From a virus: a stretch of DNA of 64,000 bases. Positions 1 to 64,000 of the stretch are shown piece by piece. Where the stretch lies: IMG/VR virus record IMGVR_UViG_3300021401_000004, positions 1 through 64,000 of that record; one strand, given 5' to 3'. Numbering within the stretch: position 1 is the first letter of the stretch; the number at the start of each line of letters is the position of its first letter. A program made the position numbers and the translations under genes. The notes under the pieces are model-generated. The model worked only from the letters and a program-made list of their open reading frames with translations. It had not been told where the DNA came from and made no database searches.

Positions 1-269
1 ACTGCAAGTTCGCCGACTGCAAGTCCGCCGACTGCAAGTTCGCCGACTGCAAGTCCGCCGACCGCAAGTTCGCCGACTGCAAGTTCGCCGACTGCAAGTT
101 CGCCGACTGCAAGTTCGCCGACTGCAAGTCCGCCGACCGCAAGTCCGCCGACCGCAAGTTCGCCGACCGCAAGTTCGCCGACTGCAAGTCCGCCGACCGC
201 AAGTTCGCCGACTGCAAGTTCGCCGACTGCAAGTCCGCCGACCGCAAGTCCGCCGACTGCAAGTTCGCC
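1..269. repeat. 15-bp tandem repeat, about 18 units
   Basis: AC(T/C)GCAAGT(T/C)CGCCG units encode the pentapeptide repeat on the minus strand. Confidence 0.95.
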
Positions 270-367
270 CCAGTTTTGACTGCCGCAGTTACGGACGCCC
301 GCAAATCTACGGAATCCGAACTGAAAATAACCTCGGCGGTCCAACGATTTTTTATTTCAAACTTCAT
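1..367 (-). CDS. Pentapeptide-repeat protein (3'-partial)
   Basis: ATG at 367 preceded by GAGGAG; reads MKFEIKNRWTAEVIFSSDSVDLRASVTAAVKTG then A(N/D)L(Q/R)S repeats running off the window. Not in the ORF track. Confidence 0.9.
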   Translation of the reverse strand, partial: MKFEIKNRWTAEVIFSSDSVDLRASVTAAVKTGANLQSADLRSADLQSANLQSANLRSADLQSANLRSANLRSADLRSADLQSANLQSANLQSANLQSANLRSADLQSANLQSADLQSANLQ

Positions 368-519
368 GTTATCTCCTCTGATGTCTACGGGCAGGTTTAT
401 GAATCGTGTACGTTTTCCGAACCGATTTTCGGGCAACCGAATGACGACGGATGCCCGAAGCAAACCCAAGGTTAACCAGCATGACTAGCGTGAGAAGGAG
501 CAGGATCGTTTTACGCATG

Positions 520-843
520 TTATCCTCGTGCAGGAATATAGAATTCCCTATTGTCCATCCGAACACTGACGGTTAATGCACCGTAAACGATAGGCGCAAT
601 TGCTTCCATCTTGGCGTCAATCCGATTACGCTTGGCAATAGCCTTTTGTGTTCGGGCGAAGTCCCAATTGCCCGCATGATCCTTGTAGCCGTTGGTTAGC
701 TCGGCCTCAATCCGAACGTGAGTGGCAGCGTATCGCATGAGTTTTAGAGCGGCATTCCGAAGACTGCCGTACTTCTCTTCCAACGATAACGGTGCATACT
801 TCATGAAAAAGTGTACGAATTCGTTTCGGTCTCTCTGTGACAT
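520..843 (-). CDS. Hypothetical protein
   Basis: 107-aa ORF with GGAGG RBS upstream. Confidence 0.7.
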   Translation of the reverse strand: MSQRDRNEFVHFFMKYAPLSLEEKYGSLRNAALKLMRYAATHVRIEAELTNGYKDHAGNWDFARTQKAIAKRNRIDAKMEAIAPIVYGALTVSVRMDNREFYIPARG

Positions 844-1346
844 ATTTTCCTCCGTTTAAAGGTCTGGTCCGATCGTTTCGGGCTATCGCCCGTAATCCGT
901 TTTCTGTACTGGTAGTTGCAAACCGAGTTCCAAACCCTCGGGCAAGTAAAATCAATAACTTACGGGCGACCTATTGTACATTTTCCGTACAATGACAGAA
1001 ATTGTTATCGCTTTCTGACAGGCCCGAATAACCAATCCAAGCCCGCAAGCAAAGCCCAGCCCGCAAAGCAGATTAAACTCCAGTCTTCGAGCCAATACCA
1101 GAAGCTTAGGATTTTCTCCGTCATCGGCTCGCCTCGGTCTTAAGTTCGGCTGCCCGCATTAAAACCCAGGATTGATTCTCGGGCGACAGTTGCCCGAAAT
1201 TCTCTGCTGGTTTCGTATACGCGGGCTGCCTGAAATTGAATTCGCGGAGCGCATCTTGCACGTAAACCGCGTCATTTGTAACCCAAGACATTGACATAAA
1301 GCCTCCGAGTCTCAGCGGACAAGTAACACGAGTAACATTCTGGCGA

Positions 1347-1757
1347 TTACTTGCCACAGCTAACGATAATCTGCCCGAATTCATCCACGGGCCTAATCGT
1401 AGCATCTCCGCCGTTCAAACATGTTACACGGGCTTCGCCGATATCCGTTTTCCGTATCTGATAGACAGTCGGATCGGGCATCCCGTTTCGCTCTGCTTCT
1501 ATTTGGTCAAAAGCGTCCGGCTTAGTTAATACTGGTGTATCTTCGGCCAGCGGCATGCCGATGGTTTCGTGTCCTTGGGCGTCTCTTGTAATCGGGCGAG
1601 CGCCCGCTGGGATGATACGTATCGCCCGAATAATCGAGTTTGACCATTCCAAATACGCCTCGGTTCGCCCGAGTTCATATTGGAGTTTTCGGTATTGCCC
1701 GAACCATATCAAATTTGATATAGCCAATGCCGCTAGAAGCGCCAATTTTGTCTTCAT
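1347..1757 (-). CDS. Hypothetical protein with N-terminal hydrophobic segment
   Basis: GGAGGAG RBS; MKTKLALLAALAISNLIWF. Confidence 0.7.
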   Translation of the reverse strand: MKTKLALLAALAISNLIWFGQYRKLQYELGRTEAYLEWSNSIIRAIRIIPAGARPITRDAQGHETIGMPLAEDTPVLTKPDAFDQIEAERNGMPDPTVYQIRKTDIGEARVTCLNGGDATIRPVDEFGQIIVSCGK

Positions 1758-2566
1758 ATTCTCCTCCGTTTACCGACTAGATTCTATCATGCACTCGAAG
1801 CCCGCGAGCCAAATATTTTCAGCCCATGCGGGCGTTTCTGCCTGAAACTTGTCCAATCGCCCGAACCAAAATGCTAAGTCTTCGGGCTTGCTGTGGATCG
1901 TCCGTATTTTCGGGCGTAACAGAATCGCCCGTAATCCGAATGACCGAGTTAGTAAGTCTCTGGTTGGTTGATTCATTTTCCGTACTTGGTTTTCCCTTGC
2001 CACTTGTCAAAAGCGTAGTCAATTAGCTGATCAATGCGCCTATTGACCGCAAGCAAGATCACAACAAGAATCAGTAGCCAACAGCACATTTAGCGCATCT
2101 CCTCTGGGATATCGCCCGTAAAGTATGGAATCGCATATCCTTCGGGCAACATCGACTTGCCCGAATCCAAGATTATCACAAATGTCTCATTCTCCGCAAT
2201 TTCATTCTGCTCAATTGATCTCATGTTCGGCCTCTTTTCTGCCCTTGCGGGCTTACTCAGATTGTTGCAACCTGCTTGCCAAACTCAAAGCCTTTAGAAT
2301 CATACGGGCGATTGTCCATTTTCCGTATTCTGCCCGAAAATGGCATCTGAACGACAATTTCTGTCATTTCCATACGTATCGGGCGAGCACGGCATAGACT
2401 CGAATCACGATACAAGCCAAGCTCGCAGCAACGTATTCGAGCGTGGATTCGTAACGTTTTCCCATACTTACGGACTATAAGTCGTTTTCCGTACTGAGTC
2501 AAGAAAATAATTGTTGACTTTGGTCGCCCGCATGCAATATGATTAGCGAGTACGGAGAACAAACAA

Positions 2567-2728
2567 ATGCATCTCAGTTACGGAATGTTCCTGATTCTAT
2601 GCTTCCTGATCGTTGCTTGCGGGCATCGGACGCCCGAAAAGAAGGGCATCCTGGACGGAATCGACACGTCCGAGCCCACGATCAAAGACTTTGGGGAATG
2701 GCTGAGGAATTACGGAGGAACGAAATGA
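2567..2728 (+). CDS. Small lipoprotein-like protein
   Basis: GGAG RBS; MHLSYGMFLILCFLIVAC; stop overlaps the next start (ATGA). Confidence 0.5.
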   Translation: MHLSYGMFLILCFLIVACGHRTPEKKGILDGIDTSEPTIKDFGEWLRNYGGTK

Positions 2729-2961
2729 GAACAGTCAGCTTGCTTCTGTTGTGTGGATTGTTAGCGGGCTGCGAACGCCCGCACCAATACCAGATTGAGC
2801 GAGTGAAAGACGTGAACGACAACGAGGTTTTCTTGCGGATTGACAAGACTACGGGTGATGAGTGTGCGATAGGCAAAGGGTTTGCAATCGTGCGACACGG
2901 AGAGTTTGGCCCGTACACCGTGCCATTTTGCAATGAGCAACCCGCAACCAAAACCGAATAG
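2725..2961 (+). CDS. Small lipoprotein
   Basis: GGAGG RBS; MRTVSLLLLCGLLAGC lipobox. Confidence 0.65.
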   Translation: MRTVSLLLLCGLLAGCERPHQYQIERVKDVNDNEVFLRIDKTTGDECAIGKGFAIVRHGEFGPYTVPFCNEQPATKTE

Positions 2962-2999
2962 ATTGCCCGTAAGTAATTGATTTTGTTTTGTTTCCGCAA

Positions 3000-3032
3000 G
3001 CCCGCAGATTCACTAGGTCTGCGGGCATTTTT
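3000..3032 (+). terminator. Rho-independent terminator
   Basis: GCCCGCAGA/TCTGCGGGC stem followed by ATTTTT. Confidence 0.7.
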
Positions 3033-4303
3033 CCCGTTGTACGGAAAGAGGATTATGCCCGAACCAAACCCGAAAGACTATCCAATACTTACGCCCGCAG
3101 ACTGGTATCTGCTGGTAAACCGAGTCCGAGACCTGTGCGAGCAATCGGGATGGAAGAACGTGTCCGAGGCTTTGCAATACGTGGTTAGACAGAAGCAACT
3201 TGCCCGTAATCAATAGGTTAGACAGTTCATTTTCCGTATAAGATTGGACGCCCGAATGCAACATGAGCGATGTGAAGAATACACGATGTCAGGCTTTATG
3301 GTAATCGAGCGGGAAGCATACTGCGAGCGATGCCAGCGAACCACGGATCACCAAGGCGAGTTTGGGCCTTGCATTCGCTGCCTGCGCCGGAGGAATACGG
3401 TAAATGGGATAGATTGACGCCCGTAAACAACACAGAGGCAGAAGAAAGATTATCTATGTTCGTGCAGTGTGGATCATACGCAGACAGAGAGCACAGACGA
3501 ATGCGGCTAGCGGGCTTGCAGTTCGAGCAGGTTAAGGGCATGATCCTGGTTTGGCATCCGTATGCCCGCTGGGATGCGCGAGGCGTGCTCGGAAGGCGCA
3601 TAAACCGAAACGAACCCTTCTGTGAGCGATTGTACTAAAACTTGCCCGCGATATCAGGAAAAGCCAGAAGAAATACGGAAAATGGACAACAGGTCACCCG
3701 TAAATGAGTACATGACAGCGAAAGATAAGGAGATAATAACCAAATGGCTAGACGCGCAAGATGATCCCTTTGGATGCTTGCAGCGAGCTAGAGGCGTTTG
3801 CAATATCGAATACCTAGTTTGGTTCGTTCTGAGGCAAGGCCCAACACTTGCCCGCTAAAGACTGATTACCAAAGTAATACTGTATGGCACACAGTAACCA
3901 CGCTCGATTTCAATTTCCCACTTGACCCCATTAGCAGCCACGATCTCCCACCAGAAATTTCTGTTGAGTTTTCTACTCAACAACAAATTCCAACGAATCC
4001 GCTAACCCAATTAGAATGAAGCGAATGCAAGCCCGATGCGTCAGAGTACACCCCGAGATGCGCCTGGATCGGGGAGACAGTTCGGTTGTGTACCACTTTA
4101 GGGTCCCTTGGGTAAAAGGATTGTTATCTTGGAGATGCCACCGGGCGCTCTACCCCACCACCCCGGTCTGCGGCGAGCCTAGGCTTGGGTAGCAAGACAT
4201 TGATTCCGTTAGTCTAAGTCCCGTTTTCCCGTGGTTTCTTAAATGCGCTTATCTGGCGCTTAACGGTCAAAAAGGGTGTCTTAGCGGCGCAAGGGGGCGG
4301 GGC

Positions 4304-4332
4304 TTGACAAATTACTAAGGTTCCTGCATAAT
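4304..4332 (+). promoter_or_regulatory. sigma70-type promoter
   Basis: TTGACA-17-CATAAT; GTG at 4340 would be leaderless. Confidence 0.7.
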
Positions 4333-4339
4333 GATTCTC

Positions 4340-4717
4340 GTGGGCAGGAAAAAGTCCCTATCGGAGCGTCAGGCGGAGATGCGCCTTCGACCGCCTGGAA
4401 GGAACAAGCAGCATAGGCAGACTAAGACCCCGACCTACGTGTCGTGGTGGCATATGATTGCTAGGTGCCGCTCAAATACTTCGGACGGGTATAAGCATTA
4501 CGGGGCAAAGGGTGTCAAAATAGTTCCGAGATGGGGTGACTTTCGTAACTTCCTTGCCGACATGGGGGAGCGCCCGAGCGGTACAACCTTGGGGCGAATT
4601 CTAGACAGAGGGAACTACGGACCTCGGAACTGTTTCTGGATGACAAAGCCTGAACAGGGGCTTCATCAGAGGAACAACAATTCTTTACGAAGATGGAAAG
4701 CTGGGAGCAAGAACTAA
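4340..4717 (+). CDS. HNH-type homing endonuclease-like protein
   Basis: TPTYVSWWHMIARC...HYGAKGVK...FRNFLADMGERP..TTLGRI...GNYGPRNCFW; the usual DRID is altered to GRIL. Confidence 0.75.
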   Translation: MGRKKSLSERQAEMRLRPPGRNKQHRQTKTPTYVSWWHMIARCRSNTSDGYKHYGAKGVKIVPRWGDFRNFLADMGERPSGTTLGRILDRGNYGPRNCFWMTKPEQGLHQRNNNSLRRWKAGSKN

Positions 4718-4736
4718 TACGGAAAACGGACAAACG

Positions 4737-5483
4737 ATGACAGACAAGAAGCTGTACACGCCGCGACAGAGATTCGAGATTGCTTTGCGCTCTGCGAAGT
4801 TCACGCGCGGGGAGTTCCCGATTCCAATTGGATTGCCGACTGAAATCTACCCTCAGATCATGGCTATATTTGACTTAAATGTCCCTGAGCGAGTGTTGGC
4901 GGAGGCGCGGGAGGGCTCACTGCCCCAACGTTACGACTTGCACTATGGCGAGGCTTGCGACCAGACAGACGAAAACGGATGCTCTGCCGAGATGGAAGAG
5001 TCCGCAACGGGAGAGTGGGTAAAATTCTCTGACGTTGTAGCGGAGGGCTCACTACCGCCAGAAATGTCGCGCTGTCCTCACTGCAACAGCCCTGCCCGTC
5101 GAATCGAATGGTGCGAAGGCTACCGTTCGCCCCACGTCTGCCCGACCGACCATATCAGCCATCAGCGACCAGATTTATTCTGCAATCTGTGCGGTGGATT
5201 GTTGGTTGAGGTCGATGGCAGCGACGATACAGTTTGCGCTAATGCCAGAGCACATGGGGAGGGCTCACTGCGGCCACCCCTCCAGGCCGATACGCTATTC
5301 GGAATATTCTGCAATGGCCAGCCTGAGACAATTCCTTCGCAACCGGGACTCTGGTGGGGCGGTTGGCAGAGACTTGCGGACTGGCTGAATCAGGGCTCAC
5401 TGCGGACGCCCGAAAGTAGAGAATCGCTGCGAAAACGATTTGAGGATACAGCGGCTTCGCCCAGCGCGGAGCCAAAGGACTAA
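4737..5483 (+). CDS. Mosaic hypothetical protein with repeated (E/Q)GSL linkers
   Basis: 248-aa ORF with CxxC motifs and four AGGGCTCACT copies. Confidence 0.7.
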   Translation: MTDKKLYTPRQRFEIALRSAKFTRGEFPIPIGLPTEIYPQIMAIFDLNVPERVLAEAREGSLPQRYDLHYGEACDQTDENGCSAEMEESATGEWVKFSDVVAEGSLPPEMSRCPHCNSPARRIEWCEGYRSPHVCPTDHISHQRPDLFCNLCGGLLVEVDGSDDTVCANARAHGEGSLRPPLQADTLFGIFCNGQPETIPSQPGLWWGGWQRLADWLNQGSLRTPESRESLRKRFEDTAASPSAEPKD

Positions 5484-5583
5484 TACGGATAATGGACAAG
5501 TGTCCCACATGCGATTCGGGCGATAAGGCGATCCGGAAGCTCGCGCCCGACGAAACCTGCTGTGAGTATGGGGGCGGGGGGGG

Positions 5584-5665
<82 letters not shown>

Positions 5666-5712
5666 CCGTGCAAGGACAAGTGGCATAGTGCGGAAAATGA
5701 ACAGGAGGGGTA

Positions 5713-6015
5713 ATGGGCGGGTATAATCCGAGCGGACCAATTCCAGTAGACGAGCCTAGAAACCCGTACAAGAAATGGTATGTAATATTTACGCCCTTTT
5801 TTGATCTGACGCGGGGAAAGTCATCTCTGGTCGCCATGCTAGATTCGGATAAGGAACGCTGCACGTGGCTAAATTCTGAAGATGCAGATACATACGTCCG
5901 ATACTTCCGCAAGAAGGTGCCTGATGGAGTGGGCGACACAATCTTCGATAAAGTACAGATTGCGAATCGTCCGGGCAGATACTTTATCTGTGCCCGACAA
6001 CCCAAGGAGGGGTAA
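5713..6015 (+). CDS. Hypothetical protein
   Basis: AGGAGG RBS; TAATG coupling. Confidence 0.7.
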   Translation: MGGYNPSGPIPVDEPRNPYKKWYVIFTPFFDLTRGKSSLVAMLDSDKERCTWLNSEDADTYVRYFRKKVPDGVGDTIFDKVQIANRPGRYFICARQPKEG

Positions 6016-6227
6016 TGCCAAACGCTTTTGACGGGGATATCTACACGTCGCCCGTGGAAAAACCTATGACCGTTGACGAACTGTTGGCAAAGCTGGACGC
6101 CGAATACGACAGGTGGAGCGATCCCGAATACAAAGGATTCACGTTCATATGGATGCAGGATATTCGGGTTTTGCAGGCGGGCATCCGGAGTTACGTCAAA
6201 AAGTTCGAAGAAAGGGTAACTCCATGA
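6015..6227 (+). CDS. Hypothetical protein
   Basis: AGGAGG RBS; TAATG coupling. Confidence 0.7.
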   Translation: MPNAFDGDIYTSPVEKPMTVDELLAKLDAEYDRWSDPEYKGFTFIWMQDIRVLQAGIRSYVKKFEERVTP

Positions 6228-7516
6228 AACTTTGGGCAGTTAGTTACGGGCCCGCGTGGGAGGGGAACGAGATCGATTCCATCTGGACGGATAAAGAGAC
6301 CGCCGAGGCCCGCCAGAGATTCCTGAAGGAAGAATATCCTCCCGAACACTACTGTCATTATCTTGAAGAATATGATATTAACAAACCACAAGGGAAGGTA
6401 ACTCCATGAAAATACTAGATTTTATCGGCAATGAACTCACTACGGGCGATGCTATATCCCTGAAGCCCGACCACATCATCGGTGTAATCCAGAAAATAGA
6501 CGACGGATCAATTGCCCGTGGAATCACTCTCGACGGCAAGCCTTCGGGCGAAGTCCTCCCGCCGCACATCGTAATCTGAGGAACGAACAGTGAAGTTCCG
6601 GCCACAACGCGGCGGCTTAGCGGAGTCAATGGCCGAAGTTGTAGACCTTCCAAACCGTCAAGCGCTATTAAACCATCTGGCGGGCGTAGGACTGTTGGAG
6701 GGCGGGAACCACTCGGTCAATATTCGCCCGTACTGCTACGACGACCGTACTGGCTGGAAGACTTACATTGTGGCAGTTGACGGGCAAGCTGTAGGATTTA
6801 CAGACGGACCTTGTACGGAAAACGGATAGTCAGAACCTATAATCAACAACTTACAGACAAAGAATCATGTATGTACGAGGTAGTGTGCCCGATCAACCAT
6901 CTAAGGAAGAGAAAGAGTTCTGGGATAACGTCCTGCACGACCACGGTTTGGGTATGAATCGCGGACGGCGAAAGTGGCTCATCTACGGGCACGAAGATCG
7001 GGAGAAAGACACTTCTGGAGATTTGCCCGAGGAATCCGAATAATGGTAACGTACGAAGAGACGTACCTGAGTTTCGTTAAGTATCGGGCGATGATCGGAC
7101 TACCGCCGATTACCTTCGAAGACTGGATGCACAAGCGGGAAGAACCCGTCCAGTCGCCCGGAAGGAAAACGAAAGAGTTCTTGGAACAAGTTCACGCAGG
7201 GTGAGAGCGGTTTGACTCCTGAAAATAAGTAAGGTCTCAAGTATTAGTTGAATGCTCACCAATCGCCCGAATCACGGGCCAGTAGGGGGTCTTGTGGGCT
7301 AACAGCCCCGGCCTGAAAAGGTGCAGACCCCCGAAAGTTTAGAGTTTTGTACCAAGGTCTTGCAAGCGTCTCCGGCCTAGATGTTAGCGATGGCATGGCT
7401 GGTGTGGCCCGCACCTATTGAGGCTGCTTTGGCAGCCAGGGCAAATTTTAATCAGTCGAACAGCGGGCCGGATATCCGGGCGACTTTAATGATGCGCTGG
7501 ACAATGAAGGACGCCC

Positions 7517-8182
7517 GTGAAGAAGTTTGTTCTGCTGCTCGTAGTTCTCGGTTTATCATTGCCCGCGTTCGCGATCTCGCCCGCAATCATTAAGGCGCAT
7601 AAGGCAAGTTATCAGATCGGGCAAATGACGGTTTCGGACGGTGCCCGATGCTCCGCCACGGCAATTGGACCGCACGCGCTGCTCACGGCTACGCACTGCG
7701 AGCTTCCCAGCGATGATTTGTACATTAGGGGCGAAGAGAACCCCGTTGCTATCGTCGCCCGCATAAGGGACGGCCAGGATCATTCGATCCTGCTCCTGAA
7801 GGGTGTGACGTTCGCGGACTACGTTGAAGTAGACCAGAAGTCTTTGCAGGTTACGGACGATGTTTTTACCATCGGGAATCCGGGTGACTGGACGGATATT
7901 TACCAGAAGGGATACGTTGCGGGACTCAAGGTTGATCGATCAATGGCCGCCGCGATGGGAGAAGGCGAGCCCGATAAAATCCTGATTGATATCCAAGCGT
8001 TTCCGGGCGAGTCCGGCGCGGGTATCTTCAATACTTCTGGGGTTCTTGTCGCGGTCCTTTCGGGCGATCAGATGCAAACCCGAGAGGGCGTGAGCATGGA
8101 TTTAGGATTCGCGTACTTTCTGAACTTCAAGCCCGAAGACATTGCCCGAGCTAAAGCGTTCTCAGCCGAGGTAAAGAAATGA
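7517..8182 (+). CDS. Trypsin-like serine protease with signal peptide
   Basis: LLTATHC (His), DH (Asp), PGESGAG (Ser) triad motifs; hydrophobic N-terminus ending AFA. Confidence 0.85.
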   Translation: MKKFVLLLVVLGLSLPAFAISPAIIKAHKASYQIGQMTVSDGARCSATAIGPHALLTATHCELPSDDLYIRGEENPVAIVARIRDGQDHSILLLKGVTFADYVEVDQKSLQVTDDVFTIGNPGDWTDIYQKGYVAGLKVDRSMAAAMGEGEPDKILIDIQAFPGESGAGIFNTSGVLVAVLSGDQMQTREGVSMDLGFAYFLNFKPEDIARAKAFSAEVKK

Positions 8183-8317
8183 CCAAGCTTGCGGGATGGA
8201 TTCTGGCAGTCTATGTTTTAGCGGTTACGGGCGTCGCAGCTTACGAATACGCGGTTATCGAACGTCTGCAATGGGTGATTCATATTTTGCTGGCGGGCTC
8301 GCAGAACTAAAAAATTT

Positions 8318-8719
8318 ATGAACGAAAAAGATACTATTCTGAAAGACGGGCAAGAAGCGCCTACTCCCTACCGAGGACCTCGGGCTTCGAACACCCTTGA
8401 AACACTTCGCCCGCGAGAAGTTAATACCGACTGGGCAGCGTCATGGAAGCCTGCGGACGCGATTTATCAAAGCCCTGTACAGGAAACGGACAGCCTCCCG
8501 TTGCAAGGTCGCGGTCTTCCGCCCGAGCAATACAACCTCTTGCCCGTAGATTGGCCGACAGTCCAAGAAACTCTCGGGCTTCCGAAAGAGTTCGTCGAGC
8601 TTTCTCTGACCCAGCGGGTAGAATATTTGGAAGGCGAAGTCCTGCGTCTGCAAGAACAGATGGACGGGTTGCTCGATAGGATTGCTATCCACAACACGAA
8701 AAGCAGCCATAAAATCTAG
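8318..8719 (+). CDS. Hypothetical protein with coiled-coil C-terminus
   Basis: 133-aa ORF abutting the GT11 gene. Confidence 0.6.
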   Translation: MNEKDTILKDGQEAPTPYRGPRASNTLETLRPREVNTDWAASWKPADAIYQSPVQETDSLPLQGRGLPPEQYNLLPVDWPTVQETLGLPKEFVELSLTQRVEYLEGEVLRLQEQMDGLLDRIAIHNTKSSHKI

Positions 8720-8721
8720 TC

Positions 8722-9564
8722 ATGGCCGTTACGATCCGGACAATGGGTGGTTTCGGAAATCAGGCTTTCATGTACGCCTTTTCGCTCGCCCTAAAAGCCC
8801 TCGGGAACGATGTATTTATCGAGCGGTCGTGGTTCGAGCATCAGCCCCAACGGGCTTGGGCGCTCGACAGGTTTAATACCGATTGCCAGTTCGGGCCGAT
8901 TCGCGGGCAATGTGTCCAAGAAGGCAATCTGCGGTTTCACCCGGAATTCCTTAAAAAGTACGAGCAGGATACGACGCTTATCGGCTACTGGCAGAACGAG
9001 AAGTACCTCGCGGGCGTCGAGGAACAAGTTAGAAAAGACCTAACGCTTCGGTACTACCCAAGCAACAAGTCTCTGGCAGTGGCGAATCAGATTCATAACA
9101 CGAATTCTGTGTTCCTGCACGTTCGGAGAACCGACAGCTTGTCCGCGAGCGGTCTGAAGAACCACGGAGTTTGCCCGCAGAGTTATTACCAGCGGGCAGC
9201 GAGTTACATTTCGACCCGAGTTAAAGACCCGCACTTCTTTATCTTCTCGGACGATATCGAGTGGTGCAAGCAGAATATTCAAGTCTTCGGGTATCCGGCG
9301 ACTTTTGTGGATCACAATTCTACGGGCGTAACCGAGTCGCTCGAACACGAAGTACGGAAAACGGATTCGGGCACCGAGCACGAGGACTTGTTTTTAATGT
9401 CCCGCTGCAAACACGCGATCACCGCGAACAGCTCGTTTAGCTGGTGGGGCGCGTGGCTTCAACAGAATCCCGAAAAAATTATTGTGTCCCCGAAACAGTG
9501 GTTTGTTCCCGGCAGTCCGCACGACGGATCGGAAATTGTGCCCGAAAGCTGGATGCGCCTGTGA
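8722..9564 (+). CDS. GT11 alpha-1,2-fucosyltransferase-family glycosyltransferase
   Basis: GGFGNQ, HVRRTD, FSDDIEWC, NSSFSWWGAWL. Confidence 0.92.
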   Translation: MAVTIRTMGGFGNQAFMYAFSLALKALGNDVFIERSWFEHQPQRAWALDRFNTDCQFGPIRGQCVQEGNLRFHPEFLKKYEQDTTLIGYWQNEKYLAGVEEQVRKDLTLRYYPSNKSLAVANQIHNTNSVFLHVRRTDSLSASGLKNHGVCPQSYYQRAASYISTRVKDPHFFIFSDDIEWCKQNIQVFGYPATFVDHNSTGVTESLEHEVRKTDSGTEHEDLFLMSRCKHAITANSSFSWWGAWLQQNPEKIIVSPKQWFVPGSPHDGSEIVPESWMRL

Positions 9565-10415
9565 GTTACCTAAGTTTTGTATACGCCTGCAACAATCGTG
9601 GATACGGCGGAGATTTCATAGGCCGGACGCAGGCGTGCATCGACAACCTATTTCAGCTGTCGGCTAAGATCGGGCTTGACGCGGACATTACGTTCGTAGA
9701 ATGGAATCCGCCCGCAGATACCCCGCGAGTTGCACATGTTTTGAATTGGCAGCGAAAGACACTGCCCGTAAAATTTATTGAGGTTCCAGAGACCGTCCAC
9801 AATCTGGTTCCTAACCCGAGACGCGAAGTCTTCTGGGAGATGTGGGCGAAGAACGTTGGGATCAGACGGGCTACGGGCGAGTACGTGTTGTCCGCGAATC
9901 CCGACAATATTTACAGCGAAGCTTTGCTCCTCCGGCTAAAGAATTTGGAGCCCGACGCTTTCTACCGTACAGACAGTTATGATGTCCGCGACGGGAAAGT
10001 ATTTCAGGTTCACCGGGCGTGCGAATCGCTCGTTAACGGAAAGCCTAACGGGCATCCTGGATTCGTAAAGCCCGACGCCAACGGGAAGTTTACGTACCCT
10101 CCGCCAATCGGTAGGAGTGAGCCCCTGCACTTCAACAAGTCGGGCGACTTCTTTCTGATGTCCCGAAAGAACTGGTTTGAGATGCGCGGGCACCCGGAAA
10201 CGGATTACACCGTTACTTCGGATGGCGAGACAGTATATTTGGCCGCCGCTCGCGGGTGGAAGCAGATTTACTTGCCCGAACCGACCTATCATTTGACGCA
10301 TTCGCATAACGAACGGTACTGCCCGTACTGGGATGATTCCAAACCACACGGAAAAGAGAACGGGGCGCGGTGGGGTTTTGCCGGGCACGAATTTTTCACG
10401 TACCAAATAAACTAA
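9561..10415 (+). CDS. GT-A fold (GT2-like) glycosyltransferase
   Basis: FVEWN, AKNVGIRRATGEYVL.NPD, GDFFLM; GTGA overlap with the upstream stop. Confidence 0.75.
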   Translation: MSYLSFVYACNNRGYGGDFIGRTQACIDNLFQLSAKIGLDADITFVEWNPPADTPRVAHVLNWQRKTLPVKFIEVPETVHNLVPNPRREVFWEMWAKNVGIRRATGEYVLSANPDNIYSEALLLRLKNLEPDAFYRTDSYDVRDGKVFQVHRACESLVNGKPNGHPGFVKPDANGKFTYPPPIGRSEPLHFNKSGDFFLMSRKNWFEMRGHPETDYTVTSDGETVYLAAARGWKQIYLPEPTYHLTHSHNERYCPYWDDSKPHGKENGARWGFAGHEFFTYQIN

Positions 10416-10426
10416 TAGGAGATAGA

Positions 10427-10747
10427 TTGGCAAACCAACTAACAACCGGAATTGCGGTCGTAGTTCTCACAGACGGGGTTTCCTCAACTTTTAGTTTTGA
10501 TCTTTTAAAAGATCAGTATTTTTTGTTCAGCAACGTTGATACGCCCGCTGAAGCAAAAGCTATAAATTGGTTCGCGAGCGATCCAAAGTGCAACGCCCCC
10601 ACTAGCGTCAACTCGTCGGCCATGTCCGTTCCCGGAGGCGGCGGTCTCACCTATACCGCTTCTCTGTCTGGAACCGTAGTTACCATTACGTTTAGCGCGG
10701 CCCCGCCTGTCAATGGGTACGGGCTGAACGTGTATCCGATCTACTAA
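10427..10747 (+). CDS. Small S/T-rich putative virion protein
   Basis: AGGAG RBS before TTG; VVTITFSAAP beta-rich pattern. Confidence 0.5.
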   Translation: MANQLTTGIAVVVLTDGVSSTFSFDLLKDQYFLFSNVDTPAEAKAINWFASDPKCNAPTSVNSSAMSVPGGGGLTYTASLSGTVVTITFSAAPPVNGYGLNVYPIY

Positions 10748-10751
10748 AGAA

Positions 10752-11513
10752 ATGGATCGGGCGGAGTTCGATCAGAGTCTCGAAAAGTTCAAGAAGCTAG
10801 ATAGCGGGCGCTTTCCCCGTGTGGAACTTCATCCCGTTCTGGATGAATCGGAAATCGATGTTACATACAACACAATATACCTCCTGCATACGGGTTGGGC
10901 GGCCAGAGTCTTGGCCCAAACATTGCCCGAGCATCATGTGGATATTGGAAGTTGTTCGTACTTCGTAACCCTAGTATCCGCGTTCTTGAATCTTACAGCC
11001 TACGATCTCCGCCCGATGAAAATTCCTTTGCCGGGGTTTAAGACGGGCATTGCGGATTTAACCAATATCCGTTTTCCGGATAATTCGGTAAAGTCTCTAT
11101 CGTGTATGCACGCAATGGAGCACGTCGGTCTCGGTCGTTATTACGACAAGATCGATCCAGACGGCGATCTCAAGGCGGCTCGTGAATTACAGCGGGTTTT
11201 GGCTCCGGGCGGCGACCTCCTGATTGTCTTGCCGATGGGGGTTCCGAAGCTGGTATTTAATGCTCACCGGATTTACTCCTACGAACAAGTTTTGTATATG
11301 TTCTCCGGCTTGCACCTAAAGGAGTTTTCGTTCGTTCCATCAGAGCAACCACAGAAATTTATTCAGGGCGCTGATCCCCGCATCGCTGAGGACGTAGACG
11401 AAGGCGCAGGTTGTTTTTGGTTCACTAAGCATGCTCGTTCAGATATCAGGAATCCCGCAGCCCAGCAAGGGCAAGATTTGTTTGGTGACCCCGCCTTCTG
11501 GATTCCTGCTTGA
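10752..11513 (+). CDS. DUF268-like class I SAM methyltransferase
   Basis: HVDIGS, SCMHAMEHVGLGRY, RVLAPGG, FNAHRIY. Confidence 0.8.
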   Translation: MDRAEFDQSLEKFKKLDSGRFPRVELHPVLDESEIDVTYNTIYLLHTGWAARVLAQTLPEHHVDIGSCSYFVTLVSAFLNLTAYDLRPMKIPLPGFKTGIADLTNIRFPDNSVKSLSCMHAMEHVGLGRYYDKIDPDGDLKAARELQRVLAPGGDLLIVLPMGVPKLVFNAHRIYSYEQVLYMFSGLHLKEFSFVPSEQPQKFIQGADPRIAEDVDEGAGCFWFTKHARSDIRNPAAQQGQDLFGDPAFWIPA

Positions 11514-12879
11514 CCAGAGAGTTTTCGTCAGTCTCGGAATTTTGAAGATCGGCGCGGTTCTTGAGCAAGCGGGCTGGGAAGTCGATCACCTGGATTTAAC
11601 GGGCGTCGCGAACTACGAAGAAGCGGCAGCGGATTATAAAGGCTGCGAGCTATTCGCGATAACGGCAACTACCCCGCAGATTCCCGCAGCAGTAAGAATA
11701 CGGAAAGTCTTGAAAGGCAAGACGATCCTTGGTGGCCCGCACCCGACCTTGGTACACGCGGCGGTAAAAAGAGGAAATCAACGGGCGCTCGCCGCCTTGG
11801 ATTTCCTGATGCAGAACTTTGATACGGTTGTCGCGGGCGACGGCGAGAAGTCAATCTTTCGGGCAATTCGGGAATACGGGCTGATTGACGCCGACGATCC
11901 GAAGTCAGATTTGTGGGTATCTTCGAAAGAATTTTCTGAGTCACCGTTGCCCGCAAGACATTTAGTGGACATGGCAAGCTACCACTATACGGTAGACGGC
12001 GAGAAAGCAACGAGCGCGGTGTTTCAACTTGGCTGCCCTTTCGAATGCGGTTTCTGTGGCGGGCGATTCTCCCCGATGCTTCGCAGGATCAGAAGCCGGA
12101 CGGCGGACAGCGTAGTCGCCGAGATGCTCGCGATCAACGAGAAGTACGGGCTTCGCGGGCTTATGGCCTACGATGACGAACTGAACGTCAACAAAGGTTT
12201 GGTTGATCTTTGCCAGAAGATTAAAGCCACAAGCATTGACTGGCGGCTTCGCGGGTTTGTGAAAGCCGAGTTGTTCAACGAAGAACAAGCGAAGGCAATG
12301 TACGACGCGGGTTTCCGTTGGCTGCTATGCGGCTTTGAATCCGCTCACCCGAGAATCCTGAAGAACATTAACAAGAAGGCGTCGCTCGAAGATAACACCC
12401 GAATGCTTCGAACAGCCCATAAGTACGGGCTGAAAGTAAAGGCCCTGATGAGTTTCGGGCATCCGGGGGAGAGTGAAGAAACAATCCTCGCAACCCGAGA
12501 TTGGCTGCTCGCGGAAAAGCCCGATGACTTCGATTGCACGGTAATCACGACGTATCCCGGAACCCCATATTGGGATAACGCGGTATTGGTAAAAGAACCT
12601 GTTTACCGATACGAGTTTAACGGCGATGCTTTGTACATGGAAAACACCGACCCGAACGCCGAGGTCGGGTATTACAAAGGGAAGCCTGGAGAATACAAAG
12701 CCTTCGTGTGGACGGATTATCTTTCGGCTCCCGAGCTTGTACGGTTAAGGGACGAAGTGGAATCTGAAGTTCGCGGGAAGTTGAATATTCCTTATCCAAC
12801 GGGCGCGGCGGCTTTGCAGTACGAACATTCGGTCGGACAACGGTTGCCCGCTAATATTCTGAAAACAGCACGACTATGA
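11431..12879 (+). CDS. B12-binding radical SAM enzyme (class B methyltransferase-like)
   Basis: N-terminal cobalamin-binding domain (LGILKIGAVL, ILGGPHPT, GDGE); GCPFECGFC; GFES; YPGTP. Confidence 0.9.
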   Translation: MLVQISGIPQPSKGKICLVTPPSGFLLDQRVFVSLGILKIGAVLEQAGWEVDHLDLTGVANYEEAAADYKGCELFAITATTPQIPAAVRIRKVLKGKTILGGPHPTLVHAAVKRGNQRALAALDFLMQNFDTVVAGDGEKSIFRAIREYGLIDADDPKSDLWVSSKEFSESPLPARHLVDMASYHYTVDGEKATSAVFQLGCPFECGFCGGRFSPMLRRIRSRTADSVVAEMLAINEKYGLRGLMAYDDELNVNKGLVDLCQKIKATSIDWRLRGFVKAELFNEEQAKAMYDAGFRWLLCGFESAHPRILKNINKKASLEDNTRMLRTAHKYGLKVKALMSFGHPGESEETILATRDWLLAEKPDDFDCTVITTYPGTPYWDNAVLVKEPVYRYEFNGDALYMENTDPNAEVGYYKGKPGEYKAFVWTDYLSAPELVRLRDEVESEVRGKLNIPYPTGAAALQYEHSVGQRLPANILKTARL

Positions 12880-13700
12880 CTCTACAGACAATTGACGCGG
12901 TTCGTGATTACTGGAACGCCCGCCCGTGTAATATTCGACATTCCCAGTTTCCGACCGATACGCTTGAATATCACTTCGAAGTTCAGGATCGAAAATACTT
13001 TGTCGAGCCTCATATTCCGGGCTTCGCCGAGTTCGGAAAGTGGACACGGAAGAAAGTACTAGAGATCGGTTGCGGAATTGGGACCGATGCAATCAACTTC
13101 GCGCAAGCGGGGGCTGAAGTAACCGCAATTGATCTGTCAGAAGAATCTTTAAAGGTTGCCCGTAAACGCGCCGAGCTAGTAGAAGTTGATATTGATTTTT
13201 GGCGAGTCAACGGCGAGGATTTTATCGGCACTCCTGCGGCCCACACGGGTCCTTACGATTTGATATACGCCTTCGGAAGCATCCACCACAGCCCGTCACC
13301 CGAAAAAATTCTGGATCAAATACGCCCGTACATTCGGAAAAGCGGCACGCTCAAGATCATGGTGTACAACAAGTATTCGTGGAAATCGCTCTGGATTCTG
13401 TTGAAATACGGGCACGGGCAGTTCTGGAAATTCAAAGAATTGGTCGCCCGATATTCAGAAGCACAGACGGGCTGTCCCGTCACTCACGTATATTCCAGAC
13501 GGGAATTGCGGGCGATGCTTGAACGAAACGGGTTCCACGTCAAGAAGATTTCCGTGGACCATATTTTCCCGTACGATATCGATGCTTATAAGCGGCACGA
13601 GTACAAGCTCGCCGCCCCGTGGAAATACTTTCCCGATAAGTTCCGTTTTTGGCTAGAGAAGAAAATCGGTTGGCATCTCTTGGCAGAGGCTACGGTATGA
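12876..13700 (+). CDS. Class I SAM-dependent methyltransferase
   Basis: VLEIGCGIG, IDLS, YDLIYAFGSIHH. Confidence 0.9.
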   Translation: MTLQTIDAVRDYWNARPCNIRHSQFPTDTLEYHFEVQDRKYFVEPHIPGFAEFGKWTRKKVLEIGCGIGTDAINFAQAGAEVTAIDLSEESLKVARKRAELVEVDIDFWRVNGEDFIGTPAAHTGPYDLIYAFGSIHHSPSPEKILDQIRPYIRKSGTLKIMVYNKYSWKSLWILLKYGHGQFWKFKELVARYSEAQTGCPVTHVYSRRELRAMLERNGFHVKKISVDHIFPYDIDAYKRHEYKLAAPWKYFPDKFRFWLEKKIGWHLLAEATV

Positions 13701-14659
13701 AAAGGATTCTTGTTACGGGCGCGGGCGGGTTCATTGGCTCTTGGTTGGTTAAACGGCTGAAGGCTGACGGGCACTGGGTCCGGGGCGTGGATTTGAAATA
13801 TCCCGAGTATGACGAATCGCCCGCAGATGACTTTCGGATCGCGGACTTACGAGTTTTCGACAATTGTTTGCGAGCAACCGAGGGAGTCCAAGAAGTCTTC
13901 AACCTCGCGGCTTGGATGGGTGGAATTGGTTTTATCACCGAGTACCTTGCAGACATAGCGGGAAACAACATTCGTATCAATATCAACATGCTTGATGCGG
14001 CGCGGATGTGGAAAGTAAAAAAGTTTTTGTTTTCGAGTTCCGCCTGCGTCTATGCCGCTGGCAAACAGCACGACGCGAATGTAACTCCGCTAAAAGAAGA
14101 AGATGCCTATCCCGCCGATCCCGAACCTGGGTATGGCTGGGAAAAGTTGTTCACCGAGGAACTTGCCCGCTACTACGCCAAAGATTACGGGCTAGATACT
14201 CGAATCGTTCGGTTCCATAATGTTTACGGGCCGCTTGGAACTTATGACGGCGGAAAAGAAAAAGCACCTGCCGCAATCTCGCGGAAGATAGCGGAAGCCG
14301 AAGACGGCGACACGATTGATGTTTGGGGCGACGGCGAACAGACCCGTTCCTTTATGCACGTCGATGATTGCTGCGAGGGCCTTGTACGGTTAATGGATTC
14401 GGACTACCGAAGCCCGTTGAATCTCGGGACCGAAGAACTTGTGACCGTCAATCAGTTGGTTGACAAGATCGCTAAGATTTCGGGCAAGACAATAAACGTC
14501 CGACACGACCTTTCAAAACCTCAAGGTGTACGCGGGCGGAATTCGGATAACACGCGACTCCGCGAAGTTCTTGGCTGGGAACCTAAGATCACGCTGGACG
14601 AAGGATTGATTCCGACGTACAAGTGGATCGAACAACAGGTGATCGCCCGCAATGGTTGA
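13697..14659 (+). CDS. NAD-dependent epimerase, GDP-mannose 3,5-epimerase-like
   Basis: TGAGGFIG, LAAWMGGIGFI, SSSACVY, YGWEK, EKAPAA, WGDGEQTRSF, GVRGRNSDN. Confidence 0.88.
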   Translation: MKRILVTGAGGFIGSWLVKRLKADGHWVRGVDLKYPEYDESPADDFRIADLRVFDNCLRATEGVQEVFNLAAWMGGIGFITEYLADIAGNNIRININMLDAARMWKVKKFLFSSSACVYAAGKQHDANVTPLKEEDAYPADPEPGYGWEKLFTEELARYYAKDYGLDTRIVRFHNVYGPLGTYDGGKEKAPAAISRKIAEAEDGDTIDVWGDGEQTRSFMHVDDCCEGLVRLMDSDYRSPLNLGTEELVTVNQLVDKIAKISGKTINVRHDLSKPQGVRGRNSDNTRLREVLGWEPKITLDEGLIPTYKWIEQQVIARNG

Positions 14660-15848
14660 GAATGTGGCAGTCATCGGTCTTGGGAAGCTTGGAGCGCCCC
14701 TCGCGTGTTGCTTAGCCAGCAAGGGCTTTCATGTCGTCGGTGTTGACGTAGACAAGAAAAAAGTTGACGCGATCAACGACCGACGAGCGCCCGTTGAAGA
14801 AACAAGTTTGGATTTGATGATAAGTCAACTGCCCGTAGGGATTCTTCGGGCGACTAGCAGCATCGCCGAAGCAGTCCGTTTTGCGGACGTAACTTTCGTA
14901 GTCACCGCGACGCCGAGCAATCCTGACGGGCGATTTTCGCTCGAATATATTTTGCCCGTATGTGAAGAAATCGGGCGAACGCTGGCGAAGTCGAAGCTCG
15001 CATTTCATCCCGTAGTCATAACGAGCACCGTTATGCCCGGCGATACCTGGGGGCCGATTCGCGAGACTCTTGAGAAATATAGCGGGCGAAAATGCGGCGA
15101 ATCTTTCGGATTAGCTTACAACCCAGAATTTATCGCACTCGGAAGCGTGATCCACGACTTCCTGAATCCGGATTTTGTTTTGCTCGGGGCGAGCGATCCG
15201 TTAACCGAAGCCCGAGTCAGTTCGGTGTACGAGAAGATTTCGGACGCCCCCGTTTACAGAACGTCCATCGTTAACGCCGAGTTGACGAAGCTCGCAATTA
15301 ACAGCTACATCACGACAAAGATTTCGTTCGCGAACATGCTGTCCCGAATCTGTAACGATATTCCCGGTGCAGATGTGGACGCCGTGACCCAAGGAATGGG
15401 CATGGACTCCCGCATCGGTAATAAGTACCTGAAGGGCGGTGTTTCGTTCGGGGGCCCGTGCTTTCCTCGCGACAACCGGGCGCTTGCGACCCTCGGGCAA
15501 AGTTTCCCGCTCGTTATTGATAGTTTCAATCGGGCACAGATTACTTGGCTGGCGGGCGTCGTCAAACAGCACACCAAGAAGTGCGTTAATATTCTTGGAT
15601 ACCCCTATAAGGTAGGGACCAAGATTGATACGGAGTCTGCGGGCGTTGCTTTATATGAAGCACTCGATACTCCGGGATACAGTTCGTTTTCCGTATCGGA
15701 CACGGTAGTGGTAATGCTGCCCGACCCAGAGTTCAAAAATTTAGATTTTACGGGCAAGACGGTGATTGACCCGTGGCGTTTTCTTAAACACTTGGCTGAC
15801 GATCCTTCCGTCAATTACGTCCCGTTGGGCATAGGACCCAGTGAATAA
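14652..15848 (+). CDS. UDP-glucose/GDP-mannose dehydrogenase family
   Basis: IGLGKLG, YNPEF, AELTKL, KISFAN, FGGPCFPRD. Confidence 0.9.
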   Translation: MVENVAVIGLGKLGAPLACCLASKGFHVVGVDVDKKKVDAINDRRAPVEETSLDLMISQLPVGILRATSSIAEAVRFADVTFVVTATPSNPDGRFSLEYILPVCEEIGRTLAKSKLAFHPVVITSTVMPGDTWGPIRETLEKYSGRKCGESFGLAYNPEFIALGSVIHDFLNPDFVLLGASDPLTEARVSSVYEKISDAPVYRTSIVNAELTKLAINSYITTKISFANMLSRICNDIPGADVDAVTQGMGMDSRIGNKYLKGGVSFGGPCFPRDNRALATLGQSFPLVIDSFNRAQITWLAGVVKQHTKKCVNILGYPYKVGTKIDTESAGVALYEALDTPGYSSFSVSDTVVVMLPDPEFKNLDFTGKTVIDPWRFLKHLADDPSVNYVPLGIGPSE

Positions 15849-16474
15849 TGCTTATATACATAATTCATTGTCTCGCAAACGGGAAATACTATGTTGGGCA
15901 GACGACTAAAAGCGATCTGCAAAAATATTTGCGTCAAAAATATAGCAGCGCCCATCACGCCAAGAAAAATCGGGATAATCACTTGTATAAGGCTTTGCGG
16001 AAATATCCGATTGAGTCTTTTTTCATAGAGCCTCTGGTTTGTAATGTGCTGACACAAGATGATTTGAACAATTTGGAACAGTTGTGGATAGCCTGCTTAG
16101 ATGCCCGCAACCCCAAAATAGGAATGAACACTGCTATTGGTGGATATTCAGGAAGCACGGGCATGAAGGCTTCCGAGGATACAAAGAAAAAGCTTAGGGA
16201 ATCTCATCTGGGACAACCGGGGTTTTGGACAGGGAAAAATCTTTCCGAAAGCCACCGAGAGAAACTTAGAATTTCTCATTTGAAGTTTGTTCCACCAAGC
16301 GGGGATGTCAAGTGGTGCTCCCGATGCCAACGATTTGTTGATAAAAACCTGAGCAGTAAAACTGTTCGAGGCTACTGCCGTCCGTGCCAAAGTGCGTATG
16401 CTAAAGAGAGATATGCAAAAAACAAGGCAGCTAATAGCGATAGTAACTTGCAGGAACCATTTATATCCAACTAG
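15848..16474 (+). CDS. GIY-YIG homing endonuclease with NUMOD3
   Basis: LIYII..NGKYYVGQT, LEQLWI, SEDTKKKL, SESHREKL. Confidence 0.85.
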   Translation: MLIYIIHCLANGKYYVGQTTKSDLQKYLRQKYSSAHHAKKNRDNHLYKALRKYPIESFFIEPLVCNVLTQDDLNNLEQLWIACLDARNPKIGMNTAIGGYSGSTGMKASEDTKKKLRESHLGQPGFWTGKNLSESHREKLRISHLKFVPPSGDVKWCSRCQRFVDKNLSSKTVRGYCRPCQSAYAKERYAKNKAANSDSNLQEPFISN

Positions 16475-17108
16475 CGACCGAATAAAAACTATTCTTGAGA
16501 CGTGGTATGCAACTTGGCTCCAAGGGTATTCGAGCGTAATTGATATTCGGTTTTTTGTCGGTCAAGGGCCAACTTGCCTTTCTGTTCCAGGACTAATTGA
16601 ACTCGACGCCCCAGACGACTATGCAGGGCTTCCGTGCAAAGTTCGTAAAATATGCGAATTTGCTTTGAAAGAGAATTATGATTTTGTCCAGAAAACGGAT
16701 GACGATTGCGTTATAAATTGGCCCAAATTTAAGGTCATCGAATCCGATTATGCTGGTATTCCGAAACCTGGAAATTATTGCGGGGGCGGGGCTTATTGGC
16801 TGTCTCGCCGATCAATGGGGCTTATTGCAGAACACGGGATTGACGATTGGGCGGAAGACAGAGGCGTAGGCACTCTTCTAGCAAAGCACGGCATTCAACT
16901 CAAGGATGCTTTGTACATCCAACCGGGAATAGGCATCGCTTCCGCTTACGGCTGCCAATGCGGTCTTCCCGCGTGTGTAGAGAAAAGCAGGAGGCCCGTG
17001 TGGGAGTATTTTCCAGACGCGGCGGTAATTACACAACTCTCGCCCGAACAAGTTAGAGCTTGCCACAGATTCTATGAAAATTCTAGTCGGCCTGACCACC
17101 GCCCGTAA
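16413..17108 (+). CDS. GT31-like glycosyltransferase
   Basis: DDYAGLPCKV, KTDDD, GGGAYWLS, AED. Confidence 0.8.
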   Translation: MQKTRQLIAIVTCRNHLYPTSDRIKTILETWYATWLQGYSSVIDIRFFVGQGPTCLSVPGLIELDAPDDYAGLPCKVRKICEFALKENYDFVQKTDDDCVINWPKFKVIESDYAGIPKPGNYCGGGAYWLSRRSMGLIAEHGIDDWAEDRGVGTLLAKHGIQLKDALYIQPGIGIASAYGCQCGLPACVEKSRRPVWEYFPDAAVITQLSPEQVRACHRFYENSSRPDHRP

Positions 17109-17742
17109 GTTTAAATATGCTGCGGGCGACCAAGCAGGGCACCGCGATAGCCCGACAAATCCCCGGATTCAGGCAGTCCTTGATACTTGGTTCAAAGCGT
17201 GGTCTGAGAAATATTCGGACAAGTTTGATGTTCGTCTTTTCGTAGGCACGGGCGTCCAAGAAGTCCGTTTTCCGAACTTGGTGGAACTCGACGCCCCAGA
17301 CGGGTACTACGACTTGCCCGCCAAAGTCAAAGCGATGTTTGCGTGGGCCTTGGACGCGGGCTACGACTACGTAGTGAAAATAGACGATGACTGCTATTTT
17401 CGCCCGTCAAACTTCCTGAAATTCTTCCAGCCCGTAGATTACTGCGGGTACGAACTAGAAAGCAATACATCGAAGTGGGCGAGCGGCGCGGCTTACGTAG
17501 TCAGTCGTCGGGCGATGCAACTCGTCGTTGATACGCCGTGGGACCCGACGTGGAACAGTGCAGAGGACCAGATGGCGGGCAGGATTCTTGCCGCTAACGG
17601 AATTCCGTTGGTTCACGATTATCGGTATCTCTGCTGTCACTGCGACACTTGCATAAAACGGTTCGGGCTTAATGATTTGATTACGATCCATACCCGAAGC
17701 CCGCAACAGATGTACGAGATTCATACGAAATTGGCTGGTTAA
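17074..17742 (+). CDS. GT31-like glycosyltransferase (paralogue)
   Basis: DGYYDLPAKV, KIDDD, SGAAYVVS, AED. Confidence 0.8.
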   Translation: MKILVGLTTARKFKYAAGDQAGHRDSPTNPRIQAVLDTWFKAWSEKYSDKFDVRLFVGTGVQEVRFPNLVELDAPDGYYDLPAKVKAMFAWALDAGYDYVVKIDDDCYFRPSNFLKFFQPVDYCGYELESNTSKWASGAAYVVSRRAMQLVVDTPWDPTWNSAEDQMAGRILAANGIPLVHDYRYLCCHCDTCIKRFGLNDLITIHTRSPQQMYEIHTKLAG

Positions 17743-17768
17743 GACTCTACAATTTTCTGGAGGCAATC

Positions 17769-18062
17769 ATGCCGAACATAAGCTCGGTTACACCTGCTGC
17801 TCTGATCCCGACTGCGAGAACCGCAGCGCCCGCAGCGGCGTCAAGCACCGCGAATCCGAATTTTCCCGCGACGATTATTACGTGGTCGTTGCCAAACACG
17901 CCCGTGACTCCGCAGGTCCAATCAAGTCAGTCGTTTTCAACGACGCAAGGGCAAGTATTCGCAGATTTTTGTTCGGGCCAGATCGTGACTCCTGCGGGCG
18001 ACATCACGGGTTCGCCTCTAGGGTACGCCCTCGTCGAGGGAACCCCGCACAACAACGATTAA
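17769..18062 (+). CDS. Hypothetical S/T/P-rich protein
   Basis: GGAGG RBS; 97 aa. Confidence 0.6.
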   Translation: MPNISSVTPAALIPTARTAAPAAASSTANPNFPATIITWSLPNTPVTPQVQSSQSFSTTQGQVFADFCSGQIVTPAGDITGSPLGYALVEGTPHNND

Positions 18063-18466
18063 TGTATTCGCTATTCTGTGACGGATCGTCCAAGCACGGT
18101 ACGGGCTATTTCGGGTACGTCCTGTTTAAGGACAAGATTGAAATAGATCGCGGCTGGGGGATGATCGGGCAAGGTATTAAGCCTAAAGTCGCGGAGAAGT
18201 ACGCGATCTGCTACGGTCTGGATTCCTTCGTACGGAAAATGGATTGTACTTGCCCGCTAAAAGTTTTCGGTGACGCTAAACAAGTCATCGAATCGGTTGA
18301 TAAAGATTCTGATATACGTCTTCGAACTGAAACTATTCGGGGGCTCGGAGTGCCCGTGGAATTCAAATGGATTTCCCGGAACTCTAACACATTGGCGAAC
18401 GATCTAGCCAGAAAAATGATCGAATATTTTCGGATCGCTGATAAGGGCCCGAAAATCGAAAGGTAG
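18062..18466 (+). CDS. RNase HI-like protein
   Basis: FCDGSS, AE, GDAKQV, WISRNSNTLANDLA. Confidence 0.8.
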   Translation: MYSLFCDGSSKHGTGYFGYVLFKDKIEIDRGWGMIGQGIKPKVAEKYAICYGLDSFVRKMDCTCPLKVFGDAKQVIESVDKDSDIRLRTETIRGLGVPVEFKWISRNSNTLANDLARKMIEYFRIADKGPKIER

Positions 18467-18469
18467 CTT

Positions 18470-19087
18470 ATGTCTTTTGTACAGAATCAGGCTCCAGTTC
18501 TTTTTAGCGCGATGACCTCCGCTTCGGGCACTTCTGCCCAGTTGTGGCAGGTTAGCGCCAACGGCGTAACGCAGGGTTTGACTGCGGGCAACTTCAACCT
18601 CGTGTCGGGCCCTTCCAACAACCTGAACGGTCGTAGGTTTAATATTACCTACGGCGGCTGGGTTAAGGCACATGGCGCGACGCAGGAAATCGCTTTTGGC
18701 TTGCAGATTTTCCCGTACAATACTTCGGTTTCGGGCGGCCCGACCGTAAGCGGCACCAACACTTTCACCGCCGTGAACTCCGGAGTTTTGGCTGCCGGAA
18801 CTTTCTACGATTACATTGTCAGCCAGGATTTCTTCGGCGAAGCTAACGCCAATACTCTGACTTGCTTTGCTCCCTCGGTGTACGTGGGCGGATCGCAGGT
18901 TGTGATTGCCAGCGTTGCGTCGGCGATTACCGTGGCGTTTAACGTTGCGTCGCAGACTGAGCCGATTACGGGCGAGAACAACACCACGGATTATCCGCTG
19001 GCGAATTTCACCCCGACGTTTGCTAACACTGTTTCGGACACTACCGAGACTTTGCAGTTGACCACGTTCAGCTTGACATTGGTGTAA
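18470..19087 (+). CDS. Putative virion structural protein
   Basis: 205 aa, S/T/G/A-rich with few charged residues; followed by a hairpin. Confidence 0.55.
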   Translation: MSFVQNQAPVLFSAMTSASGTSAQLWQVSANGVTQGLTAGNFNLVSGPSNNLNGRRFNITYGGWVKAHGATQEIAFGLQIFPYNTSVSGGPTVSGTNTFTAVNSGVLAAGTFYDYIVSQDFFGEANANTLTCFAPSVYVGGSQVVIASVASAITVAFNVASQTEPITGENNTTDYPLANFTPTFANTVSDTTETLQLTTFSLTLV

Positions 19088-19094
19088 TCGGGAA

Positions 19095-19123
19095 GCGGGC
19101 GGCTTCGGTCGCCCGCACTTCTT
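19095..19123 (+). terminator. Terminator-like hairpin
   Basis: GCGGGCGGC-TTCG-GTCGCCCGC followed by ACTTCTT. Confidence 0.55.
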
Positions 19124-19755
19124 AAAGGAGATTAGAAAATGGCTCGAAAGAAGGGCGACTACAGTATCGGCGCGAAACGAAAAGGTCATACTCATATCGA
19201 AAGCTATGAGAAAAAGACTAATTTCGGCGGAGTAGGAATGAAACGTGCTGGAAACCCGATGTATCAGGATGGTCGCGGGCAACAACAGAGTGGAATGAAT
19301 CCTGATTACGCTGGCGGAACCGATTCAGGCGCGACGGGGAATATTCCCGAGTAGTACGGAAAACGGATTGACAATGAATCTTGTGGAATCCCAACAGGAA
19401 ATGTTGGAACGGGAGAAAGTTGCCCGAAAGAAACGCAGGCAGAGAGCGGGTTCGAAACGAAAACGGACCCGCAAGTCTGTAAAAACTTTGCTCGTAAATC
19501 TGGCGGAACACGCCAAAGCTTCGGGTAAAGTTCGGGCGTGGGCAATTCAGCAACTACTACTACTTGGCGGAAAGCCCGTACAGCCCTTCGAGGAATCTTA
19601 TGACGAACCAGAATCAAAGCCCGAATCCGTTCCCGCCTTCCGAGGAGCCGATTTGGGACGCCCTGAAAGTGGGCTATCCGTGGGTACTGGAAACTGAAGG
19701 TTTGGACCCAAACGATACCCACATTAACGGGTCTTGCGTAGAGTGAAAAGACACT

Positions 19756-20169
19756 ATGAAAGTTCAAGTCTCGCGTAGCGTACTCAGTGGTTATCGTAAG
19801 CGGGCATTGAAAAAGTACCCCGACGAGTACATGGAATCGATCTTCGGGCGAGTTGACGGGCAGACGGTTTTGATATTGGCGTTCTACCCTATTGAGCACA
19901 AAGGCACGCCCGAAAAATGTGAGTACGATGCCGCGAGTGTTGACGAACAGAAAGACGGCGAGGATTGCCCGCCTAAAATGAAGTGGCTCGGAACGATCCA
20001 CTCTCATCCAGATGCGAGTGCCCAGCCGAGCGAAGCTGATTGGGAAACGGGCCGCATCGACGGCGAACTTATCAGCGGGATTTATCAAATTCTGCCGACC
20101 AGAGGAAAGCGGAAGACGGGCAAAGTTCGGTTCTATTCGGAACCCCTGCAAGAACTCGAAACGGTTTAG
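19756..20169 (+). CDS. JAB/MPN+ metallopeptidase
   Basis: YPDE glutamate and HSHP-x5-S-x2-D JAMM motif. Confidence 0.85.
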   Translation: MKVQVSRSVLSGYRKRALKKYPDEYMESIFGRVDGQTVLILAFYPIEHKGTPEKCEYDAASVDEQKDGEDCPPKMKWLGTIHSHPDASAQPSEADWETGRIDGELISGIYQILPTRGKRKTGKVRFYSEPLQELETV

Positions 20170-20249
20170 TACGGAAAATGGACAATGTACGAATTGATAT
20201 TCATTATACGACTCTGCTTCAAACTCGTTAAGTTTATTCGGGCCATCCT

Positions 20250-20738
20250 TTGAAGGAGATATACAAGGGATTGTATATCGGGAACGAAGACGACGTGCCC
20301 AAGGCCCGCGAACGAGGATTCGCAATCGTCTCCGCGTGCAAGGACGGAAAAACGTCCCATAGGCAGTTACTAGGATATGAAACTATGGGGGCACCGAGGG
20401 GCGACGAATATTTGGTTGCCCGCAGACCCCGGCATCTGTACCTGAATCTCATTGATACAGACCGCGCAGACTTCGTGCCAGACAAAATCCTCGACACGGC
20501 GTCAAGTTTTATTACAGAAAAACTTGACAAAGGTGAGTCGGTTCTTGTTCACTGCGTCGAAGGAAAAAGCCGATCCGCGAGCCTCGGCTTCCTGTGGATG
20601 TATGCAAACGGAAAGTTGCCCGCAGAATACCACAAGGCCGAGAAAAAATTCAGAAGCATTTATCCCGACTACGACCCTGCGCCCGGAATTAGACAGGCAG
20701 TCAAAACCAGAATTTCTAAGGTGAAACATGGCAAGTAA
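20250..20738 (+). CDS. Dual-specificity (CX5R) phosphatase
   Basis: LYIGN; VLVHCVEGKSRS. Confidence 0.9.
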   Translation: MKEIYKGLYIGNEDDVPKARERGFAIVSACKDGKTSHRQLLGYETMGAPRGDEYLVARRPRHLYLNLIDTDRADFVPDKILDTASSFITEKLDKGESVLVHCVEGKSRSASLGFLWMYANGKLPAEYHKAEKKFRSIYPDYDPAPGIRQAVKTRISKVKHGK

Positions 20739-21381
20739 CCCGATTCAGTCCCTACTTCCGAAAGACCCGACTAGCACGCCTATCGGCACCGAACTTAATG
20801 AACGGGCGAAGATGCAGCAGTCGGCGGTCGATGCCTTGAAGCCTACGGGCGCTCCAGCCCCTAAAGGCACGGCGATGAAGCCCGTAAACAGCCCGATGGA
20901 CAAAACCAAGTCTCAAGGTCCGTATGGCTCGGGCAAGGGCGAGAAGCGGATCGATGTCAAGGATATGGTAAAGCCCTTGGGACAGATGCACGACGGGGGC
21001 ACCGTACCCAAGACTGGCCCGTACATTATGAAGAAGGGCGAGCGGGTGCTGACTTCGGACGATCATGCCAAGCTGAAGAACGCGATGGGATTAGCCCACA
21101 GTGTTTTGGCCCACGCCCCCGATGCGGAAGTACAAGCGCCCCCGATGCCACAGCACTTGCGGGAGATGCACATTAAAGAACTTCACACGGGCGGGTTCCA
21201 CGTTACGAAACACGACGGCAAGGGCGGGATGACCGAGCACGGCGCTCCGCATAACGACGCAGTTGTCGGACATTTCATGGATCACATGGCTCACCCGGAC
21301 GAAGACGAAGAAGCTGTTGAAGCGGGCGACCACGATATGCACGCCGCTGATGCCGAGTCGCAAGCTTTGGGAGGCAAGTAG
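20728..21381 (+). CDS. Hypothetical His-rich protein
   Basis: 217-aa coupled ORF; MHDGG..GERVL segment. Confidence 0.65.
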   Translation: MASNPIQSLLPKDPTSTPIGTELNERAKMQQSAVDALKPTGAPAPKGTAMKPVNSPMDKTKSQGPYGSGKGEKRIDVKDMVKPLGQMHDGGTVPKTGPYIMKKGERVLTSDDHAKLKNAMGLAHSVLAHAPDAEVQAPPMPQHLREMHIKELHTGGFHVTKHDGKGGMTEHGAPHNDAVVGHFMDHMAHPDEDEEAVEAGDHDMHAADAESQALGGK

Positions 21382-21575
21382 TGGCGAAAGCTCACAACCC
21401 CTCACTGTACCGGGCCCTTCACAAAATGAACAAGGGTGGACTTCATCGGGCGCTAGGCGTGCCCGAGGGAGAGAAGATTCCCTCCGAGAAACTCGAAGCT
21501 GCCCGAAATTCTAAGTCAGGCCATATTCGCAGAATGGCCGCTTTCGCTCACACGATGGCGGGCTGGAAACACTAA
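21381..21575 (+). CDS. Small basic phage protein
   Basis: GGLHRALGVPEGEKIP; coupled start. Confidence 0.65.
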   Translation: MAKAHNPSLYRALHKMNKGGLHRALGVPEGEKIPSEKLEAARNSKSGHIRRMAAFAHTMAGWKH

Positions 21576-21589
21576 TTCAAGGAGAAGTC

Positions 21590-21763
21590 ATGCATTACGT
21601 TATTGGAGCAGTTGTTGGATTCATCGTCGGCGTATTTACGCCCGGCGTAACCAAGTCGATCGAGGCCGCTTTCAGCGCGGACGCCAAGAAGGGCGTTTCG
21701 CTGGTTGAGGGCGAGGTAAAAGCTGCTGCCAAAGACATTCAAGCCGAAGCGAAGAAGCTGTAA
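21590..21763 (+). CDS. Small membrane protein
   Basis: AAGGAG RBS; MHYVIGAVVGFIVGVF; below the ORF-track size. Confidence 0.6.
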   Translation: MHYVIGAVVGFIVGVFTPGVTKSIEAAFSADAKKGVSLVEGEVKAAAKDIQAEAKKL

Positions 21764-22009
21764 TTAGGCTTTCGTGCTGCACGGAAATTAGTCTATTGTA
21801 TGGAAAACGAACTGGAGAACGCATGAAAATTCAGACGGGCGATATGCTGATTCAAGACATGGGGCTGAAACTCGGCGAGATATTTCAAATCGGCGACGGC
21901 CCGAACGCCTTTCTGATGCGTTATGAAGGCCATGACGGGCCGCGCGGCCCGTGCGACTGTGATTCACTGACTCACGGTAAATGGGATAGATTGACGCCCG
22001 TAAAGACTC

Positions 22010-23866
22010 ATGCAAGCTCTGACCGATAAGCAGAAAGACGATCTAGCCCTTTACTGGACTAAATATCGGTATCAGGTTCAGGCAGAGTACGGGCACGACC
22101 TGATTAAGGACGGTCTTGCGCTGCGGCATCGGTGCCAGACGGACGGGTACTGGCTTGCCCGAGAAATCCTCGGGTATCGGCAGTTTGCAGACTGCCACCG
22201 GGAACTGTTTTCCACGCCCGAAAAAGAAGGCTTCTTCGTACTCAAAGACCCTTCGGCCAAGAGTTTCAAGGCCTTCGCTGAATCCGACAAAGGTCTTCAC
22301 GACCGTTTGTTGTTCCTTCCCCGAGGCGGATTCAAATCTACCGCCGACATTGTTGATTGCATTCAGTGGGTGCTGTGCTGGCCCTCGATACGTATTAACA
22401 TTATGACGGGAACGGTTTCGCTCGCTGAAGAATTTACGGGCGTGATTAAAGGGCACTTCACACTGGAGTCCATCGAAGACAAAGACCAGAAGAAGGCGTG
22501 GGAAGGCCCGTACGAGATTGGTAATCCGAAAGTATTCGATGCGGACCACGAATTTGCGGGCAAGCTACGGCTGATCCAAATCCTTTTTCCAGAGCATTGC
22601 GAGTCGAAGCCTGGAGAACAGCCTGAATGGATAACGCCCGCACGGAAGTCCAAGGATATTGCTGGACCCACGATTCGCGCTACGTCGCTCGGAAAGAACA
22701 CTACTGGTACTCACACCGATCTGCTCAAGATCGATGACGGCACGACCGCCGAGAACACGCAGAACAAAGATCGAATCGCGAGCATCAACCGTGAAATTGC
22801 GATGGCCCGTAAACTTTGCGAGCCGTACGGATACAAGGACAGAATCGGCACTCCGTATCACCAAGACGATAACTTAACGGCTACGGTCAAGGACGAAGAA
22901 AAACGGGCTAGGAATGGGCAGCCCGCAATGGTCAAGGTCTTGGCGCATCCGGCGGGCATCATCAAGCCGGAGTTCGAAGATAGAACGCCCGACTTGCTCG
23001 AAGACCACATGATTACTCTGTGGTTCCCCGAGCGGTTAACATTGTCCGTCCTGAAAACGGAATACGCGGAAGCCAACAAAACAGGCGATACCGCAACGTA
23101 CTACAGTCAGTTCTTTCTTGACCTGAACAAATCGTTCGAGACTAAGTTCAGGCGCGAATTGATGGTCGCCCGAACAGTTGATACGCTCCCCCAGCAAGGA
23201 ATAACCTTCGAAGCCTGGGACTTGGCGTACAGCGAGCAAAAAGGTGCGAAGTATACTGTGGGAATCGCGGGGCTATTCACGTCGTCCGGGATTTACATCA
23301 TCGACATGGTTCGCGGGCGATTCGGGGAATACGAACTCCCCGGAGTTATGGCGAGCTTCGCGCACAAGTGGAAACCACGCCGCGTGGCTGTCGAAGATTC
23401 GATGGGTGCCCGATGGTTAAGCTCGGAAATCCGCCGCGAGATGGAGCGTTTCAGAATCATCGTTCCGTTTGAATTCGTATCGCTCGGAAAAGGATCGAAG
23501 GCCAACAGCAAGGAAGTCAAGGCGAAGCCCGCGTGCCGCTTGCTTGGTGACGGGCGATTGTACTTCTGGAAAGCAATGGCGGGCCTCGAAGAACTATACA
23601 ACGAGCTTGAGGCGTTTCCCAAGGGGACGTTTACGGACATTGTTTGCAGTCTGAGTTTGCTCGTCAATCACTTTCAGAACTTTGCGGAGACGCAGCCGAT
23701 GTTGCCCGTAAATGTTACGGACAGAGTTGAAAGACTTCGCCGGGATTTAATTTACGGGCTAGGCCCGTTCGCAAAGCAAGTTGAAGATGGCGGGCAGTTG
23801 GCGTTGCAGGGCGGGATTCCGCAAGTTCCAGATCGGGACCCTATCGCCGAAGCAGGACTTTATTAA
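22010..23866 (+). CDS. terL: Terminase large subunit
   Basis: PRGGFKST Walker A; TGTHTDLLKIDD Walker B; IGTPYH; AWDLA and C-terminal Asp nuclease motifs; lies upstream of the portal. Confidence 0.88.
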   Translation: MQALTDKQKDDLALYWTKYRYQVQAEYGHDLIKDGLALRHRCQTDGYWLAREILGYRQFADCHRELFSTPEKEGFFVLKDPSAKSFKAFAESDKGLHDRLLFLPRGGFKSTADIVDCIQWVLCWPSIRINIMTGTVSLAEEFTGVIKGHFTLESIEDKDQKKAWEGPYEIGNPKVFDADHEFAGKLRLIQILFPEHCESKPGEQPEWITPARKSKDIAGPTIRATSLGKNTTGTHTDLLKIDDGTTAENTQNKDRIASINREIAMARKLCEPYGYKDRIGTPYHQDDNLTATVKDEEKRARNGQPAMVKVLAHPAGIIKPEFEDRTPDLLEDHMITLWFPERLTLSVLKTEYAEANKTGDTATYYSQFFLDLNKSFETKFRRELMVARTVDTLPQQGITFEAWDLAYSEQKGAKYTVGIAGLFTSSGIYIIDMVRGRFGEYELPGVMASFAHKWKPRRVAVEDSMGARWLSSEIRREMERFRIIVPFEFVSLGKGSKANSKEVKAKPACRLLGDGRLYFWKAMAGLEELYNELEAFPKGTFTDIVCSLSLLVNHFQNFAETQPMLPVNVTDRVERLRRDLIYGLGPFAKQVEDGGQLALQGGIPQVPDRDPIAEAGLY

Positions 23867-23982
23867 TACGGAAAACGGATTTGTGGTATACTGAAGTGTT
23901 ATACCTTGCGGACTAATTACCCGCAAGCGGGGCGGTGCCAAGATCGCCGCCCCACATTCTATCTTGGAGAGTAGAGAGTAAT

Positions 23983-24639
23983 ATGCTCGGAACTGTATAC
24001 GTTCACGTCTGTAGGATCAACGGTAAATGCTACGTTGGTCAAACCACAAATGTTCAAGCCCGCTGGAAACCCGGTTCGTACGGGTTTTGCCGACGATTCA
24101 AACGAGCAATCGCGAAATACGGTTGGGATAATTTCGACCACATAATCCTTCTTCAGAAAGACGTGGATAAAGAAGAAATGGATTATTGCGAGCAGGTTTG
24201 GATATCTGTTCTGAAAACAACCGATCCCAAGTACGGGTACAACATCACAGCGGGCGGCGGAGGATGTTTAGGTTTTCCGTGCCCCAAATCTGAAGAGACA
24301 AAGAAAAAGATTGGTGACGCAAATCGCGGCAAACCAAAACCTCCTAGAACTGAGGAGCATCTTCGGAACGCAAGCATAGCCAAAAAGAAGTGGTGGGCAA
24401 ATGTTTCGGCAGAACGTAAGAATAAAATTGTAGCCGCCCTGCTCGCCGGAAACGACAATAATCCCCGCGAGATGCGAAAGATGCCTCCGCGATCTGAAGA
24501 GTGGAAAAAGCAGCGTCGAATAACTTCAACGGAACTGATGCGTCGGGTAATACGAAATTCCGACGGAACTATAAAAGGATACATAAGTGAGCTTAATCCC
24601 GGCGCAGGGCAACCCGAACAAGGTATTAGTAGCGAATGA
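23983..24639 (+). CDS. GIY-YIG homing endonuclease
   Basis: TVY..INGKCYVGQT, KYGWDNF, GYNITAGG, SEETKKKI. Confidence 0.85.
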   Translation: MLGTVYVHVCRINGKCYVGQTTNVQARWKPGSYGFCRRFKRAIAKYGWDNFDHIILLQKDVDKEEMDYCEQVWISVLKTTDPKYGYNITAGGGGCLGFPCPKSEETKKKIGDANRGKPKPPRTEEHLRNASIAKKKWWANVSAERKNKIVAALLAGNDNNPREMRKMPPRSEEWKKQRRITSTELMRRVIRNSDGTIKGYISELNPGAGQPEQGISSE

Positions 24640-26683
24640 CTTCACTTCGCAGGGGGAACTGCGAACCGCCGAGGATACTACCGCGTTAGTTGTTGGCTGT
24701 GCAGTAATTGACGAAGCGTTTATACAAAGCAAACAATGGGCGCTCATGTGGAGGGATTCTGACCTTCTCTTTCAAGCTCCGCGTCCTCTGCAAGTCTTTG
24801 AAAACACGTACGTTATGGAGCCGAACGTACAAAGATTCACTGTTGCAAAAGTAGTTAATAGCGTAGTTCCCCAGCTTTTTAAGGGGTTATTTTTTGAAGA
24901 TCCCCCTATGGTGCTGCGCCCCCGTCCCGGAACTTCGCAGAAAACGACGGACGAAAAGACCACAGTGATGTCCGTGCTCCTCGATGCCTGCCAGTTCAAG
25001 CGCGAGATTAAATGGGGGCTTGAACAACTTTCTTTTCTAGGCACGGGCATTTGGAAATGGGGCATCAAGCGCGTCGAAAAGAAAATTCCTCGGCGTATTG
25101 TTAACACCGCTAAGACTGCGGATTCCGCAGGCGGCTCGGAAACTATTCACTCCGACGCCCCTCCGCAAATTGAATACGATACCAAGGTCTGTTACGAGCC
25201 GTTCTTTGAGTCTCGCCCGCTGGCGAGCGTGTTGATCGATGCGACCCTAGAAGTAGGCGACATCCGCGAGGCAAAGCACGTTATTGACCGCCGCTTCATG
25301 GATTTCTATGCCCTGAAAGACTTGAAAGACACGAACGTCGATCAGAACGGGAAACCGCTGAAGGGATGGACTTGGGGCGCATATTGGTCCGACGAAAAAC
25401 TGAAAGAACTCTGGGCCCCGCCGATGGAAGCGTCGATGACTCCGAGCACGCTCCGGACGGATCAGACAAACACCACAGTTGGTGTTGTTCACCACGCGCA
25501 AGAGAAGACGATTATTTCGAGCAACGACCCGCTGGCGCAAGAGCTTGAAGTTCTGGAGTACGTTGACAAGAAGCGGAAAATCATCGTCGTCAACCGCAAG
25601 ATCACAATTTACAGTGCGGAAAACGAATTCAAGAAGATCAATTACTTGTCTGCCAACTGGTGGAACCGTCCTCGGGCGTTCTACGGAATGGGTATCGGGC
25701 TAACTGTCGGGCAGAACCAGCGCGTTGACCAGGGCACGATCAACTCGATTCTCAAGATTCTGAGTTTCGGCGTTAACCCGGTGTATCTGCGAGCGAGGGA
25801 TTCTAATAGCCCGACGCAGATGATCCGCACGAGTATCGGGAAAATTATCTCGGTGGACGGTGAAGTTGAGAAAGCCTACAAGCTCCTCGAACAGCCGAAG
25901 GTGCCCGCAGAAACGTGGGCCGCATTACAAAATTCTGAGGCCAATACCGAAAGCACGACGGGCGCTGACCAAGCTCTGGTGCAGGGTTCTTCTGCTGGCC
26001 CTCGTAACGGGATGGGGCGCTCGGCTACGGGCGCTAATAATCTCGCTCAGGCGTCGGCCACGAGATTAGACGGGCCTCTGGACGGGCTGATTGATCAGGT
26101 ATTCGAGCCTTGGTTGTACATCCTCGACGAACTGATCTACACGTACTTGTCCGACAAGGAAATCGTTGACATTCTCGGAGATGAACTCGGGCAGGATTAC
26201 AAGCAGCAAGTTAACATGAAAGAGTACCACGAAGGTAAGGTAACCTTCGAGGTCCTCGCGGGCGCTAGCTTGTCAGCAAAAAAGACTATGGCGCAGAGCC
26301 TAGTCCTGCTCGAACAGTTCTTGGCGAATCCGCAGTTCCTGGAATTCTTGGCTGACCAAGGTTACTACGTTGACCAGTTGACGCTGCTCGATATGGTTAT
26401 GATGGCGAGCGACTGGAAAGATCGCCGCGACTTGATTAAGCCCTTGACTCCTAAGATGGAAGCCCGTAGACAACAGAAACTTCAGCAGCAACAGCAAGGC
26501 CCGATGCAATCACAAATGGCTTTGAATCAACAGAAAGCCGAACTGAAATCTCAGCAGGCCGATGAAGATACTCAGGGGCGTATCAAACGCGACCTTGTAA
26601 GATACGCTGTGGAAGCCAGCGCCCGAAACGAAGAGACTGAGGGCAGTCCATCGAATCAAGGTTTCGGTGATACAATAGGGTAA
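24587..26683 (+). CDS. Portal protein
   Basis: 698 aa after terL; GTGIWK, FYGMGI, RSATGA and Q-rich tail typical of P22/N4-like portals. Confidence 0.8.
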   Translation: MSLIPAQGNPNKVLVANDFTSQGELRTAEDTTALVVGCAVIDEAFIQSKQWALMWRDSDLLFQAPRPLQVFENTYVMEPNVQRFTVAKVVNSVVPQLFKGLFFEDPPMVLRPRPGTSQKTTDEKTTVMSVLLDACQFKREIKWGLEQLSFLGTGIWKWGIKRVEKKIPRRIVNTAKTADSAGGSETIHSDAPPQIEYDTKVCYEPFFESRPLASVLIDATLEVGDIREAKHVIDRRFMDFYALKDLKDTNVDQNGKPLKGWTWGAYWSDEKLKELWAPPMEASMTPSTLRTDQTNTTVGVVHHAQEKTIISSNDPLAQELEVLEYVDKKRKIIVVNRKITIYSAENEFKKINYLSANWWNRPRAFYGMGIGLTVGQNQRVDQGTINSILKILSFGVNPVYLRARDSNSPTQMIRTSIGKIISVDGEVEKAYKLLEQPKVPAETWAALQNSEANTESTTGADQALVQGSSAGPRNGMGRSATGANNLAQASATRLDGPLDGLIDQVFEPWLYILDELIYTYLSDKEIVDILGDELGQDYKQQVNMKEYHEGKVTFEVLAGASLSAKKTMAQSLVLLEQFLANPQFLEFLADQGYYVDQLTLLDMVMMASDWKDRRDLIKPLTPKMEARRQQKLQQQQQGPMQSQMALNQQKAELKSQQADEDTQGRIKRDLVRYAVEASARNEETEGSPSNQGFGDTIG

Positions 26684-26685
26684 GA

Positions 26686-27465
26686 ATGTATTCCATATAC
26701 TTAATAACCAACTCGATTAACGAGAAGAAGTATGTGGGAAAGACTTCCCTATCCGCTCCAGATCGCTGGAAACAGCATCTAAATGATACTCAAAAAGGAC
26801 GCAACGGGCGGATCGGGCGGGCTATCCGTAAATACGGAAAGGATTCGTTTCAGATTATCACTATCGACAATGCGTCCAACAACGAGCGGGCCTGTGAATT
26901 CGAAAAATATTACATCGCCTTGTACGAGACGCACAAGAAAAGCATAGGGTATAACCTGACGATGGGCGGGGATGGCGGGACTTTCACGGAAGAGGGCAGA
27001 AAGAAATTAAGTGAAAAGTCTAAGAAGATGTGGGCGGAAAATTACGATTACATGCGGTCTGTAATGCCTTCTTTTGCGGGGCATAAACATAGCCCGGAAA
27101 CCATAGAAAAACTTCGTCAACTTTCCCTCGGAAAGTTCGAGGGCGACAGAAATCCTTTTTATGGACAAACGCACGCCGAAGCGACCCGCGTTTTGATGTC
27201 CGAACTCAAGAAAGAATCCTACATCGGCGAAGGCAATCCGTTTTTCGGAAAAACCCATACAGAAGAAGCTAAGGATAAATCTCGGGCATGGCATAAAGCT
27301 GTGGGTTGGCGCGGGGAAAGAAGTCCCGTTTTCAGAACCGATTTACCGAACGAAAAGATTAAGGAATTGTACCTCGTCTGCCGCAATAGCTCTGAAGTCG
27401 CTCGTCAACTAGGGGTATCACAGGGTACAATCTACAACCGCCTTCGGCGAATGGAGCTAGTTTAA
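26686..27465 (+). CDS. GIY-YIG homing endonuclease with NUMOD3 and HTH
   Basis: SIYLITN..KKYVGKT, GYNLTMGG, NPFYG/NPFFGKTH, C-terminal HTH. Confidence 0.9.
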   Translation: MYSIYLITNSINEKKYVGKTSLSAPDRWKQHLNDTQKGRNGRIGRAIRKYGKDSFQIITIDNASNNERACEFEKYYIALYETHKKSIGYNLTMGGDGGTFTEEGRKKLSEKSKKMWAENYDYMRSVMPSFAGHKHSPETIEKLRQLSLGKFEGDRNPFYGQTHAEATRVLMSELKKESYIGEGNPFFGKTHTEEAKDKSRAWHKAVGWRGERSPVFRTDLPNEKIKELYLVCRNSSEVARQLGVSQGTIYNRLRRMELV

Positions 27466-28305
27466 ATGGCCGGAGAAATGAAAGGACAAGATGGTACGCG
27501 GGCCTCGGGATTTGTCCGCGCCTCGGAAAATCCCCAGCCTAGAAATTGCGGAAACTGCGTGTGGTATAAGGATGACGAATCGTGCGGCAACCAATTGGTC
27601 GTGCTTGACCCGGAAGTTCCAAAGAATGCCGACGGGCGGGCTAAAGTAGACGCAGATGACTGCTCCAACGGATACCAAAGCCGAAAGTCAGCGATCATCT
27701 ACGCGGTTCGCCACGGTGAGACGAACGGGAACAAAGACAAGCTATTTCGAGGGTGGATCGAAGTTCCCCTGAATGCTACGGGCAAGAAAGAGGCGCAACT
27801 CGCCCGCGAATACTTGTCCGATAAAGGTATCAAACGGGTATTCTGTTCTGATCTCGGGCGAGCACAAGAAACGGCGAAACTTGTACTACCGAGTGTCAAA
27901 GCTGAGAAAGACCCGACGCTTCGCCCGTGGGACGTAGGAATGTTTTCGGGCAAGTCGCGAGAGGATACGCAGGAAGCTTTCAATCACTACATCGACAACC
28001 CTGACGAACCGATTCCAGATGGCGAAAGCCTGTGGGAATTCGCGAAGCGTCAGACGAAAGCAATCAAACGATATATCAAGGAAGGTCAGGAAGACGGCCC
28101 GATCTTGCTCGTATTTCACAGTTCGAATTGCATCCAGCTAGAAAAGCAAGTCGAGGGCAAGGATGAACTCGGGCGACCAGAAGACACCGACCGCGTATTG
28201 CCCGGAGGAATTATGTGCATCCTTGATGAAGGCGAGCACGGCGGCCTAAAAGCAGAAGTTGTGTTTGGAGAAGCCAAAGAGCAGCCCGCCAACTACGGTT
28301 CGTAA
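27466..28305 (+). CDS. Histidine phosphatase with N-terminal 4-Cys domain
   Basis: RHGET, SDLGRAQET, GES, LVFH; CGNC...C...C at the N-terminus. Confidence 0.85.
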   Translation: MAGEMKGQDGTRASGFVRASENPQPRNCGNCVWYKDDESCGNQLVVLDPEVPKNADGRAKVDADDCSNGYQSRKSAIIYAVRHGETNGNKDKLFRGWIEVPLNATGKKEAQLAREYLSDKGIKRVFCSDLGRAQETAKLVLPSVKAEKDPTLRPWDVGMFSGKSREDTQEAFNHYIDNPDEPIPDGESLWEFAKRQTKAIKRYIKEGQEDGPILLVFHSSNCIQLEKQVEGKDELGRPEDTDRVLPGGIMCILDEGEHGGLKAEVVFGEAKEQPANYGS

Positions 28306-28365
28306 CGAAACCCCCTAAATAAAGGGGTTTTGTGCAAGAAAATACGGAAAACGGATAAGACACTA

Positions 28366-28683
28366 ATGAACGCAGCTAGCTATCGCCCGTCAGATACCGA
28401 AGTCCAGCAATTGATGTCCGCAGTTCAGATGCCCGGATTCGAAGTCCTGAAACGAATCCAACTCGGGGAGATCGACCAGTTCCAATTGGACTTGATGCAA
28501 GTGGACCCGACAGACAAGGATTACGAATCCCAGGTTCGGGCGAAGCACAACTTGGCCTTGGCCGCGGGCATGTTCTATCAGCGGGTGACCAACAAGGTAG
28601 CGGGCTACATTCAAGACTTCACGACTAAACGGGACCAGCCCAATGTATTGCCCGATCCGACCCAGGAACTTCTGAATTATTAA
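28366..28683 (+). CDS. Hypothetical head-module protein
   Basis: Helical ORF between portal and scaffold; start uncertain. Confidence 0.55.
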   Translation: MNAASYRPSDTEVQQLMSAVQMPGFEVLKRIQLGEIDQFQLDLMQVDPTDKDYESQVRAKHNLALAAGMFYQRVTNKVAGYIQDFTTKRDQPNVLPDPTQELLNY

Positions 28684-28884
28684 CATGAGCTACGAACCTG
28701 GAATTCAACAAAGCCCGTGTGGTTGCGATCATAAGTCTCACAACGGAATTTGCGGGCGACTTACGGATACAACATGTGCCAACCCGATGCCTTTCTGCAA
28801 GCCGTGCATGACTAAACACCCGAAACAAGCCCGATACAAATCTAAGATCACAACGACCCTAAAAGATAACTCTAAAGAGGAATT

Positions 28885-29751
28885 ATGACCGAAACGATTG
28901 CCCCCCAAGAACCTGTAGTCCCTAAAGAACATCGTTATGAATACCAACCCCAGGAAAACGGGGTCGCACTCGGTGGAAAGCAAGTAATTATTTATGACGG
29001 CACGCCCGAAGATTTAGGGGCGAAGATGGCCGCACAGAATTCCGAGCTTATTAAGCTCAACCGCCGCCTCAATAAAGACCTTCGGCTATCGAGTTCCACG
29101 GTTGACCGGATTCCGGACAATATCTCGCGCTTTGATGAATCGAAGTACGATCTGAAGCCCGAACCTTTGACCGCTGAAGAACGGATTCAGTTGGCGAGCG
29201 ATATCAACGATCCCGAGAAGTTTGATAAGGCCGCCCAGCGGATTGTGCGGGCGCAGATCGGCGATCCAGAGGTCCTGCGGACAAGATTGTCCCGCGTTGA
29301 ACAGCGCCTTGACCGAGCAACCGTCCAAGAAGAAGCGATTGCGTTTAAGAACGCGACGCCCGAATATTACCCGTGTGCGGGAAATCTCCAGACACTCGCC
29401 GCATGGATGCAGAAGAATAACCTTGATCCGGTTAAGGAAAACTTCCAGTTTGCTTTCGAGCAACTGAAAGAATACATGACTCCGAAGCCCGAGCCCGTTG
29501 TACAGAAAACGGAGCCGGAACCGACCCCTCAGCCCGCGCCACAGCCTGCACCGAGGCCCGTGAGTTCGGGATTGACTCGCTCGAATGGTTCCGATAGTGG
29601 GCCCGCGCCGAACATCGGGATCACCCGCGCCGAGATTGACAAGATGTCGGGTGACGAATACAAAAAGAAGCTGCTCCATGAGCCCGGATTTCGGGCGAAG
29701 GTCGAAGCTCTTGACCAAGCGGAAGTACAGCGTCGGCAGGCGAGGGCGTAG
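28885..29751 (+). CDS. Putative capsid scaffolding protein
   Basis: Charged helical protein with Pro-rich linker and IDKMSGDEYKK C-terminus, upstream of the capsid gene. Confidence 0.7.
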   Translation: MTETIAPQEPVVPKEHRYEYQPQENGVALGGKQVIIYDGTPEDLGAKMAAQNSELIKLNRRLNKDLRLSSSTVDRIPDNISRFDESKYDLKPEPLTAEERIQLASDINDPEKFDKAAQRIVRAQIGDPEVLRTRLSRVEQRLDRATVQEEAIAFKNATPEYYPCAGNLQTLAAWMQKNNLDPVKENFQFAFEQLKEYMTPKPEPVVQKTEPEPTPQPAPQPAPRPVSSGLTRSNGSDSGPAPNIGITRAEIDKMSGDEYKKKLLHEPGFRAKVEALDQAEVQRRQARA

Positions 29752-30165
29752 TTGATCCGGAGATACGAGGATCGCGATTTCGCAGATGTCGCTTGGTTAA
29801 ACCAAGTCTCTTATGCGAAGCCTTGCTCGGATGAAGAACTCCGAGAACGCCTGATGTTGAATCGGGCATGGGTCTACGAAGATAGCCCGATAGTTGTTGG
29901 AGCTTTGATAACTGACGAATATTTCGAGCGAGATTACATCTGGAGCGTCACCGTTGCCCGCAACTGGCAGAAGCGAGGAATCGCAACAGCTTTGATTGCA
30001 CAAGCAGAGAAGAACTTCGGAGAACTTCATTTACACACTGAGCCTTTCTCCGAGGGTGCCCGATTGTACACGAAGCTCGGCTGGAAGCCCGTAAAAACAG
30101 AGTTTGACTACTACGGGCCCGGAGCCGATGCTGTTCTGATGGTGAAAAGAAATGTGGACGTTTAA
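29752..30165 (+). CDS. GNAT (RimI-like) acetyltransferase
   Basis: V..WQKRGIATAL; ARLYTKLGW; YY..DAVLM. Confidence 0.85.
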   Translation: MIRRYEDRDFADVAWLNQVSYAKPCSDEELRERLMLNRAWVYEDSPIVVGALITDEYFERDYIWSVTVARNWQKRGIATALIAQAEKNFGELHLHTEPFSEGARLYTKLGWKPVKTEFDYYGPGADAVLMVKRNVDV

Positions 30166-30550
30166 CATCAAAGCCGGGAAAGTATTCCATAACGGAGAAT
30201 TCTTTTCTACGGGTTGGTCCGGGCATAATGTTCGGGGCGGAGTTCAAGGGCGCAACAATCCCGCGACTCAGGCTATTAAGGATATTGGATCATTGCCCGT
30301 GGGTAAGTATACAGCGGGCACGGCATACGATAGCCCGAAAACAGGGCCCGTGACGATCCCGTTGTCGCCCAAACCGGGAACAGAAATGTACGGGCGCGAC
30401 GGCATGAAGATTCACGGTTGGCAAATCGGAACGGACCCGAATGATCCGTATAATCCGTCGTCTGACGGGTGCATTCAGCAGGGACGCCCGTATCGGGAAG
30501 CGATCAATTCGTCGCCCGATAAAGATTGGGAAGTAGTTTCGGGCGAGTAG
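30152..30550 (+). CDS. Tlde1/DUF2778-like L,D-transpeptidase-fold protein
   Basis: GSLPVGKY, GRDGMKIHG, SDGCI. Confidence 0.7.
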   Translation: MWTFNIKAGKVFHNGEFFSTGWSGHNVRGGVQGRNNPATQAIKDIGSLPVGKYTAGTAYDSPKTGPVTIPLSPKPGTEMYGRDGMKIHGWQIGTDPNDPYNPSSDGCIQQGRPYREAINSSPDKDWEVVSGE

Positions 30551-31056
30551 AGATCACGATTTGTGATCTCAAGTTCATTTTCCGTATAAAACAAAGGAGG
30601 CGCACAATGACAACCTTTAAATAGGAGGTCAAAATGCGTACAGAAGAACAGAAGTTCGCGACCAAGCTCCGTAAGGCGGGGGAGCGGGCAAAACATCGCG
30701 AGAGAGTTTTCAAGAAACATCCGCCATCGGTTCGCTATGCGAAGTCGAAGTTCAAAAAAGGAACTAAGCGTCCTCGCAAGAATCGGAAGCCCGTAACTGT
30801 AAAGTTGGGCGTGCAATAAGAACGCAGTCCTCAAGCCTACTAACAGTGCTGAAATCGAGGTCTATTAAGTCGGGCGGTAGGGCAACTTATCGCCCGCAAA
30901 TTTTGAGTCGAAGGCCGGATTGCCCGAGACTCCCCAATTACGTGAGGGATTCACCTGGAGTTCTCTGACTCCAAGCCCGCAAGCCTATCGGATTATAGGT
31001 TGCCCGCGAGCGTAGTAGAGCAGCTTCGGCTGAACTTGACCTAAACAGGTGAAACT

Positions 31057-33686
31057 ATGGGCTATAGCCCGAGTTCTAATAACCAGTCAAACCTGCCTCA
31101 GTCCACGGTTCGGTACTACGACAAAAAGTTCCGTTAAATGGTTCTTGCGGAATAGGGTCGAAGCTCGTGTGCCAAGAAACAGGAGAACCTGAAGGCACAG
31201 ACGCCGTTCGTCGCGTGTTCCGAACGTTTGGACCTCCCGATGAAATCTGGTAACCAGTACAACTTGTATCAAACAGGTACCCTCATCGCGTAAGCGATGT
31301 TGAATAACGTGGCTATATCGGGGGATAACTCATTGAGTCAATCCCGAGGGAAGTCTAAGTGACCCCGTAGAGACTACACGCCGCGCCCCGGAAACGGGTG
31401 ATGATATAGTCCGCACTTACGGGCGACCGTAAGAGGTTGGCAGTTATACTTGCCCGCCGCAACAAAATGGATGTATGTTCCCCTCGCGGCCAACACCAGT
31501 CAGACGACTGAAGGAACTGTTGGCGCGGGCGTGAGCGTATCTGTACTGAATACCTCGGCGACAATCGGTGAGTTGATTTGCGGCTCACCATAAACTTGAC
31601 TATATCGGTGGACATCTGCTATAATGGCAGACAATACCGAGCCAAGACTAACCGTTTTACAAGCCTATTAAATAATCCAAAAGGATGGCTAGAATGTCAG
31701 ACAAATCAAAATATTCGTACCTCGCTGGAATTATTGATGGCGAGGGCTGTTTTTGCATCGGAGCTGGACGACGCCAGAAGTGGGGCGTCATCAACTACAA
31801 TCCGCAGATATTGGTTGGCAATACGGACCATAGATTGACTGCGTGGCTGAAGGAAAACTTCGGGGGCGTAACTTTTACGCAACGCCCGAATAACCCGAGA
31901 TGCAAAATTCCGTCTATTTGGCGGTTGTCGAAAAAGAAGGACATGGAACTTCTTATTTTGGCAATCATGCCTTATCTGATAATCAAAAAAGAGCGTGCAA
32001 TTGTCTTCCTAGAATTTCTACGGCTTCCGCCGACAATGAATCCCGAACGTCGGGAAGAGTTGTGGAAACAGTTGTCGATCTTGAATAAACGGGGAGTAGA
32101 CGTAGAGACTAATACGTCAAGCAGTTCGGAAAACGAACTGAAGATAGAGTCCGAACTTACTGGTGACAGTAAGAGTGGCCCTGTGGTGACACAGGAGACG
32201 GCGACGCCCGTAATGACTGCCTAAAAACAGCATTCCCAAAACACAGTTGACGCTGATTACGCTAACTTCTCCAGCCTCAGTCTGGCGACCGCAATCGACA
32301 ACACTGTCGAAAACGTCGCCCGAGAGATGGCCTACCGTCTCGGCGAGTCCCTGTCCGCTTTGGTTCGTGCAACTGCGGACGGCGCGAACTCCGTGGATTC
32401 TTCGGTCCTGACCAAACTGGCCGCGACCTCGACCACGAGCTTCACGACTCTCTCCTTGACCTACATCCGAAACGCCGTGCAGTCACTTGCTGGGCGTTCG
32501 GTTCGCCCGTTTGACGAAGCTTCCAAAAACTTTGCTGGTGTGATCCATTAGGTTGCGGGCAACCGCATAAGGGTGGATATAAAATTCTCTCTGATTGACT
32601 CGAACGCTGAGATGCCAACGAGGGGCAAGTCAATATAGTTCCATAATGGAAACATATTGACAGCCTGAACGACTAAGCGAGAGAACGTTCATGTCGCATG
32701 AACGATGCAATAGTCTGAACAGTACGGAAAATGAACGTACTGAAGTAAGCAGAAATGACTTGCTCGGGCAAATCGCCCGTAACAACTTGCCTTTTGCACT
32801 CGGCGATGTTTTGGCGGACAACTCGAACGATTCGCCAATCGATATCCTGAAGCGTACTCCGCAGGGTTACAGCCGCCTGGATGAAATCATCTCGACGGAC
32901 TTGACCGAAGTCATTGAAATCCCGACTTCCGGCGTAAGCTTCTTCCAGTCAAACTTGGTGACCACCAGCCCGAACTACAATCCGGGAACTGGCGCGGTTA
33001 CGGGCTTGACTGCTCTGCGTACGTATATCTTCGGGCGCGATGGCATTTTCTCCATCAACCTCGGAGCGCAGGGTGACACCGGATACGGTGACGGTGAGTG
33101 GCGGAATATCCGTTTTTCATAATGTTTAGCGGATACAAAATTTCTTCTAATTGACTCGAACCCTGGAATGGCAACGAGGCGCAAGTCCAGAAAACGGACA
33201 GCGTGAGAGACTAAACGAAGAAACGCCTTCGGGCGATGCAATAGTCCGGTCTTCACAGAACAACAAATGTGAAGAGGCAAGCAGAAATGACTTGCCCGTC
33301 GAAAGACGTAACACAGACGTGCAACATCGTGCAAAACGCCGAGCCTTCGGTTGCGGACCCCAGCGGTCTAATTCCGGGGTGGACCAGCTATCGTGTTCAC
33401 TTCACGACCAGCTTGGGTCCGGATACTACAATCCGTATGTCATGGTAAAGTCCTAATGCGGATTCAAAACTCAATCTTATTGACTTGAAACCTGAAATGG
33501 CAACAAGGCGGAACCCTTCGGGGACCGTGAGAGACTAAGCGATTGAGCGCCTTCGGGCGATGCGATAGTCCGAACATACGGAAAACGAACCGTATGAGGT
33601 TGGCAGAAATGACCAATCTCAACAGCTTGTAAGTTGTTGATAACAAGGCGATTAGGGAAATTGACGCGGCCAGCGCAATCAGCTAA
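31057..33686 (+). CDS. Major capsid protein (N4-gp56-like), join(31057-31134, 31183-31269, 31471-31573, 32250-32548, 32790-33113, 33320-33436, 33651-33686), 347 aa
   Basis: AGGTGA RBS. Exons total 1044 nt with no internal stop: YYDKKFR|ENLKAQTPF..GNQYNLY|MYVPLAANTSQTTEG..IGE(Y)|ADYANFSS..GVIH|PFALGD..WRNIR|CNIV..DPSGLIPGWTSY..TTIR|IREIDAASAIS. Follows portal and scaffold. Confidence 0.88.
31135..31182 (+). other. 48-nt core-less group-I-like mini-intron (I1)
   Basis: Follows U and ends in G; GCGGAA pairs with exon UUCCGU (U.G at the junction); GGUUCUU pairs with 3' exon GAGAACC; holds two in-frame stops. Confidence 0.7.
31270..31470 (+). mobile_element. Group I intron I2 (~201 nt)
   Basis: P7 GACUA 31372 / UAGUC 31407; AAUCCCGAGGGAAG; P9.0 CA:UG before the terminal G. 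The 5' boundary is less certain (4-bp P1). Confidence 0.85.
31574..32249 (+). mobile_element. Group I intron I3 (676 nt) carrying a LAGLIDADG ORF
   Basis: P1 GGUGAGU:GCUCACC; P3 CUUGAC:GUCAAG; GACUA 32107 / GAGUC 32147; terminal G. Confidence 0.92.
31685..32224 (+). CDS. Intron-encoded single-motif LAGLIDADG homing endonuclease
   Basis: YLAGIIDGEG; FGG; PYLIIKK. Confidence 0.92.
   Translation: MARMSDKSKYSYLAGIIDGEGCFCIGAGRRQKWGVINYNPQILVGNTDHRLTAWLKENFGGVTFTQRPNNPRCKIPSIWRLSKKKDMELLILAIMPYLIIKKERAIVFLEFLRLPPTMNPERREELWKQLSILNKRGVDVETNTSSSSENELKIESELTGDSKSGPVVTQETATPVMTA
32549..32789 (+). mobile_element. Group I intron I4 (241 nt)
   Basis: P1 AUCCAU:GUGGAU; P10 AAGG:CCUU; GACUA 32671 / UAGUC 32711; splicing restores IHP. 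Confidence 0.9.
33114..33319 (+). mobile_element. Group I intron I5 (206 nt)
   Basis: P1 UAUCCGU:GCGGAUA; GACUA 33209 / UAGUC 33242; P9.0 GUC:GAC. Confidence 0.9.
33437..33650 (+). mobile_element. Group I intron I6 (214 nt)
   Basis: P1 AAUCCGU:GCGGAUU; P10 UCCUAAU:AUUAGGG; GACUA 33533 / UAGUC 33566. Confidence 0.9.
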
Positions 33687-33694
33687 CAAGCTGC

Positions 33695-33723
33695 TTGACA
33701 AACCGCTTCGGTTTTGCTATACT
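33695..33723 (+). promoter_or_regulatory. sigma70-type promoter
   Basis: TTGACA-17-TATACT. Confidence 0.8.
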
Positions 33724-33811
33724 GATACTAGCTCCGTGAAATTCGGAGCGACAATTGGAAGGGTCGGGTGCCCAATCACTCGGCCCAACCAGTTCCCTAT
33801 TGGGAGGGAAT

Positions 33812-34525
33812 GTGGACAAAGGAAATATAGTAGGTCAGAGGTACGAGCGGCTCGAAGTCCTGATGCCCGCTTGGATAAACGAAAAACAAAATCAAGTTTG
33901 GTTGTGCGTCTGCGATTGCGGGCAAATTCGGTTTATCACCACTGCCGTTTGGAATGCCCAAAGTCGCAAAAGTTGCGGGTGTTTGCGTCGGGAAGTTTCT
34001 CGCGGGCAAACAACGGCCATGAATCTGGCACGGGCGGGCCAACCGCGATCCGCCAAAGGCAAGATAGCGTCTCAAGCAGCTTGCAAGAAAATGAACGCGG
34101 TGCGGCACTCTCACGCCCGCCACGTTCTGATTAAAGTAGACCCCGAGCGTTTGGTGGGCGAATGTGATGTCTGCGGGGCCGTTCCACTCAAGATAATGAA
34201 GCACCGCGTCGGCAATCAACGCGACCAATATCTATGTTGGGTGGGTTCTTTGCGGGTTCACAACGAATACGCGAATGCGAGAGTCCGTTATCCGAACCAC
34301 GCCTTGGAAATGTTTAACAAACAGGCCAACGCCTGCGCGGTTTGCGACGGGCAGATGATTAGGGGCGATGGTTTGGCAAATGACGGTATGGTTCTAGATC
34401 ACTGCCACACGACGGGCTATATACGCGGGTTTACGCATCAACGATGCAACAAAGGGCTTGCAATGTTTCTTGATCGTCCGGAAGTATTCCGCAAAGCCGC
34501 CGATTACTTGGAAAGAAATCGCTAG
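33812..34525 (+). CDS. Endonuclease VII-family (HNH-fold) homing endonuclease
   Basis: WLCVCDCG..SCGC N-terminus; CAVC..LDHCHTTGYIRGFTHQRCNKGL. Confidence 0.85.
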   Translation: MDKGNIVGQRYERLEVLMPAWINEKQNQVWLCVCDCGQIRFITTAVWNAQSRKSCGCLRREVSRGQTTAMNLARAGQPRSAKGKIASQAACKKMNAVRHSHARHVLIKVDPERLVGECDVCGAVPLKIMKHRVGNQRDQYLCWVGSLRVHNEYANARVRYPNHALEMFNKQANACAVCDGQMIRGDGLANDGMVLDHCHTTGYIRGFTHQRCNKGLAMFLDRPEVFRKAADYLERNR

Positions 34526-34701
34526 CCCGAGTAATTTTATGAAACGCCTCCTAATCATCGCCCTGATTTTGCTCGCCTTGTTTTGTATCGGGCAACGGGC
34601 GATCATCATCGAATACGAGCACGACATCGATAAACTGCACCAGGAACTCAAGCCATCTGCGGGCGTCGAGAAACCTCCGGCCTGCTTCGACGAAGATTGA
34701 C

Positions 34702-34730
34702 TTGACAAGGTTTCGGAAGTTTGGTAATCT
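34702..34730 (+). promoter_or_regulatory. sigma70-type promoter upstream of the RNA cluster
   Basis: TTGACA-17-TAATCT with upstream TG. Confidence 0.65.
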
Positions 34731-34913
34731 GTCTTTGGTCGATTATAGGAACGACAAATTACGGGCTAGCTGACACTACCCGCGACAAATCGTTCGTCCT
34801 GTCAGGGAAAACCGGAAGTAATCATAGGAACCTTTCGGGCGACCAATTTGTTTTGTCCGTTTTCTGGACTGGTGGAGGCGGCGAACCTGCTGCCCTAAGC
34901 TTGTGCGGTGGCT

Positions 34914-34982
34914 ACGTACGTAGCTCAGACAGAGAGCACTGAGACCATAAATCTCAGGGTCGCAGGGTTAATGCCGTACGAG
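34914..34982 (+). tRNA. Degenerate tRNA-like element (CAU-containing loop, short T-arm)
   Basis: CGTACG acceptor stem; TAGCTCAG..GAGC D-arm; CTGAGA/TCTCAG stem around CCATAAA; only a 3-bp T stem with no TTCG. Confidence 0.5.
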
Positions 34983-34999
34983 GCCCGCACAATTAAGTT

Positions 35000-35317
35000 T
35001 GCTCAGTTGAAGTGCTGTTAAGACGTGCAAGACCGGGCTTCGAAGCCCGCAGGTCCACCAGATCGCCCGTTAAGTCGGTCGGAAAACTTGACTTCGGGTT
35101 TGGCTGCCAATATTTGCAAACTGGTAATGGGCGACGTGACGGGCCTGAAATGGATTCGATTGCGCGGACGAGATAGCATGGATGGGCACGGATGCTGTGG
35201 CCACGTTACGGACACAGAAACAACAACCGCTACGACTAAACCTCGGGCGTTTGCGGCAGCCGCTTAATAAACGGCCCGCACGGAGTCAGCCGGGAACTCT
35301 GGAAAATAATCCCGGCA
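35000..35317 (+). ncRNA. ssrA: Circularly permuted two-piece tmRNA (acceptor piece ~35000-35060, coding piece 35141-~35317)
   Basis: T-arm plus CAGGUCC-ACCA ending at 35060 precedes GGGCCUGAAAUGGAUUCGA at 35141; G3.U70 pair; tag ORF 35229-35267 ATTKPRAFAAAA followed by TAA TAA. Confidence 0.9.
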
Positions 35318-35417
35318 ACTTTTGAATTTGCGGGTAACCCCGACCTGTTGGGTATTAGGCGGCGTACGAGGATGCAACAGGGAACTCCTCACGCAGAAGT
35401 CCTGCCCGTAATAAAAA

Positions 35418-35450
35418 CCGAGGCTCGGAGGCTAAACCTTCGGGCTTCGG
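35418..35450 (+). terminator. Strong hairpin closing the RNA cluster
   Basis: 14-bp stem with G.U pairs; A-run upstream, no U tail. Confidence 0.45.
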
Positions 35451-36001
35451 GTCCAATATGAACTTTCCCAAGACAGTTCGAGTCTACGATGCTATTGCGG
35501 GTGATTTTGTGGACAAGAAAGTGCGCTACAGGGAAGAAAAACTAGCTGACGGGCTAGTCTATCGCTCTTGGGTAGTTCCGAGCGACCAATCCGTCGAATA
35601 CATACACAAGAACGGCGGAGTTTACAAACGTATTACGGCGGGCTTCAGTCTTTATACGGAAAACGTATGACCTACCACTCGAAATATCCGCAAACCGAAG
35701 ATACCCAACAGAAGCTTATCAAATGGGGTTGGTGCGACACTCTTGTCCGCCCGCTGTATTGGAAAACCATTTACGAAGATAGGCGAGAGCGCCGTATTCT
35801 TACCACCTAGTACGGAAAACGTATGGAAGTTTTGATATGGTATAACTCGCCGTACGTTCCAAACGAGCCTGACGTTGTTTTTCTCTTCTCAAGCCCGCAG
35901 CTTGCCCGAAGATTCGTTAGTGATTTAGGCGATGTTCACGCGAGTTCTGTAAACAAATTTAGAGACCCGTTTAAAGCGGGAGTCGTTACGGTTGAAAACG
36001 T

Positions 36002-36331
36002 ATGACCTTCGAAGAATGGGCAGATCGGCTTGATCTTAGGGCGGGAGCCTTCGAGCAATTTCCGCCCGCAGGAATCAAAGACCCGTGGCGCTGTGACGGC
36101 CCTTGCAATCAGTTGATGTACGGGCAAGCTCGCGATAATAACTGGAACTACCCATCGCCCGAAGGCGTTCCGACAGGATATTTCTTGTCCGAAGAATACC
36201 CGCGAGTCTGCGACATCTGCTGGACATTATACAGCGTCCTGAAAGACCGAAGTTACTGGACGACCCTGCTCGCAGAACGCAGCAAAGCTTACAAGAAATT
36301 AACCAACGGTGGCAATTATCTCTCAACGTAA
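36002..36331 (+). CDS. Hypothetical Cys-motif protein
   Basis: CDGPC, CDIC; ATGA coupling. Confidence 0.6.
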   Translation: MTFEEWADRLDLRAGAFEQFPPAGIKDPWRCDGPCNQLMYGQARDNNWNYPSPEGVPTGYFLSEEYPRVCDICWTLYSVLKDRSYWTTLLAERSKAYKKLTNGGNYLST

Positions 36332-36820
36332 TGGAAATCAAGACGAATTTCTTCACGAAAGCCACCACAGCGCCCGCGCCGACAATGGCGCAGGTAATGT
36401 TCACGAATGACCCGAAGTATAGGGCGACGTATGGCGGTTGGCTGTACGAGAACTTTGACGAACTTGCCCGAGAATACAAGACTCACGGGCGATTCCTTTC
36501 CTTAGCTGAAATCCAAGACACTGATTCCCCTTTAGACCTTACATAAGTTCAAGCTACGGGCAAAAGATGGTCCGGACGATTGGATTATCGCCATCTTAGT
36601 TCGTACGCTTGCCCGCAGAGTCATCCTCTGCACCCCGCGCTTTGTCTGCGGGCAATGAGACAGAAAGAGTCGTCTTAGCGGGCGATTCTACGCCAATTGC
36701 GAGTTGAGGCGGCAGCCAACATACTTGCGACCTCCGAGAACTTGCCCGAGTTCATTTTCCGCACTGCGTCTATAGCGCCGTCCGGACGGAGGTAATTTTC
36801 TAGGACACTAAGGATAAATC

Positions 36821-37423
36821 ATGGGAACAGCAGGACGCGCCAAAGCTCCGTGGGAGGATTACGGAGAGAATCTGATGGGCCACGACTCGAAAGAGATGGA
36901 CGCCCTCATACGAAAGTATGCCGAGAATCGCTATGTAACCTCTAGCGCCCAGAATCAAGAAGAGTTGGCTCGGCAGAAGGAAATCAACTACGCGCTCGCG
37001 GCCCAATACCGCTTCCTTGATCCCGCCGACTACGAAGATATCCATGCCCGTATCGGGCAAGTTATGACTTACGAGCAGTTCATCGGAAAGCTCAGGGATG
37101 GCTGCAAGCTGAAATGCTTCTATCGCGAGATGGGGCATCCGCAGATGATCGCTCTTTGGGGCGTAAGAAAAGAAGGCCAGCAGGCGGACGTGATCTCGTG
37201 GTGCCAAAGGCCCGCCATGATTGAGCTAGAAGTACCCCGCTTCGATGACAAGGGCGTTCCTTCGGGATTCCGATATCGGGGTTGGAGAACTTGTCTGATG
37301 GACGCCCGCAGAAAAGGATTCCTTACCGAGGCGCAGATCAAGAAAGTTTTCGGGGAACCAATAGGTCCCGCCGCCCGCACATATTTGAAATTCATGCAAT
37401 CGCTTAGACAAAACTATGAGTAG
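36821..37423 (+). CDS. Hypothetical protein
   Basis: 200 aa; AAGGA RBS; RGWRT motif. Confidence 0.7.
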   Translation: MGTAGRAKAPWEDYGENLMGHDSKEMDALIRKYAENRYVTSSAQNQEELARQKEINYALAAQYRFLDPADYEDIHARIGQVMTYEQFIGKLRDGCKLKCFYREMGHPQMIALWGVRKEGQQADVISWCQRPAMIELEVPRFDDKGVPSGFRYRGWRTCLMDARRKGFLTEAQIKKVFGEPIGPAARTYLKFMQSLRQNYE

Positions 37424-37429
37424 GTTCTC

Positions 37430-37693
37430 ATGATTTACAGCACGTCAGATTCCCGCCTTGCGAGCTTCCTCCAGATTCGGGGCGTAGCCTTGCAGGGTAC
37501 GGACACTCGATACCAAGGCGACGAAGATCGCGTCCATCTTTTGTTCGAAGTAGACGAAGATAGAATTACGGGCCTCAAACGCGAGTTCTTTGAAGGCGGG
37601 CAAGTTCCTGCTCTGGAATTCGCAAATGTAATGAAATCCACGATGCACGCGATCCGCGAAGCCCGCGAACTATCCCGAGAATCCCTGCGTTAA
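37430..37693 (+). CDS. DUF5659-like small protein
   Basis: YSTSDSRLASFL...FF.G..V.A.EF pattern. Confidence 0.55.
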   Translation: MIYSTSDSRLASFLQIRGVALQGTDTRYQGDEDRVHLLFEVDEDRITGLKREFFEGGQVPALEFANVMKSTMHAIREARELSRESLR

Positions 37694-37753
37694 TCCATTT
37701 TCCGTACAAGACTCTGCCCGTCACGATCCTAACACCCAACCTAAAGAGGAACT

Positions 37754-38371
37754 ATGTCTAACGATCCGAAGCTCGTAAATGAATCTGGATTAATCAAAGC
37801 CGATGATGTGATATTGGCGTCCCCGTTGAGCGAACTAAATATCACGGAGTTAACTCGTCGGAAGTTGCTGACCGATATTTTGTCTCAAGAAGCCGAGCGA
37901 GAGGATGTTATTGAGCGTCTCGCCGATAGACGTAACAAGCGCAACACCAAGTCCCAAGAGTACGAATCTCGCGGGCGCGAGCTAGTCAAAACTGGCCGGG
38001 ATCAGGCAGCGGTTCAGAACGCTTGCCAGCATAAAAAGGGCGGCAGAGGGAACATTCCGGGCGGCTTCTTGCGCGGGAACGATGTAAATTATTCGGTCAT
38101 CAAGCACACCTTGCCGACTAATCAGATGTATATTCGCTGCACCCGGTGCGGCAAGACCTGGAAGCCCGTAAGTCAATTTGATTACGACATGAAATCCGCC
38201 GAAGGCAAAGCTGCATATGAAGCCGCGAAGGTTGAGTATCAGCGGGCAATTGATTTCAATACCGACAACATCGAATCGTCGAGCATAACTTTCCAGCACA
38301 CGAGCGACGATAACAACGTAACTGCTCAGAAGTTCGTCCACGACGTAATGAAGGACGTTACCCTTCGGTAA
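37754..38371 (+). CDS. Hypothetical coiled-coil/Zn-binding protein
   Basis: CQHKKG, CTRCGK; GAGG RBS. Confidence 0.7.
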   Translation: MSNDPKLVNESGLIKADDVILASPLSELNITELTRRKLLTDILSQEAEREDVIERLADRRNKRNTKSQEYESRGRELVKTGRDQAAVQNACQHKKGGRGNIPGGFLRGNDVNYSVIKHTLPTNQMYIRCTRCGKTWKPVSQFDYDMKSAEGKAAYEAAKVEYQRAIDFNTDNIESSSITFQHTSDDNNVTAQKFVHDVMKDVTLR

Positions 38372-38422
38372 CAAAAGATGCGAAACTCATCGCGGGCTCC
38401 GTTATAGCCGGAGCAACTTTAT

Positions 38423-38947
38423 ATGTCTAACAGCCAAATCTATCCAAGTTCGTCGTATCCAGGGTTTGGCGATCTCTTGACTACCCCAGGTTCGCCCGCG
38501 ACCACGGTAACCGGGCTCCAAACGTATCCTGTTGCTAATTTCGCGCCGCAAGCGGGTGAGATTCTGTACTTCTCGCAAGGCGAGTGGCAGCCTACTTTGT
38601 TTTCGGGCGTCCAAGGCCCGCAAGGCTCGCAAGGCCCGTTCTCAACTTTGTTTGATACTGCGGGCGATTCCGTAGTTCTCGGGCAGGGCGGGAATCAGTT
38701 CGCGATCAGCAACGCCGCTGGAAGTGCGTCGGTTAGTAATTCTTCGGGCAACGCGTACGTCACGATTAAAACTGGATTAACTATTTTAGGGGCGACCCCG
38801 ACCGCGCCCGCTTCTCAGTTAGGAGTCGGGGCGACAACGGCCACAACCGCGACAAGCGGCAGCGAAACATTGCCCGCGCAGCCCGCAGGATTCTTGGTAA
38901 TGAATCTCGGCGGAACCGTAATCAAGATACCGTACTACAATGCTTAA
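38423..38947 (+). CDS. Short fibre-like virion protein
   Basis: Three GXQ triplets; LPAQPAGFL..KIPYY fibre-type C-terminus. Confidence 0.65.
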   Translation: MSNSQIYPSSSYPGFGDLLTTPGSPATTVTGLQTYPVANFAPQAGEILYFSQGEWQPTLFSGVQGPQGSQGPFSTLFDTAGDSVVLGQGGNQFAISNAAGSASVSNSSGNAYVTIKTGLTILGATPTAPASQLGVGATTATTATSGSETLPAQPAGFLVMNLGGTVIKIPYYNA

Positions 38948-39064
38948 AAGACTTCTAAAACGGCTGATTCTCTGGGCGCTTGACGGCGGGCTTCCGCAGA
39001 TCGTGATTGTACAGAAAACGGATAGCCCGCAAATGATCGACATTCGAGTCCCGAAAGTAAAGCG

Positions 39065-39556
39065 TTAGATTTGGTTTAGCAAAGCGAAAGGGCCGTGCAG
39101 TTCCGAGGCAGCATCATTATAAGATTTGGCAGCCTCGATTTCCGTTTTGAATCTCCCAAGTTTTCTATTGCGCTTTCCCACCCATATTTGTGCCAGCCAT
39201 CTACCGGACTCCGCATCAAAAGACACGCCTTTAAATCTTGAAGTTGTTTTGCGGGTGGTTTTTCTTCTGTTTCGACAATTTTCCGACCGCGTGCATTTGC
39301 GCAGGTTACTTTTACGACAATCCAATCCGTTATGGTTTATATGGTCTACGTGGGTGTTCGAGTCTGAAACTTTAAGAATGAACCGATGCAGCCCAATCGT
39401 AGCCCGAGTTCCCTTGTTTCGCGGCCCGTGCCTCTGGGCGTAAATAACTCTGCTGTGGGGTTTGATGCACACAAACCAGTTGAATTCCACAACCCGTTCG
39501 TAGTCCTCGTCATCCACTAAAGCTTCGTAGCCACGATTTAGAGGAACTATTTTCAT
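39065..39556 (-). CDS. HNH-AP2 homing endonuclease
   Basis: ALVDDED, LHRFI, VDHINHNGLDCRKSNLR, SRFKGV, EAAKSYN. Confidence 0.92.
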   Translation of the reverse strand: MKIVPLNRGYEALVDDEDYERVVEFNWFVCIKPHSRVIYAQRHGPRNKGTRATIGLHRFILKVSDSNTHVDHINHNGLDCRKSNLRKCTRSENCRNRRKTTRKTTSRFKGVSFDAESGRWLAQIWVGKRNRKLGRFKTEIEAAKSYNDAASELHGPFALLNQI

Positions 39557-39563
39557 GTGGGAA

Positions 39564-39592
39564 ATTCTATCACATAACTTTTCAACTGTCAA
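39564..39592 (-). promoter_or_regulatory. sigma70-type promoter
   Basis: TTGACA-17-TAGAAT, 8 nt before the ATG. Confidence 0.75.
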
Positions 39593-39611
39593 GACGGAGA
39601 GGTAACTCCAA

Positions 39612-39881
39612 CTGTTCCAAAATTTCCCATTTTCGACAGGCCAAGCCACGGTCACGGGCGTTGCCAGCCTGATTGTTGGCGCGAATGCTGCCCGCTCGGG
39701 TATCGTCATCAGCAATACCGACGCCACGAATACCGTGTACTTGATCGAGAATACCTCGGGCACGACTTCCACGGGACATTACTTGCCCGCAGGAGCTAGC
39801 ATTGGATTCTCGACCACGCTCGCTATTTACGGAATTACGAGCGGCCCATCAGTAGTTGTGACTTGGTTGTCCACACAATAA
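39612..39881 (+). CDS. Small virion protein, paralogue of 45597-45863, inferred CTG start
   Basis: (M)FQNFPFSTGQATVT..ANAARSGIVISNT..GFSTTLAIYGIT aligns with the paralogue; GGAGAGGT RBS; in-frame TAA at 39603. Confidence 0.7.
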   Translation: MFQNFPFSTGQATVTGVASLIVGANAARSGIVISNTDATNTVYLIENTSGTTSTGHYLPAGASIGFSTTLAIYGITSGPSVVVTWLSTQ

Positions 39882-39884
39882 GAC

Positions 39885-40514
39885 ATGTTCTGCGCCTATC
39901 TAGAGCAAAATACGGTCAATGGGAAGTTTTACTCAGGCAAAGGCCCGTGGAAAAAGCGCCGTGCTTCCCGAATCTGGCATGCCCATAATCCACAAGGCCA
40001 TTGGCACAATTCCTTAATCTGTCGGGCATATAGAAAACACGGGTCGGATGCTTTTGCTCTACACACAATCTGTCTATTCGATACGGAAGAAGCGGCTTTT
40101 GAACAAGAGAAGGCTTGGATTCGCGAGCTAGACCTAATGAATCCGGAAAAAGGATACAACCTGACTCTAGGCGGGGAAGGAACTTCTGGGTATGTATACA
40201 CGCCTGAGCATAGGCAAAAACTTTCGACAGCCCACAAAGGCAAGCCCGCCAAAAATCTGTATGCTTTACATTCCCCTGAAAGCAGACGCAAGGCGGGGCT
40301 AGCAATTCGCGGAAGAAAGCAATCTCTCGAAACTGTTGCTAAAAGACGTGCCACCTTTCTAGCTAATGGCGGGAATAAGGGCCGTCCGTCCCATCTTCGA
40401 AAGACTCATTGTTTTAGGGGACATTTGTTGCCCGAAATAATTGCCGTAGGCATTCCTCGACATTGTTTAGAATGCCGTCGTATTTATTACGCAACCAATA
40501 AGGCCTCCCGTTGA
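39885..40514 (+). CDS. Divergent GIY-YIG homing endonuclease
   Basis: CAY..NGKFYSG, EKAWI, GYNLTLGGEG, NUMOD3-like repeats. Confidence 0.8.
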   Translation: MFCAYLEQNTVNGKFYSGKGPWKKRRASRIWHAHNPQGHWHNSLICRAYRKHGSDAFALHTICLFDTEEAAFEQEKAWIRELDLMNPEKGYNLTLGGEGTSGYVYTPEHRQKLSTAHKGKPAKNLYALHSPESRRKAGLAIRGRKQSLETVAKRRATFLANGGNKGRPSHLRKTHCFRGHLLPEIIAVGIPRHCLECRRIYYATNKASR

Positions 40515-42007
40515 GTAACAAACAATATCCCGTTCCATTTGAGTTCTCTTCTAAGAGTGGCGGAGGCTCGCCCGGACCTCAAGGTCCCCAAGGGCCTGCG
40601 GGCACTCAAGGGTTTCAGGGTCCACAGGGCTCCGCTGGAAGCCAAGGTGCAACTGGAAGTCAGGGGCCGCAGGGAACGTCGGGATCGCAAGGTTTTCAAG
40701 GACCTCAAGGTAGCGCGGGTGCTCAAGGGCCACAAGGCAATCAAGGCACCCAAGGAGTGCAAGGTCCGCAAGGCTTCCAAGGTTTTCAAGGACCAGCATC
40801 AAGCTCTGTTCCGTGGTCGTCGCTCACGAACGCTGTTGCGAACTTAACGCTCGCAAACGGGGCCAATGCCACGACGTTCAATCAAACTGCCGCAGTAGGC
40901 TGGATTTGGGCCAATACTACCGTAGCGACCGCCGTGTCTACTAATCTTAGCCCATTGCTTGAAGTGGCTGCGAATTACTGGACTGGATCGGCTTCGGCTC
41001 AGGATTCCTGGAATCTACAATCTCAGATCGCCACGGGAACTAATGGAACTAGTGCGCTATCTTTTAATCACCTAGGGTCAATAGGAAATAACTATGTTGC
41101 ATTCCCAGTTACTGGAATTCAGTTTCCAAATACCCCGTTTGCGGTAGATTTCGGAAGCAACGCGGCTTGGACCTTGAATTTTACCAACGCGAGCGGCGTA
41201 ACCACGAACGGTGCGCTAACCTTCGCCAGCAGCACCCTGACGCTTAAAACTTCTGTTGCGAATAACTTTCTGGCGTTTAACGGAAACGTAACATCAAGCG
41301 CCACTGCTTGCGTCTCGCTCGGTAACACGACTTCTTTCGCGGCGACAGCGGCCATAACCCAAGTCGATATCCAGTTAGCCCACGACACGTTCAATCCGGG
41401 CAGCGGATCAGCTTCGTTCCAAGCAGTTCAGATTTCCCCGGCGATAAAGGGAACTTCTAACGGGAATACGACGGCATTGGTTGTCAACCCTACGTTGACC
41501 GCCACGAATCTTACGGGCACGAATCGGATTGCGTCTTTCCAGAGCGCGGGAACTACCGCTCTTGATATCGGATACGTTGGCACGATTACAACTTACGGCG
41601 GACTGACCACGGTTCGGCGCGGAGTCCCGTCGAGTATTGCTTCCACGGACTTGACGGCTCAGACTGCCGCTATCGCCGCAACCACTTTGTTGTCCGCGCC
41701 CGCTACTGGAGCGTACCGAGTCGCGTGGTCCGCCACAATTACTACTGCTTCAGATACCTCCTCCGTGCTCGGGGGCTCGGGCGGTTTTCAAGTTATATAC
41801 ACGTCCCCGACAGACAGTGTTGTCAAGACCACGGTTTCGGGCAATAGCGTTACTAGCGCGGCTAACACCACGGGAACTGCTGTCGGCGACGATATCGTGA
41901 TATACGCCAAAACTGGAACGAATATTCAGTTCCAATACGGGTACACGAGCGTACAAACAACGACCGCTATGGTTTTCGAACTTCACGTTTCGCTTGAAGC
42001 CCTCTAA
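40511..42007 (+). CDS. Collagen-like fibre protein
   Basis: About 24 G-X-Q triplets followed by an S/T-rich beta region. Confidence 0.8.
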   Translation: MSNKQYPVPFEFSSKSGGGSPGPQGPQGPAGTQGFQGPQGSAGSQGATGSQGPQGTSGSQGFQGPQGSAGAQGPQGNQGTQGVQGPQGFQGFQGPASSSVPWSSLTNAVANLTLANGANATTFNQTAAVGWIWANTTVATAVSTNLSPLLEVAANYWTGSASAQDSWNLQSQIATGTNGTSALSFNHLGSIGNNYVAFPVTGIQFPNTPFAVDFGSNAAWTLNFTNASGVTTNGALTFASSTLTLKTSVANNFLAFNGNVTSSATACVSLGNTTSFAATAAITQVDIQLAHDTFNPGSGSASFQAVQISPAIKGTSNGNTTALVVNPTLTATNLTGTNRIASFQSAGTTALDIGYVGTITTYGGLTTVRRGVPSSIASTDLTAQTAAIAATTLLSAPATGAYRVAWSATITTASDTSSVLGGSGGFQVIYTSPTDSVVKTTVSGNSVTSAANTTGTAVGDDIVIYAKTGTNIQFQYGYTSVQTTTAMVFELHVSLEAL

Positions 42008-42015
42008 AATAACGA

Positions 42016-42831
42016 ATGACAAAAACGTATCAACTTGGCGATTATTGTTCGATGACGGTTCCTACGATGCCGTCCGATCTCGGGCCTCCTACTTCGGGCG
42101 TTCAAGATAGTCACGGAAATCTGGGAACTCCCGGCCAAGTTTTGAGTTCGATTGCGGGCGGAACGCAGTGGGTTTCCACAGCCTCCGGTTCGCAGGGCCC
42201 GCAAGGGCCGACGGGTAGTAACGGATCAACGGGCGTGCAAGGTCCGCAGGGCGCGACCGGAACCACGGGAAATTCTGGTAATACGGGAAGCCAAGGCCCA
42301 CAAGGTAGTAATGGCAGTCAAGGTCCCCAAGGAACTCAAGGTTCCAGTCCGTTTTCCGGAGTTCAAGGGCCGCCCGTATACGCAATTCAAGGAACACAGT
42401 TTAGCTGCACGGCTCAAACTCCGACTTCAGTTCAAGGTTGCCAAGTTACGGGCTTGGCTGCCAACGCTACGTATAAATTCGAGATTCTTCTCGGAGTTCA
42501 GGGCGTAGGAATTCAAGGCTATCAGTTCGGGCTTCAGTGTACGCAAAGCGGAGCGTCGCAAGGCGCGGCGATTCTCGCCAAGGTCGCGGGCGGCCCGCAA
42601 GGAACTGTTGCCACAGGAACGGGCCATCAGAGTTATATGGCTACGGGCTTCGGTATCCAAGGCCCGCAAATGTGCGGCGCAGTCGGTAGCTCGTGGATGA
42701 CCGCCGAGGGAATCTTCACCACCAACGCCGTTGCGGGCAGCGTGTTCGGCGTTCAGGTAAAAGGCACGCAGGCAACGATAACGCCCGCCGTGCTCGCGAA
42801 TTCGTATCTCAGGCTAGAGCGGTTGGCTTAA
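42016..42831 (+). CDS. Collagen-like fibre protein
   Basis: G-X-Y repeats and many QG dipeptides. Confidence 0.75.
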   Translation: MTKTYQLGDYCSMTVPTMPSDLGPPTSGVQDSHGNLGTPGQVLSSIAGGTQWVSTASGSQGPQGPTGSNGSTGVQGPQGATGTTGNSGNTGSQGPQGSNGSQGPQGTQGSSPFSGVQGPPVYAIQGTQFSCTAQTPTSVQGCQVTGLAANATYKFEILLGVQGVGIQGYQFGLQCTQSGASQGAAILAKVAGGPQGTVATGTGHQSYMATGFGIQGPQMCGAVGSSWMTAEGIFTTNAVAGSVFGVQVKGTQATITPAVLANSYLRLERLA

Positions 42832-43409
42832 AGGTCTTGTAAAAAGTCTGCGGGCACCGGGCTGTGCGTTTTCCGCACAAGTTTTAGACTTTCTCTGATG
42901 TCTTTTCCGTCATCCGGAGCTTCGTTGCCGAGAACCGTCCAATTAGGTCGGGACCGACGTCCGAATATTTCAAGATAAGGGCCGGGGAAGTTTTGTTCGA
43001 TTATCTCGTGAATTGTGTCGGGCTTCTGGCTGTGCTTCAAGCGGGGAGACGCAAAGATAGACCGTTGTTTAGGGCAACGGACGGAAGGAACGTTTGGTTT
43101 TCGCCCGACCATGACAAGTTCGTGGTCCCCACGAAACCAATATCCCACTCCTAGGCCAGTATTCTTATGCCACACGAGTTGGGACTTGTACTCGAACCCC
43201 CACGCTTTCATAAGCTCCACGGATTCCCAGACGAAAGGCCCGGTCGTCCAGCAAAATAGGTAGCCCGAAACAACGTCCCCAACGGGCAGAGTTTTGAGTT
43301 CATCAATGGGCATGAGTTTGTATTGGTCACAAACATAGCCCTGACTTTTGCCTGCCCGAACCTCTCGGTAGGGCCAAGGCGGGTCGATAATTGCGGTTTG
43401 AAAAATCAT
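42828..43409 (-). CDS. MT-A70 family adenine methyltransferase
   Basis: IIDPPW, WGFEY, VWHK, HSQKP, LEIFGR, GNE. Confidence 0.92.
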   Translation of the reverse strand: MIFQTAIIDPPWPYREVRAGKSQGYVCDQYKLMPIDELKTLPVGDVVSGYLFCWTTGPFVWESVELMKAWGFEYKSQLVWHKNTGLGVGYWFRGDHELVMVGRKPNVPSVRCPKQRSIFASPRLKHSQKPDTIHEIIEQNFPGPYLEIFGRRSRPNWTVLGNEAPDDGKDIRESLKLVRKTHSPVPADFLQDL

Positions 43410-43415
43410 CAAGTA

Positions 43416-43444
43416 ATTGTACAGAAAACGAACTAGTTTGTCAA
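43416..43444 (-). promoter_or_regulatory. sigma70 promoter with 13-bp motif in the spacer
   Basis: TTGACA-aactagttcgttttctg-TACAAT; ATG 7 nt downstream. Confidence 0.85.
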
Positions 43445-43455
43445 GACCCTAAAAC

Positions 43456-45162
43456 ATGCGATACACGATTATTACGCCCACGATCCTTCGCCCGAGTTTA
43501 TTGCGGGCGTGCGCCTCGGTTGACAGCCAAACCTATAAAGACTACGAGCACATCGTCGTTGTAGACTCTGAGATTTCAGACGACACAATCTCGAAGATCG
43601 CTCATCCGCAGAGAACGGTTGTCCGATGTGAAAAGCCCCATAATAATTGGGGGCATACTTGCACCCATCAGGCTTGGGCACTCGCCAAGGGCGACTACGT
43701 TCTCAGGTTGGACGACGATAATTTCCTAGCCGATCCAAACGTTCTCGAAGACCTGAAGGTAGTTGACAAGCCTTGGGCGATTTTCCCGATGACGCGTTTT
43801 GGCGGGCGATTCTTTAACGATCCGCCTGGAATACGGAAAACGGATTCGGGTAGCATCTTGGTCCGCCGCGATCTCGGCCCGTGGCCCGATCTGAATCAGT
43901 ACGACGCGGACGGGGTGTTCGTTGAGCAACTTCTAAAGCAGCATCCGTACCAAGCGTTGGCTGACAGTCGCCCGTTAGTTATCGCACCACATTCGGCAGA
44001 AAATGTCGAAGTTACGACGGGCAATCGAGTGTCGATCTACACGCCCGTACATGACGCTTCGTACTTACCGCAGGTTTACGAATCGATTAAGCACCAGGAT
44101 TTTTGGGAATGGATAATTGTATGGAACAACGGGGCGGTTCCGTTGGAGTTCAACGATCCTCGGGTAAAATCCCGCGTCTTATACAAAGCACCCGAAAAGG
44201 TAGGTACGCTAAAAGCCTACGCCTGCGAGCAAGCCGCGGGCGATATCCTTCTAGAGCTTGACTGCGACGACCTTTTGTTGCCCGGCGCGATCTCAGAAGT
44301 TCAGAAAGCGTTCGCCGATCCAGAAATTGGATTTGTCTATTCGAACGCGATTCATACTACGGGCGACCTTGAGAAGTTCCCGCGCTACGACGAAATCTAC
44401 GGGTGGAAATTCCGCGAAGTAGAATACGCGGGCAAGATTTTAGACGAGTGCGTGAGTTTTCCGCCGACGCCCGAAGCCGTATCAAGAATCTGGTACGCGC
44501 CTGATCACCTTCGGGCATTTCGTAGAAGCGTGTATCACCAGATCGGCGGCTATGACAAGTCCATGAAGATTCTGGACGACTCGGATATTATTTGTCGGGC
44601 GTATTTGGCTACAAAGTTCAAGCACATCGACAAGCCGCTGTACGTCTACCGCGTCCACGGGAACAATTCTTGGCTGCGGTTTAACAAGGATATTCAGGAA
44701 GGCGTTTATAAAGTCTACGATCAGTACATCGAGAGACTGGCGGGCCGCTGGGCAAACCTTAACGGGCTGGCGGTAGTTGACGATCTAAATATCTTACCAA
44801 TGTTGCCCGAAAGTTCTGCGGGCGTTATTCGTTCAACTTCGCTTTGTATGGCGGCTGACCCAATTCGGGTGATGAAAGAAATATCCCGAGTTCTGGCCCC
44901 CGGAGGAATGGCGTTCCTTACCGTGCCTTCGACTGATGGGCGAGGCGCTTTCCAAGACCCGAGGCATAGGTCATTCTGGAACGAAAATTCGTTTCTTTAT
45001 TATACGAACAAGGGCTGGAGTAAATTTATTGAGACGCCCGTAAAATTTCAGGCGACAAGATTGTACACGACCGAAAAAGACGAACGGCAAATCTGCTGGA
45101 CAATCGCTCATCTTGTTTCGCTTAAATCGGGCTACCGCCCGCCGGGATTAATTGAAATATGA
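43456..45162 (+). CDS. Tandem GT2-GT2-methyltransferase fusion
   Basis: IITPT..LDDD; IYTPVH..LDCDD; C-terminal MKEISRVLAPGG..FQDPRH. Confidence 0.85.
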   Translation: MRYTIITPTILRPSLLRACASVDSQTYKDYEHIVVVDSEISDDTISKIAHPQRTVVRCEKPHNNWGHTCTHQAWALAKGDYVLRLDDDNFLADPNVLEDLKVVDKPWAIFPMTRFGGRFFNDPPGIRKTDSGSILVRRDLGPWPDLNQYDADGVFVEQLLKQHPYQALADSRPLVIAPHSAENVEVTTGNRVSIYTPVHDASYLPQVYESIKHQDFWEWIIVWNNGAVPLEFNDPRVKSRVLYKAPEKVGTLKAYACEQAAGDILLELDCDDLLLPGAISEVQKAFADPEIGFVYSNAIHTTGDLEKFPRYDEIYGWKFREVEYAGKILDECVSFPPTPEAVSRIWYAPDHLRAFRRSVYHQIGGYDKSMKILDDSDIICRAYLATKFKHIDKPLYVYRVHGNNSWLRFNKDIQEGVYKVYDQYIERLAGRWANLNGLAVVDDLNILPMLPESSAGVIRSTSLCMAADPIRVMKEISRVLAPGGMAFLTVPSTDGRGAFQDPRHRSFWNENSFLYYTNKGWSKFIETPVKFQATRLYTTEKDERQICWTIAHLVSLKSGYRPPGLIEI

Positions 45163-45572
45163 GCATTACCTTGACAACGCCGTACGTAGTAAATGTAAAC
45201 GGGTCGGTCGTGGAAGACGATACTATCGGGGCGTGTACAAGTTCTTCAATGGACTACCTCGCCCGCATGCTTACGTATACTTTCAAAATAGGTTCCCTTA
45301 CGGGCAGCCCGTCAAACCTAAACGTCGGCCCGTACTCCCAGAATCCGCCTAGTCAAAACATTGTTGTCAGCGTCTACGTAGGCCCGACTATTGGCACACA
45401 GACTTTCGGGCAATGGTTTTTGAATGGCGTTCTTCAGGCGACGATCATTCCTTCGGGCACTCTGGCCCCATTCGTTACAAGTCTTTTGGCCGACAGGAAC
45501 TCGGCAGAAGGTTTTGTCGCGGTGAGCGGCGGCCTTCTCCCCGGTTCGGTCGTGCCTTGGACCCAGCTTTAA
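45159..45572 (+). CDS. Putative virion protein
   Basis: 137 aa, S/T/V-rich; ATGA coupling. Confidence 0.6.
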   Translation: MSITLTTPYVVNVNGSVVEDDTIGACTSSSMDYLARMLTYTFKIGSLTGSPSNLNVGPYSQNPPSQNIVVSVYVGPTIGTQTFGQWFLNGVLQATIIPSGTLAPFVTSLLADRNSAEGFVAVSGGLLPGSVVPWTQL

Positions 45573-45596
45573 TCCGTTTTCCGTACAGGAGATTTC

Positions 45597-45863
45597 ATGT
45601 TTCAAAATTATCCGTTTAATACATCGCAAGTCTCGGTCACGGCGTCGGCTACACCGATCTTGCCCGCCAACTCCAGTCGCTCTGGAGTATCAATAGTCAA
45701 TACGGGCAGCACCACGGTCTATATTGGAAACAGTGCGTCCGTCACGACTTCCACGGGCTACCCTGTTTTAGCAAGTTCGGCGGTTGGGTTCGCTACCACA
45801 CTCGCTATCTTCGGAGTTACGGCATCATCTTCGTCCACCGTCGGCGTTTTGGAAACCCAATAA
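45597..45863 (+). CDS. Small virion protein
   Basis: AGGAG RBS; paralogue of 39612-39881. Confidence 0.7.
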   Translation: MFQNYPFNTSQVSVTASATPILPANSSRSGVSIVNTGSTTVYIGNSASVTTSTGYPVLASSAVGFATTLAIFGVTASSSSTVGVLETQ

Positions 45864-45864
45864 C

Positions 45865-46560
45865 ATGGCGAATAAGCAATATTACGTTCCAACAAACTCT
45901 TCCTCTGGAACTGGCGGGGGCGGCGGAGTTTCGTCCATCACGGGCGACGGCTCACTCATTACTAACAGCGGGTCAACGGGCGCGGTAACCTTGACGCTCG
46001 GAACGCTGCCCGCAACTTCCCTTCCCATTCCTACCGGGGCCGAAACAGCGGGTATAGGATATTTCTTTGGCGGAATATCTTCGCCTGATATATTGTCTAA
46101 GGGCGGACTGGCACTATCTACCACGGGCTGGACAGCGAACCAAGCCTACGCCTTCCTGTTCTACCAACCTTCCGTTATTTCGGTCGGCCATGTCTCGATC
46201 CTTTGCGCGACGGCCAGCGCAGCGACAGCGGCGAGCGCCGGGATTTACAGCGTTACGGGGACCAAACTTGTTGATAGCGGAGTTTTCGCAACCACAAGCC
46301 CCGGCGTGCTTACGAACGCGATTACGCCCGTTACACTTCAAGCCGCGTTTTATTACTACGTTTTTACGACCAACTCGGCAGCGAACGGCTTTGAATACTT
46401 TGGCGGGAACAGCACCAATCTCGGTCTGATCGTTAACGCCCTTGGAAATCGGGCGGCTAAAGGCACGGCGACTACGGGCGGGGCTTTGAATACCGCTCTT
46501 GGTTCATTAACCGCATTGGCCGCTATTACTTCTTGCCCGATGGCACTGTTCGAGCCGTAA
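45865..46560 (+). CDS. Putative fibre/virion protein
   Basis: MANKQYYVP N-terminus similar to 40511; GVSSITG repeat-like segment. Confidence 0.65.
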   Translation: MANKQYYVPTNSSSGTGGGGGVSSITGDGSLITNSGSTGAVTLTLGTLPATSLPIPTGAETAGIGYFFGGISSPDILSKGGLALSTTGWTANQAYAFLFYQPSVISVGHVSILCATASAATAASAGIYSVTGTKLVDSGVFATTSPGVLTNAITPVTLQAAFYYYVFTTNSAANGFEYFGGNSTNLGLIVNALGNRAAKGTATTGGALNTALGSLTALAAITSCPMALFEP

Positions 46561-46575
46561 CAAGGAAAATATCTT

Positions 46576-48909
46576 ATGGGTTTTGATTACACGGTTGTTG
46601 GACCGCCGACGCTACCCGCGCCATCGACGCCCGCGACTTGTTACGACAAGCAGAACGACGTTCTTTATTGCTCGACACCCGCGAATCCCACGATTCCTAC
46701 TACGTGGTCGCCTATTAACGGGTACGCGGGCACGAACCCGCAAACTGGTAGTTATTCGGCGCAGATATCGGATAACGCGCATTTGCTGGTGTTCAATATT
46801 GGCGGAACGCCCGCAACTCTTAAGCTTTTGAATCCTCCGCCTAGTTCGACTTGGGCGACGTACGTACAAAATATAGGAACAGCAAGTCTTACGGTTTCTG
46901 GCAACGGTCTAGACATCAACGGCATTCCCGCATCTTTGTCGGTTTCCGGGGGATCGGGCGTTCTAATATATACGGACGGAAAGAATTACTTCGCTCTGCT
47001 TGGGGGCGGGGGAAGTGGGTCTCAAGGACCGCAGGGCCCGCAAGGTCCTCAAGGGTTCCAAGGAGCACAAGGTTCTGGTGTTCAAGGGCCTCAAGGGACT
47101 CCCGGACCACAAGGCAATCAGGGATTCCAAGGCCCGCAGGGATCGGGCGCTCAAGGGGCGCAGGGCGTCCAAGGCCCGCAAGGATTGCAAGGGTTTCAAG
47201 GCCCCGCTGGCGGCGGGAACAGCAACCTGATTCTAGCCAATACTACGCCCGCAACCTCTTCGACGCCGCAGTCGTCCCCGGTTTTGGGATTAGACGGTAC
47301 ATGGTTCGGGCCGTTCTTAGCCTCCGCAACGGATGGCTGGACTATTCAGGATGTTCCCACGGTATCGACAACCATGCCCGCTGGCAAAGTTGCTACGGCG
47401 TCTGAGACGGGCGGCGTTGTTACTCTTTCGGGCACGGGTATGACCGTGTTTCCTGTATTGAGTACAGCAGGGTTTACGGGCACCAATCAGGGAAGCACGC
47501 CCGTAATTTTCGAAGGCTTTACTACGCTAACTTGGCTCAACGGTCAAGTCGTGAAGTTGATTACTAATACGTCTTCGTCGATAACCTTTCTTGATCCTAC
47601 TAGCCACGCCAATCAGGGAAGTGTCGCGGAAACTGGTGTCACGGCTTCGTCCGCACAGAGCACGCTAACATTTCAGCAACTTTCGGGCTCAGCCCCATTA
47701 GGCGTATTTCAATTATCGAACCCCACTCCGGCGACTGCGGATTCGATGATGACTTCTCCAACCTTGCAATTCCAGACGAATCGCTGGAACGGGTCCTCGT
47801 CCGTGCCCGAAGACTGGAGTATTTATTCTAACGGCATCACTACGGGAAACGCCGCCGCGAGCCTGGTTTTCTCTTACACGGGGCAAACCACGAACACGGG
47901 CGCAGTCCTATTAGTCGGGCAGGGCAATTCGAACCAGAACACACCCAACCTTGGCTGGTATAACAACAACAACGGAGTCCTCCAAACCGTAGGATTCATT
48001 GGCATGACGCCCGCAGACGGAACGACGTACAACACGGCGTTCAGCATGCAAACCACTTCAAACGGAAGTGCGATGGCGCTAGGCGGCGCGGCGGGTTCTA
48101 CGGCAGGCGCGGATGTAGACATCGGCAGCCAGAACAATAACGTCAGAAACAATACAACTGGCCCGAACTACGGCATTGTTTTGGGTGGGGTGTATTTGGG
48201 CGGAAATCCCGGATTCGGCGGGGAAACCTTTCAGCCCGCTTCCGGCGCGTCCAAGAATTTCTGCGTCTGGGTGGGGGGGAAGTTTAATCCGACCACCGGG
48301 ACTAGCACTTTCTCGGGATTGTACGTAACCCCGATTATCGCGGGCACGAGCAGCGGAAACACGACGGCACTAACGGTCGCCCCGCAACAAACTCTCACTA
48401 ATCTTACGGGCACCAATCTAATTCAGGATTGGCAGTCGGGGGCGTCGGGAACTACGCCCGGAACCTCCGTAGCCAGCATCGACTACAACGGAAAATTCCA
48501 TACATATTCTGGAATAACGACGGCGGGCAACGGTGTTCCGGCGGAAGCTAACCAGATCATCGCCACAGGCTTGACCGCAAATTACAATGCGGGCACTGCG
48601 AAGACGATTTTTACGCCTACTGCGGCGAGTCAACTACGGATTTCGTTCACTCAGGCTATCACGACGGCGGATGCGGTTAGTTCGACATTCCCGAGCCTCA
48701 CACTTGGCTGGACGGATGCGGGCGGAATCGCCCGAACCAAAATTCTCGTTGCGACTTCGGCTACAAATACGACGGCGGTAGAAAGCGACGGAGTAACGGT
48801 TATCACCACGAACACTAGCACGGCGGTTACGGTTACTAGCGCGAGTTATGCTTCAAACACGCCCGCGACTATGACATACGCCCTGACGATAACGACCGAG
48901 GTACTTTAA
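46576..48909 (+). CDS. Collagen-like tail fibre
   Basis: GXQ repeats; C-terminus paralogous to 40511-42007. Confidence 0.8.
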
Positions 48910-48910
48910 A

Positions 48911-49099
48911 ATGATGGATAAAATTCTCAGCAATATGAAGGATTATCATCTTCCGATCTGCCTACTCGTGTTTCTTATAGGAAGCGTGATTCATTGGTTC
49001 CATCATTTGGATGCAAGTTACGTGGGGTTTACCGCTACGGTTCTTGGGGCAATTACGGGGCACGCCTTCTCGCCAGCACAAAACAACAACGGCCAATAA
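48911..49099 (+). CDS. Holin-like small membrane protein
   Basis: Two hydrophobic segments in 62 aa. Confidence 0.45.
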   Translation: MMDKILSNMKDYHLPICLLVFLIGSVIHWFHHLDASYVGFTATVLGAITGHAFSPAQNNNGQ

Positions 49100-49117
49100 T
49101 ACGGAAAACGGACAAAT

Positions 49118-49438
49118 ATGATCTTCATCGTAATCCTAATCTCGGTTGCCTTCTGCGAAGCCTGCGGAATCTACGACGCTACAATGACCGAAAAGGGCCT
49201 GAAGGCGGGCGTTGCCGTTGAGGGTTTTGATTGGCTCGTAGGCGAAAAGCCGAGTGCGGTCGCCTTGTATCTACGGGACAATCTTCTACTCGGGTTCTGC
49301 TCATTGCCCGCAATCTTGTGCGCAACCGTTTTCCATAACGTGCCTCTGGCTTACGGGGCGTGCATTTCGCCCGTACTCTATGGGATTAAACACATTCAGG
49401 GCGGTAGGCAATGGAAGAAACTTGTGGGTGGGAAATAG
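49118..49438 (+). CDS. Membrane protein
   Basis: Several hydrophobic segments. Confidence 0.55.
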   Translation: MIFIVILISVAFCEACGIYDATMTEKGLKAGVAVEGFDWLVGEKPSAVALYLRDNLLLGFCSLPAILCATVFHNVPLAYGACISPVLYGIKHIQGGRQWKKLVGGK

Positions 49439-50743
49439 ATGGCCGTTAACAACTCCAGCTACACGCTCCAGGATGTCGCGGACATAATCTCGGCGAATGG
49501 AGATACCGCGCCCGCGTTGGCTACGGGCGGGTTCTCGCAGCAGCCCATGATCCAGATGGCCAATAAAGTTTTGGCGGCCATGCTAAACGGAGGAGCACAG
49601 GGGCAGCCGATGGGATGGAAATGGAATCGACTGCTCGTTACCCCCTTCCCCACGATTTCTTGGCAGCAGGATTATTTTATTGCTGGACTGGTAAATCTTT
49701 CGTGGCTTGAGAGCGCGTGGGGGATTTGTTTCACAAACACTTCCCAGCCGAAACCGAAGATACCCCTCGAAGTTCATAAGGACTTGTTAGTTACGTATCA
49801 GCAGTGCGGATACCCTGGGAAAGTGTGCTGGGTCCAGGCTAGTCAAGCGCAAACCGGAACGTGGGGTGACACGGAACTTCAAACTCCGACCGGACAAAAC
49901 AACCCCGGCCCTGGAGTTTTGTATGTAAATCCGTTAACCGTACTGACCCAACCTTCGAACGCTTCGACCGCAATCGAAGACCCGAACGGCGGGCTTTGGG
50001 CGCTTACGACTTACGGAACCTGCGGAACGTTCAACCCATTCGCGTTGAATATCACAGCGACTTCGATTACCGGAAATGTTCTGACTGTTACTTGCCCGAA
50101 TTCAGTTCAAATTGGGCAGAGCGTGTTGCTTCAGGGAACTGCTGAACCGTTCCTAAACGGGCAGTCTGTAACCGTGGCGTCCGTTATCGGAGCTAGCCCG
50201 AATCAAACAGGATTTACCGCCGCATTTGTAAATGCAAATTACAGCAACCCCGCCGACACTGGAACCGTATTCATCAATCAGACTTACCCGACTCTGACTA
50301 GCCCTAACATCGTGGCTACGACCGTCATCGACGGAACCGTTGTCTGGACCGCGATCAACCCCAACGGGCAAGCGATTCGCCTGAATCCGATTCCGCCGCA
50401 GCAAGGCCAAGTCTGGACGATCAACTGCGTGGGACAATTGCGAATTACTCAGTTCACGACGTTGACGCAAAGCCTGGGAGTACTGCCCGACGATTACTAT
50501 CAGACTTTCGTAGACGGCTGCATGTCCGAAGCATACCGAAGAAATCCAGACGCAAAAATACGCGCCCGTTTCAAAGACGAGTGGACTATTTGGTTGAAGT
50601 CTCTGAAAGAGTCTTTCGACTTTGCGAATAAAGAAATGGACGATTTTGGTTTTTATCCTTCCGAACCGATCATGGAGACGGGCGCGGGCAGCATTTGGCT
50701 GGGGCCTGCTGCGCCGTATCCAGGATGGCCGTGGTACTACTAA
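49439..50743 (+). CDS. Putative head-tail adaptor with inserted beta modules
   Basis: WKWNR..QQDY..WLE core shared with the next gene; position in the tail module. Confidence 0.55.
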   Translation: MAVNNSSYTLQDVADIISANGDTAPALATGGFSQQPMIQMANKVLAAMLNGGAQGQPMGWKWNRLLVTPFPTISWQQDYFIAGLVNLSWLESAWGICFTNTSQPKPKIPLEVHKDLLVTYQQCGYPGKVCWVQASQAQTGTWGDTELQTPTGQNNPGPGVLYVNPLTVLTQPSNASTAIEDPNGGLWALTTYGTCGTFNPFALNITATSITGNVLTVTCPNSVQIGQSVLLQGTAEPFLNGQSVTVASVIGASPNQTGFTAAFVNANYSNPADTGTVFINQTYPTLTSPNIVATTVIDGTVVWTAINPNGQAIRLNPIPPQQGQVWTINCVGQLRITQFTTLTQSLGVLPDDYYQTFVDGCMSEAYRRNPDAKIRARFKDEWTIWLKSLKESFDFANKEMDDFGFYPSEPIMETGAGSIWLGPAAPYPGWPWYY

Positions 50744-50746
50744 AAT

Positions 50747-51646
50747 ATGGCGTCTACGAAAACAATTCTCGCGAGCATGGAGTGGGCGAAGCGTTTCTGC
50801 TTCAACCGCCATCTTTCCATCGGCGGTTTCAAGGAACCCACGATTACTTCGGCCAACACCGTCTTGCAGACAATCTTGGGAAAGCCCTTCCGCTGGCAAT
50901 TTAATCGGGCGATTACGGGCTTTTTCGCCACACCCGGAACCCAAGATTATCTTCTTCTCTACTCGTGGCCCGCGAGTCAAACATTGTCTGCGGGCGTCCA
51001 ACTTATCGACAGCAACGGAAACTCGCAAGTCGTCACAGTTGCGGGCACTACGAACGCCACGATCCCCGGATGGAATATCACCAAGGGCGGAACAACTACG
51101 GATAACGGAGTGACTTGGACGAACCAAGGCCCGATTCCGAATGCGGTTTCGAGCTTCAGTTTTGGCTGGATTGAGAATGCGAGCGTCCAAGACCCGGTGT
51201 CCAGTAAATGGGTTCAGATTTCAAACAAAGTCGATCTCGCGCTGGATGCCGCTACGAGCCGCCCGCAGAATATTGCCGCTGAACTTCCGGGCAGCCTCGG
51301 CGTTTTGTTCAGGCTTATGCCCGTGCCTGACAAGGCGTATCCCGTAGCAATTACGCTGCAACAGGAAGCGCCAACAGTTTCTAGTTTGGCCCAGACGTGG
51401 GCACCGTTGCCCGATAGTTTTGGATACGTCTATCAACTCGGGTTTCTGAGCTTCGCTTACGAGTTTAGCGACGATTCAAGATGGGCCCCAACCCGCCAGA
51501 AATTTATTGCGGGCTTGCTAGGCGCGGCGGAAGGTTTGACCGCCACCGAAATTGACATCTTTTTGACTAACTTCAACGCGATTTCGCTCGATCCTATCGG
51601 GCGTCAGATGGCGTTGAATCAGGGGATGCAGCATCGGCAGATTTAA
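50747..51646 (+). CDS. Putative head-tail adaptor (paralogue)
   Basis: WQFNR..TQDY..WIE, LMPVPDKAY, LPD. Confidence 0.55.
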   Translation: MASTKTILASMEWAKRFCFNRHLSIGGFKEPTITSANTVLQTILGKPFRWQFNRAITGFFATPGTQDYLLLYSWPASQTLSAGVQLIDSNGNSQVVTVAGTTNATIPGWNITKGGTTTDNGVTWTNQGPIPNAVSSFSFGWIENASVQDPVSSKWVQISNKVDLALDAATSRPQNIAAELPGSLGVLFRLMPVPDKAYPVAITLQQEAPTVSSLAQTWAPLPDSFGYVYQLGFLSFAYEFSDDSRWAPTRQKFIAGLLGAAEGLTATEIDIFLTNFNAISLDPIGRQMALNQGMQHRQI

Positions 51647-51867
51647 TAATAATCGAGGGGGTCTTCCTCGCGAATTATTCCGCGTATTTCTAGACTTTGC
51701 ATTTCGTTGAATTCTAGGCGGTGCCCGAAGTGCTTCCACAGAAATTCTTTCAGCAGAGTTTCGGGCTCTCCCGAATAGAAGCAAAACGACGAACTGCTGC
51801 GCGAACTTTGCCCGATCCAAACTGAACTTTTACATTTGTGGCAGGCTAATTCGTAGGTATCGCTCAT
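51643..51867 (-). CDS. Small Zn-binding inserted gene
   Basis: CHKC..H..H; has its own promoter; leaderless ATG. Confidence 0.7.
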   Translation of the reverse strand: MSDTYELACHKCKSSVWIGQSSRSSSSFCFYSGEPETLLKEFLWKHFGHRLEFNEMQSLEIRGIIREEDPLDYY

Positions 51868-51873
51868 TCCCAA

Positions 51874-51902
51874 ATTATACGGAAAACGGACAGGATTGTC
51901 AA
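51874..51902 (-). promoter_or_regulatory. Consensus sigma70 promoter with 13-bp motif in the spacer
   Basis: TTGACA-atcctgtccgttttccg-TATAAT. Confidence 0.9.
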
Positions 51903-51905
51903 TAG

Positions 51906-54900
51906 ATGGCAGGAAGCCTACAATTATCGGGCGGGTCCCCTAGCAACAAGCAGCCACGCTACGCCCCGCTGTTTCAAGGCCGCTGGGTAGTGGGCTTGGT
52001 TTCTCAGCGGTCGCCTCTGCGAAGCTCGGCCAGCGCCTACGTAGAGCGATATATTGGCGGGCAATCCGACGCTCTGATCGACGGTTCGAATTGCGAGATT
52101 ACCCCCAAACTCACGCTTGCCCGAAGGCCCGGAAACTCAGTTTACAACTCGAATATTTTTACCGCGATTGACGCTTTCTACGCCTTCCGGATGTTCGGGC
52201 CTACGAATGAAGATATCCAGGTTCTCGCGGACACGGCTACAAATGTCTACGATGTCTCGAACAACCAGAAGATTTCAATTTTCACGAAATCTCCGGGCAG
52301 CGGGCAAACTTTCTTTCAGTCGGTCGGCAACACGCTGTTTTTCGGCGACGGAATAGACCAGAAGAAGTACGTTCAAAGTCTGTTTACCCGCACTAATAGT
52401 TCTGCGGGCCTACCGAATATCGGGGATAACGTAACGTTGTCCGCCGCATCGACTCCGTTTATCTCGACGTACCTGATCGACACGAACGGGAATATCGAGG
52501 AATTACTGGCGACCGCCGTTACCACGGTTTCAAACGTTGCGTACGTGGAATCCACGAACACGTTGACTTTGACCGTTGGATCGACTGCGGGCATTACAGT
52601 TGGAGACAATTACGTTGTTTGGAACTTCACGAACGCGACTTGGTTGAACGGCGTTACTTGGGAAGTTTTAACTGCGGGCGGATCGACCGTAACCGCGAAG
52701 CTCTTGAATACCCTGCACGTAGATTACGCTTCTGCGTCGGATACGGGCAACGTTACGGATGCCCAAGGCGGGGTTCCAGTTACGGGCGGCAGCGTCCCTT
52801 CGTGGAATACTCAAGTCCCGAGTTCAGCAAATGACTTCCAAGGCGGGATTACAATTGACGGTACGGCGGTTTGGATTAATCGCGGACTCCCGATTGAAAA
52901 TTGGGGGATTGCGGCGGGCACGACTTCCCCGAATGTCGTCGTCGGAACCTCGACTTCCGCGTGGAAAGCCACGACTTTCTTCTCATTGTCGGGCGCGGTT
53001 GTTGATACGCAGTTTGCTGGGCAGACAAATATCTGGCAAGTTACGGTTGCGGGGAAATCAGGATTCTCCAATCCGTTTACGAGCAACCCGGTTTCAGGCA
53101 CGACTACGGTTATTGACGGTGGGGCGACTTGGAAATGTGTTGCCAGCACTTTTTCGGGCGACTCTTCCTGGTCCGCGAGCACGACCTTCGCCGCCGACCA
53201 TCTTATCGTAGCCAACGCTTCGGGCACCCCGAGTTTATTTCAACTTCAGCCCAATCCTTTTCCGGTTTATAAACTGGTTGCGGGCGTGTACGTAACCGCA
53301 AATTTCTACCCGCATAACGGTGCGTTTTCCGGGCAATGTGAACTCCGGAACCCCGTAGACGGGACGAACAATCCCGGCGTTGCTCCATACACTCTCCAAG
53401 CGACCGCTAACGGGAGCAGCGTTTTATTCAACCCCCCGCAACAGAATAACGCCGGACATACTTCGCCGTTGCAGTGGGCGACTTTGGACGCTGCCGGGGA
53501 TATCACGGGCTTTACGACACCGTATGCCGGGGCTACGCCCGGAAATTACACGCTTTCGACGTTCGGGACTTTAACGATCCCAACTGCCGGACAGTATTCG
53601 TTTACGATATTTCACGATGATGGAATGTTCTGGGGCATTGGGCCCTCGGGTACGAACCAGCCAACAAGAATCTCGGGGCCGACAAACTGCCCGGCACCTA
53701 ACGCGACATTGACCGCGCTCCAAAGCTACCCAGTTATGGGCGCGAATAACGTCTCTGGGCAATTTCAGGATGTTTTCGTTATTAATTTCCCGGCAGCCGG
53801 AGATTACCCGTTCGAAATTGATTTCGCGAAATCGTCGAGCACGGGTCAGTTTCTTGATCTGTATTGTAACGGGCAGACTCCGATTCCGGGCACGCCCGAA
53901 ACGGGGACTACGCAACCGATTTGGCCCGCTTTTTCAACCGCTTTCGCCCCTAATTACGCAACCGTTTCGGAGATGAACAGCGCCGGAATCGGCGTCCTCG
54001 GGCCCGGATCGTTTTCGGGCGGCAGTGGACCCGGACCTCTGAGTTGGGCGAACCTCGGCCCGATCACGGATTCCGTGTGGACGGCTTCGGTGAACTACAC
54101 GTTGCCAGACACGACAATTACCGACCCGAATAACAACACTGAAGGCCCGTTCCGGGCGGGTGTATCGGGAACCACGACTCCGACTTTCGCCACGGGCATC
54201 AATCAGCTTACGCTCGACAACCCGAATCTGATCTGGATCAATCTTGGTCCGGCTTCGGCCCCCGCGCCTGGAACTATTTCAGCATTCAACGGCGGATTTA
54301 TATACTACGTTGCTTTGGTGAATTCCGCAACTGATACGGTTTCAAACGCATCCCCGGCAAGCGCGGTTACGGGAAACTTTATTGGGGCTGCGGGCGTTCA
54401 AGTAACTGGCGGGCTTCCGCCTATAGCAAGTATTGACCCGCAATCGGATTACGTAGCCATTTTCCGTACAACGGACGGTCTTGCCGTTCCGTTCCTGATT
54501 CCGGGCACTACGAACGCTATCTGGACGGTTCCGCTGCCCGATTACCTCGTCAACGGGTATTTTGACGACACTCCCGATACGGGCTTGAATAACCTGATTG
54601 AAGGCCCGATTGAAGGCGAAAACACTCCGCCAGCTTTGGGAGCCGTCAACCTCACGCTGTATCTCCAGCGAATATTCTACAGTATCGGGAACACCGTGTT
54701 TTACACGTCGGGACCAGATGCGCCCGTGGGCAATGGATTTGAGGGAACCGCGCCCGATAATTTCCAAGAACTTCAGTCCAGAGTAACCCGGCTAGTCCCG
54801 ACAATTGTTGGGCTATTTATATTCACGGTCTCGGATATTTATCTGATCGCGAATACGGGCGGAACAATTCCTCAGGCGGTTACTTACGCCCAAGGTCTGG

Positions 54901-55676
54901 GGCTTCTGAATTACAACGCCTTGGATGTTTTCGGGTCGAGCGTCGGGTTCTTTGCTTCCGACTCGACGTTTAATACTTTGGACATTTCCTCGGGGCCCTC
55001 GGAAACCGGATTCAATATCGGGAATCTATTGCAGGTTGCCCCGTGGGACCCGAATACCGCGTACGTTACGTGGCATTCTTCGGGCGAAGACAAAGCATGG
55101 TTCTTGTCTGACGGGACTACGGGTTGGTACAGAATCGGAGTTACCCCGTCGCCCGAGCAGGGCGTGACAGTTTCTCCGTTCGCAACTATCGTCAACGGGG
55201 CGCAAGCCGTCCAGTCAATTGAGACTTCTCCGGGCGTCCATCAGTTGCTCGTAGGCCCCGCAACTTCCGGCCCAATTCTTGCCCGAAATTTAACAGAGTT
55301 TCAGGACGGCGGAAACAACTACCCGTGGTACGCGACGGTTGGAAGCATAGTCTTGGTAAATCCCGGACAACTCGCTGAAGTCGCGTTCATCACCACGGAA
55401 GCAAACGCTATCGGGTCTCGCCCGAGCGTAAGCGTAATCTTGGATGAAGCGTTTCCGACCTACACAGGCCCGTTTGAAAATATTCCAGAATGGGTTGAAG
55501 ACCCTCCGACGCTGCCACAGTCTACCTCGATTTACGCGCAGCGTTGGTATCTGTCTCTAATGCAGGACCCCGCTGTTTGCAGGCATATGCAGATTCGGGT
55601 TGATCTGCCTGCTGAAAATGAGAAAAATGAATTATGGAATTTCACGGTTTTCGGGGCCATTTTACAAGAAAATTAA
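51906..55676 (+). CDS. Large tail protein (nozzle/stabilisation-like) with PA14 insert
   Basis: LARRPG N-terminus; propeller-like C-terminus; GTLTIPTAGQYSFTIFHDDG PA14 pattern. Confidence 0.65.
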   Translation: MAGSLQLSGGSPSNKQPRYAPLFQGRWVVGLVSQRSPLRSSASAYVERYIGGQSDALIDGSNCEITPKLTLARRPGNSVYNSNIFTAIDAFYAFRMFGPTNEDIQVLADTATNVYDVSNNQKISIFTKSPGSGQTFFQSVGNTLFFGDGIDQKKYVQSLFTRTNSSAGLPNIGDNVTLSAASTPFISTYLIDTNGNIEELLATAVTTVSNVAYVESTNTLTLTVGSTAGITVGDNYVVWNFTNATWLNGVTWEVLTAGGSTVTAKLLNTLHVDYASASDTGNVTDAQGGVPVTGGSVPSWNTQVPSSANDFQGGITIDGTAVWINRGLPIENWGIAAGTTSPNVVVGTSTSAWKATTFFSLSGAVVDTQFAGQTNIWQVTVAGKSGFSNPFTSNPVSGTTTVIDGGATWKCVASTFSGDSSWSASTTFAADHLIVANASGTPSLFQLQPNPFPVYKLVAGVYVTANFYPHNGAFSGQCELRNPVDGTNNPGVAPYTLQATANGSSVLFNPPQQNNAGHTSPLQWATLDAAGDITGFTTPYAGATPGNYTLSTFGTLTIPTAGQYSFTIFHDDGMFWGIGPSGTNQPTRISGPTNCPAPNATLTALQSYPVMGANNVSGQFQDVFVINFPAAGDYPFEIDFAKSSSTGQFLDLYCNGQTPIPGTPETGTTQPIWPAFSTAFAPNYATVSEMNSAGIGVLGPGSFSGGSGPGPLSWANLGPITDSVWTASVNYTLPDTTITDPNNNTEGPFRAGVSGTTTPTFATGINQLTLDNPNLIWINLGPASAPAPGTISAFNGGFIYYVALVNSATDTVSNASPASAVTGNFIGAAGVQVTGGLPPIASIDPQSDYVAIFRTTDGLAVPFLIPGTTNAIWTVPLPDYLVNGYFDDTPDTGLNNLIEGPIEGENTPPALGAVNLTLYLQRIFYSIGNTVFYTSGPDAPVGNGFEGTAPDNFQELQSRVTRLVPTIVGLFIFTVSDIYLIANTGGTIPQAVTYAQGLGLLNYNALDVFGSSVGFFASDSTFNTLDISSGPSETGFNIGNLLQVAPWDPNTAYVTWHSSGEDKAWFLSDGTTGWYRIGVTPSPEQGVTVSPFATIVNGAQAVQSIETSPGVHQLLVGPATSGPILARNLTEFQDGGNNYPWYATVGSIVLVNPGQLAEVAFITTEANAIGSRPSVSVILDEAFPTYTGPFENIPEWVEDPPTLPQSTSIYAQRWYLSLMQDPAVCRHMQIRVDLPAENEKNELWNFTVFGAILQEN

Positions 55677-55688
55677 TACGGAAAACGG

Positions 55689-56378
55689 ATGCCCGATAAT
55701 ATCGCAAGTCATCTCAATATAAACACGCGCGGTTACGCGCCCGTAGCTTCGCCGCCCGCGACTCAGTTGCAAGAGCAACCGTTGATCCCGACCCGAAGTC
55801 CGTTACTTAGATTCTCGGCTCCGAATATTCCAGGATCGTTTCCTTCGTTTGATACCCTTACGGGCTACCATATGGGCGGGAAAATCCCGCAGTGGCGGAT
55901 TCCCACGGTTCCGACACAGACGGGAACGACTAGTAGCTCGACAGCGGCGGCAACGACCGTTATTTCTTCAAGCAGCACGAGCACGAATAACCCGCCGAAG
56001 GCCCAGACCGCCTCGGTTACAACTTCGGTACTGTCTCCTGCGGGACAGTTTACGGGCGTAATCTCGATGGCGAAAGCATTTATCGTCCTGTCGATTTCGG
56101 TCAATTCCGCCGCCCGAGCCCGGTTGTATTCGACGGCAGCCGCCCAGAATGTGGACAAAAGTCGTCCACAAACTCAAGGTCCGGGATTCGGCACCGAGCA
56201 AGGAATTATCGGCGACGTTGTTCTTACGAGCGCCCCGACAGTTTGGTACACGGAAAACATGACGGGCACGAACGGGGATAGCCCGCAATCAACAGCCGCG
56301 TATTTGACCGTGGATAATCTTACGGCTTCGAGCATGGCGGTTAACGTTTCTATCGTGTACGTGCCGCTACAGAGCTAG
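55689..56378 (+). CDS. Putative virion protein
   Basis: 229 aa, S/T-rich. Confidence 0.6.
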   Translation: MPDNIASHLNINTRGYAPVASPPATQLQEQPLIPTRSPLLRFSAPNIPGSFPSFDTLTGYHMGGKIPQWRIPTVPTQTGTTSSSTAAATTVISSSSTSTNNPPKAQTASVTTSVLSPAGQFTGVISMAKAFIVLSISVNSAARARLYSTAAAQNVDKSRPQTQGPGFGTEQGIIGDVVLTSAPTVWYTENMTGTNGDSPQSTAAYLTVDNLTASSMAVNVSIVYVPLQS

Positions 56379-56640
56379 ACAGCAAGTATTTTGCGGGCAC
56401 GTTGAGTACAAAGGAAAACGGATAGACTTCCGCTTTGCTCTCAAAATCAGAAACAAATCGCTCCGCCTTGGCTGGTAGTTTTCGGGTCTCTGTGCCCAGA
56501 TAAAAATACGATCCGATAACTCCTTCCATCGCTCCACGACGAACCACTCTTTTGATGGCTCGGGCGATTGGGCAATTCCACGGATCGCCGTGTTTTCCGA
56601 GTCGGATATCTCGCTGGGTTACCTGAACTGTTATTCTCAT
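56350..56640 (-). CDS. Small inserted hypothetical gene
   Basis: GGAGG RBS; CPIARAI; has its own promoter. Confidence 0.7.
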   Translation of the reverse strand: MRITVQVTQRDIRLGKHGDPWNCPIARAIKRVVRRGAMEGVIGSYFYLGTETRKLPAKAERFVSDFESKAEVYPFSFVLNVPAKYLLSSSVAARTR

Positions 56641-56657
56641 ATTTCCCTCCAAACCAG

Positions 56658-56686
56658 ATAGTACAGAAAACGAACAGGAATGTCAA
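56658..56686 (-). promoter_or_regulatory. sigma70 promoter with 13-bp motif in the spacer
   Basis: TTGACA-ttcctgttcgttttctg-TACTAT. Confidence 0.8.
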
Positions 56687-56687
56687 G

Positions 56688-57059
56688 ATGATTCGCACGT
56701 TAAACGAAAATGATCGCCCGCAAATCGAGGCGTGGATCGCCGCCGAGCCAACCCACGCAAGTAATACATTCGATTGGTATTCCGAGGCGGGGGCAAAATC
56801 CGTTATTTTTGAAGACGCCGAAGGCGCGGTTTTAGTGGCGAAATTTACGCCGTGTTTGAAAATCGATATTGATTTCTTGCCCGAAGCGGAACCCAGACGG
56901 GTAGCCCGCGCACTATCGGAAGGACTTAGCGAGATGGAAAAACAAGCCAAGCAGCAAGGGTTCAAACAGTTTTCGTTCGATTCTGTCTCGGGCAAGTTAC
57001 GGGCGTTCTGCGAAAGGCTCGGGTTTATACCGTCGCCCGAACTTCGAAAGGTCCTATAG
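56688..57059 (+). CDS. GNAT-like protein upstream of the ejection genes
   Basis: MIRTL..D; AFCERLGF. Confidence 0.5.
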   Translation: MIRTLNENDRPQIEAWIAAEPTHASNTFDWYSEAGAKSVIFEDAEGAVLVAKFTPCLKIDIDFLPEAEPRRVARALSEGLSEMEKQAKQQGFKQFSFDSVSGKLRAFCERLGFIPSPELRKVL

Positions 57060-57062
57060 ATT

Positions 57063-57674
57063 ATGTGTGGTGCGTCGAGTAGCGAGAAAAATTTAGCGAG
57101 CGAGCAGACTCAGAACTTCCAGACCTTACAAAACGAGGCTGGACAAGTTTTCGGGCAAAGCTCGCAGATTTTCAATCAGTTGAATTCGGCTTTTTCCCCG
57201 ATTTTAGCCGCAGGTCCGGGGCAACCGGGTTACACGCCCGCAGAACTTTCTAATCTCCAGTCGCAGGCGGTCACGCAAGGCGGAATCGCAACTCGAAACG
57301 CTGAACAAGCCGCGGGCGAGCGGTCTGCTGCGGCGGGCGGGGGCACGGCAGTTCTTCCGAGCGGTGCTACAATGGGTATGGACGCCAATATCGCAGCAGC
57401 CGGGGCGTCAAATACCGCAAATAATCTGGCGCAGATTAATCTTAACAACGCGGCTTTAGGCAGGCAGAATTGGACTCAGGCTGCTGGCGTGCTTGCGGGC
57501 GCTCCGAGCGTATTCGGTGAAGCCAACTCGTTTAACTCTGGTGCCACAGGTTCAGGGCAAGCGGCTTTCGGTAGCGCGAACGCTATTAACCAGCAAAATC
57601 AGGCGTGGCAAGGGCAATTGATGGGAATACTCGGAGATGCAAGCCAGCTCGGGGCGGCGGCGATAAAAGCATAA
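57063..57674 (+). CDS. Putative DNA ejection (internal virion) protein
   Basis: MCG start; A/Q/G-rich; podovirus synteny. Confidence 0.6.
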   Translation: MCGASSSEKNLASEQTQNFQTLQNEAGQVFGQSSQIFNQLNSAFSPILAAGPGQPGYTPAELSNLQSQAVTQGGIATRNAEQAAGERSAAAGGGTAVLPSGATMGMDANIAAAGASNTANNLAQINLNNAALGRQNWTQAAGVLAGAPSVFGEANSFNSGATGSGQAAFGSANAINQQNQAWQGQLMGILGDASQLGAAAIKA

Positions 57675-57677
57675 TCT

Positions 57678-59870
57678 ATGGCAGACGATCAAGTTCAACC
57701 GACAACTTCGGATAGCACGGAAACTCAGGTTACTCCTGCGGAAGTTCAGTCTTCTACGGGCGACCAGCCCAGTCCGCAAAACGGGCAAGCACCGCCCGAT
57801 ACTAGCAACTTACCTGTTAGCGGGCAAACCCCTATTCAGCCTCCGCAACCCGCCGATCCTCGGGATTCTCATCCCGCCGTTCAGCAGGCGGGGATCATGC
57901 GTCGCATAGGAGAAACGATTGCGGGCGGCCCGAGAATCAAAACGACGATTGACCCAAACACGGGCGTAGTCACCCGTGAAAAACAGCCGCTCGACACAAA
58001 GGACATTCTTGTCGGCGCTTTGGCTAACATCCTCGGTGGCTTCGGGCAAGTTGCGAGCAACGCCTCCGCCCGCCAAGCCGGACGGTCGCCCGCGCCCATT
58101 CAGCCTTTACCGACTCAAGTCGCGCAGCAGAAACAGGCCCAGCAGTCGCAAGCTGATTTCGAGCAAGAGCAGCAGACCAAAATCCAGAAGGCAAAAGTCC
58201 TTCAGGCGAACATGGAAGCCATGCGCTCGGCCTACGCTGCGGGCAAAGAAGATGACGAAGCCAAAGACTCGATTGTCTCGAATCACTCGGATGATCTGGA
58301 GAATTGGAAGAACTCGGGCGCAGTTGAAGCCTCGAATATTCCGTCAAACGAATTGATGCAGAAGGGGTTTGACAAGACTAAGTACGTCGCTATCCCCGAC
58401 GGAAAAGTTCCAGTATTCGGGCCTAACGGTCAACGGGCGACCGACAATAACGGCGTTCCGCTGTCTCAGCTTACGTATTCGGTTGTGGACGGCACGACTC
58501 AAACGCCCCTAACGCAAGCAAAGTACAACCAGTTGGCGAAATACGGACTGATGTCGGCGAAGCAGGGGTTTAATTTGCCCGAAGGCGCGACGATTACCTC
58601 GGCATCGCTCGCCTTGATGAACCACAAACTGGACCTGATCCAACAGACGCAGCGGGAACTTGACGATGTTCACGATCAAGTAGGTGGGGATAAAGTCGAT
58701 CTCGCGGAGCAGATCAAGAAGAACCCGCAAGTATTGTCCGCGATTGAGAAGTTCCATAATGATGCTGCGAGCGCCGATCCGAACGATCAGATAAAGTCGA
58801 TCCAGAAGAATCACCCACAGGCTGCGGGCATCATGTCGGAGTTGTTCGGGCAAGAGAATCTTGAGAAATTGTCGAATCAAAAAGCTGCTGATCTCGCGAA
58901 AGCGAAGGAAAAAGGGGTAACGGAAGGCCGCCTTGAAGCTGAAGGTGACAAGATGGATGACAACAAAGCCGCCAGCATCTTGTCCGATCCCAAGTCTACG
59001 CCCCAAGATAAGCAGCGGGCGCAGGATTTCCTGAAAATAAAGGCCAATACCAAGTTTACGGATAAAGAACAGGAAATCAACGCTCAACGGGCGATTGAGG
59101 ACAAAGATTTATCCACGGCGGCTAAAAACATTGTTTCGGGCAATCTCGCGCAAATCCGCGATTTAGTCTCCTTCCGGGGGGATCAGAAAACCCGTGTCTA
59201 TAACATGATCGCGGACGAGGCGAAGGCTCAAGGGAAAGACCCGAAGGATTATTCGCCCGCGAAACTCGAAGCTAAAACTAAAGTTCTTAACGACTTCAGC
59301 GACGGGAAAGCCGCTGACAGTATCGTGTCGTTCAACACGTTCCTCGGGCACGCGAATGACGCTTTGTCTGCTACGGGCGCGATGCGCGGGCAGACGGGCA
59401 GCCCGCTTATCAACCGTCCTCTGAATTGGATCAGAAAGAACGCCGCCAACGACACGAACTTCCAAGCGTTCCAAACCGCTCTCGTTCCTGTACGGAAAGA
59501 GTACATGAGTTTCCTGAACAACAATCGGGCGGAGCACGAAGGCGATATCAAGGTAATGGAAACCGTGCTAAACGACGATTCTACGCCCGCCCAGATCGAA
59601 TCAGCCTTAAAGAAACTCGGAGAAAGCGGCGATATCCGCCTTGCCGAGCTTGGCCGGAAATACTCGAACACGATGGGCGACGAATATCCAAGTCTTCTGG
59701 CTCCCGAAAGCAAACAAGCTTTGCAGAGGATGGGCGTTCAGAGCAGAACTGTTACGAGCACGAAGGACAAGCCCGTTACGCCCCCGAAGCCCGCACAAAA
59801 CTTCGCGGCAACTAGCTCGGATGGAAAATGGGGTTACGACGGCAAGCAATGGGTAGCGACGGGCAAATAA
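57678..59870 (+). CDS. Putative DNA ejection protein
   Basis: 730-aa helical protein ending YDGKQW. Confidence 0.6.
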   Translation: MADDQVQPTTSDSTETQVTPAEVQSSTGDQPSPQNGQAPPDTSNLPVSGQTPIQPPQPADPRDSHPAVQQAGIMRRIGETIAGGPRIKTTIDPNTGVVTREKQPLDTKDILVGALANILGGFGQVASNASARQAGRSPAPIQPLPTQVAQQKQAQQSQADFEQEQQTKIQKAKVLQANMEAMRSAYAAGKEDDEAKDSIVSNHSDDLENWKNSGAVEASNIPSNELMQKGFDKTKYVAIPDGKVPVFGPNGQRATDNNGVPLSQLTYSVVDGTTQTPLTQAKYNQLAKYGLMSAKQGFNLPEGATITSASLALMNHKLDLIQQTQRELDDVHDQVGGDKVDLAEQIKKNPQVLSAIEKFHNDAASADPNDQIKSIQKNHPQAAGIMSELFGQENLEKLSNQKAADLAKAKEKGVTEGRLEAEGDKMDDNKAASILSDPKSTPQDKQRAQDFLKIKANTKFTDKEQEINAQRAIEDKDLSTAAKNIVSGNLAQIRDLVSFRGDQKTRVYNMIADEAKAQGKDPKDYSPAKLEAKTKVLNDFSDGKAADSIVSFNTFLGHANDALSATGAMRGQTGSPLINRPLNWIRKNAANDTNFQAFQTALVPVRKEYMSFLNNNRAEHEGDIKVMETVLNDDSTPAQIESALKKLGESGDIRLAELGRKYSNTMGDEYPSLLAPESKQALQRMGVQSRTVTSTKDKPVTPPKPAQNFAATSSDGKWGYDGKQWVATGK

Positions 59871-59873
59871 AAT

Positions 59874-61934
59874 ATGGCTGACGATAACAATCAGATTCCA
59901 GCACCGCCTAGTGGAACTACAGTCCAAGCGCAGCCACAGGCTCAACCTGCGGGCGGGCAAATTCCTCCGCCCCCCTCGGGCGATATCGTTATGGTGCAGC
60001 CCGCTAGTACGGAAAGCGGACAGCCCGAAGAGTCTACGCTCGGCAAGATCGGCGATGTTGCGGGCGATGTTTCGTCGGGCTTCGGAAACGCCCTGATGGA
60101 TACGGTTCACGGAATCGGAACCCTGCTCAATAAGGTTCCGGGCGTTGGGGAAACGCTCGCCCCTACTGAAGGATTGGCCGCCGAGAAAAAAGGCATACAA
60201 AGCCCGGAAGGAACCGCCCAATGGGTAGGATACGGCGGGGAGAATCTCGCGGAATTCATGCTCGGCGACGAGGCCCTGAAAGGCTTGTCGATGGCCGACA
60301 AGTTCAAACAGATTTCGGGCGCGATGGGTCTTCTTGAGAAAAGCCCGAGATTGATGCGGGCGATTCAGATGGGTGCTGACGTAGGAAAAGCTACGGGCGA
60401 ACTTGGCGAGGAAGCCAAAGCTCTGATCCAAAAGAATCCGTTACTTGCCCGATTAGTCGGGGCGGGAATGGACGCGCTCCGCCAAGGCGCGGTTGCGGGC
60501 GCTCAGGAGACAGCGAAAACTGGTAGTCCGGAAAAAGGATTGAAGGCGGGCGTTGAGCAGGGCGCGACTTCGGGCGTGCTTGGAGCGGCCTTTGGGACGC
60601 TCGGAAGAGTAGCGGAAAAAGCAGGCGAGGCGGGGAAAGCGGTTCAGGAAGCGTCGGAAGCGGGGAAGAATGCTCCAAGTGCTTTGGATATCGGGCAGAA
60701 GGTTGCCGATCAGATTAACGACGCCGAAACCAAGATGCACGGCGACTTTGAGTCCGGAATCCAGAAGCTCAAGGGAGATTTGGGTGACCAAAAAGTCCCG
60801 TATCAAGGTAGCCCGTTACAGAAAGCCGCGAAAGCGACCCTCGAAGGAATTACCGACAAGCAAATTGTTCCAGGGAAAACGGAAGCTACTGGCGTCTTAG
60901 ATGAATTCGGGCAACCGATCACGAAACAAGGCGCAGATACAACCGTTCGAACTACCAAGGGCGCGTTGCCCGAATTCGGAAGTCTTGCGGGCGGATCGCC
61001 CGAAAGCAAGAATATTCTAACAGCTTTGGCTGATCCCAAGAAAACGGGCGACCTTACAATTGACGAGCTTATCCAGCGACGCCAGCAACTCGGGGAAAAG
61101 ATTGGAGTGCTGACGAAAGGCGGAACTAGCTCGGCGGATCGGGCCGACGTTCAAGTTTACCAGAAACTACGCGACGGAATCGACGACACAATCGCGAATC
61201 TTGCGAAGAAGTCTGGGAAGCCCGAGGCCGCGCAGGATTATGATGCTTTGCGCTCGGCGTACAAAGACAAAGTAAAGTTATTCCAGAGTCCAGCGATGCA
61301 GGCTATGTCTGCGCCAGGAGTTGCGAGCGACGTGAAACTTGATAACGCCGCAAAGTATTTACTCCAAGGCGGGAACAAGCTTGACAAGATCAACACGTTG
61401 ACCGAGACAATCGGGGAGCCCGCCGTAAAGGACTTGGGAAAAGGAATCCTCCAGAGCAAGTTAGCCGAAGCTAGCGCGGGCGGGCAAATTAACCCCGCGA
61501 AGTTCGTCAAGAACTTTAAGCAGATTGACCAGCTCCCGCCGGAAGTGAAGGAGAAATTGTTTGATTCGGGCGACGCTCAGAAGGGTTTGGATAAGCTTTC
61601 GGGCGACTTGAAAACAGCAGCAAACTATCAGAAGCTTATTCGAGCGGGAATCGTACTCAATCCGGTTAGCGGAATGGGGCTATTGCTAGGGTCGCTTGCA
61701 AGCGGGGATGCGGAAGGTGCCCGCGAACTTCTCGATAAAATCGCCAACCGCCCCGGAATGTGGTCCGCTTTCCGTACAGCGGGAAAGATTGGGGCGACTC
61801 TAGAAGCATCGTCCGCAGCCCGCAGAGTTGGAACGGCGGCCAAAGGCGCTCTTGGAAACGTCCTTCAGGGGGCAACCGAACCACTGTCGCAGCCCGAAGA
61901 TCAGGATCAACAAGTCGTTTACACGAACCAATAA
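59874..61934 (+). CDS. Putative DNA ejection protein
   Basis: 686-aa A/G/K-rich helical protein. Confidence 0.6.
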   Translation: MADDNNQIPAPPSGTTVQAQPQAQPAGGQIPPPPSGDIVMVQPASTESGQPEESTLGKIGDVAGDVSSGFGNALMDTVHGIGTLLNKVPGVGETLAPTEGLAAEKKGIQSPEGTAQWVGYGGENLAEFMLGDEALKGLSMADKFKQISGAMGLLEKSPRLMRAIQMGADVGKATGELGEEAKALIQKNPLLARLVGAGMDALRQGAVAGAQETAKTGSPEKGLKAGVEQGATSGVLGAAFGTLGRVAEKAGEAGKAVQEASEAGKNAPSALDIGQKVADQINDAETKMHGDFESGIQKLKGDLGDQKVPYQGSPLQKAAKATLEGITDKQIVPGKTEATGVLDEFGQPITKQGADTTVRTTKGALPEFGSLAGGSPESKNILTALADPKKTGDLTIDELIQRRQQLGEKIGVLTKGGTSSADRADVQVYQKLRDGIDDTIANLAKKSGKPEAAQDYDALRSAYKDKVKLFQSPAMQAMSAPGVASDVKLDNAAKYLLQGGNKLDKINTLTETIGEPAVKDLGKGILQSKLAEASAGGQINPAKFVKNFKQIDQLPPEVKEKLFDSGDAQKGLDKLSGDLKTAANYQKLIRAGIVLNPVSGMGLLLGSLASGDAEGARELLDKIANRPGMWSAFRTAGKIGATLEASSAARRVGTAAKGALGNVLQGATEPLSQPEDQDQQVVYTNQ

Positions 61935-61955
61935 TTGCTAACTGTAGGTATACAA

Positions 61956-62102
61956 ATGCCCTTCAAATCAGTCGCGCAGCAGAAATATCTTTACTCACAC
62001 CCGACAATTCTCGGGCGAAAAGCACTGAAAGAGTGGAGCGAAAAGACCAACTTCAAAGCTCTGCCCGAAAAGAAATCCCCAAAGAAATCAGGTAAAAAGT
62101 AA
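61956..62102 (+). CDS. Small basic MPFKS-type phage protein
   Basis: MPFKSVAQQKYL...LPEKK; 48 aa. Confidence 0.65.
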   Translation: MPFKSVAQQKYLYSHPTILGRKALKEWSEKTNFKALPEKKSPKKSGKK

Positions 62103-62316
62103 TGTCGATGAATCCCCAAACTATTCCTACTCCCCTTCAATGCAAGAACTGCGGTGGATCGTTCTCGGACGGCAAATGCCAGTCCTGCGGAAGCCGTGTA
62201 GCCATCGCCCGAAGTCAATTTGAAACTGACCAGCATCTTCGGTCAAGATTAGACGGCGGGGCTTACTTCGTGCATTTCGGGAAGCTCGAAGAACCAGGAC
62301 GCCCGGAACCAGAGCT

Positions 62317-63100
62317 TCATACGGATGAGGAAGAGTAGGCTAAAGGCCCGCTAGATAGTCTGCGGGCGATTCGTTCGGACAGGATATTCCATGCAGTTGC
62401 AGCCACGAGTGGAATTTGTCCGTTTCCAATGGCGTGGATGCGGTCCATGTAGTTGGCCACCCCATTGCCGCCTCTGCAAAGTTGGGGTCGGTATATATCG
62501 GGTCGGTCTCTGAAGTCCTCAATCCCTCGGACATTTTGGCACCACGGTATTGCGGGCTTCCACGGAATCGAACTTTTGAGGAGCCCTTGTATTCGCTGGC
62601 TCCGAGGGTTGGCAGCGAGAATCCATATTCGTTCTCTTTTTATGCCAAGCTCCGCAGGCTTTGCCTGAAAGCACTCCCCATTCCGCATCATACCCCATTT
62701 GGGCAATATCCCGCAAAACTCTGGATAACCCGCGTTTGGTAAGCAGTGGGCTATTTTCAATCCATACAAGGGGAGCTTCACATTCTCGGGCGATTCTAGG
62801 GAAATGCGACCATAGGCCGCTTCGTTCTCCATCCAGACCGAGACCCGTTCCTGCGGCGGCAACGTCTTGGCAAGGAAAGCCGCCCGAAACCACGTCAACA
62901 ATTCCTCGCCACGGGTGTCCGTTGAAGGTACAAACATCGTCCCAAATGGGAAACGGAAGAAGGATGCCGTCATTCTGCCGTTGCATGAGGATTCGGGCGC
63001 AGTAGGGGTTGATTTCCACGGCACACACGGCTCTCCATCCGAGCAGTTTGCTCGCGAGAATTCCTCCACCAGCGCCCGCGAAAAGTGCCAACTCATTCAT
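62317..63100 (-). pseudogene. C5 cytosine methyltransferase, two overlapping subunit frames, +1 frameshift at ~62637-62641
   Basis: LFAGAGG, GGFPCQ and IENS in one frame; RERIWI and IGNG continue in another; removing one A from an A5 run restores both overlapping frames. Confidence 0.8.
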
Positions 63101-63116
63101 AGTTCCTCAGATTGAA

Positions 63117-63145
63117 ATTATACGGAAAACGGAGTAGAAAGTCAA
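63117..63145 (-). promoter_or_regulatory. sigma70 promoter with 13-bp motif in the spacer
   Basis: TTGACT-ttctactccgttttccg-TATAAT. Confidence 0.88.
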
Positions 63146-63409
63146 ATGGCTGACGAAGGACAAGGTGCTCCCGCAGATTTTGGCGGGCGAGTTCTACCTA
63201 ACCCAACGGGGATAAAGCCGACTTCGAGCGAAGACGATGCCCGTAAATCCGACACGCCCGTGGGGGCAAAGTTCAGCGTCCAAAACGCTCCCGCAGATCA
63301 GGACAAGGCGAACGGGATTAGCCCGCACCCTCTGCATTTATACGCGGCTAAGCGCGGCGCTCCCGTCCGAAAACTCGGGGCGTCGCCCGTAGACCCTAAA
63401 CAACACTAG
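63146..63409 (+). CDS. Hypothetical protein
   Basis: 87 aa; GGAG upstream. Confidence 0.55.
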   Translation: MADEGQGAPADFGGRVLPNPTGIKPTSSEDDARKSDTPVGAKFSVQNAPADQDKANGISPHPLHLYAAKRGAPVRKLGASPVDPKQH

Positions 63410-63426
63410 TACGGAAAAAGGATTCT

Positions 63427-63837
63427 ATGGCAAGCACGAACTCCGAACTCTATATCAAAGCCCAACTTATAGAATGCGCTTGGAAATACGGGCAACATTA
63501 TGGCGGGACACCCGCTATGTTGAACATTCTCCACACGTTGAAGAACAGAGAGAAAGCGGGCTTCGGAACCTATCTTCACGTTCTTGACACGGTTGACAAA
63601 TGGCACGCCGCGCCTCCGAAGACAACGCAGCACCCCGACGCCTGGGATCGACGGTTTCTTTCGCTGTACAACGATATTGACGGGATTTGCGACGACACCC
63701 GAAAAGATTCAAGCAACGGTGCTTTGTATTGGGGCGACCTAGCTGACGTTCAATCCGAGTGGTGGTTAACCCACGTCGCCCGAAATCCCGAACGGGTAAG
63801 ATGCGCCGACATGGGAAGTTTAACATTTTTTAAATAA
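63427..63837 (+). CDS. Hypothetical protein, weak SleB/Hydrolase_2 resemblance
   Basis: DSSNGALYW..GSLTFFK C-terminus; no clear catalytic EARGE. Confidence 0.4.
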   Translation: MASTNSELYIKAQLIECAWKYGQHYGGTPAMLNILHTLKNREKAGFGTYLHVLDTVDKWHAAPPKTTQHPDAWDRRFLSLYNDIDGICDDTRKDSSNGALYWGDLADVQSEWWLTHVARNPERVRCADMGSLTFFK

Positions 63838-64000
63838 GGATAAACCGATGAGCGTTTCAACAGTTCCTATTTCCACGCCCGCTAGCTCGTATATCTTTAC
63901 CGATACGGCGATGGGCAACACCGCCGACGACATCAAGGCATCCAGCGCCCTTGTTTATTGGGTTCAGGTGACTAATTCCACGGTTTCCGCTATATATGTG

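Follow-up and report, generated by a model that had tools for sequence, protein, structure and literature searches.

What does a phage gain from a short asymmetric word repeated throughout its genome, and does such a word act on DNA or in the transcript? The window analyzed here, a 64-kb stretch (64,000 nucleotides) of a 92,960-bp phage genome, had been described preliminarily as carrying about 30 copies of a 13-bp asymmetric motif resembling operators or stoperators. The core word TACRGAAAAYGRA occurs exactly 29 times in the window, compared to 0.03 expected from dinucleotide shuffles, and 51 times with up to one mismatch (0.67 expected), confirming a dispersed and strongly non-random word. 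The whole genome holds 45 exact copies (25 on the plus strand, 20 on the minus strand) and no match to the reversed control word. With its flanks, the motif reads (T)(W)R-TACRGAAAAYGRA-(Y), spanning about 17 bp at a density of about one per kb; position −1 is always R, −2 mostly W and −3 often T, and +13 is Y. The motif lacks dyad symmetry, and no second box recurs at constant spacing from −25 to +45.

Every position in the preliminary description holds a copy, but six are one-mismatch copies (35655, 35811, 63410, 977, 2481, and 54456), four minus-strand copies start one base lower than given (977, 2481, 3226, and 54456), and one exact copy, at 15683 on the minus strand, had been overlooked. 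Copies in the leftward arm and control region are as follows (G numbers denote related phage genomes).

896–908 (−): exact, intergenic, 52 nt upstream of ORF 520–843(−); identical in G001
977–989 (−): one mismatch, intergenic
1444–1456 (−): exact, within ORF 1347–1757(−); retained in G001 though the upstream flank diverges
1972–1984 (−): exact, within ORF 1819–2022(−)
2315–2327 (−): exact, intergenic
2474–2502 (−): sigma-70-like promoter TTGACT-17-TATAGT (10/12), whose spacer holds the next copy
2481–2493 (−): one mismatch, in the spacer of this same-strand promoter
3226–3238 (−): exact, ends the leftward series at the divergent control region
3674–3686 (+): exact, begins the rightward series in this control region; retained in G001, downstream flank diverged

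To the right of the control region lie the following copies, together with four that overlap promoters and are listed with them below.

4718–4730 (+): exact, directly after the stop of ORF 4331–4717; ATG 4737 is 6 nt downstream
5484–5496 (+): one mismatch, directly after the stop of ORF 4737–5483
5689–5701 (+): one mismatch, 11 nt upstream of start 5713
6814–6826 (+): exact, 3' end of ORF 6629–6829
9353–9365 (+): exact, within ORF 8722–9564; 17-mer intact in G001, both flanks and encoded residues changed
15683–15695 (−): exact, anti-oriented within UDP-sugar dehydrogenase gene 14652–15848(+)
18231–18243 (+): exact, within ORF 18062–18466
19355–19367 (+): exact, directly after the stop of 19139–19354; next start 6 nt downstream
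20170–20182 (+): exact, directly after the stop of 19807–20169
21799–21811 (+): one mismatch; exact in G001
23867–23879 (+): exact, directly after the stop of terminase large subunit gene 22010–23866
23863–23892 (+): weak promoter-like site with TG-extended −10; −35/spacer overlapped by the preceding copy
28343–28355 (+): exact, 15 nt past terminator-like hairpin 28312–28327 and 10 nt before ATG 28366
29501–29513 (+): exact, within ORF 28885–29751
30574–30586 (−): exact, anti-oriented, intergenic, immediately past hairpin 30550–30570
32723–32735 (+): exact, intron-rich capsid region
33577–33589 (+): exact, intron-rich capsid region
35655–35667 (+): one mismatch, 3' end of ORF 35458–35670
35811–35823 (+): one mismatch, directly after the stop of ORF 35568–35810; last A is the A of ATG 35823
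37694–37706 (−): exact, anti-oriented, beginning directly after the stop of 37430–37693(+)
39010–39022 (+): exact, adjoining the 3' end of a counter-oriented HNH-AP2 gene
43832–43844 (+): exact, within glycosyltransferase/methyltransferase gene 43456–45162
45573–45585 (−): exact, anti-oriented, between stop 45572 and Shine-Dalgarno (SD)/ATG 45597
49100–49112 (+): exact, 5 nt before ATG 49118
54456–54468 (−): one mismatch, anti-oriented within a 1256-aa gene; identical in G001
55677–55689 (+): exact, filling the whole gap from stop 55676 to ATG 55689, whose A is its last A; retained in G001, upstream flank diverged
63410–63422 (+): one mismatch, directly after the stop of 63146–63409; ATG 63427 is 4 nt downstream

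Positional bias accompanies the enrichment. Among the 45 exact copies, 36 are co-oriented with transcription (p = 7e-5) and 9 are anti-oriented; 22 are intergenic, compared to 16% of the genome called intergenic (p = 3e-7), and 23 lie inside ORFs, where they are read in two reading frames. These intragenic and anti-oriented copies count against an operator reading. Many copies begin directly after a stop codon and finish 0 to 15 nt ahead of the next start. A stop codon ends at −1 in 27 of 134 distinct sites (background, 4.8), and an ORF starts within 40 nt of the motif in 49 of 133, with peaks 2, 5, and 6 nt after it. At about one-quarter of sites, a start codon lies 0 to 6 nt past the motif with no other SD element, an arrangement that would also suit a role in mRNA. 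Eight copies had been placed immediately after a stop codon: all follow TAA or TAG, and for seven this is the stop of an ORF that we found, but the triplet before 49100 closes no ORF of 80 aa or longer. The remark that some copies occupy intron loops was followed as far as the two in the intron-rich capsid region. Motif orientation flips where two gene blocks meet, within a few hundred bases of the local strand change at both switch points.

The same word occurs at the same density in eight related phage genomes or fragments. G001, G006 to G010, and G012, with 68 to 89% nucleotide identity to this genome where aligned, carry 0.5 to 1 exact copies per kb; portal relatives at 55% identity lack the motif. 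At orthologous places, motif columns are 97% conserved compared to about 82% for the flanks, and vary only at R/Y positions. Anti-oriented copies are as strictly conserved as sense copies: one in a helicase gene (genome position 76095) persists across six genomes despite changes in its flanks and in the encoded residues. Because the motif is conserved at orthologous places, within genes and in both orientations, purifying selection acts on the DNA. Beyond phages, two prophage-like islands of one Acidobacteriaceae genome (~7.5 Mb) carry the same word. Twelve of the 16 exact matches in that genome, where by our own estimate about 2 would be expected by chance, fall on one 205-kb contig, and 29 of the 30 copies on this contig with up to one mismatch lie within its two low-GC islands, which adjoin tRNA-Met genes. 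The host of this uncultured soil phage is probably a member of the Acidobacteriaceae; a terminase search of species-representative genomes returned no close prophage relative.

The claim that the motif is operator-like is supported by its overlap with sigma-70-like promoters, observed 11 times compared to 3.0 ± 1.8 under random placement. Across eight genomes, 12 of 149 distinct copies share one fixed register, TTGACA-N6/7-(reverse complement of motif)-TAnnnT (score of at least 10/12), in which the motif contributes the spacer, plus the first two bases of the −10, to a near-consensus promoter on the opposite strand. As the N6 stretch varies, these promoters are not simple duplicates. They precede real ORFs through an SD and ATG or a leaderless ATG, and the genes behind them are counter-oriented genes and the integrase operon. 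In the window, the motif forms the spacer and −10 start of four such promoters.

43416–43444 (−): TTGACA-17-TACAAT (11/12), promoter of counter-oriented MT-A70 methyltransferase gene 42828–43409(−); exact motif 43420–43432 (+), 23 nt before ATG 43456
51874–51902 (−): perfect promoter TTGACA-17-TATAAT (12/12), with an ATG 6 nt past the −10 opening a 72-codon CxxC ORF, apparently leaderless; exact motif 51878–51890 (+), 15 nt before ATG 51906
56658–56686 (−): promoter TTGACA-17-TACTAT (10/12), with GGAGGG and an ATG downstream on this strand; exact motif 56662–56674 (+), retained in G001, G007, and G008
63117–63145 (−): TTGACT-17-TATAAT (11/12), promoter of counter-oriented ORF 62317–63096(−); exact motif 63121–63133 (+), 12 nt before ATG 63146

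Since the motif points against the promoter it overlaps in this register, no single orientation rule fits both uses.

We propose, at roughly even odds, that the motif provides operator and roadblock sites for a phage-encoded DNA-binding regulator, stoperator-like in function. The 17-mer would be the docking site of a putative sequence-specific protein that is most probably phage-encoded and, as the site has no dyad symmetry, most probably binds as a monomer. Where sites are built into strong host-type sigma-70 promoters, the bound protein would cover the spacer and −10 and shut the promoter. Its targets would include the integrase operon and at least one leftward early promoter, together with counter-oriented genes, namely that for the MT-A70 methyltransferase and several short ORFs. 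At gene boundaries and within genes, the same protein could be held along each transcription unit and hinder passing RNA polymerase, in the manner of stoperators. The net effect would be whole-genome silencing, whether during lysogeny or as a timed shut-off. The tyrosine integrase retains its catalytic residues (R..HxxR..H..Y), and this, like the tRNA-Met genes beside the motif-bearing islands, indicates a temperate context. Searching the rest of the genome for a helix-turn-helix (HTH) repressor, as had been suggested, yielded no gp71-like repressor but one clear HTH protein, which combines a Fis-type HTH_8 domain with a CxxC..HxxxxH zinc finger (genome positions 91323–91778, minus strand). 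Motif and HTH protein occur together in G000, G001, and G012, which may reflect shared descent only; the protein has no counterpart in the Acidobacteriaceae genome with the motif-bearing islands. A multicopy family of small AP2-like proteins is present in every motif-bearing genome, islands included. Both are weak candidates for the binder.

Alternatively, the motif might work in mRNA as a gene-start signal that recruits ribosomes, a protein or an RNA factor, or as a processing site where polycistronic transcripts would be cut a short way ahead of each ribosome-binding site, with its 3' GGA serving as a weak SD element. Consistent with this, 80% of copies lie on the sense strand, many of the genes at the 49 start-proximal sites have no other SD, and the upstream stop is often part of the extended word, as in the start-associated sequences (SAS) of Cluster K mycobacteriophages (PMC3203893). 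We nevertheless regard an mRNA role as unlikely: distances to the start run from −1 to >1000 nt, half of the copies are deep within genes, the motif has no AGGAG core, and the conservation of anti-oriented copies would go unexplained. The fixed-register overlap, moreover, puts the motif upstream of the start points of those transcripts, so that there it can act only on DNA.

The motif might instead be a phage-specific promoter or activator site, through which a putative sigma-like or MotA-like factor would redirect host RNA polymerase to middle and late genes while competing with the early promoters that overlap it on the other strand; that face-to-face arrangement would then form an elegant switch. 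The virion block (~17 to 65 kb) has almost no sigma-70-like promoters scoring at least 10/12 and therefore needs another signal, and one copy sits between a terminator-like hairpin and a gene (28312–28366). Yet six-frame searches revealed neither a T7-type polymerase nor a sigma region 2, leaving no phage RNA polymerase or sigma gene, and the motif has no companion element at constant spacing, whether −10-like or of another kind. At several sites, the start codon overlaps or adjoins the motif, too close for a transcript to begin downstream of it. Motif density in the leftward replication block, a block with sigma-70 promoters of its own, equals or exceeds that in the virion block, and the reversed 20% of copies and intragenic half fit poorly; we thus consider this quite improbable. 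We hold out equally little hope for a polar signal in DNA metabolism, whether Chi-like marking or protection, a lagging-strand template site that signals priming or helicase action, a site-specific nick, or a site recognized by AP2-like proteins derived from homing endonucleases. The phage does encode its own primase, helicase, polymerase, and recombinases, AP2-like proteins accompany the motif everywhere, and orientation flips exactly where gene blocks, possibly replication arms, join. Spacing is slightly more regular than random (CV of 0.72 to 0.82 compared to 0.98) and near Okazaki-fragment size. However, the motif changes direction together with the genes around it, with an offset of no more than a few hundred bases at either switch point; known Chi and primase sites span 3 to 8 nt; and neither the enrichment at stop/start junctions nor the fixed promoter register would be explained.

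A dispersed, repeated operator word is also found in the large temperate Bacillus phage SPbeta. Its SPBRE repeats are bound by MrpR/YopR, an integrase-like master repressor, and in the present phage too a gene with a tyrosine-recombinase fold lies behind a word-bearing promoter. Unlike MrpR/YopR, this recombinase keeps its catalytic Arg, His, and Tyr and therefore looks like a working integrase rather than a repressor. The Cluster K SAS, a 13-bp asymmetric word of unknown function conserved across diverged relatives, likewise lies mostly in one orientation, often a few bases before a start and sometimes with the upstream stop within the word (PMC3203893). Virtually every SAS sits 3 to 7 bp from the start, and SAS include AGGAG and are limited to the non-structural half of the genome (PMC3203893), whereas only one-quarter to one-third of copies here are start-proximal and the motif, lacking AGGAG, is genome-wide. 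Similar in pattern are the operators and stoperators of L5-type phages (PMC9283540). As in Cluster A mycobacteriophages (L5 gp71 and the TipsytheTRex repressor), an asymmetric 13-bp core is repeated dozens of times across an integrase-bearing genome, in promoters and short intergenic gaps (PMC9283540). The suggested resemblance thus stands for the dispersed word, its co-orientation, intergenic excess, promoter overlap, and integrase, but not for the repressor, as no gp71-like protein was found in this phage. In addition, the probable host belongs to the Acidobacteriaceae and not the Actinobacteria, the intragenic half and reversed 20% of copies exceed what is described for L5, and the recurrent fixed-register fusion of the site with opposite-strand promoters, at their spacer and −10, sets this motif apart. 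Nothing indicates membership of the L5 gp71 family; what the two systems may share is stoperator-like function.

The 13-bp word TACRGAAAAYGRA occurs 29 times exactly in the window, against 0.03 copies expected, and 51 times with up to one mismatch, against 0.67 expected. The whole 93-kb genome holds 45 exact copies and 85 with up to one mismatch, and none of a reversed control word. All copies listed in the preliminary description, which had proposed an operator- or stoperator-like motif, were present at their positions, and the strong enrichment bears them out; one exact copy, at 15683 on the minus strand, had been overlooked. Alignment of the 45 copies stretches the word to about 17 bp, with a purine always at -1, mostly A or T at -2, often T at -3 and a pyrimidine at +13, and revealed no partner box from -25 to +45. 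The word lacks dyad symmetry, and its core holds two ACGGA-like direct half-repeats 7 bp apart. In the full-text literature, the 13-mer and its sub-words matched primers by chance and nothing else. An RNA hairpin, through pairing of TACGG with a downstream CCCGTA, was rejected as a general feature, being true of some early-region and intron copies only.

The IMG/VR record (92,960 bp, rated 100% complete, 52% G+C) carries rightward genes from about 3.7 to 65.4 kb and leftward genes from 3.6 kb via the record ends down to 65.5 kb. Its first 64 kb, the window, encode tail-fibre-like proteins and a glycan/nucleotide-sugar gene cluster along with the following features:

22010-23866, terminase large subunit
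24587-26683, SU10-type portal
31260-31433, group I intron in the capsid region (Rfam, 51.4 bits)
35000-35267, permuted tmRNA (Rfam, 65.8 bits)

Beyond the window, the leftward block encodes a family A DNA polymerase, a primase, a helicase and a RecA/UvsX-like recombinase, together with Erf, an exonuclease, SSB and a tyrosine integrase. The record ends (window 1-470 and genome 92514-92960) fall within a pentapeptide-repeat gene whose sequence repeats in tandem with periods of 15 and 60 bp, which makes the assembly a circularly permuted one; the "terminal repeat" of the related record G001 corresponds to window positions of about 28468-28564. A G run (10 plus 77 bases) at 5576-5663, within a called ORF, is probably a sequencing or assembly artefact and not biology. 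Some 600 bp at 3686-4300, between a divergent control region and a strong promoter at 4304-4332, contain no convincing ORF; the stretch is kept in G001 (92%) and partly in the related fragment G012 (71%) and could be an origin or a non-coding RNA.

Gene directions and the intergenic fraction were taken from crude ORF-based gene calls, by which 36 of the 45 exact copies are co-oriented with the local gene block (p = 7e-5), some of the nine exceptions being conserved, and 22 are intergenic in 16% of the genome (p = 3e-7), the other 23 lying within ORFs. Copies are spaced slightly more evenly than at random. Both gene blocks carry the word at similar density, the leftward replication block, itself equipped with sigma-70 promoters, being at least as dense as the promoter-poor virion block. 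A stop codon directly precedes the word at 27 of 134 distinct sites in seven genomes (background 4.8), and start codons peak 2, 5 and 6 nt 3' of it: a start lies within 40 nt at 49 of 133 sites, about 25 of these within 0-6 nt, while the others are far off or intragenic. The copy at 55677 occupies the whole stop-to-ATG gap, and the ATG overlaps the end of the word both there and at 35811.

The word is shared by G001 (91.5 kb; 89% identity over 64% of the genome; 47 exact copies), by the five fragments G006-G010 (about 75% identity where aligned) and by the 21.9-kb G012 (about 70% identity), with 0.5-1 exact copies per kb in these six fragments, and is absent from four fragments whose portal is just 55% identical and whose G+C is 39-41%. 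In 43 aligned pairs of sites, identity is 97% in the motif columns against about 82% in the flanks, and changes within the motif are almost confined to three degenerate positions, where they remain within R or Y. G001 keeps the word unaltered at 9353 and 55677 although the neighbouring sequence, and partly the encoded residues, changed; six genomes of about 75% identity retain an anti-oriented copy in the helicase gene (genome 76095), while its flanks vary. Intragenic copies mostly use two of the three frames, reading V-R/Q-K-T-D or S/C-T-E-N-G/E, and one phage protein has homologues in other metagenomes whose C-termini read ...PV(R/Q)KTD, which is the word in frame 1. That the word is a real, oriented, clade-wide signal selected at the level of DNA is strongly supported.

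In G002, a distant relative, the repeated word AGTAGGCTAGTTGCC was rejected as an analogous genome-wide motif, since all 6 of its copies lie close together within 1.6 kb. Six copies of AGTAGGCTAGTTGCCTAATAG lie in the 1.6 kb at 30.6-32.2 kb of G002, each facing, on the other strand, the SD/ATG of a short gene and with a hairpin following; this array is a local repeated regulatory cassette. The 60-kb G013 was also set aside, having in common only the generic HTH_8 helix pair and carrying no dispersed word.

Megablast of 16 kb against the INPHARED phages gave no match, and a terminase search of species-representative genomes found no close prophage. Searches of genome collections for the word gave mostly single chance matches, and the three in the Acidimicrobiia contig G011:C27 proved to be unrelated tandem CCGTAA and CGGAAAA repeats, so that this contig was dismissed as a relative. 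One 205-kb contig stood out: CAVYHM010000003.1, from an Acidobacteriaceae MAG of about 7.5 Mb, holds 12 of the 16 exact matches of that genome. With up to one mismatch, 29 of its 30 copies fall inside two low-GC islands (about 20-58 kb and 124-169 kb; 52-55% G+C against 59% in the rest of the contig), the remaining one lying at about 191.7 kb in host flank past the second island. The islands have tail-region genes in common with the phage and encode a full-length homologue (63% identity) of the window's 1256-aa protein, homologues of its 730-aa and 229-aa proteins, an integrase-like gene and AP2-like genes; a tRNA-Met gene lies near each island, and a recA-like gene at 117590-118540 on the contig is 53% identical to the phage RecA/UvsX-like protein. 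Most simply, the islands would be prophages or prophage remnants; so read, they show that word-bearing elements integrate into chromosomes and make Acidobacteriaceae the probable host family of the phage. The word is no host-wide signal. A second compositional feature follows the same clade: the pentamer CGGGC/GCCCG is found 1118 times in the 93 kb, or once every 83 bp, a frequency about 3.9 times what dinucleotides predict, without strand bias, in all reading frames and with weak flank preferences (TTD-CGGGC-RA). Only genomes of the clade with the 13-mer show the excess (seen in G001, G007, G008 and G012); the 55%-portal relatives lack it, and in the Acidobacteriaceae contig the host flanks have about 4 per kb against 12-15; GCCCG is about twofold enriched 2-20 nt 3' of the 13-mer.

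Scoring for sigma-70-like promoters gives 23 sites of at least 10/12 in the phage, several with a TG-extended -10. Because they are mostly intergenic and co-oriented with genes, these canonical promoters are evidently read by host polymerase. The word and such sites overlap in 11 cases, against 3.0 +/- 1.8 under random placement, and at 12 of 149 distinct sites in eight genomes the overlap has an identical register, with the promoter on the strand opposite the word: TTGACA is followed by 6-7 non-conserved bases and then by the word's reverse complement, the last TA of which starts the -10 TAnnnT. One fixed-register promoter of this genome is a perfect 12/12. The arrangements are as follows:

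42828-43409, counter-oriented MT-A70 methyltransferase gene behind a fixed-register promoter
72-codon CxxC ORF, apparently leaderless, behind a fixed-register promoter
near 56.6 kb, minus-strand ORF with a strong SD behind a fixed-register promoter
62317-63096, ORF with no Pfam match behind a fixed-register promoter
outside the window, operon of a 62-aa ORF and the integrase behind a fixed-register promoter
2474-2502, other register, word in the spacer of a same-strand promoter
genome 70982, other register, word abutting the -35, conserved in G007 and G008

A protein sitting on the word would occlude the promoters in which it is embedded, which is the geometry of an operator. In two counter-oriented genes (minus strand, at 51861-51902 and at 43407-43444) the ATG lies 6 nt after the consensus -10, and their mRNAs are therefore probably translated leaderless. 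Downstream of the word there is no -10-like element at a fixed or loosely fixed distance; a MotA-like layout was discarded after -10 elements 8-16 nt downstream proved not enriched, as was a general role of the reverse complement as the -10 of antisense promoters, the sixth-position T not being enriched.

We propose, with belief and doubt evenly weighed, that the word docks a phage regulator that represses the embedded promoters and hinders elongation genome-wide, similar in action to the L5 operators and stoperators. Bound regulator would shut off the promoters carrying the word, and at the remaining copies it could hinder elongation across the genome. The stoperator likeness put forward in the preliminary description stands as far as the dispersed asymmetric 13-bp sites, their orientation and their promoter overlap are concerned; we do not extend it to the protein, and we claim no membership in the L5 gp71 family because no gp71-type repressor was found in Pfam or PHROG scans of about 100 ORFs. 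A start-associated signal acting in mRNA is unlikely: a role purely at that level would leave unexplained both the conserved reversed copies and those embedded in promoters, which lie upstream of the start points of the transcripts concerned. We think it improbable that the word is a specialised promoter or activator site, given that six-frame searches found neither a T7-type RNA polymerase (PF00940, whose control matched no control genome) nor sigma region 2 (PF04542), that the word has no -10-like partner, that it is at least as dense in the leftward block with its own sigma-70 promoters, and that several start codons overlap it, half of its copies are intragenic and 20% are reversed. A polar signal in DNA metabolism likewise has a slim chance of being correct.

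The regulator of the proposed silencing was sought among the phage proteins; the candidates, with related and neighbouring proteins, are as follows:

genome 91323-91778, minus strand, 151-aa HTH protein in the early leftward operon
genome 91775-92128 (L002:13775-14128), minus strand, 117-aa cysteine-rich protein with a weak double zinc-ribbon match
window 4331-4717, plus strand, free-standing AP2-like protein behind an 11/12 promoter
genome 76407-76724, minus strand, free-standing AP2-like protein
window 39065-39772, minus strand, AP2-like protein fused to an HNH nuclease
genome 79127-79747, 206-aa protein, a further candidate

A search for an HTH repressor elsewhere in the genome had been suggested; within the same scans of about 100 ORFs it yielded a single clear HTH protein and no immunity repressor. 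This 151-aa protein has a Fis/NtrC-type HTH (HTH_8, E = 4.8e-11) followed by a CxxC..HxxxxH segment, which AlphaFold folds as a short hairpin plus helix, the model being confident only in the HTH (overall pLDDT 63). Its PDB matches are NtrC/Fis and not the TipsytheTRex repressor, which is a precedent for a two-module monomer reading such a site (PMC9283540). By analogy, a monomer combining HTH and zinc-finger-like segment would suit an asymmetric 13-17-bp site. The protein and the word occur together in this genome, G001, G012 and a small soil contig; another 77 loci have just the HTH and not this protein. The co-occurrence may simply be shared ancestry, and there is no counterpart in the Acidobacteriaceae genome whose islands bear the motif. 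The SD of the 117-aa gene abuts the motif copy at 92135 (minus strand), and its stop overlaps the start of the HTH_8 gene. The AP2-like family of small DNA-binding proteins (W..M..RC...YGGRGI...DMG.RP...NC.W) occurs in every motif-bearing genome, islands included, often in several copies and variably placed; by these variable positions its members look more like homing-endonuclease relics than an essential regulator. The tyrosine recombinase keeps R, HxxR, H and Y when aligned to a P2-type integrase and is therefore unlikely to be an MrpR-like repressor. The 1256-, 730- and 686-aa virion ORFs, considered as hidden RNA polymerases, had no PDB sequence matches and were rejected as such; the Atlas places the 1256-aa ORF next to uncharacterised viral proteins, with a faint hint of a crAss muzzle protein.

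More tentatively, and with considerable doubt, we speculate that silencing of the stoperator kind arose independently in large Acidobacteriaceae phages and prophages, with an unrelated two-module monomer (e.g., Fis-type HTH plus zinc finger) or an AP2-like protein as reader, and with a site that doubles as spacer and -10 start of opposite-strand consensus promoters. One bound protein could then both block rightward read-through and silence the counter-oriented methyltransferase and integrase genes. Acidobacteria are a dominant soil phylum that has been little studied and whose phages have hardly any genetics, and experimental characterisation of stoperator-type global silencing is, to our knowledge, limited to Cluster A mycobacteriophages; if true, an unrelated acidobacterial system would mean that stoperator logic is widespread and evolved more than once. 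The standard sigma-70 consensus makes the promoter-operator cassettes directly testable in E. coli with candidate proteins, and a compact, orthogonal repressor/operator pair could result. In practice the motif also serves as a marker: it picked out two prophage-like islands and so a probable host for an orphan 93-kb phage clade.

Among known systems, T7-like and phiEco32-like promoters come with their own RNA polymerase or sigma factor (none was found here in six frames, with a weak polymerase control) and are strictly co-oriented with room for a start, whereas here 20% of copies are reversed and ATGs overlap the word. The binder of SPBRE in SPbeta, MrpR, is a catalytically dead repressor of tyrosine-recombinase fold, unlike the recombinase here with its catalytic residues. 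The start-associated sequences of Cluster K are words at gene starts (PMC3203893). Virtually all lie 3-7 bp before a start, contain an AGGAG core and are confined to the non-structural half, in contrast to the present word, with 49 of 133 sites within 40 nt of a start, only GGA triplets, and copies in both gene blocks. Cluster A is closer, with a 13-bp asymmetric site scattered in more than 20 copies (here 45 exact in 93 kb), orientation that follows transcription (here 36/45) and sites in promoters and short intergenic spaces, although here 23 of 45 lie inside ORFs. Its gp71-type repressor, whose binding stops initiation and, depending on orientation, elongation, is a monomer with an N-terminal HTH plus a Stoperator domain, and the life cycle of these phages is temperate; here there are an integrase with catalytic residues and islands by tRNA-Met, and no close prophage was found by terminase search. 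Specific to the present system are the probable acidobacterial host, the lack of a recognisable repressor and the fusion of site and opposite-strand promoter in a fixed register, a design not described for L5, in which the site itself serves as spacer and start of the -10.

What the first reader, a model, noticed from the sequence alone, without database searches (positions are those of the whole stretch)
31057..33686. Major capsid gene split into seven exons by six introns
No capsid ORF appears in the track. Removing six segments, each starting after U, ending in G and carrying its own guide sequence, gives a 347-aa N4-gp56-like capsid protein. About 60% of the locus is intron. Four introns are only 201-241 nt and fall into two sequence types (I2/I3 and I4/I5/I6). 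Phage group I introns are best known from DNA-metabolism genes, usually one to three per gene. Six in the most highly expressed structural gene would make splicing a gate on virion assembly.
Basis: partly seen in the sequence, partly recalled or inferred. Interest (0 to 1): 0.92.

Follow-up and report, generated by a model that had tools for sequence, protein, structure and literature searches.

The report
Phage capsid gene with six introns
The only major head (capsid) protein gene of a complete 93-kb soil phage is cut into seven pieces by five full self-splicing-type (group I) introns and one 48-base "mini-intron" that keeps only the splice-site guide and probably borrows the ribozyme of the intron 87 bases downstream.

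Summary
Removing six segments from 31057-33686 gives a 347-aa major head protein. It is 96% identical to intronless relatives, and all six junctions align to them without gaps. The 92,960-bp genome holds no second capsid gene.

Five inserts are real group I introns. I2 passes Rfam's gathering score. I2, I4, I5 and I6 fit a group I core model with strong covariation (93% of cells paired, 37 of 46 pairs compensatory). I3 carries a LAGLIDADG endonuclease gene. I4 is exactly absent from a 94-98% identical phage in the same metagenome.

I1 (48 nt) has no catalytic core. It has a 7-bp P1 with the U.G pair, an adjacent 7-bp P10 and a terminal G. A 582-nt full intron with the same guide sits at the same site in another phage.

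Across about 100 related loci I found 33 insertion points and many 32-98-nt mini-introns. In 25 of 25 distinct gene layouts a mini-intron has a full-size intron no more than 112 nt downstream.

The "N4 gp56-like" label is not supported. No RNA evidence could be obtained.

Earlier agents of this scan reported core-less mini-introns in capsid genes of at least 17 other genomes. I found no publication describing them in phages.

The parts
31057..31134 (+). Exon 1 of the major head protein gene (aa 1-26). ATG at 31057, with AGGTGA 6 nt upstream.
31135..31182 (+). I1: 48-nt core-less mini-intron with in-frame TAA and TAG. The guide at 31141-31153 pairs with both exons. P10 is GGUUCUU with GAGAACC (31183-31189). 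P1 is GCGGAAU with GUUCCGU (31128-31134), with U31134.G31147. It ends in G31182.
31183..31269 (+). Exon 2 (aa 27-55), 87 nt. It links the mini-intron to I2.
31270..31470 (+). I2: 201-nt group I intron with no ORF. It is the likely provider of the catalytic core for I1.
   Evidence: Rfam RF00028 51.4 bits, gathering score 50. Member of alignment A1. nhmmer E=1.1e-24.
31471..31573 (+). Exon 3 (aa 56 to the first base of codon 90)
31574..32249 (+). I3: 676-nt group I intron in phase 1, with a 7-bp P1. It carries a 179-aa LAGLIDADG endonuclease ORF at 31685-32224 that overlaps the 3' core. A near-consensus promoter-like site lies at 31596-31625.
   Evidence: Rfam 33.6 bits, E 6.5e-6. Pfam LAGLIDADG_1 23.8 bits, cut-off 23.1. 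Core aligned with relatives. Promoter scan.
32250..32548 (+). Exon 4 (rest of codon 90 to aa 189)
32549..32789 (+). I4: 241-nt group I intron with no ORF. P1 is 6 bp and P10 is 4 bp.
   Evidence: nhmmer E=6.8e-41. Covariation model. Exactly absent from L003, where 32548 and 32790 are contiguous.
32790..33113 (+). Exon 5 (aa 190-297)
33114..33319 (+). I5: 206-nt group I intron with no ORF. P1 is 7 bp.
   Evidence: (E=2e-38)
33320..33436 (+). Exon 6 (aa 298-336)
33437..33650 (+). I6: 214-nt group I intron with no ORF. P1 is 7 bp and P10 is 7 bp. Rfam does not detect it.
   Evidence: (E=1.1e-40)
33651..33686 (+). Exon 7 (aa 337-347 plus the TAA stop)
33755..34525 (+). Free-standing endonuclease VII/HNH-type gene just downstream of the capsid gene. 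It has its own near-consensus promoter-like site at 33695-33723. L003 has no match to this stretch. It is a likely mobile neighbour, not part of the gene.

Best explanation
The single major head protein gene of this phage is expressed only after RNA splicing of six group I-type intervening sequences. I2 to I6 are complete group I ribozymes and are expected to splice themselves. In that reaction, guanosine attacks after the U of the P1 U.G pair, and the exons are then ligated at the terminal G. I3 is also a mobile element that carries a LAGLIDADG homing endonuclease gene. I1 is a deletion derivative of an I4/I5/I6-type intron. It kept the internal guide (P1 plus P10) and the 3' terminal G but lost P3-P9. 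The guide holds the two exon ends side by side. This helix most likely docks into the catalytic core of the next intron downstream (I2, 87 nt away), which performs both transesterifications before or while it removes itself. Shown here: the exon-intron anatomy, the core structure of the five full introns, the guide of I1, and the rule that mini-introns sit just upstream of a full intron. Inferred: that any of this splices, and that I2's core acts on I1. The confidence of 0.75 is for the whole statement. On its own, 'six group I-type inserts removed by splicing' rates about 0.9, and 'I1 is served by I2's core' about 0.55.
For: Gene identity and uniqueness:
- The intronless homologue L008 (96% aa identity) matches PHROG 1357, major head protein, at 1.7e-16.
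- GenBank annotates the Tunturi_3 homologue as major head protein in the same gene order.
- There is one copy in a 92,960-bp record that CheckV rates 100% complete.

Exact excision:
- All junctions align gap-free to three intronless genes.
- I4 is precisely absent from L003.

Ribozyme cores:
- I2 scores 51.4 bits against a gathering score of 50.
- A group I model (P3, P4, P5, P6/6a, P7 pseudoknot, P8, P9, P9.1) was tested on 25 related short introns, including I2, I4, I5 and I6. It gives 93.1% of cells paired, against 69.6% in shuffles and 32-39% when partners are slid.
- 37 of 46 pairs show compensatory changes, and 0 of 500 shuffles reach the observed values.
- The P7 pair next to the bulge is an invariant G-C.

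I1 and other mini-introns:
- I1 has 14 contiguous guide pairs against 4.7 in shuffles, with 0 of 2000 shuffles reaching that.
- Across 18 mini-intron lineages the guide averages 12.6 bp, against 5.0 when exon contexts are swapped.
- Exon and guide change together at sites aa20 and aa314/318.
- L156 has a 582-nt full intron at the I1 site with the same guide.
- In 25 of 25 cases a mini-intron has a full intron no more than 112 nt downstream, against 4 of 25 upstream and 4 of 53 for full introns.
- Three further cases from the metagenome scan obey the same rule.
- Mini-introns have the longest P10: mean 6.5 bp, against 2.7 and 4.7 for full introns.
Against: - There is no RNA evidence.
- I3, I4 and I5 fall below Rfam's gathering score (33.6, 20.9 and 15.6 bits), and I6 gives no Rfam hit. 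Their assignment rests on my family alignment.
- I found no sequence complementarity between mini-intron tails and the downstream intron (z-scores near 0). Nothing sequence-specific ties I1 to I2.
- The proximity rule counts related genomes, so its P-values overstate independence.
- I2's own P1 is short (4 exon base pairs plus 1).
Confidence: 0.75

Rival explanations
1. I1 is spliced by group I chemistry, but by any free or tethered sibling core (I3-I6, or excised intron RNAs acting in trans), not specifically by I2.
For: A P1/P10 helix with a terminal G is a generic group I substrate. This is established from ribozyme work with substrates supplied in trans. No tail-to-I2 pairing was found. 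Four other cores lie on the same transcript. I1's 5' site UCCGU resembles those of I5 and I6.
Against: Mini-introns obey a strict polarity and distance rule. 25 of 25 have a full intron no more than 112 nt downstream, and only 4 of 25 have one upstream. A freely diffusing core does not explain this.
Confidence: 0.15
2. I1 is a minimal self-splicing ribozyme, as claimed for the 56-81-nt degenerate group I introns of fungal rDNA, or it is removed by a protein enzyme.
For: Harris and Rogers (PMC3160393) report in vitro splicing of a small rDNA intron that has only P1, P7 and P10.
Against: Related mini-introns are as short as 32-34 nt, which is a guide plus a 15-18-nt tail. I saw no conserved P7-like pairing. 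Self-sufficiency would not produce the downstream-neighbour rule.
Confidence: 0.06
3. I1 is not spliced. Ribosomes bypass it, as in the 50-nt gap of T4 gene 60.
For: The size is similar (48 nt). A TAA stop follows the last exon-1 codon directly. A hairpin holds the take-off codon.
Against: The take-off and landing codons do not match: CGU, against CAG before GAG. The homologous mini-intron in L005 has no stop straight after the junction. At site aa54, bypass fails in L020 and L075, while splicing restores QYEMFMYVPL in all copies. The U...G ends, a guide that pairs with both exons and exon-guide covariation are group I features.
Confidence: 0.03
4. The gene is dead. The inserts are junk in a defective or misassembled phage genome.
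For: No expression data exist.
Against: All seven exons are intact and 96% identical to intronless genes. The inserts have conserved, covarying ribozyme structure. The same I1-I3 stretch is 98% identical in an independent contig. The genome is rated complete and has no other capsid gene. Dozens of related contigs carry similar inserts.
Confidence: 0.02

Closest known systems
Multi-intron phage genes: Staphylococcus phage Twort orf142 (three group I introns, exon skipping; Landthaler and Shub 1999, as cited in PMC11878797), and Bastillevirinae polymerase and terminase genes with two or three introns (PMC11878797)
   Same: Several group I introns sit in one phage gene. Some carry homing endonuclease genes. 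Twort orf142 is also a late or structural gene.
   Different: This gene has five full introns plus a mini-intron, and 60% of the locus is intron. The gene family has 33 insertion points. The papers I read report at most three introns per phage gene.
Small degenerate group I introns of fungal nuclear SSU rDNA (Phialophora, Porpidia, Arthonia; 56-81 nt; Harris and Rogers 2011, PMC3160393)
   Same: Both are tiny group I-derived inserts that keep P1 and P10 but lack most of the core.
   Different: The fungal introns lie in rRNA, are said to keep a P7, and are said to self-splice. They have no neighbour rule. I1 lies in a phage protein-coding gene and relatives go down to 32 nt. No P7 is evident, and a full intron always lies no more than 112 nt downstream.
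Compact bacterial group I introns such as the roughly 205-nt Azoarcus tRNA-Ile intron (size from my own knowledge)
   Same: I2, I4, I5 and I6 (201-241 nt) are similarly minimal. They have no P2, and they have P3-P9 with the P7 pseudoknot.
   Different: They lie in a protein-coding phage gene and form their own sequence family. Rfam's model barely detects them (15.6-51.4 bits, and no hit for I6).
T4 gene 60 translational bypass
   Same: Both are a roughly 50-nt untranslated gap inside a coding sequence, with a stop codon at its start and a hairpin.
   Different: I1 has no matched take-off and landing codons. It has group I splice-site signatures instead.
Engineered trans-acting group I ribozymes and split (trans-spliced) organellar group I introns
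   Same: The catalytic core and the P1 substrate helix can be separate modules.
   Different: Those cases are laboratory constructs, or introns split into two halves that reassemble. Here a complete neighbouring intron would serve a second, core-less intron on the same transcript.

Membership tests
Group I intron (Rfam RF00028) | The 5' splice site follows a U that forms a U.G pair in P1 with an internal guide sequence. | tested here: met
   Met for all six. P1 is 7 bp (I1), 4+1 (I2), 7 (I3), 6 (I4), 7 (I5) and 7 (I6).
Group I intron (Rfam RF00028) | The intron ends in G (omega-G). | tested here: met
   All six end in G at placements fixed by the protein alignment.
Group I intron (Rfam RF00028) | A conserved catalytic core, P3-P9, with the P3/P7 pseudoknot and a G-binding pair in P7. 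| tested here: met
   I2, I4, I5 and I6: covariation model with 93.1% of cells paired, 37 of 46 pairs compensatory and 0 of 500 shuffles reaching it. I3: Rfam alignment plus an alignment with relatives that shows covarying P8, P9 and P9.1. This row applies to I2-I6 only.
Group I intron (Rfam RF00028) | A catalytic core is present in I1. | tested here: not met
   After the guide, the 48-nt I1 has only a 29-nt tail. There is no Rfam or nhmmer hit. I1 is therefore a group I-derived mini-intron, not a ribozyme.
Group I intron (Rfam RF00028) | The score reaches Rfam's gathering threshold of 50 bits. | tested here: inconclusive
   I2 scores 51.4 and passes. I3 scores 33.6, I4 20.9 and I5 15.6. I6 has no hit. 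The general model is weak for this compact family. A family HMM finds all five cores, at E from 1e-41 to 3.5e-6.
Group I intron (Rfam RF00028) | Self-splicing with guanosine and Mg. | not testable with these tools
   No RNA data were available.
Mobile intron (homing) | Presence or absence at an identical site in close relatives, and an intron-encoded homing endonuclease. | tested here: met
   I4 is absent from the 94-98% identical L003. L008, L010 and L011 are intronless. I3 encodes a LAGLIDADG_1 protein. I2, I4, I5 and I6 have no ORF.
T4 gene 60-type translational bypass (for I1) | Identical take-off and landing codons flank the gap. | tested here: not met
   The take-off codon is CGU. The codon before the resumed frame is CAG.
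Degenerate small group I introns (fungal rDNA type) | P1, P10 and a residual P7. | tested here: inconclusive
   P1 and P10 are clearly present. No conserved P7-like pairing was seen. AGUC-like words occur in some tails but are not consistent.
Phage major head protein (PHROG 1357) | A significant profile match and the expected position in the head module. | tested here: met
   1.7e-16 for the 96%-identical intronless L008 protein. The Tunturi_3 homologue is annotated as major head protein after terminase, portal and acetyltransferase. The fold itself is not confirmed, because the AF2 model has pLDDT 28.8.
N4 gp56-like capsid protein | Detectable similarity to N4-type capsid proteins. | tested here: not met
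   Pfam gave no hit. The PDB sequence search gave only a B2 capsid at E=0.099. tblastn against 50,697 phage records found Tunturi_3 and five uncultured phages, and no N4-like phage.

The most novel reading that the evidence does not exclude
I1 and its many relatives are 'satellite' introns. They are group I introns that have shed their ribozyme and survive because the complete intron 21-112 nt downstream on the same transcript splices them too. This would be a natural case of one ribozyme serving two introns. It would be a step from self-splicing to shared, trans-type catalysis, comparable to what is proposed for the origin of spliceosomal introns from group II introns. It occurs in a phage capsid gene family that is an exceptional intron hot spot, with 33 insertion points.
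Probability: 0.55. Interest if true: 0.9.

Novelty: new variant of a known kind. Interest (0 to 1): 0.82.

Why it matters
Phage group I introns are known mainly from DNA-metabolism genes, with one to three per gene. Here the most abundantly needed structural protein of a phage depends on six splicing events, and its gene family is invaded at 33 positions. That makes it a natural system for studying intron gain, loss and decay.

The core-less mini-introns matter most. If they are spliced by the neighbouring ribozyme, they show how a self-splicing intron can become dependent on catalysis supplied from outside itself.

There is also a practical point. Gene callers miss such genes: no capsid ORF is called here. 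Frame-breaking inserts of 30-50 nt can be misread as pseudogenes or as ribosome-hopping sites.

Tried and rejected
- **Structure of the capsid protein.** AlphaFold2 on 12 close homologues gave pLDDT 28.8, which is unusable. I did no fold search.
- **Mini-introns elsewhere in the genome.** A de novo scan for guide-bearing 30-110-nt inserts gave 122 hits on the + strand, against 130-147 in shuffled genomes. It is uninformative, and it missed I1 because exon 1 is short.
- **Pairing between mini-intron tails and the downstream intron.** Duplex energies were no better than for shuffled tails, except in one case. Rejected as a general feature.
- **Gene 60-type bypass for I1.** Rejected because the codons do not match and the model fails in homologous mini-introns.
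- **Inteins.** Rejected because the inserts carry stops and most shift the frame.
- **Rfam on nine related loci.** It found only some of the introns.
- **ARAGORN.** It found no tRNA or tmRNA, although Rfam finds a permuted tmRNA.
- **Literature.** Searches found no description of core-less mini-introns in phages.
Full report
**What is there**

The stretch 31057-33686 holds no long ORF. tblastn with the 343-aa major head protein of Tunturiibacter phage Tunturi_3 (PP885686.1, intronless) finds all of that protein in seven collinear pieces.

A protein-to-DNA aligner that I wrote, which uses no splice-site rule, places six inserts:
- I1 31135-31182 (48 nt)
- I2 31270-31470 (201 nt)
- I3 31574-32249 (676 nt, splitting a codon)
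- I4 32549-32789 (241 nt)
- I5 33114-33319 (206 nt)
- I6 33437-33650 (214 nt)

The joined exons are 1044 nt and encode 347 aa. The product is 96% identical to the uninterrupted genes of L008, L010 and L011. At the nucleotide level each junction aligns 24 to 24 with three intronless genes.

The window belongs to a 92,960-bp IMG/VR record that CheckV rates 100% complete. That record holds no other copy of the gene.

The protein family is PHROG 1357, major head protein (1.7e-16). I found no support for the label 'N4 gp56-like'. An AlphaFold model was too poor to use.

**The five full introns**

Rfam finds I2 above the gathering score (51.4 against 50). It finds I3 (33.6), I4 (20.9) and I5 (15.6) below it, and does not find I6.

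I therefore collected relatives. 80 IMG/VR loci and 80 metagenome loci encode this protein, and many are interrupted. I aligned 25 short introns (181-241 nt), including I2, I4, I5 and I6 (A1). RNAalifold predicted P3, P6, P8, P9 and P9.1.

I then wrote out a full group I core, adding P4, P5 and the P7 pseudoknot. On that model:
- 93.1% of cells pair, against 69.6% in shuffles and 32-39% when partners are slid.
- 37 of 46 pairs carry compensatory changes, and 0 of 500 shuffles reach the observed values.
- The P7 pair beside the bulge is an invariant G-C, and the flanking P7 pairs switch between G-C and A-U.

An HMM built from A1 finds exactly five places in the whole genome: I4, I6, I5, I2 and the I3 core.

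I3 holds a 179-aa LAGLIDADG_1 ORF. Its core aligns with 600-750-nt relatives in which P8, P9 and P9.1 covary.

L003 comes from the same metagenome and is 98% identical across E1-I1-E2-I2-E3-I3-E4. It lacks I4 exactly, with 32548 joined directly to 32790. This is the classic sign of a mobile intron.

All six inserts follow U, end in G and have a P1 with the U.G pair.

**I1**

At 48 nt, with in-frame TAA and TAG, I1 has no room for a core.

Positions 31141-31153 form one continuous guide. GCGGAAU pairs with the last seven bases of exon 1, including U31134.G31147. The adjacent GGUUCUU pairs with the first seven bases of exon 2. No shuffle out of 2000 reaches 14 contiguous pairs.

L005 has a 51-nt version with the same guide and a different tail. 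L156 has a 582-nt full intron of the I4/I5/I6 type, with a 128-aa ORF, at the same site and with the same guide. I1 is therefore a deletion derivative that kept both ends.

A gene 60-type bypass does not fit. CGU has no matching landing codon. At another site, splicing restores QYEMFMYVPL in every copy, whereas hopping fails in L020 and L075.

**Mini-introns as a class**

In the related loci I found 33 insertion points in this roughly 1040-nt gene. I also found mini-introns of 32-98 nt at a dozen of those points, often where other phages have a full intron.
- In 18 lineages the guide averages 12.6 contiguous pairs. Shuffled sequences give 4.7 and swapped exon contexts give 5.0.
- Exon and guide change together. 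At aa20, C-G changes to G-C and A-U changes to U-A. At aa314/318, C-G changes to U-A and A-U changes to C-G.
- Their P10 is the longest of all introns in the set, with a mean of 6.5 bp. This fits a 3' splice site that has no P9 scaffold to position it.
- In 25 distinct complete gene layouts, 25 of 25 mini-introns have a full intron no more than 112 nt downstream. Only 4 of 25 have one that close upstream, and only 4 of 53 full introns have such a downstream neighbour.
- Three new cases from the metagenome scan obey the same rule.

The counts come from related genomes, so the P-values are too optimistic. The polarity is nevertheless striking.

I found no pairing between mini-intron tails and the partner intron.

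**Mechanism**

I2-I6 most likely self-splice. For I1 the best reading is that its P1/P10 helix and terminal G dock into the core of I2, 87 nt downstream and still tethered to it on the same transcript.

The downstream polarity makes kinetic sense. An upstream core can excise itself and leave before the mini-intron has been transcribed. A downstream core folds after the mini-intron's helix already exists.

It also suggests an origin. When two introns lie close together, the upstream core becomes dispensable and is deleted.

None of this is shown at the RNA level.

**Comparison with what is known**

Phage genes with two or three group I introns are known (PMC11878797, which cites Twort orf142). 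Degenerate 56-81-nt group I introns are described in fungal rDNA (PMC3160393). In the literature library searched I found no description of core-less mini-introns in phages, or of a neighbour-dependent intron.

Earlier agents of this scan reached the same reading on other genomes. That is not independent evidence. I reached my own reading before that look-up.

Noticed in passing
window 35000-35267 (+): Rfam finds a circularly permuted (two-piece) tmRNA at 65.8 bits, against a gathering score of 47. L003 has one too, at 68.5 bits. ARAGORN reports nothing. A phage-borne permuted tmRNA is unusual.
   Followed up: partly
window, 51 copies genome-wide; inside introns at 32125, 32723, 33186 and 33577: The 13-mer TACRGAAAAYGRA occurs 51 times with at most one mismatch, against 0.67 expected. 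Most copies lie just upstream of start codons. It also sits in hairpin loops of I3, I4 (P9), I5 (P6a) and I6 (P9). Among 162 loci it occurs only in the closest clade (L003, L005, L009, L066), again partly in intron P9 loops. The link between this genome motif and the intron loops is unexplained.
   Followed up: partly
L009:4377-5000, L013:3219-3828 and 4378-5000, L054:4368-5000, L024:4017-4706, L028:3072-3845 and 3963-4706, L034:3940-4589, L055:2915-3903: A set of 600-990-nt group I-like introns in related capsid genes begin after U but end in A, not G (...AAUAAUA|, ...AAAGUA|). This holds at five different sites, and no alternative placement keeps the conserved protein. Their P7 looks the same as in relatives that end in G. 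A natural intron with a terminal A would be remarkable. Not explained.
   Followed up: partly
window 31596-31625 and 33695-33723: Two near-consensus sigma-70-like promoter sites (11 of 12 matches, with an extended TG). One lies inside I3, about 60 nt upstream of the LAGLIDADG ORF, and overlaps conserved core sequence. The other lies just after the capsid stop codon, upstream of the endonuclease VII/HNH gene.
   Followed up: no
L003 (IMGVR_UViG_3300050821_004371) against window 30899-33109: A second phage in the same metagenome shares I1-I3 at 98% identity. It lacks I4-I6 and instead has a 43-nt mini-intron plus 196- and 183-nt introns near the 3' end. The two capsid genes are therefore mosaics, with intron turnover inside one community.
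   Followed up: partly
junctions J1, J4, J5 and J6 in L008, L010 and Tunturi_3: Intronless alleles often carry C or A where the intron-bearing allele has the splice-site U (CGC for CGU, CAC for CAU, AAA for CGU). This would prevent P1 formation and perhaps block homing.
   Followed up: no
window 30152-30550 and 30550-31056: A Tlde1-domain (L,D-transpeptidase-like effector) ORF precedes the capsid gene. After it come a terminator-like hairpin and about 470 nt with no long ORF except a 61-aa very basic one (30634-30819).
   Followed up: no

What the first reader, a model, noticed from the sequence alone, without database searches (positions are those of the whole stretch)
31135..31182. 48-nt core-less mini-intron that would need a ribozyme core from elsewhere
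The insert has two in-frame stops (TAA, TAG), so it must be removed to join YYDKKFR to ENLKAQ. It keeps a 6-bp P1 with the U.G pair at the junction, an adjacent 7-bp P10 to the 3' exon, and an A-rich end with terminal G, but has no room for P3-P8. Its 5' site UUCCGU closely resembles those of I5 and I6 (AUCCGU). Inference: a non-autonomous intron spliced by a neighbouring intron core in cis or trans. T4 gene 60-type bypassing is disfavoured because no matching CGU landing codon lies in the right frame. Joining the I1 5' site to the I2 3' site would skip exon 2 in frame, so alternative splicing is also possible.
Basis: partly seen in the sequence, partly recalled or inferred. Interest (0 to 1): 0.93.

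Follow-up and report, generated by a model that had tools for sequence, protein, structure and literature searches.

The report
Core-less mini-intron in phage capsid gene
A 48-base, stop-containing insert in a soil phage's only capsid gene is a stripped-down group I intron that keeps its splice-site guide but has no catalytic part. Soil RNA data show it cleanly cut out, so it most likely borrows the ribozyme of a neighbouring intron.

Summary
Window 31135-31182 is a clean 48-nt insertion with in-frame TAA and TAG. It lies between codons 26 and 27 of the phage's single N4-gp56-type major capsid gene, which also holds five full group I introns.

The insert carries 14 contiguous guide pairs: a 7-bp P1 with U.G at the splice site, then a 7-bp P10. 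This occurs in 4 of 200,000 shuffles. The insert ends in G and has no P3-P9 core.

Relatives carry four versions at the same site (43, 46, 48 and 51 nt). Only the guide and the last G are conserved, and P10 shows one compensatory change. The tails look like remnants of the sibling full-length intron family.

One metatranscriptome contig, 310 nt and identical to this phage, joins 31134 to 31183 exactly and also lacks intron 2. Another RNA library retains the 48 nt in an mRNA that has lost introns 2 and 3. That same contig has precisely lost a second, 43-nt mini-intron.

So excision happens at the RNA level and appears incomplete (contigs only). Gene-60-type bypassing is not supported. A helper ribozyme core from a sibling intron, in cis or trans, is inferred but not shown.

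This scan has noted similar mini-introns in other phage capsid genes. I found no published natural case.

The parts
31057..31134 (+). Capsid exon 1 (codons 1-26). Its last 7 nt (31128-31134) form the 5' strand of P1, and U31134 is the 5' splice-site nucleotide.
   Evidence: tblastn against the Tunturi_3 major head protein; RNA joint 31134|31183.
31135..31182 (+). 48-nt core-less mini-intron I1, with in-frame TAA at 31135 and TAG at 31153.
   Evidence: Clean insertion relative to uninterrupted homologues; no Rfam core; skipped exactly in RNA contig X7 record 14.
31140..31146 (+). Guide segment that forms P10 with the first 7 nt of exon 2.
   Evidence: conserved with one compensatory change across variants.
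31147..31153 (+). Guide segment that forms P1 with the end of exon 1. G31147 pairs with U31134 (U.G wobble).
   Evidence: hairpin in the centroid fold of all three variants folded; 100% of cells paired.
31154..31181 (+). Variable tail, a remnant resembling the P4-P5 5' region of the sibling full-length intron family. No structure is conserved among the variants.
   Evidence: Alignment with I4/I5/I6 and the L024/L058 introns; folds differ between variants.
31182..31182 (+). Terminal G (omega-G position) at the 3' splice site.
   Evidence: G in all four variants; joint ends TA..AG.
31183..31269 (+). Capsid exon 2 (87 nt). Its first 7 nt form the 3' strand of P10.
31270..31470 (+). Intron 2, a complete 201-nt group I intron 87 nt downstream. 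It is the nearest candidate helper core.
   Evidence: Rfam RF00028, 51.4 bits; RNA joints 31269|31471 in X7 and X8.
31574..32249 (+). Intron 3, a group I intron with a LAGLIDADG ORF at 31685-32224.
   Evidence: RNA joint in X4, X7 and X8; Pfam PF00961.
32549..32789 (+). Intron 4, of the sibling family I4/I5/I6. It is absent from relative L082.
   Evidence: RNA joint in X4.
33114..33319 (+). Intron 5. Its 5' exon ends AUCCGU and its guide contains GCGGAU, so its P1 is nearly identical to that of I1. Candidate helper core.
   Evidence: RNA joint in X4 and X7.
33437..33650 (+). Intron 6. Its boundaries are inferred from the protein alignment and guide pairing. Its P1 is nearly identical to that of I1. 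Candidate helper core.
   Evidence: No RNA joint was seen for this phage type.

Best explanation
I1 (31135-31182) is a non-autonomous group I intron. It is an internally deleted descendant of the full-length intron family that also populates this capsid gene. It has kept only what defines the splice sites: a guide that pairs with the end of exon 1 (P1, with U.G at the cleavage site), an adjacent guide segment that pairs with the start of exon 2 (P10), and a terminal G. It is excised from the pre-mRNA by the two group I transesterifications. The G-binding site and the rest of the active site are supplied by the folded core of another group I intron. That core could come from the same transcript (intron 2 lies 87 nt downstream; introns 5 and 6 have an almost identical P1) or from excised intron RNA acting in trans. 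Excision is slower or less complete than for the full introns. Shown here: the insertion, the guide pairings and their conservation, homology of the tail to sibling introns, precise RNA-level excision, and retention in part of the mRNA. Inferred: group I chemistry and the identity and location of the helper core.
For: (1) RNA library X7, contig record 14 (310 nt, 0 mismatches to the window, including 100 nt of the variable 5' leader), joins 31134|31183 and 31269|31471. No DNA contig in X1 shows these joints. (2) Every fetched relative with at least 81% identity to that leader+exon 1 stretch carries the mini-intron. Insert-less alleles reach only 76-85% identity and align with exon 1 alone, so they cannot be the source of that contig. 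(3) Relative L082/L097 has a second mini-intron of 43 nt (L097:1991-2033) with an 8-bp P1 carrying U.G, a 6-bp P10 and a terminal G. The L082-type RNA contig in X8 reads straight across it. That contig matches all L082-specific differences. (4) There are 14 contiguous guide pairs, found in 4 of 200,000 shuffles. (5) Four variants at the same site (48, 51, 46 and 43 nt) conserve the guide and the final G, while the tails diverge in sequence and length. In the named structure 94% of cells pair, against 32-56% when the partners are slid. One compensatory change is present: exon +7 C to U together with guide G to A. (6) The U.G wobble at the splice site is kept in all variants, although A-U would pair better. 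(7) The tails align with the P4-P5 5' region of I4/I5/I6 and of the HNH-encoding intron that sits 12 nt upstream in relatives L024/L058. (8) All four lineages have a full group I intron 15-87 nt downstream. (9) This is the only capsid gene in a genome that CheckV rates complete. (10) Engineered group I cores can excise an internal segment defined by P1, P10 and a terminal G in trans, and a guide can be supplied separately from the core (PMC4094466, PMC2532722, PMC2709566).
Against: No helper has been identified. The tails show no complementarity to downstream introns beyond shuffled controls. In X8 the 48 nt are retained in an mRNA that has already lost introns 2 and 3, and X4 also has a contig retaining them. 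A purely cis mechanism through intron 2 would therefore leave dead-end molecules. The RNA evidence comes from Logan contigs at low depth (3.7), not raw reads, so ratios are unknown. One exact excision of I1 itself was seen, in one library. From general knowledge, docking of a P1 helix that is not tethered to the core is weak in vitro.
Confidence: 0.6

Rival explanations
1. I1 is an autonomous minimal ribozyme. Like the 56-81-nt 'degenerate' group I introns reported from fungal SSU rDNA, it would splice itself using only P1, P10 and a rudimentary G-binding helix, perhaps stabilised by pairing with the 3' exon.
For: Harris and Rogers report 63-75-nt introns with P1, P7 and P10, and in vitro splicing of one of them (PMC3160393). 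In variants A, B and D a short stretch of the tail can also pair with the first 3-6 nt of exon 2 (and reading).
Against: The tails of the four variants share no structure and little sequence, and range from 25 to 32 nt. No conserved P7-like helix is present. A single-nucleotide variant (L114) breaks the tail-to-exon pairing of variant B. I1 is retained in mRNA from which the full introns are already gone, which fits a dependent element better than a self-sufficient one.
Confidence: 0.08
2. A protein machinery removes I1. The P1/P10 guide merely brings the two exon ends together on one helix, and a host or phage endoribonuclease and RNA ligase then cut and rejoin them.
For: The guide aligns both splice sites side by side regardless of who performs the catalysis. 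Bacterial RNA ligases of the RtcB type are widespread (control genomes).
Against: The phage has no RtcB homologue. The conserved U.G wobble and terminal G are group I-specific signals with no known role in protein-mediated splicing. The element descends from group I introns and always sits beside them. No such bacterial mRNA splicing system is known to me.
Confidence: 0.07
3. Ribosomes handle the retained insert. The productive route to capsid protein would be translational bypassing of the 48 nt (T4 gene 60-like), or landing at the in-frame CGA at 31159, with RNA excision a minor side reaction.
For: In this variant a stop codon directly follows the last sense codon, which lies in a hairpin stem. 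The gap is about 50 nt. AGGAG lies at 31181-31185. The insert is retained in fully processed mRNA in X8. In variant C, UUG precedes a stop and UUG also ends the insert.
Against: No matched take-off and landing codons restore the conserved junction in variants A, B or D. Variant B has no stop until its penultimate (16th of 17) in-frame codon, and variants C and D have their stops one codon later. RNA with the segment precisely removed exists. Conservation falls on a guide complementary to both exons, with a compensatory change, which bypassing does not require.
Confidence: 0.07
4. There is no RNA processing of I1. The X7 junction would come from an undetected insert-less DNA allele or a reverse-transcription skip across the P1/P10 helix, and the insert is a recent disabling or tolerated lesion.
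For: The evidence is one contig at depth 3.7 in one library. RNA libraries can contain DNA. Insert-less alleles with the same 32-nt junction exist in distant relatives.
Against: Those alleles are only 76-82% identical to the contig. The contig is 100% identical to this phage over the variable leader, whereas the nearest relatives (94% identity) all carry the insert. There is no microhomology at the joint ('both' = 0). A second mini-intron is excised in another library. The insert has persisted through four diverged lineages with its guide intact. It interrupts the only capsid gene.
Confidence: 0.05

Closest known systems
Self-splicing group I introns of phages (Rfam RF00028; T4 td/nrdB/sunY, Twort orf142 with three introns)
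   Same: The exon ends in U paired to G of an internal guide (P1). An adjacent P10 pairs with the 3' exon, and the intron ends in G. It has an early in-frame stop and sits in an essential phage structural gene. Its sequence is homologous to sibling full-length introns of the same gene.
   Different: It has no P3-P9 core, no G-binding site and no J8/7, in only 43-51 nt. It therefore cannot be the catalyst of its own removal in the way these introns are.
Small 'degenerate' group I introns of fungal nuclear SSU rDNA (56-81 nt; Phialophora, Arthonia, Porpidia; PMC3160393)
   Same: They are tiny inserts with P1 and P10 but without most of the core, and they are absent from the mature RNA.
   Different: The fungal ones keep a putative P7 and are reported to self-splice in vitro. 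They lie in rRNA genes of eukaryotes and form one monophyletic group. The phage ones are shorter, have no conserved helix beyond the guide, interrupt an mRNA, and always lie next to full-length introns of the family they derive from.
Engineered trans-acting group I ribozymes: 'spliceozyme' (PMC4094466), trans-excision-splicing (PMC2532722), Azoarcus core with an exogenous guide (PMC2709566)
   Same: A separate group I core removes an internal segment bounded by a P1 site and a terminal G and joins the flanks. The guide and the core can reside on different molecules.
   Different: These are laboratory constructs in which the guide is normally part of the ribozyme. Here the guide sits on the segment to be removed, and the system is natural.
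T4 gene 60 translational bypassing
   Same: A stop-containing gap of about 50 nt in an essential phage gene, with a hairpin that includes the last decoded codon.
   Different: In gene 60 the gap stays in the mRNA and matched GGA codons flank it. Here the gap is removed from RNA, the codons do not match, and relatives vary in length and stop position.
Euglena plastid group III introns and other degenerate group II introns thought to need trans-acting help (from general knowledge, not checked here)
   Same: These are drastically shortened derivatives of a self-splicing intron class that keep splice-site elements and are presumed to rely on factors supplied in trans.
   Different: They belong to a different ribozyme class with different chemistry (branch-point lariat), occur in organelles, and have a helper that is likewise unidentified.

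Membership tests
Group I intron (RF00028) | P1 helix between the 5' exon end and an internal guide, with U.G at the cleavage site | tested here: met
   31128-31134 pairs with 31147-31153, and U31134 pairs with G31147. All four variants keep it.
Group I intron (RF00028) | P10 between the guide and the 3' exon, and a terminal G | tested here: met
   31140-31146 pairs with 31183-31189, and G31182 is terminal. P10 is 4-8 bp in the variants, with one compensatory change.
Group I intron (RF00028) | Conserved catalytic core (P3-P9, with the G-binding site in P7, J8/7 and J4/5) | tested here: not met
   There is no Rfam match on the insert even at E up to 1, while intron 2 scores 51 bits. Only 28 nt lie between the guide and the last G.
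Group I intron (RF00028) | Precise excision from RNA with exon ligation | tested here: met
   X7 contig joins 31134|31183 with 0 mismatches. The sibling 43-nt mini-intron is excised in X8. The evidence is from contigs only.
Group I intron (RF00028) | Guanosine-initiated transesterification (5' G added to the excised intron); self-splicing in vitro | not testable with these tools
   This needs in vitro transcripts or small-RNA reads of the excised 48-mer.
Gene 60-type translational bypass | Matched take-off and landing codons flanking the gap | tested here: not met
   CGU precedes the gap and CAG ends it. The only in-frame match is a near-cognate CGA at 31159, which would add 7 residues. Variants B and D have no match either.
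Gene 60-type translational bypass | Stop codon immediately after the take-off codon, conserved | tested here: not met
   This holds only in variant A. Variants C and D have the stop one codon later, and variant B has it only at its penultimate (16th of 17) in-frame codon.
Gene 60-type translational bypass | Gap retained in the translated mRNA | tested here: inconclusive
   It is retained in the X8 and X4 contigs and removed in X7.
Fungal small degenerate group I introns (PMC3160393) | P1, P10 and a putative P7 within 56-81 nt; common descent with the Phialophora/Arthonia group | tested here: not met
   No helix is conserved among the four tails. The sequences derive from phage introns I4-I6/L024, not from fungal IC1 introns.

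The most novel reading that the evidence does not exclude
A natural division of labour among group I introns. Mini-introns of 43-51 nt carry only the address (P1/P10 guide and terminal G), and one or more full-length sibling introns act as shared catalysts, in cis or as free RNA in trans. This would be a natural counterpart of the engineered 'spliceozyme' and a group I parallel to the proposed path from group II introns to the spliceosome. Because removal lags behind that of the full introns, it could also gate capsid synthesis on the build-up of intron RNA during infection.
Probability: 0.5. Interest if true: 0.9.

Novelty: new variant of a known kind. Interest (0 to 1): 0.85.

Why it matters
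Group I introns are the textbook self-splicing RNAs: each intron is its own enzyme. Here an essential phage gene depends on removing an intron that cannot be its own enzyme. Environmental RNA shows that it is removed, and comparative data show selection on the guide alone. If a sibling core does the work, this is the first natural trans- or shared-core group I splicing of a core-less intron. It would also be an evolutionary intermediate of the kind long postulated, for group II introns, on the way to spliceosome-like systems. The question is directly testable with short transcripts. There is a practical consequence too: such inserts break gene calls in phage genomes. No capsid ORF is predicted in this phage, and similar inserts may be mistaken for pseudogenes or bypass sites.

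Tried and rejected
(1) Mobile mini-element: the genome has no second copy of the 48 nt; the best other matches are 11 nt.

(2) Tethering of the tail to a downstream intron: the best duplexes are no better than those of shuffled tails in any of the four lineages.

(3) Conserved tail structure: the folds differ between variants, and overall folding energies are not unusual (z from -1.0 to +0.5).

(4) Phage-encoded RtcB ligase: none found.

(5) A full-length intron at exactly this site: a scan for any interruption directly after the Arg-26 codon in IMG/VR found only mini versions. An earlier, looser pattern returned only chance hits and was wasted. Full-length HNH introns exist 12 nt upstream in relatives.

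(6) Insert-less DNA as the source of the spliced contig: rejected on identity.

(7) Independent confirmation from protein databases: two predicted proteins (P0002, P0003) read straight through the exon 1-exon 2 junction with 100% identity to the joined peptide. Whether they are transcripts or insert-less alleles therefore stays open.

(8) Exon-2 skipping: no such joint was seen. With contigs only, this says little.

(9) Literature: six full-text searches found no natural core-less group I intron in a phage or bacterium.
Full report
**What is there**

The window is the first 64 kb of a 92,960-bp IMG/VR phage record that CheckV rates complete. Its only major capsid gene starts at ATG 31057 and is split seven ways. 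The closest annotated relative is the major head protein of Tunturiibacter phage Tunturi_3, and JGI names relatives 'N4-gp56 family major capsid protein'.

Aligning the uninterrupted Tunturi_3 protein to the window gives this map:
- Exons: 31057-31134, 31183-31269, 31471-31573, 32250-32548, 32790-33113, 33320-33436 and 33651-33686.
- Intron 2: 201 nt, Rfam group I at 51 bits.
- Intron 3: 676 nt, with a LAGLIDADG ORF.
- Introns 4, 5 and 6: 241, 206 and 214 nt, 72% mean column identity in their three-way alignment, with covarying P3.

The flagged segment 31135-31182 is the first interruption. It begins with TAA, has TAG six codons later, and separates ...KKFR from ENLKAQ.... These two peptides are contiguous in every uninterrupted homologue.

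Yes. The guide at 31140-31153 is complementary, with two wobbles, to the joined exon ends. It forms seven pairs with exon 1, ending in U31134.G31147, and seven adjacent pairs with exon 2. The insert ends in G. Fourteen contiguous pairs of this kind arise in 4 of 200,000 shuffles of the insert, and never together with a final G.

The identical 48 nt occur in a relative that differs by about 5% elsewhere (L082, which is identical to L097 over the capsid gene). They also occur in RNA-library contigs and in a DNA contig that spans the region. A collapsed assembly is therefore excluded. The insert occurs once in the genome.

**Comparative evidence**

Pattern scans of IMG/VR and JGI metagenomes found four versions of the insert at exactly this site:
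- A: 48 nt (this phage, L082, L097).
- B: 51 nt (L085/L116, with a one-base variant in L114).
- C: 46 nt (L084/L086/L118).
- D: 43 nt (L241).

All follow an exon ending UUCCGU, contain GCGGAA as the P1 guide, have 4-8 P10 pairs immediately 5' of it, and end in G. Everything else differs.

In D the exon-2 codon CTG has become TTG, and the guide base opposite it has changed from G to A. This is a compensatory change. For the P1/P10 structure I named, 94% of cells pair, against 32-56% when the partners are slid. With five sequences the shuffle statistics are weak.

Lengths of 43, 46, 48 and 51 nt are not all multiples of three. A stop directly after the last sense codon exists only in A.

The tails align with the P4-P5 5' region of introns 4-6. 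They align even better with the HNH-encoding intron that sits 12 nt upstream in relatives L024/L046/L058/L063. The mini-introns therefore look like internally deleted descendants of that family, retargeted to a nearby site. Introns 5 and 6 have almost the same P1 (AUCCGU/GCGGAU).

**RNA evidence**

I laid three soil metatranscriptomes and the probable source metagenome on 30600-33800. All data are Logan contigs, so they show which forms exist but not their amounts.

- **X7.** A 310-nt contig with no mismatch covers 30957-31134, jumps to 31183-31269, and jumps again to 31471-31515. Both the 48 nt and intron 2 are gone, at exactly the predicted junctions and without microhomology. Other X7 contigs, also identical to this phage, show the intron 3 and intron 5 joints. 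The DNA run shows none of these joints.
- **Could an insert-less allele be the source?** No sequence other than the window's own among about 240 fetched loci is 100% identical to the leader+exon 1 part of that contig. The closest relatives (94%, 93%, 86% and 81%) all carry the mini-intron. The insert-less alleles that share the 32-nt junction are only 76-82% identical to the contig. The contig is therefore best read as spliced RNA of this phage.
- **X8.** A 1,537-nt contig matches L082 at every L082-specific difference checked: the 5' leader differences shown, 17 in exon 4 and 10 in exon 5. L082 DNA has I1, intron 2 and intron 3. The RNA contig has lost introns 2 and 3 but keeps the 48 nt.
- **A second mini-intron.** L082/L097 carry a 43-nt mini-intron (L097:1991-2033) with an 8-bp P1 including U.G, a 6-bp P10 and a terminal G. 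It lies 27 nt upstream of a full intron. The same X8 contig reads straight across it: its loose end after window position 33109 is the exon sequence joined over the 43 nt (table 7).
- **X4.** One contig retains the 48 nt and another retains intron 2. These are precursor RNA or DNA carry-over.

Taken together, core-less mini-introns of this phage group are precisely excised from RNA. This was seen for two different mini-introns in two libraries. Excision of the 48-nt one appears incomplete (contigs only) and is not required before intron 2 leaves.

**How it most likely works**

The conserved parts are exactly the substrate elements of a group I reaction: a P1 helix with the U.G wobble, P10, and a terminal G. 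None of the catalytic elements is present.

The simplest mechanism is that a folded core of a sibling intron docks the I1 P1 helix and performs guanosine attack at 31134/31135. It then binds G31182 in its G site while P10 holds exon 2, and ligates the exons.

From established biochemistry, P1 recognition by group I cores is largely by shape and 2'-OH contacts rather than sequence. Engineered cores do excise internal segments in trans, and they accept a guide supplied on another molecule (PMC4094466, PMC2532722, PMC2709566).

Candidates for the helper:
- Intron 2, 87 nt downstream. In variant C the next intron is only 15 nt away, so the micro-exon is entirely occupied by P10 of the mini-intron and P1 of the next intron.
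- Introns 5 and 6, whose P1 is almost identical to that of I1.
- Any excised intron RNA in the infected cell.

I could not discriminate between these. The tails show no complementarity to downstream introns beyond chance. The X8 molecule that lacks intron 2 but keeps I1 shows that the cis route through intron 2 cannot be the only one, unless such molecules are dead ends.

I put the helper-core model at 0.6. Of that, RNA-level excision itself is about 0.9.

**Rivals**

- **Autonomous minimal ribozyme.** The fungal rDNA mini-introns (PMC3160393) are the closest published natural objects. This reading is unlikely here because nothing beyond the guide is conserved.
- **Protein-mediated cutting and ligation.** It cannot be excluded, but it would not explain the group I-specific U.G and terminal G. 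The phage has no RtcB.
- **Gene 60-type bypassing.** It fails across the variants and is made unnecessary by the spliced RNA. It could still contribute on retained mRNA.
- **Artefact, or a DNA allele as the source of the X7 junction.** Argued against above.

**Novelty**

In seven full-text searches I found no description of a natural core-less group I intron in a phage or bacterium, or of natural shared-core group I splicing. The fungal 'degenerate' introns are the nearest precedent and differ in the respects listed under Closest known systems.

This scan has itself noted similar mini-introns in other phage capsid genes, including a 51-nt one that is probably my variant B and the 43-/48-nt pair of the L082-type phage. 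What this report adds:
- direct RNA-level excision for this phage;
- the four-variant comparison with a compensatory change;
- co-existing retained and excised forms;
- descent of the mini-introns from the sibling intron family.

I class it as a new variant of a known kind (group I introns). The helper mechanism would be categorically new if demonstrated.

**Limits**

- The RNA evidence is contig-level and of low depth.
- Read laying could be called only once.
- The host is unknown. The nearest isolate infects an acidobacterium.

Noticed in passing
L097:1991-2033 (same as L082, minus strand): A second core-less mini-intron of 43 nt in the capsid gene of the 5%-diverged relative. It has an 8-bp P1 with U.G, a 6-bp P10 and a terminal G, and lies 27 nt upstream of a full intron. 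It is absent from this window (exon 6 is uninterrupted there). It is precisely excised in the X8 RNA contig.
   Followed up: yes
window 35000-35267: Circularly permuted (two-piece) tmRNA gene in the phage, just downstream of the capsid locus. Rfam RF04321 scores 65.8 bits against a gathering score of 47.
   Followed up: partly
L084:4726-4800 (also L086, L118): In variant C the mini-intron (46 nt) is followed by a 15-nt micro-exon and then a group I intron of about 1 kb. The micro-exon's first 4 nt pair with the mini-intron guide (P10), and its last 6 nt form P1 of the next intron.
   Followed up: partly
L024:2386-3000, and L046, L047, L058, L063: Relatives without the mini-intron carry a full-length group I intron, which I read as HNH-encoding by eye (not confirmed by Pfam), 12 nt upstream of the I1 site (between codons 22 and 23). 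Its 5' region is the closest match to the mini-intron tails. The mini-intron might disrupt that endonuclease's target and so protect against invasion. This was not tested.
   Followed up: partly
window 32549-32789 compared with L082: Intron 4 is precisely absent from relative L082, and intron 5 is absent too, while L082 has other introns near codons 300-317. Intron content differs between phages that are about 95% identical, which points to active gain and loss.
   Followed up: partly
window 33755-34525: A free-standing ORF just after the capsid stop codon matches Pfam Endonuclease_7 (PF02945, E 9.5e-13). It is probably a homing-type nuclease associated with the intron-rich locus.
   Followed up: partly
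P0002, P0003 (database proteins): Two predicted proteins on short contigs (1,349 and 1,504 nt) read through exons 1-5 without any intron and are 100% identical to the joined exon 1-exon 2 peptide. P0003 then runs into intron-like sequence after codon ~315. They are either transcripts of a mini-intron-bearing relative or an insert-less allele. The contigs could not be fetched.
   Followed up: partly
window 30820-31056: The 237-nt capsid leader is much more variable between relatives than the exons: about 6% differences plus two deletions in L082. This is what made the RNA contigs assignable to a phage type.
   Followed up: no
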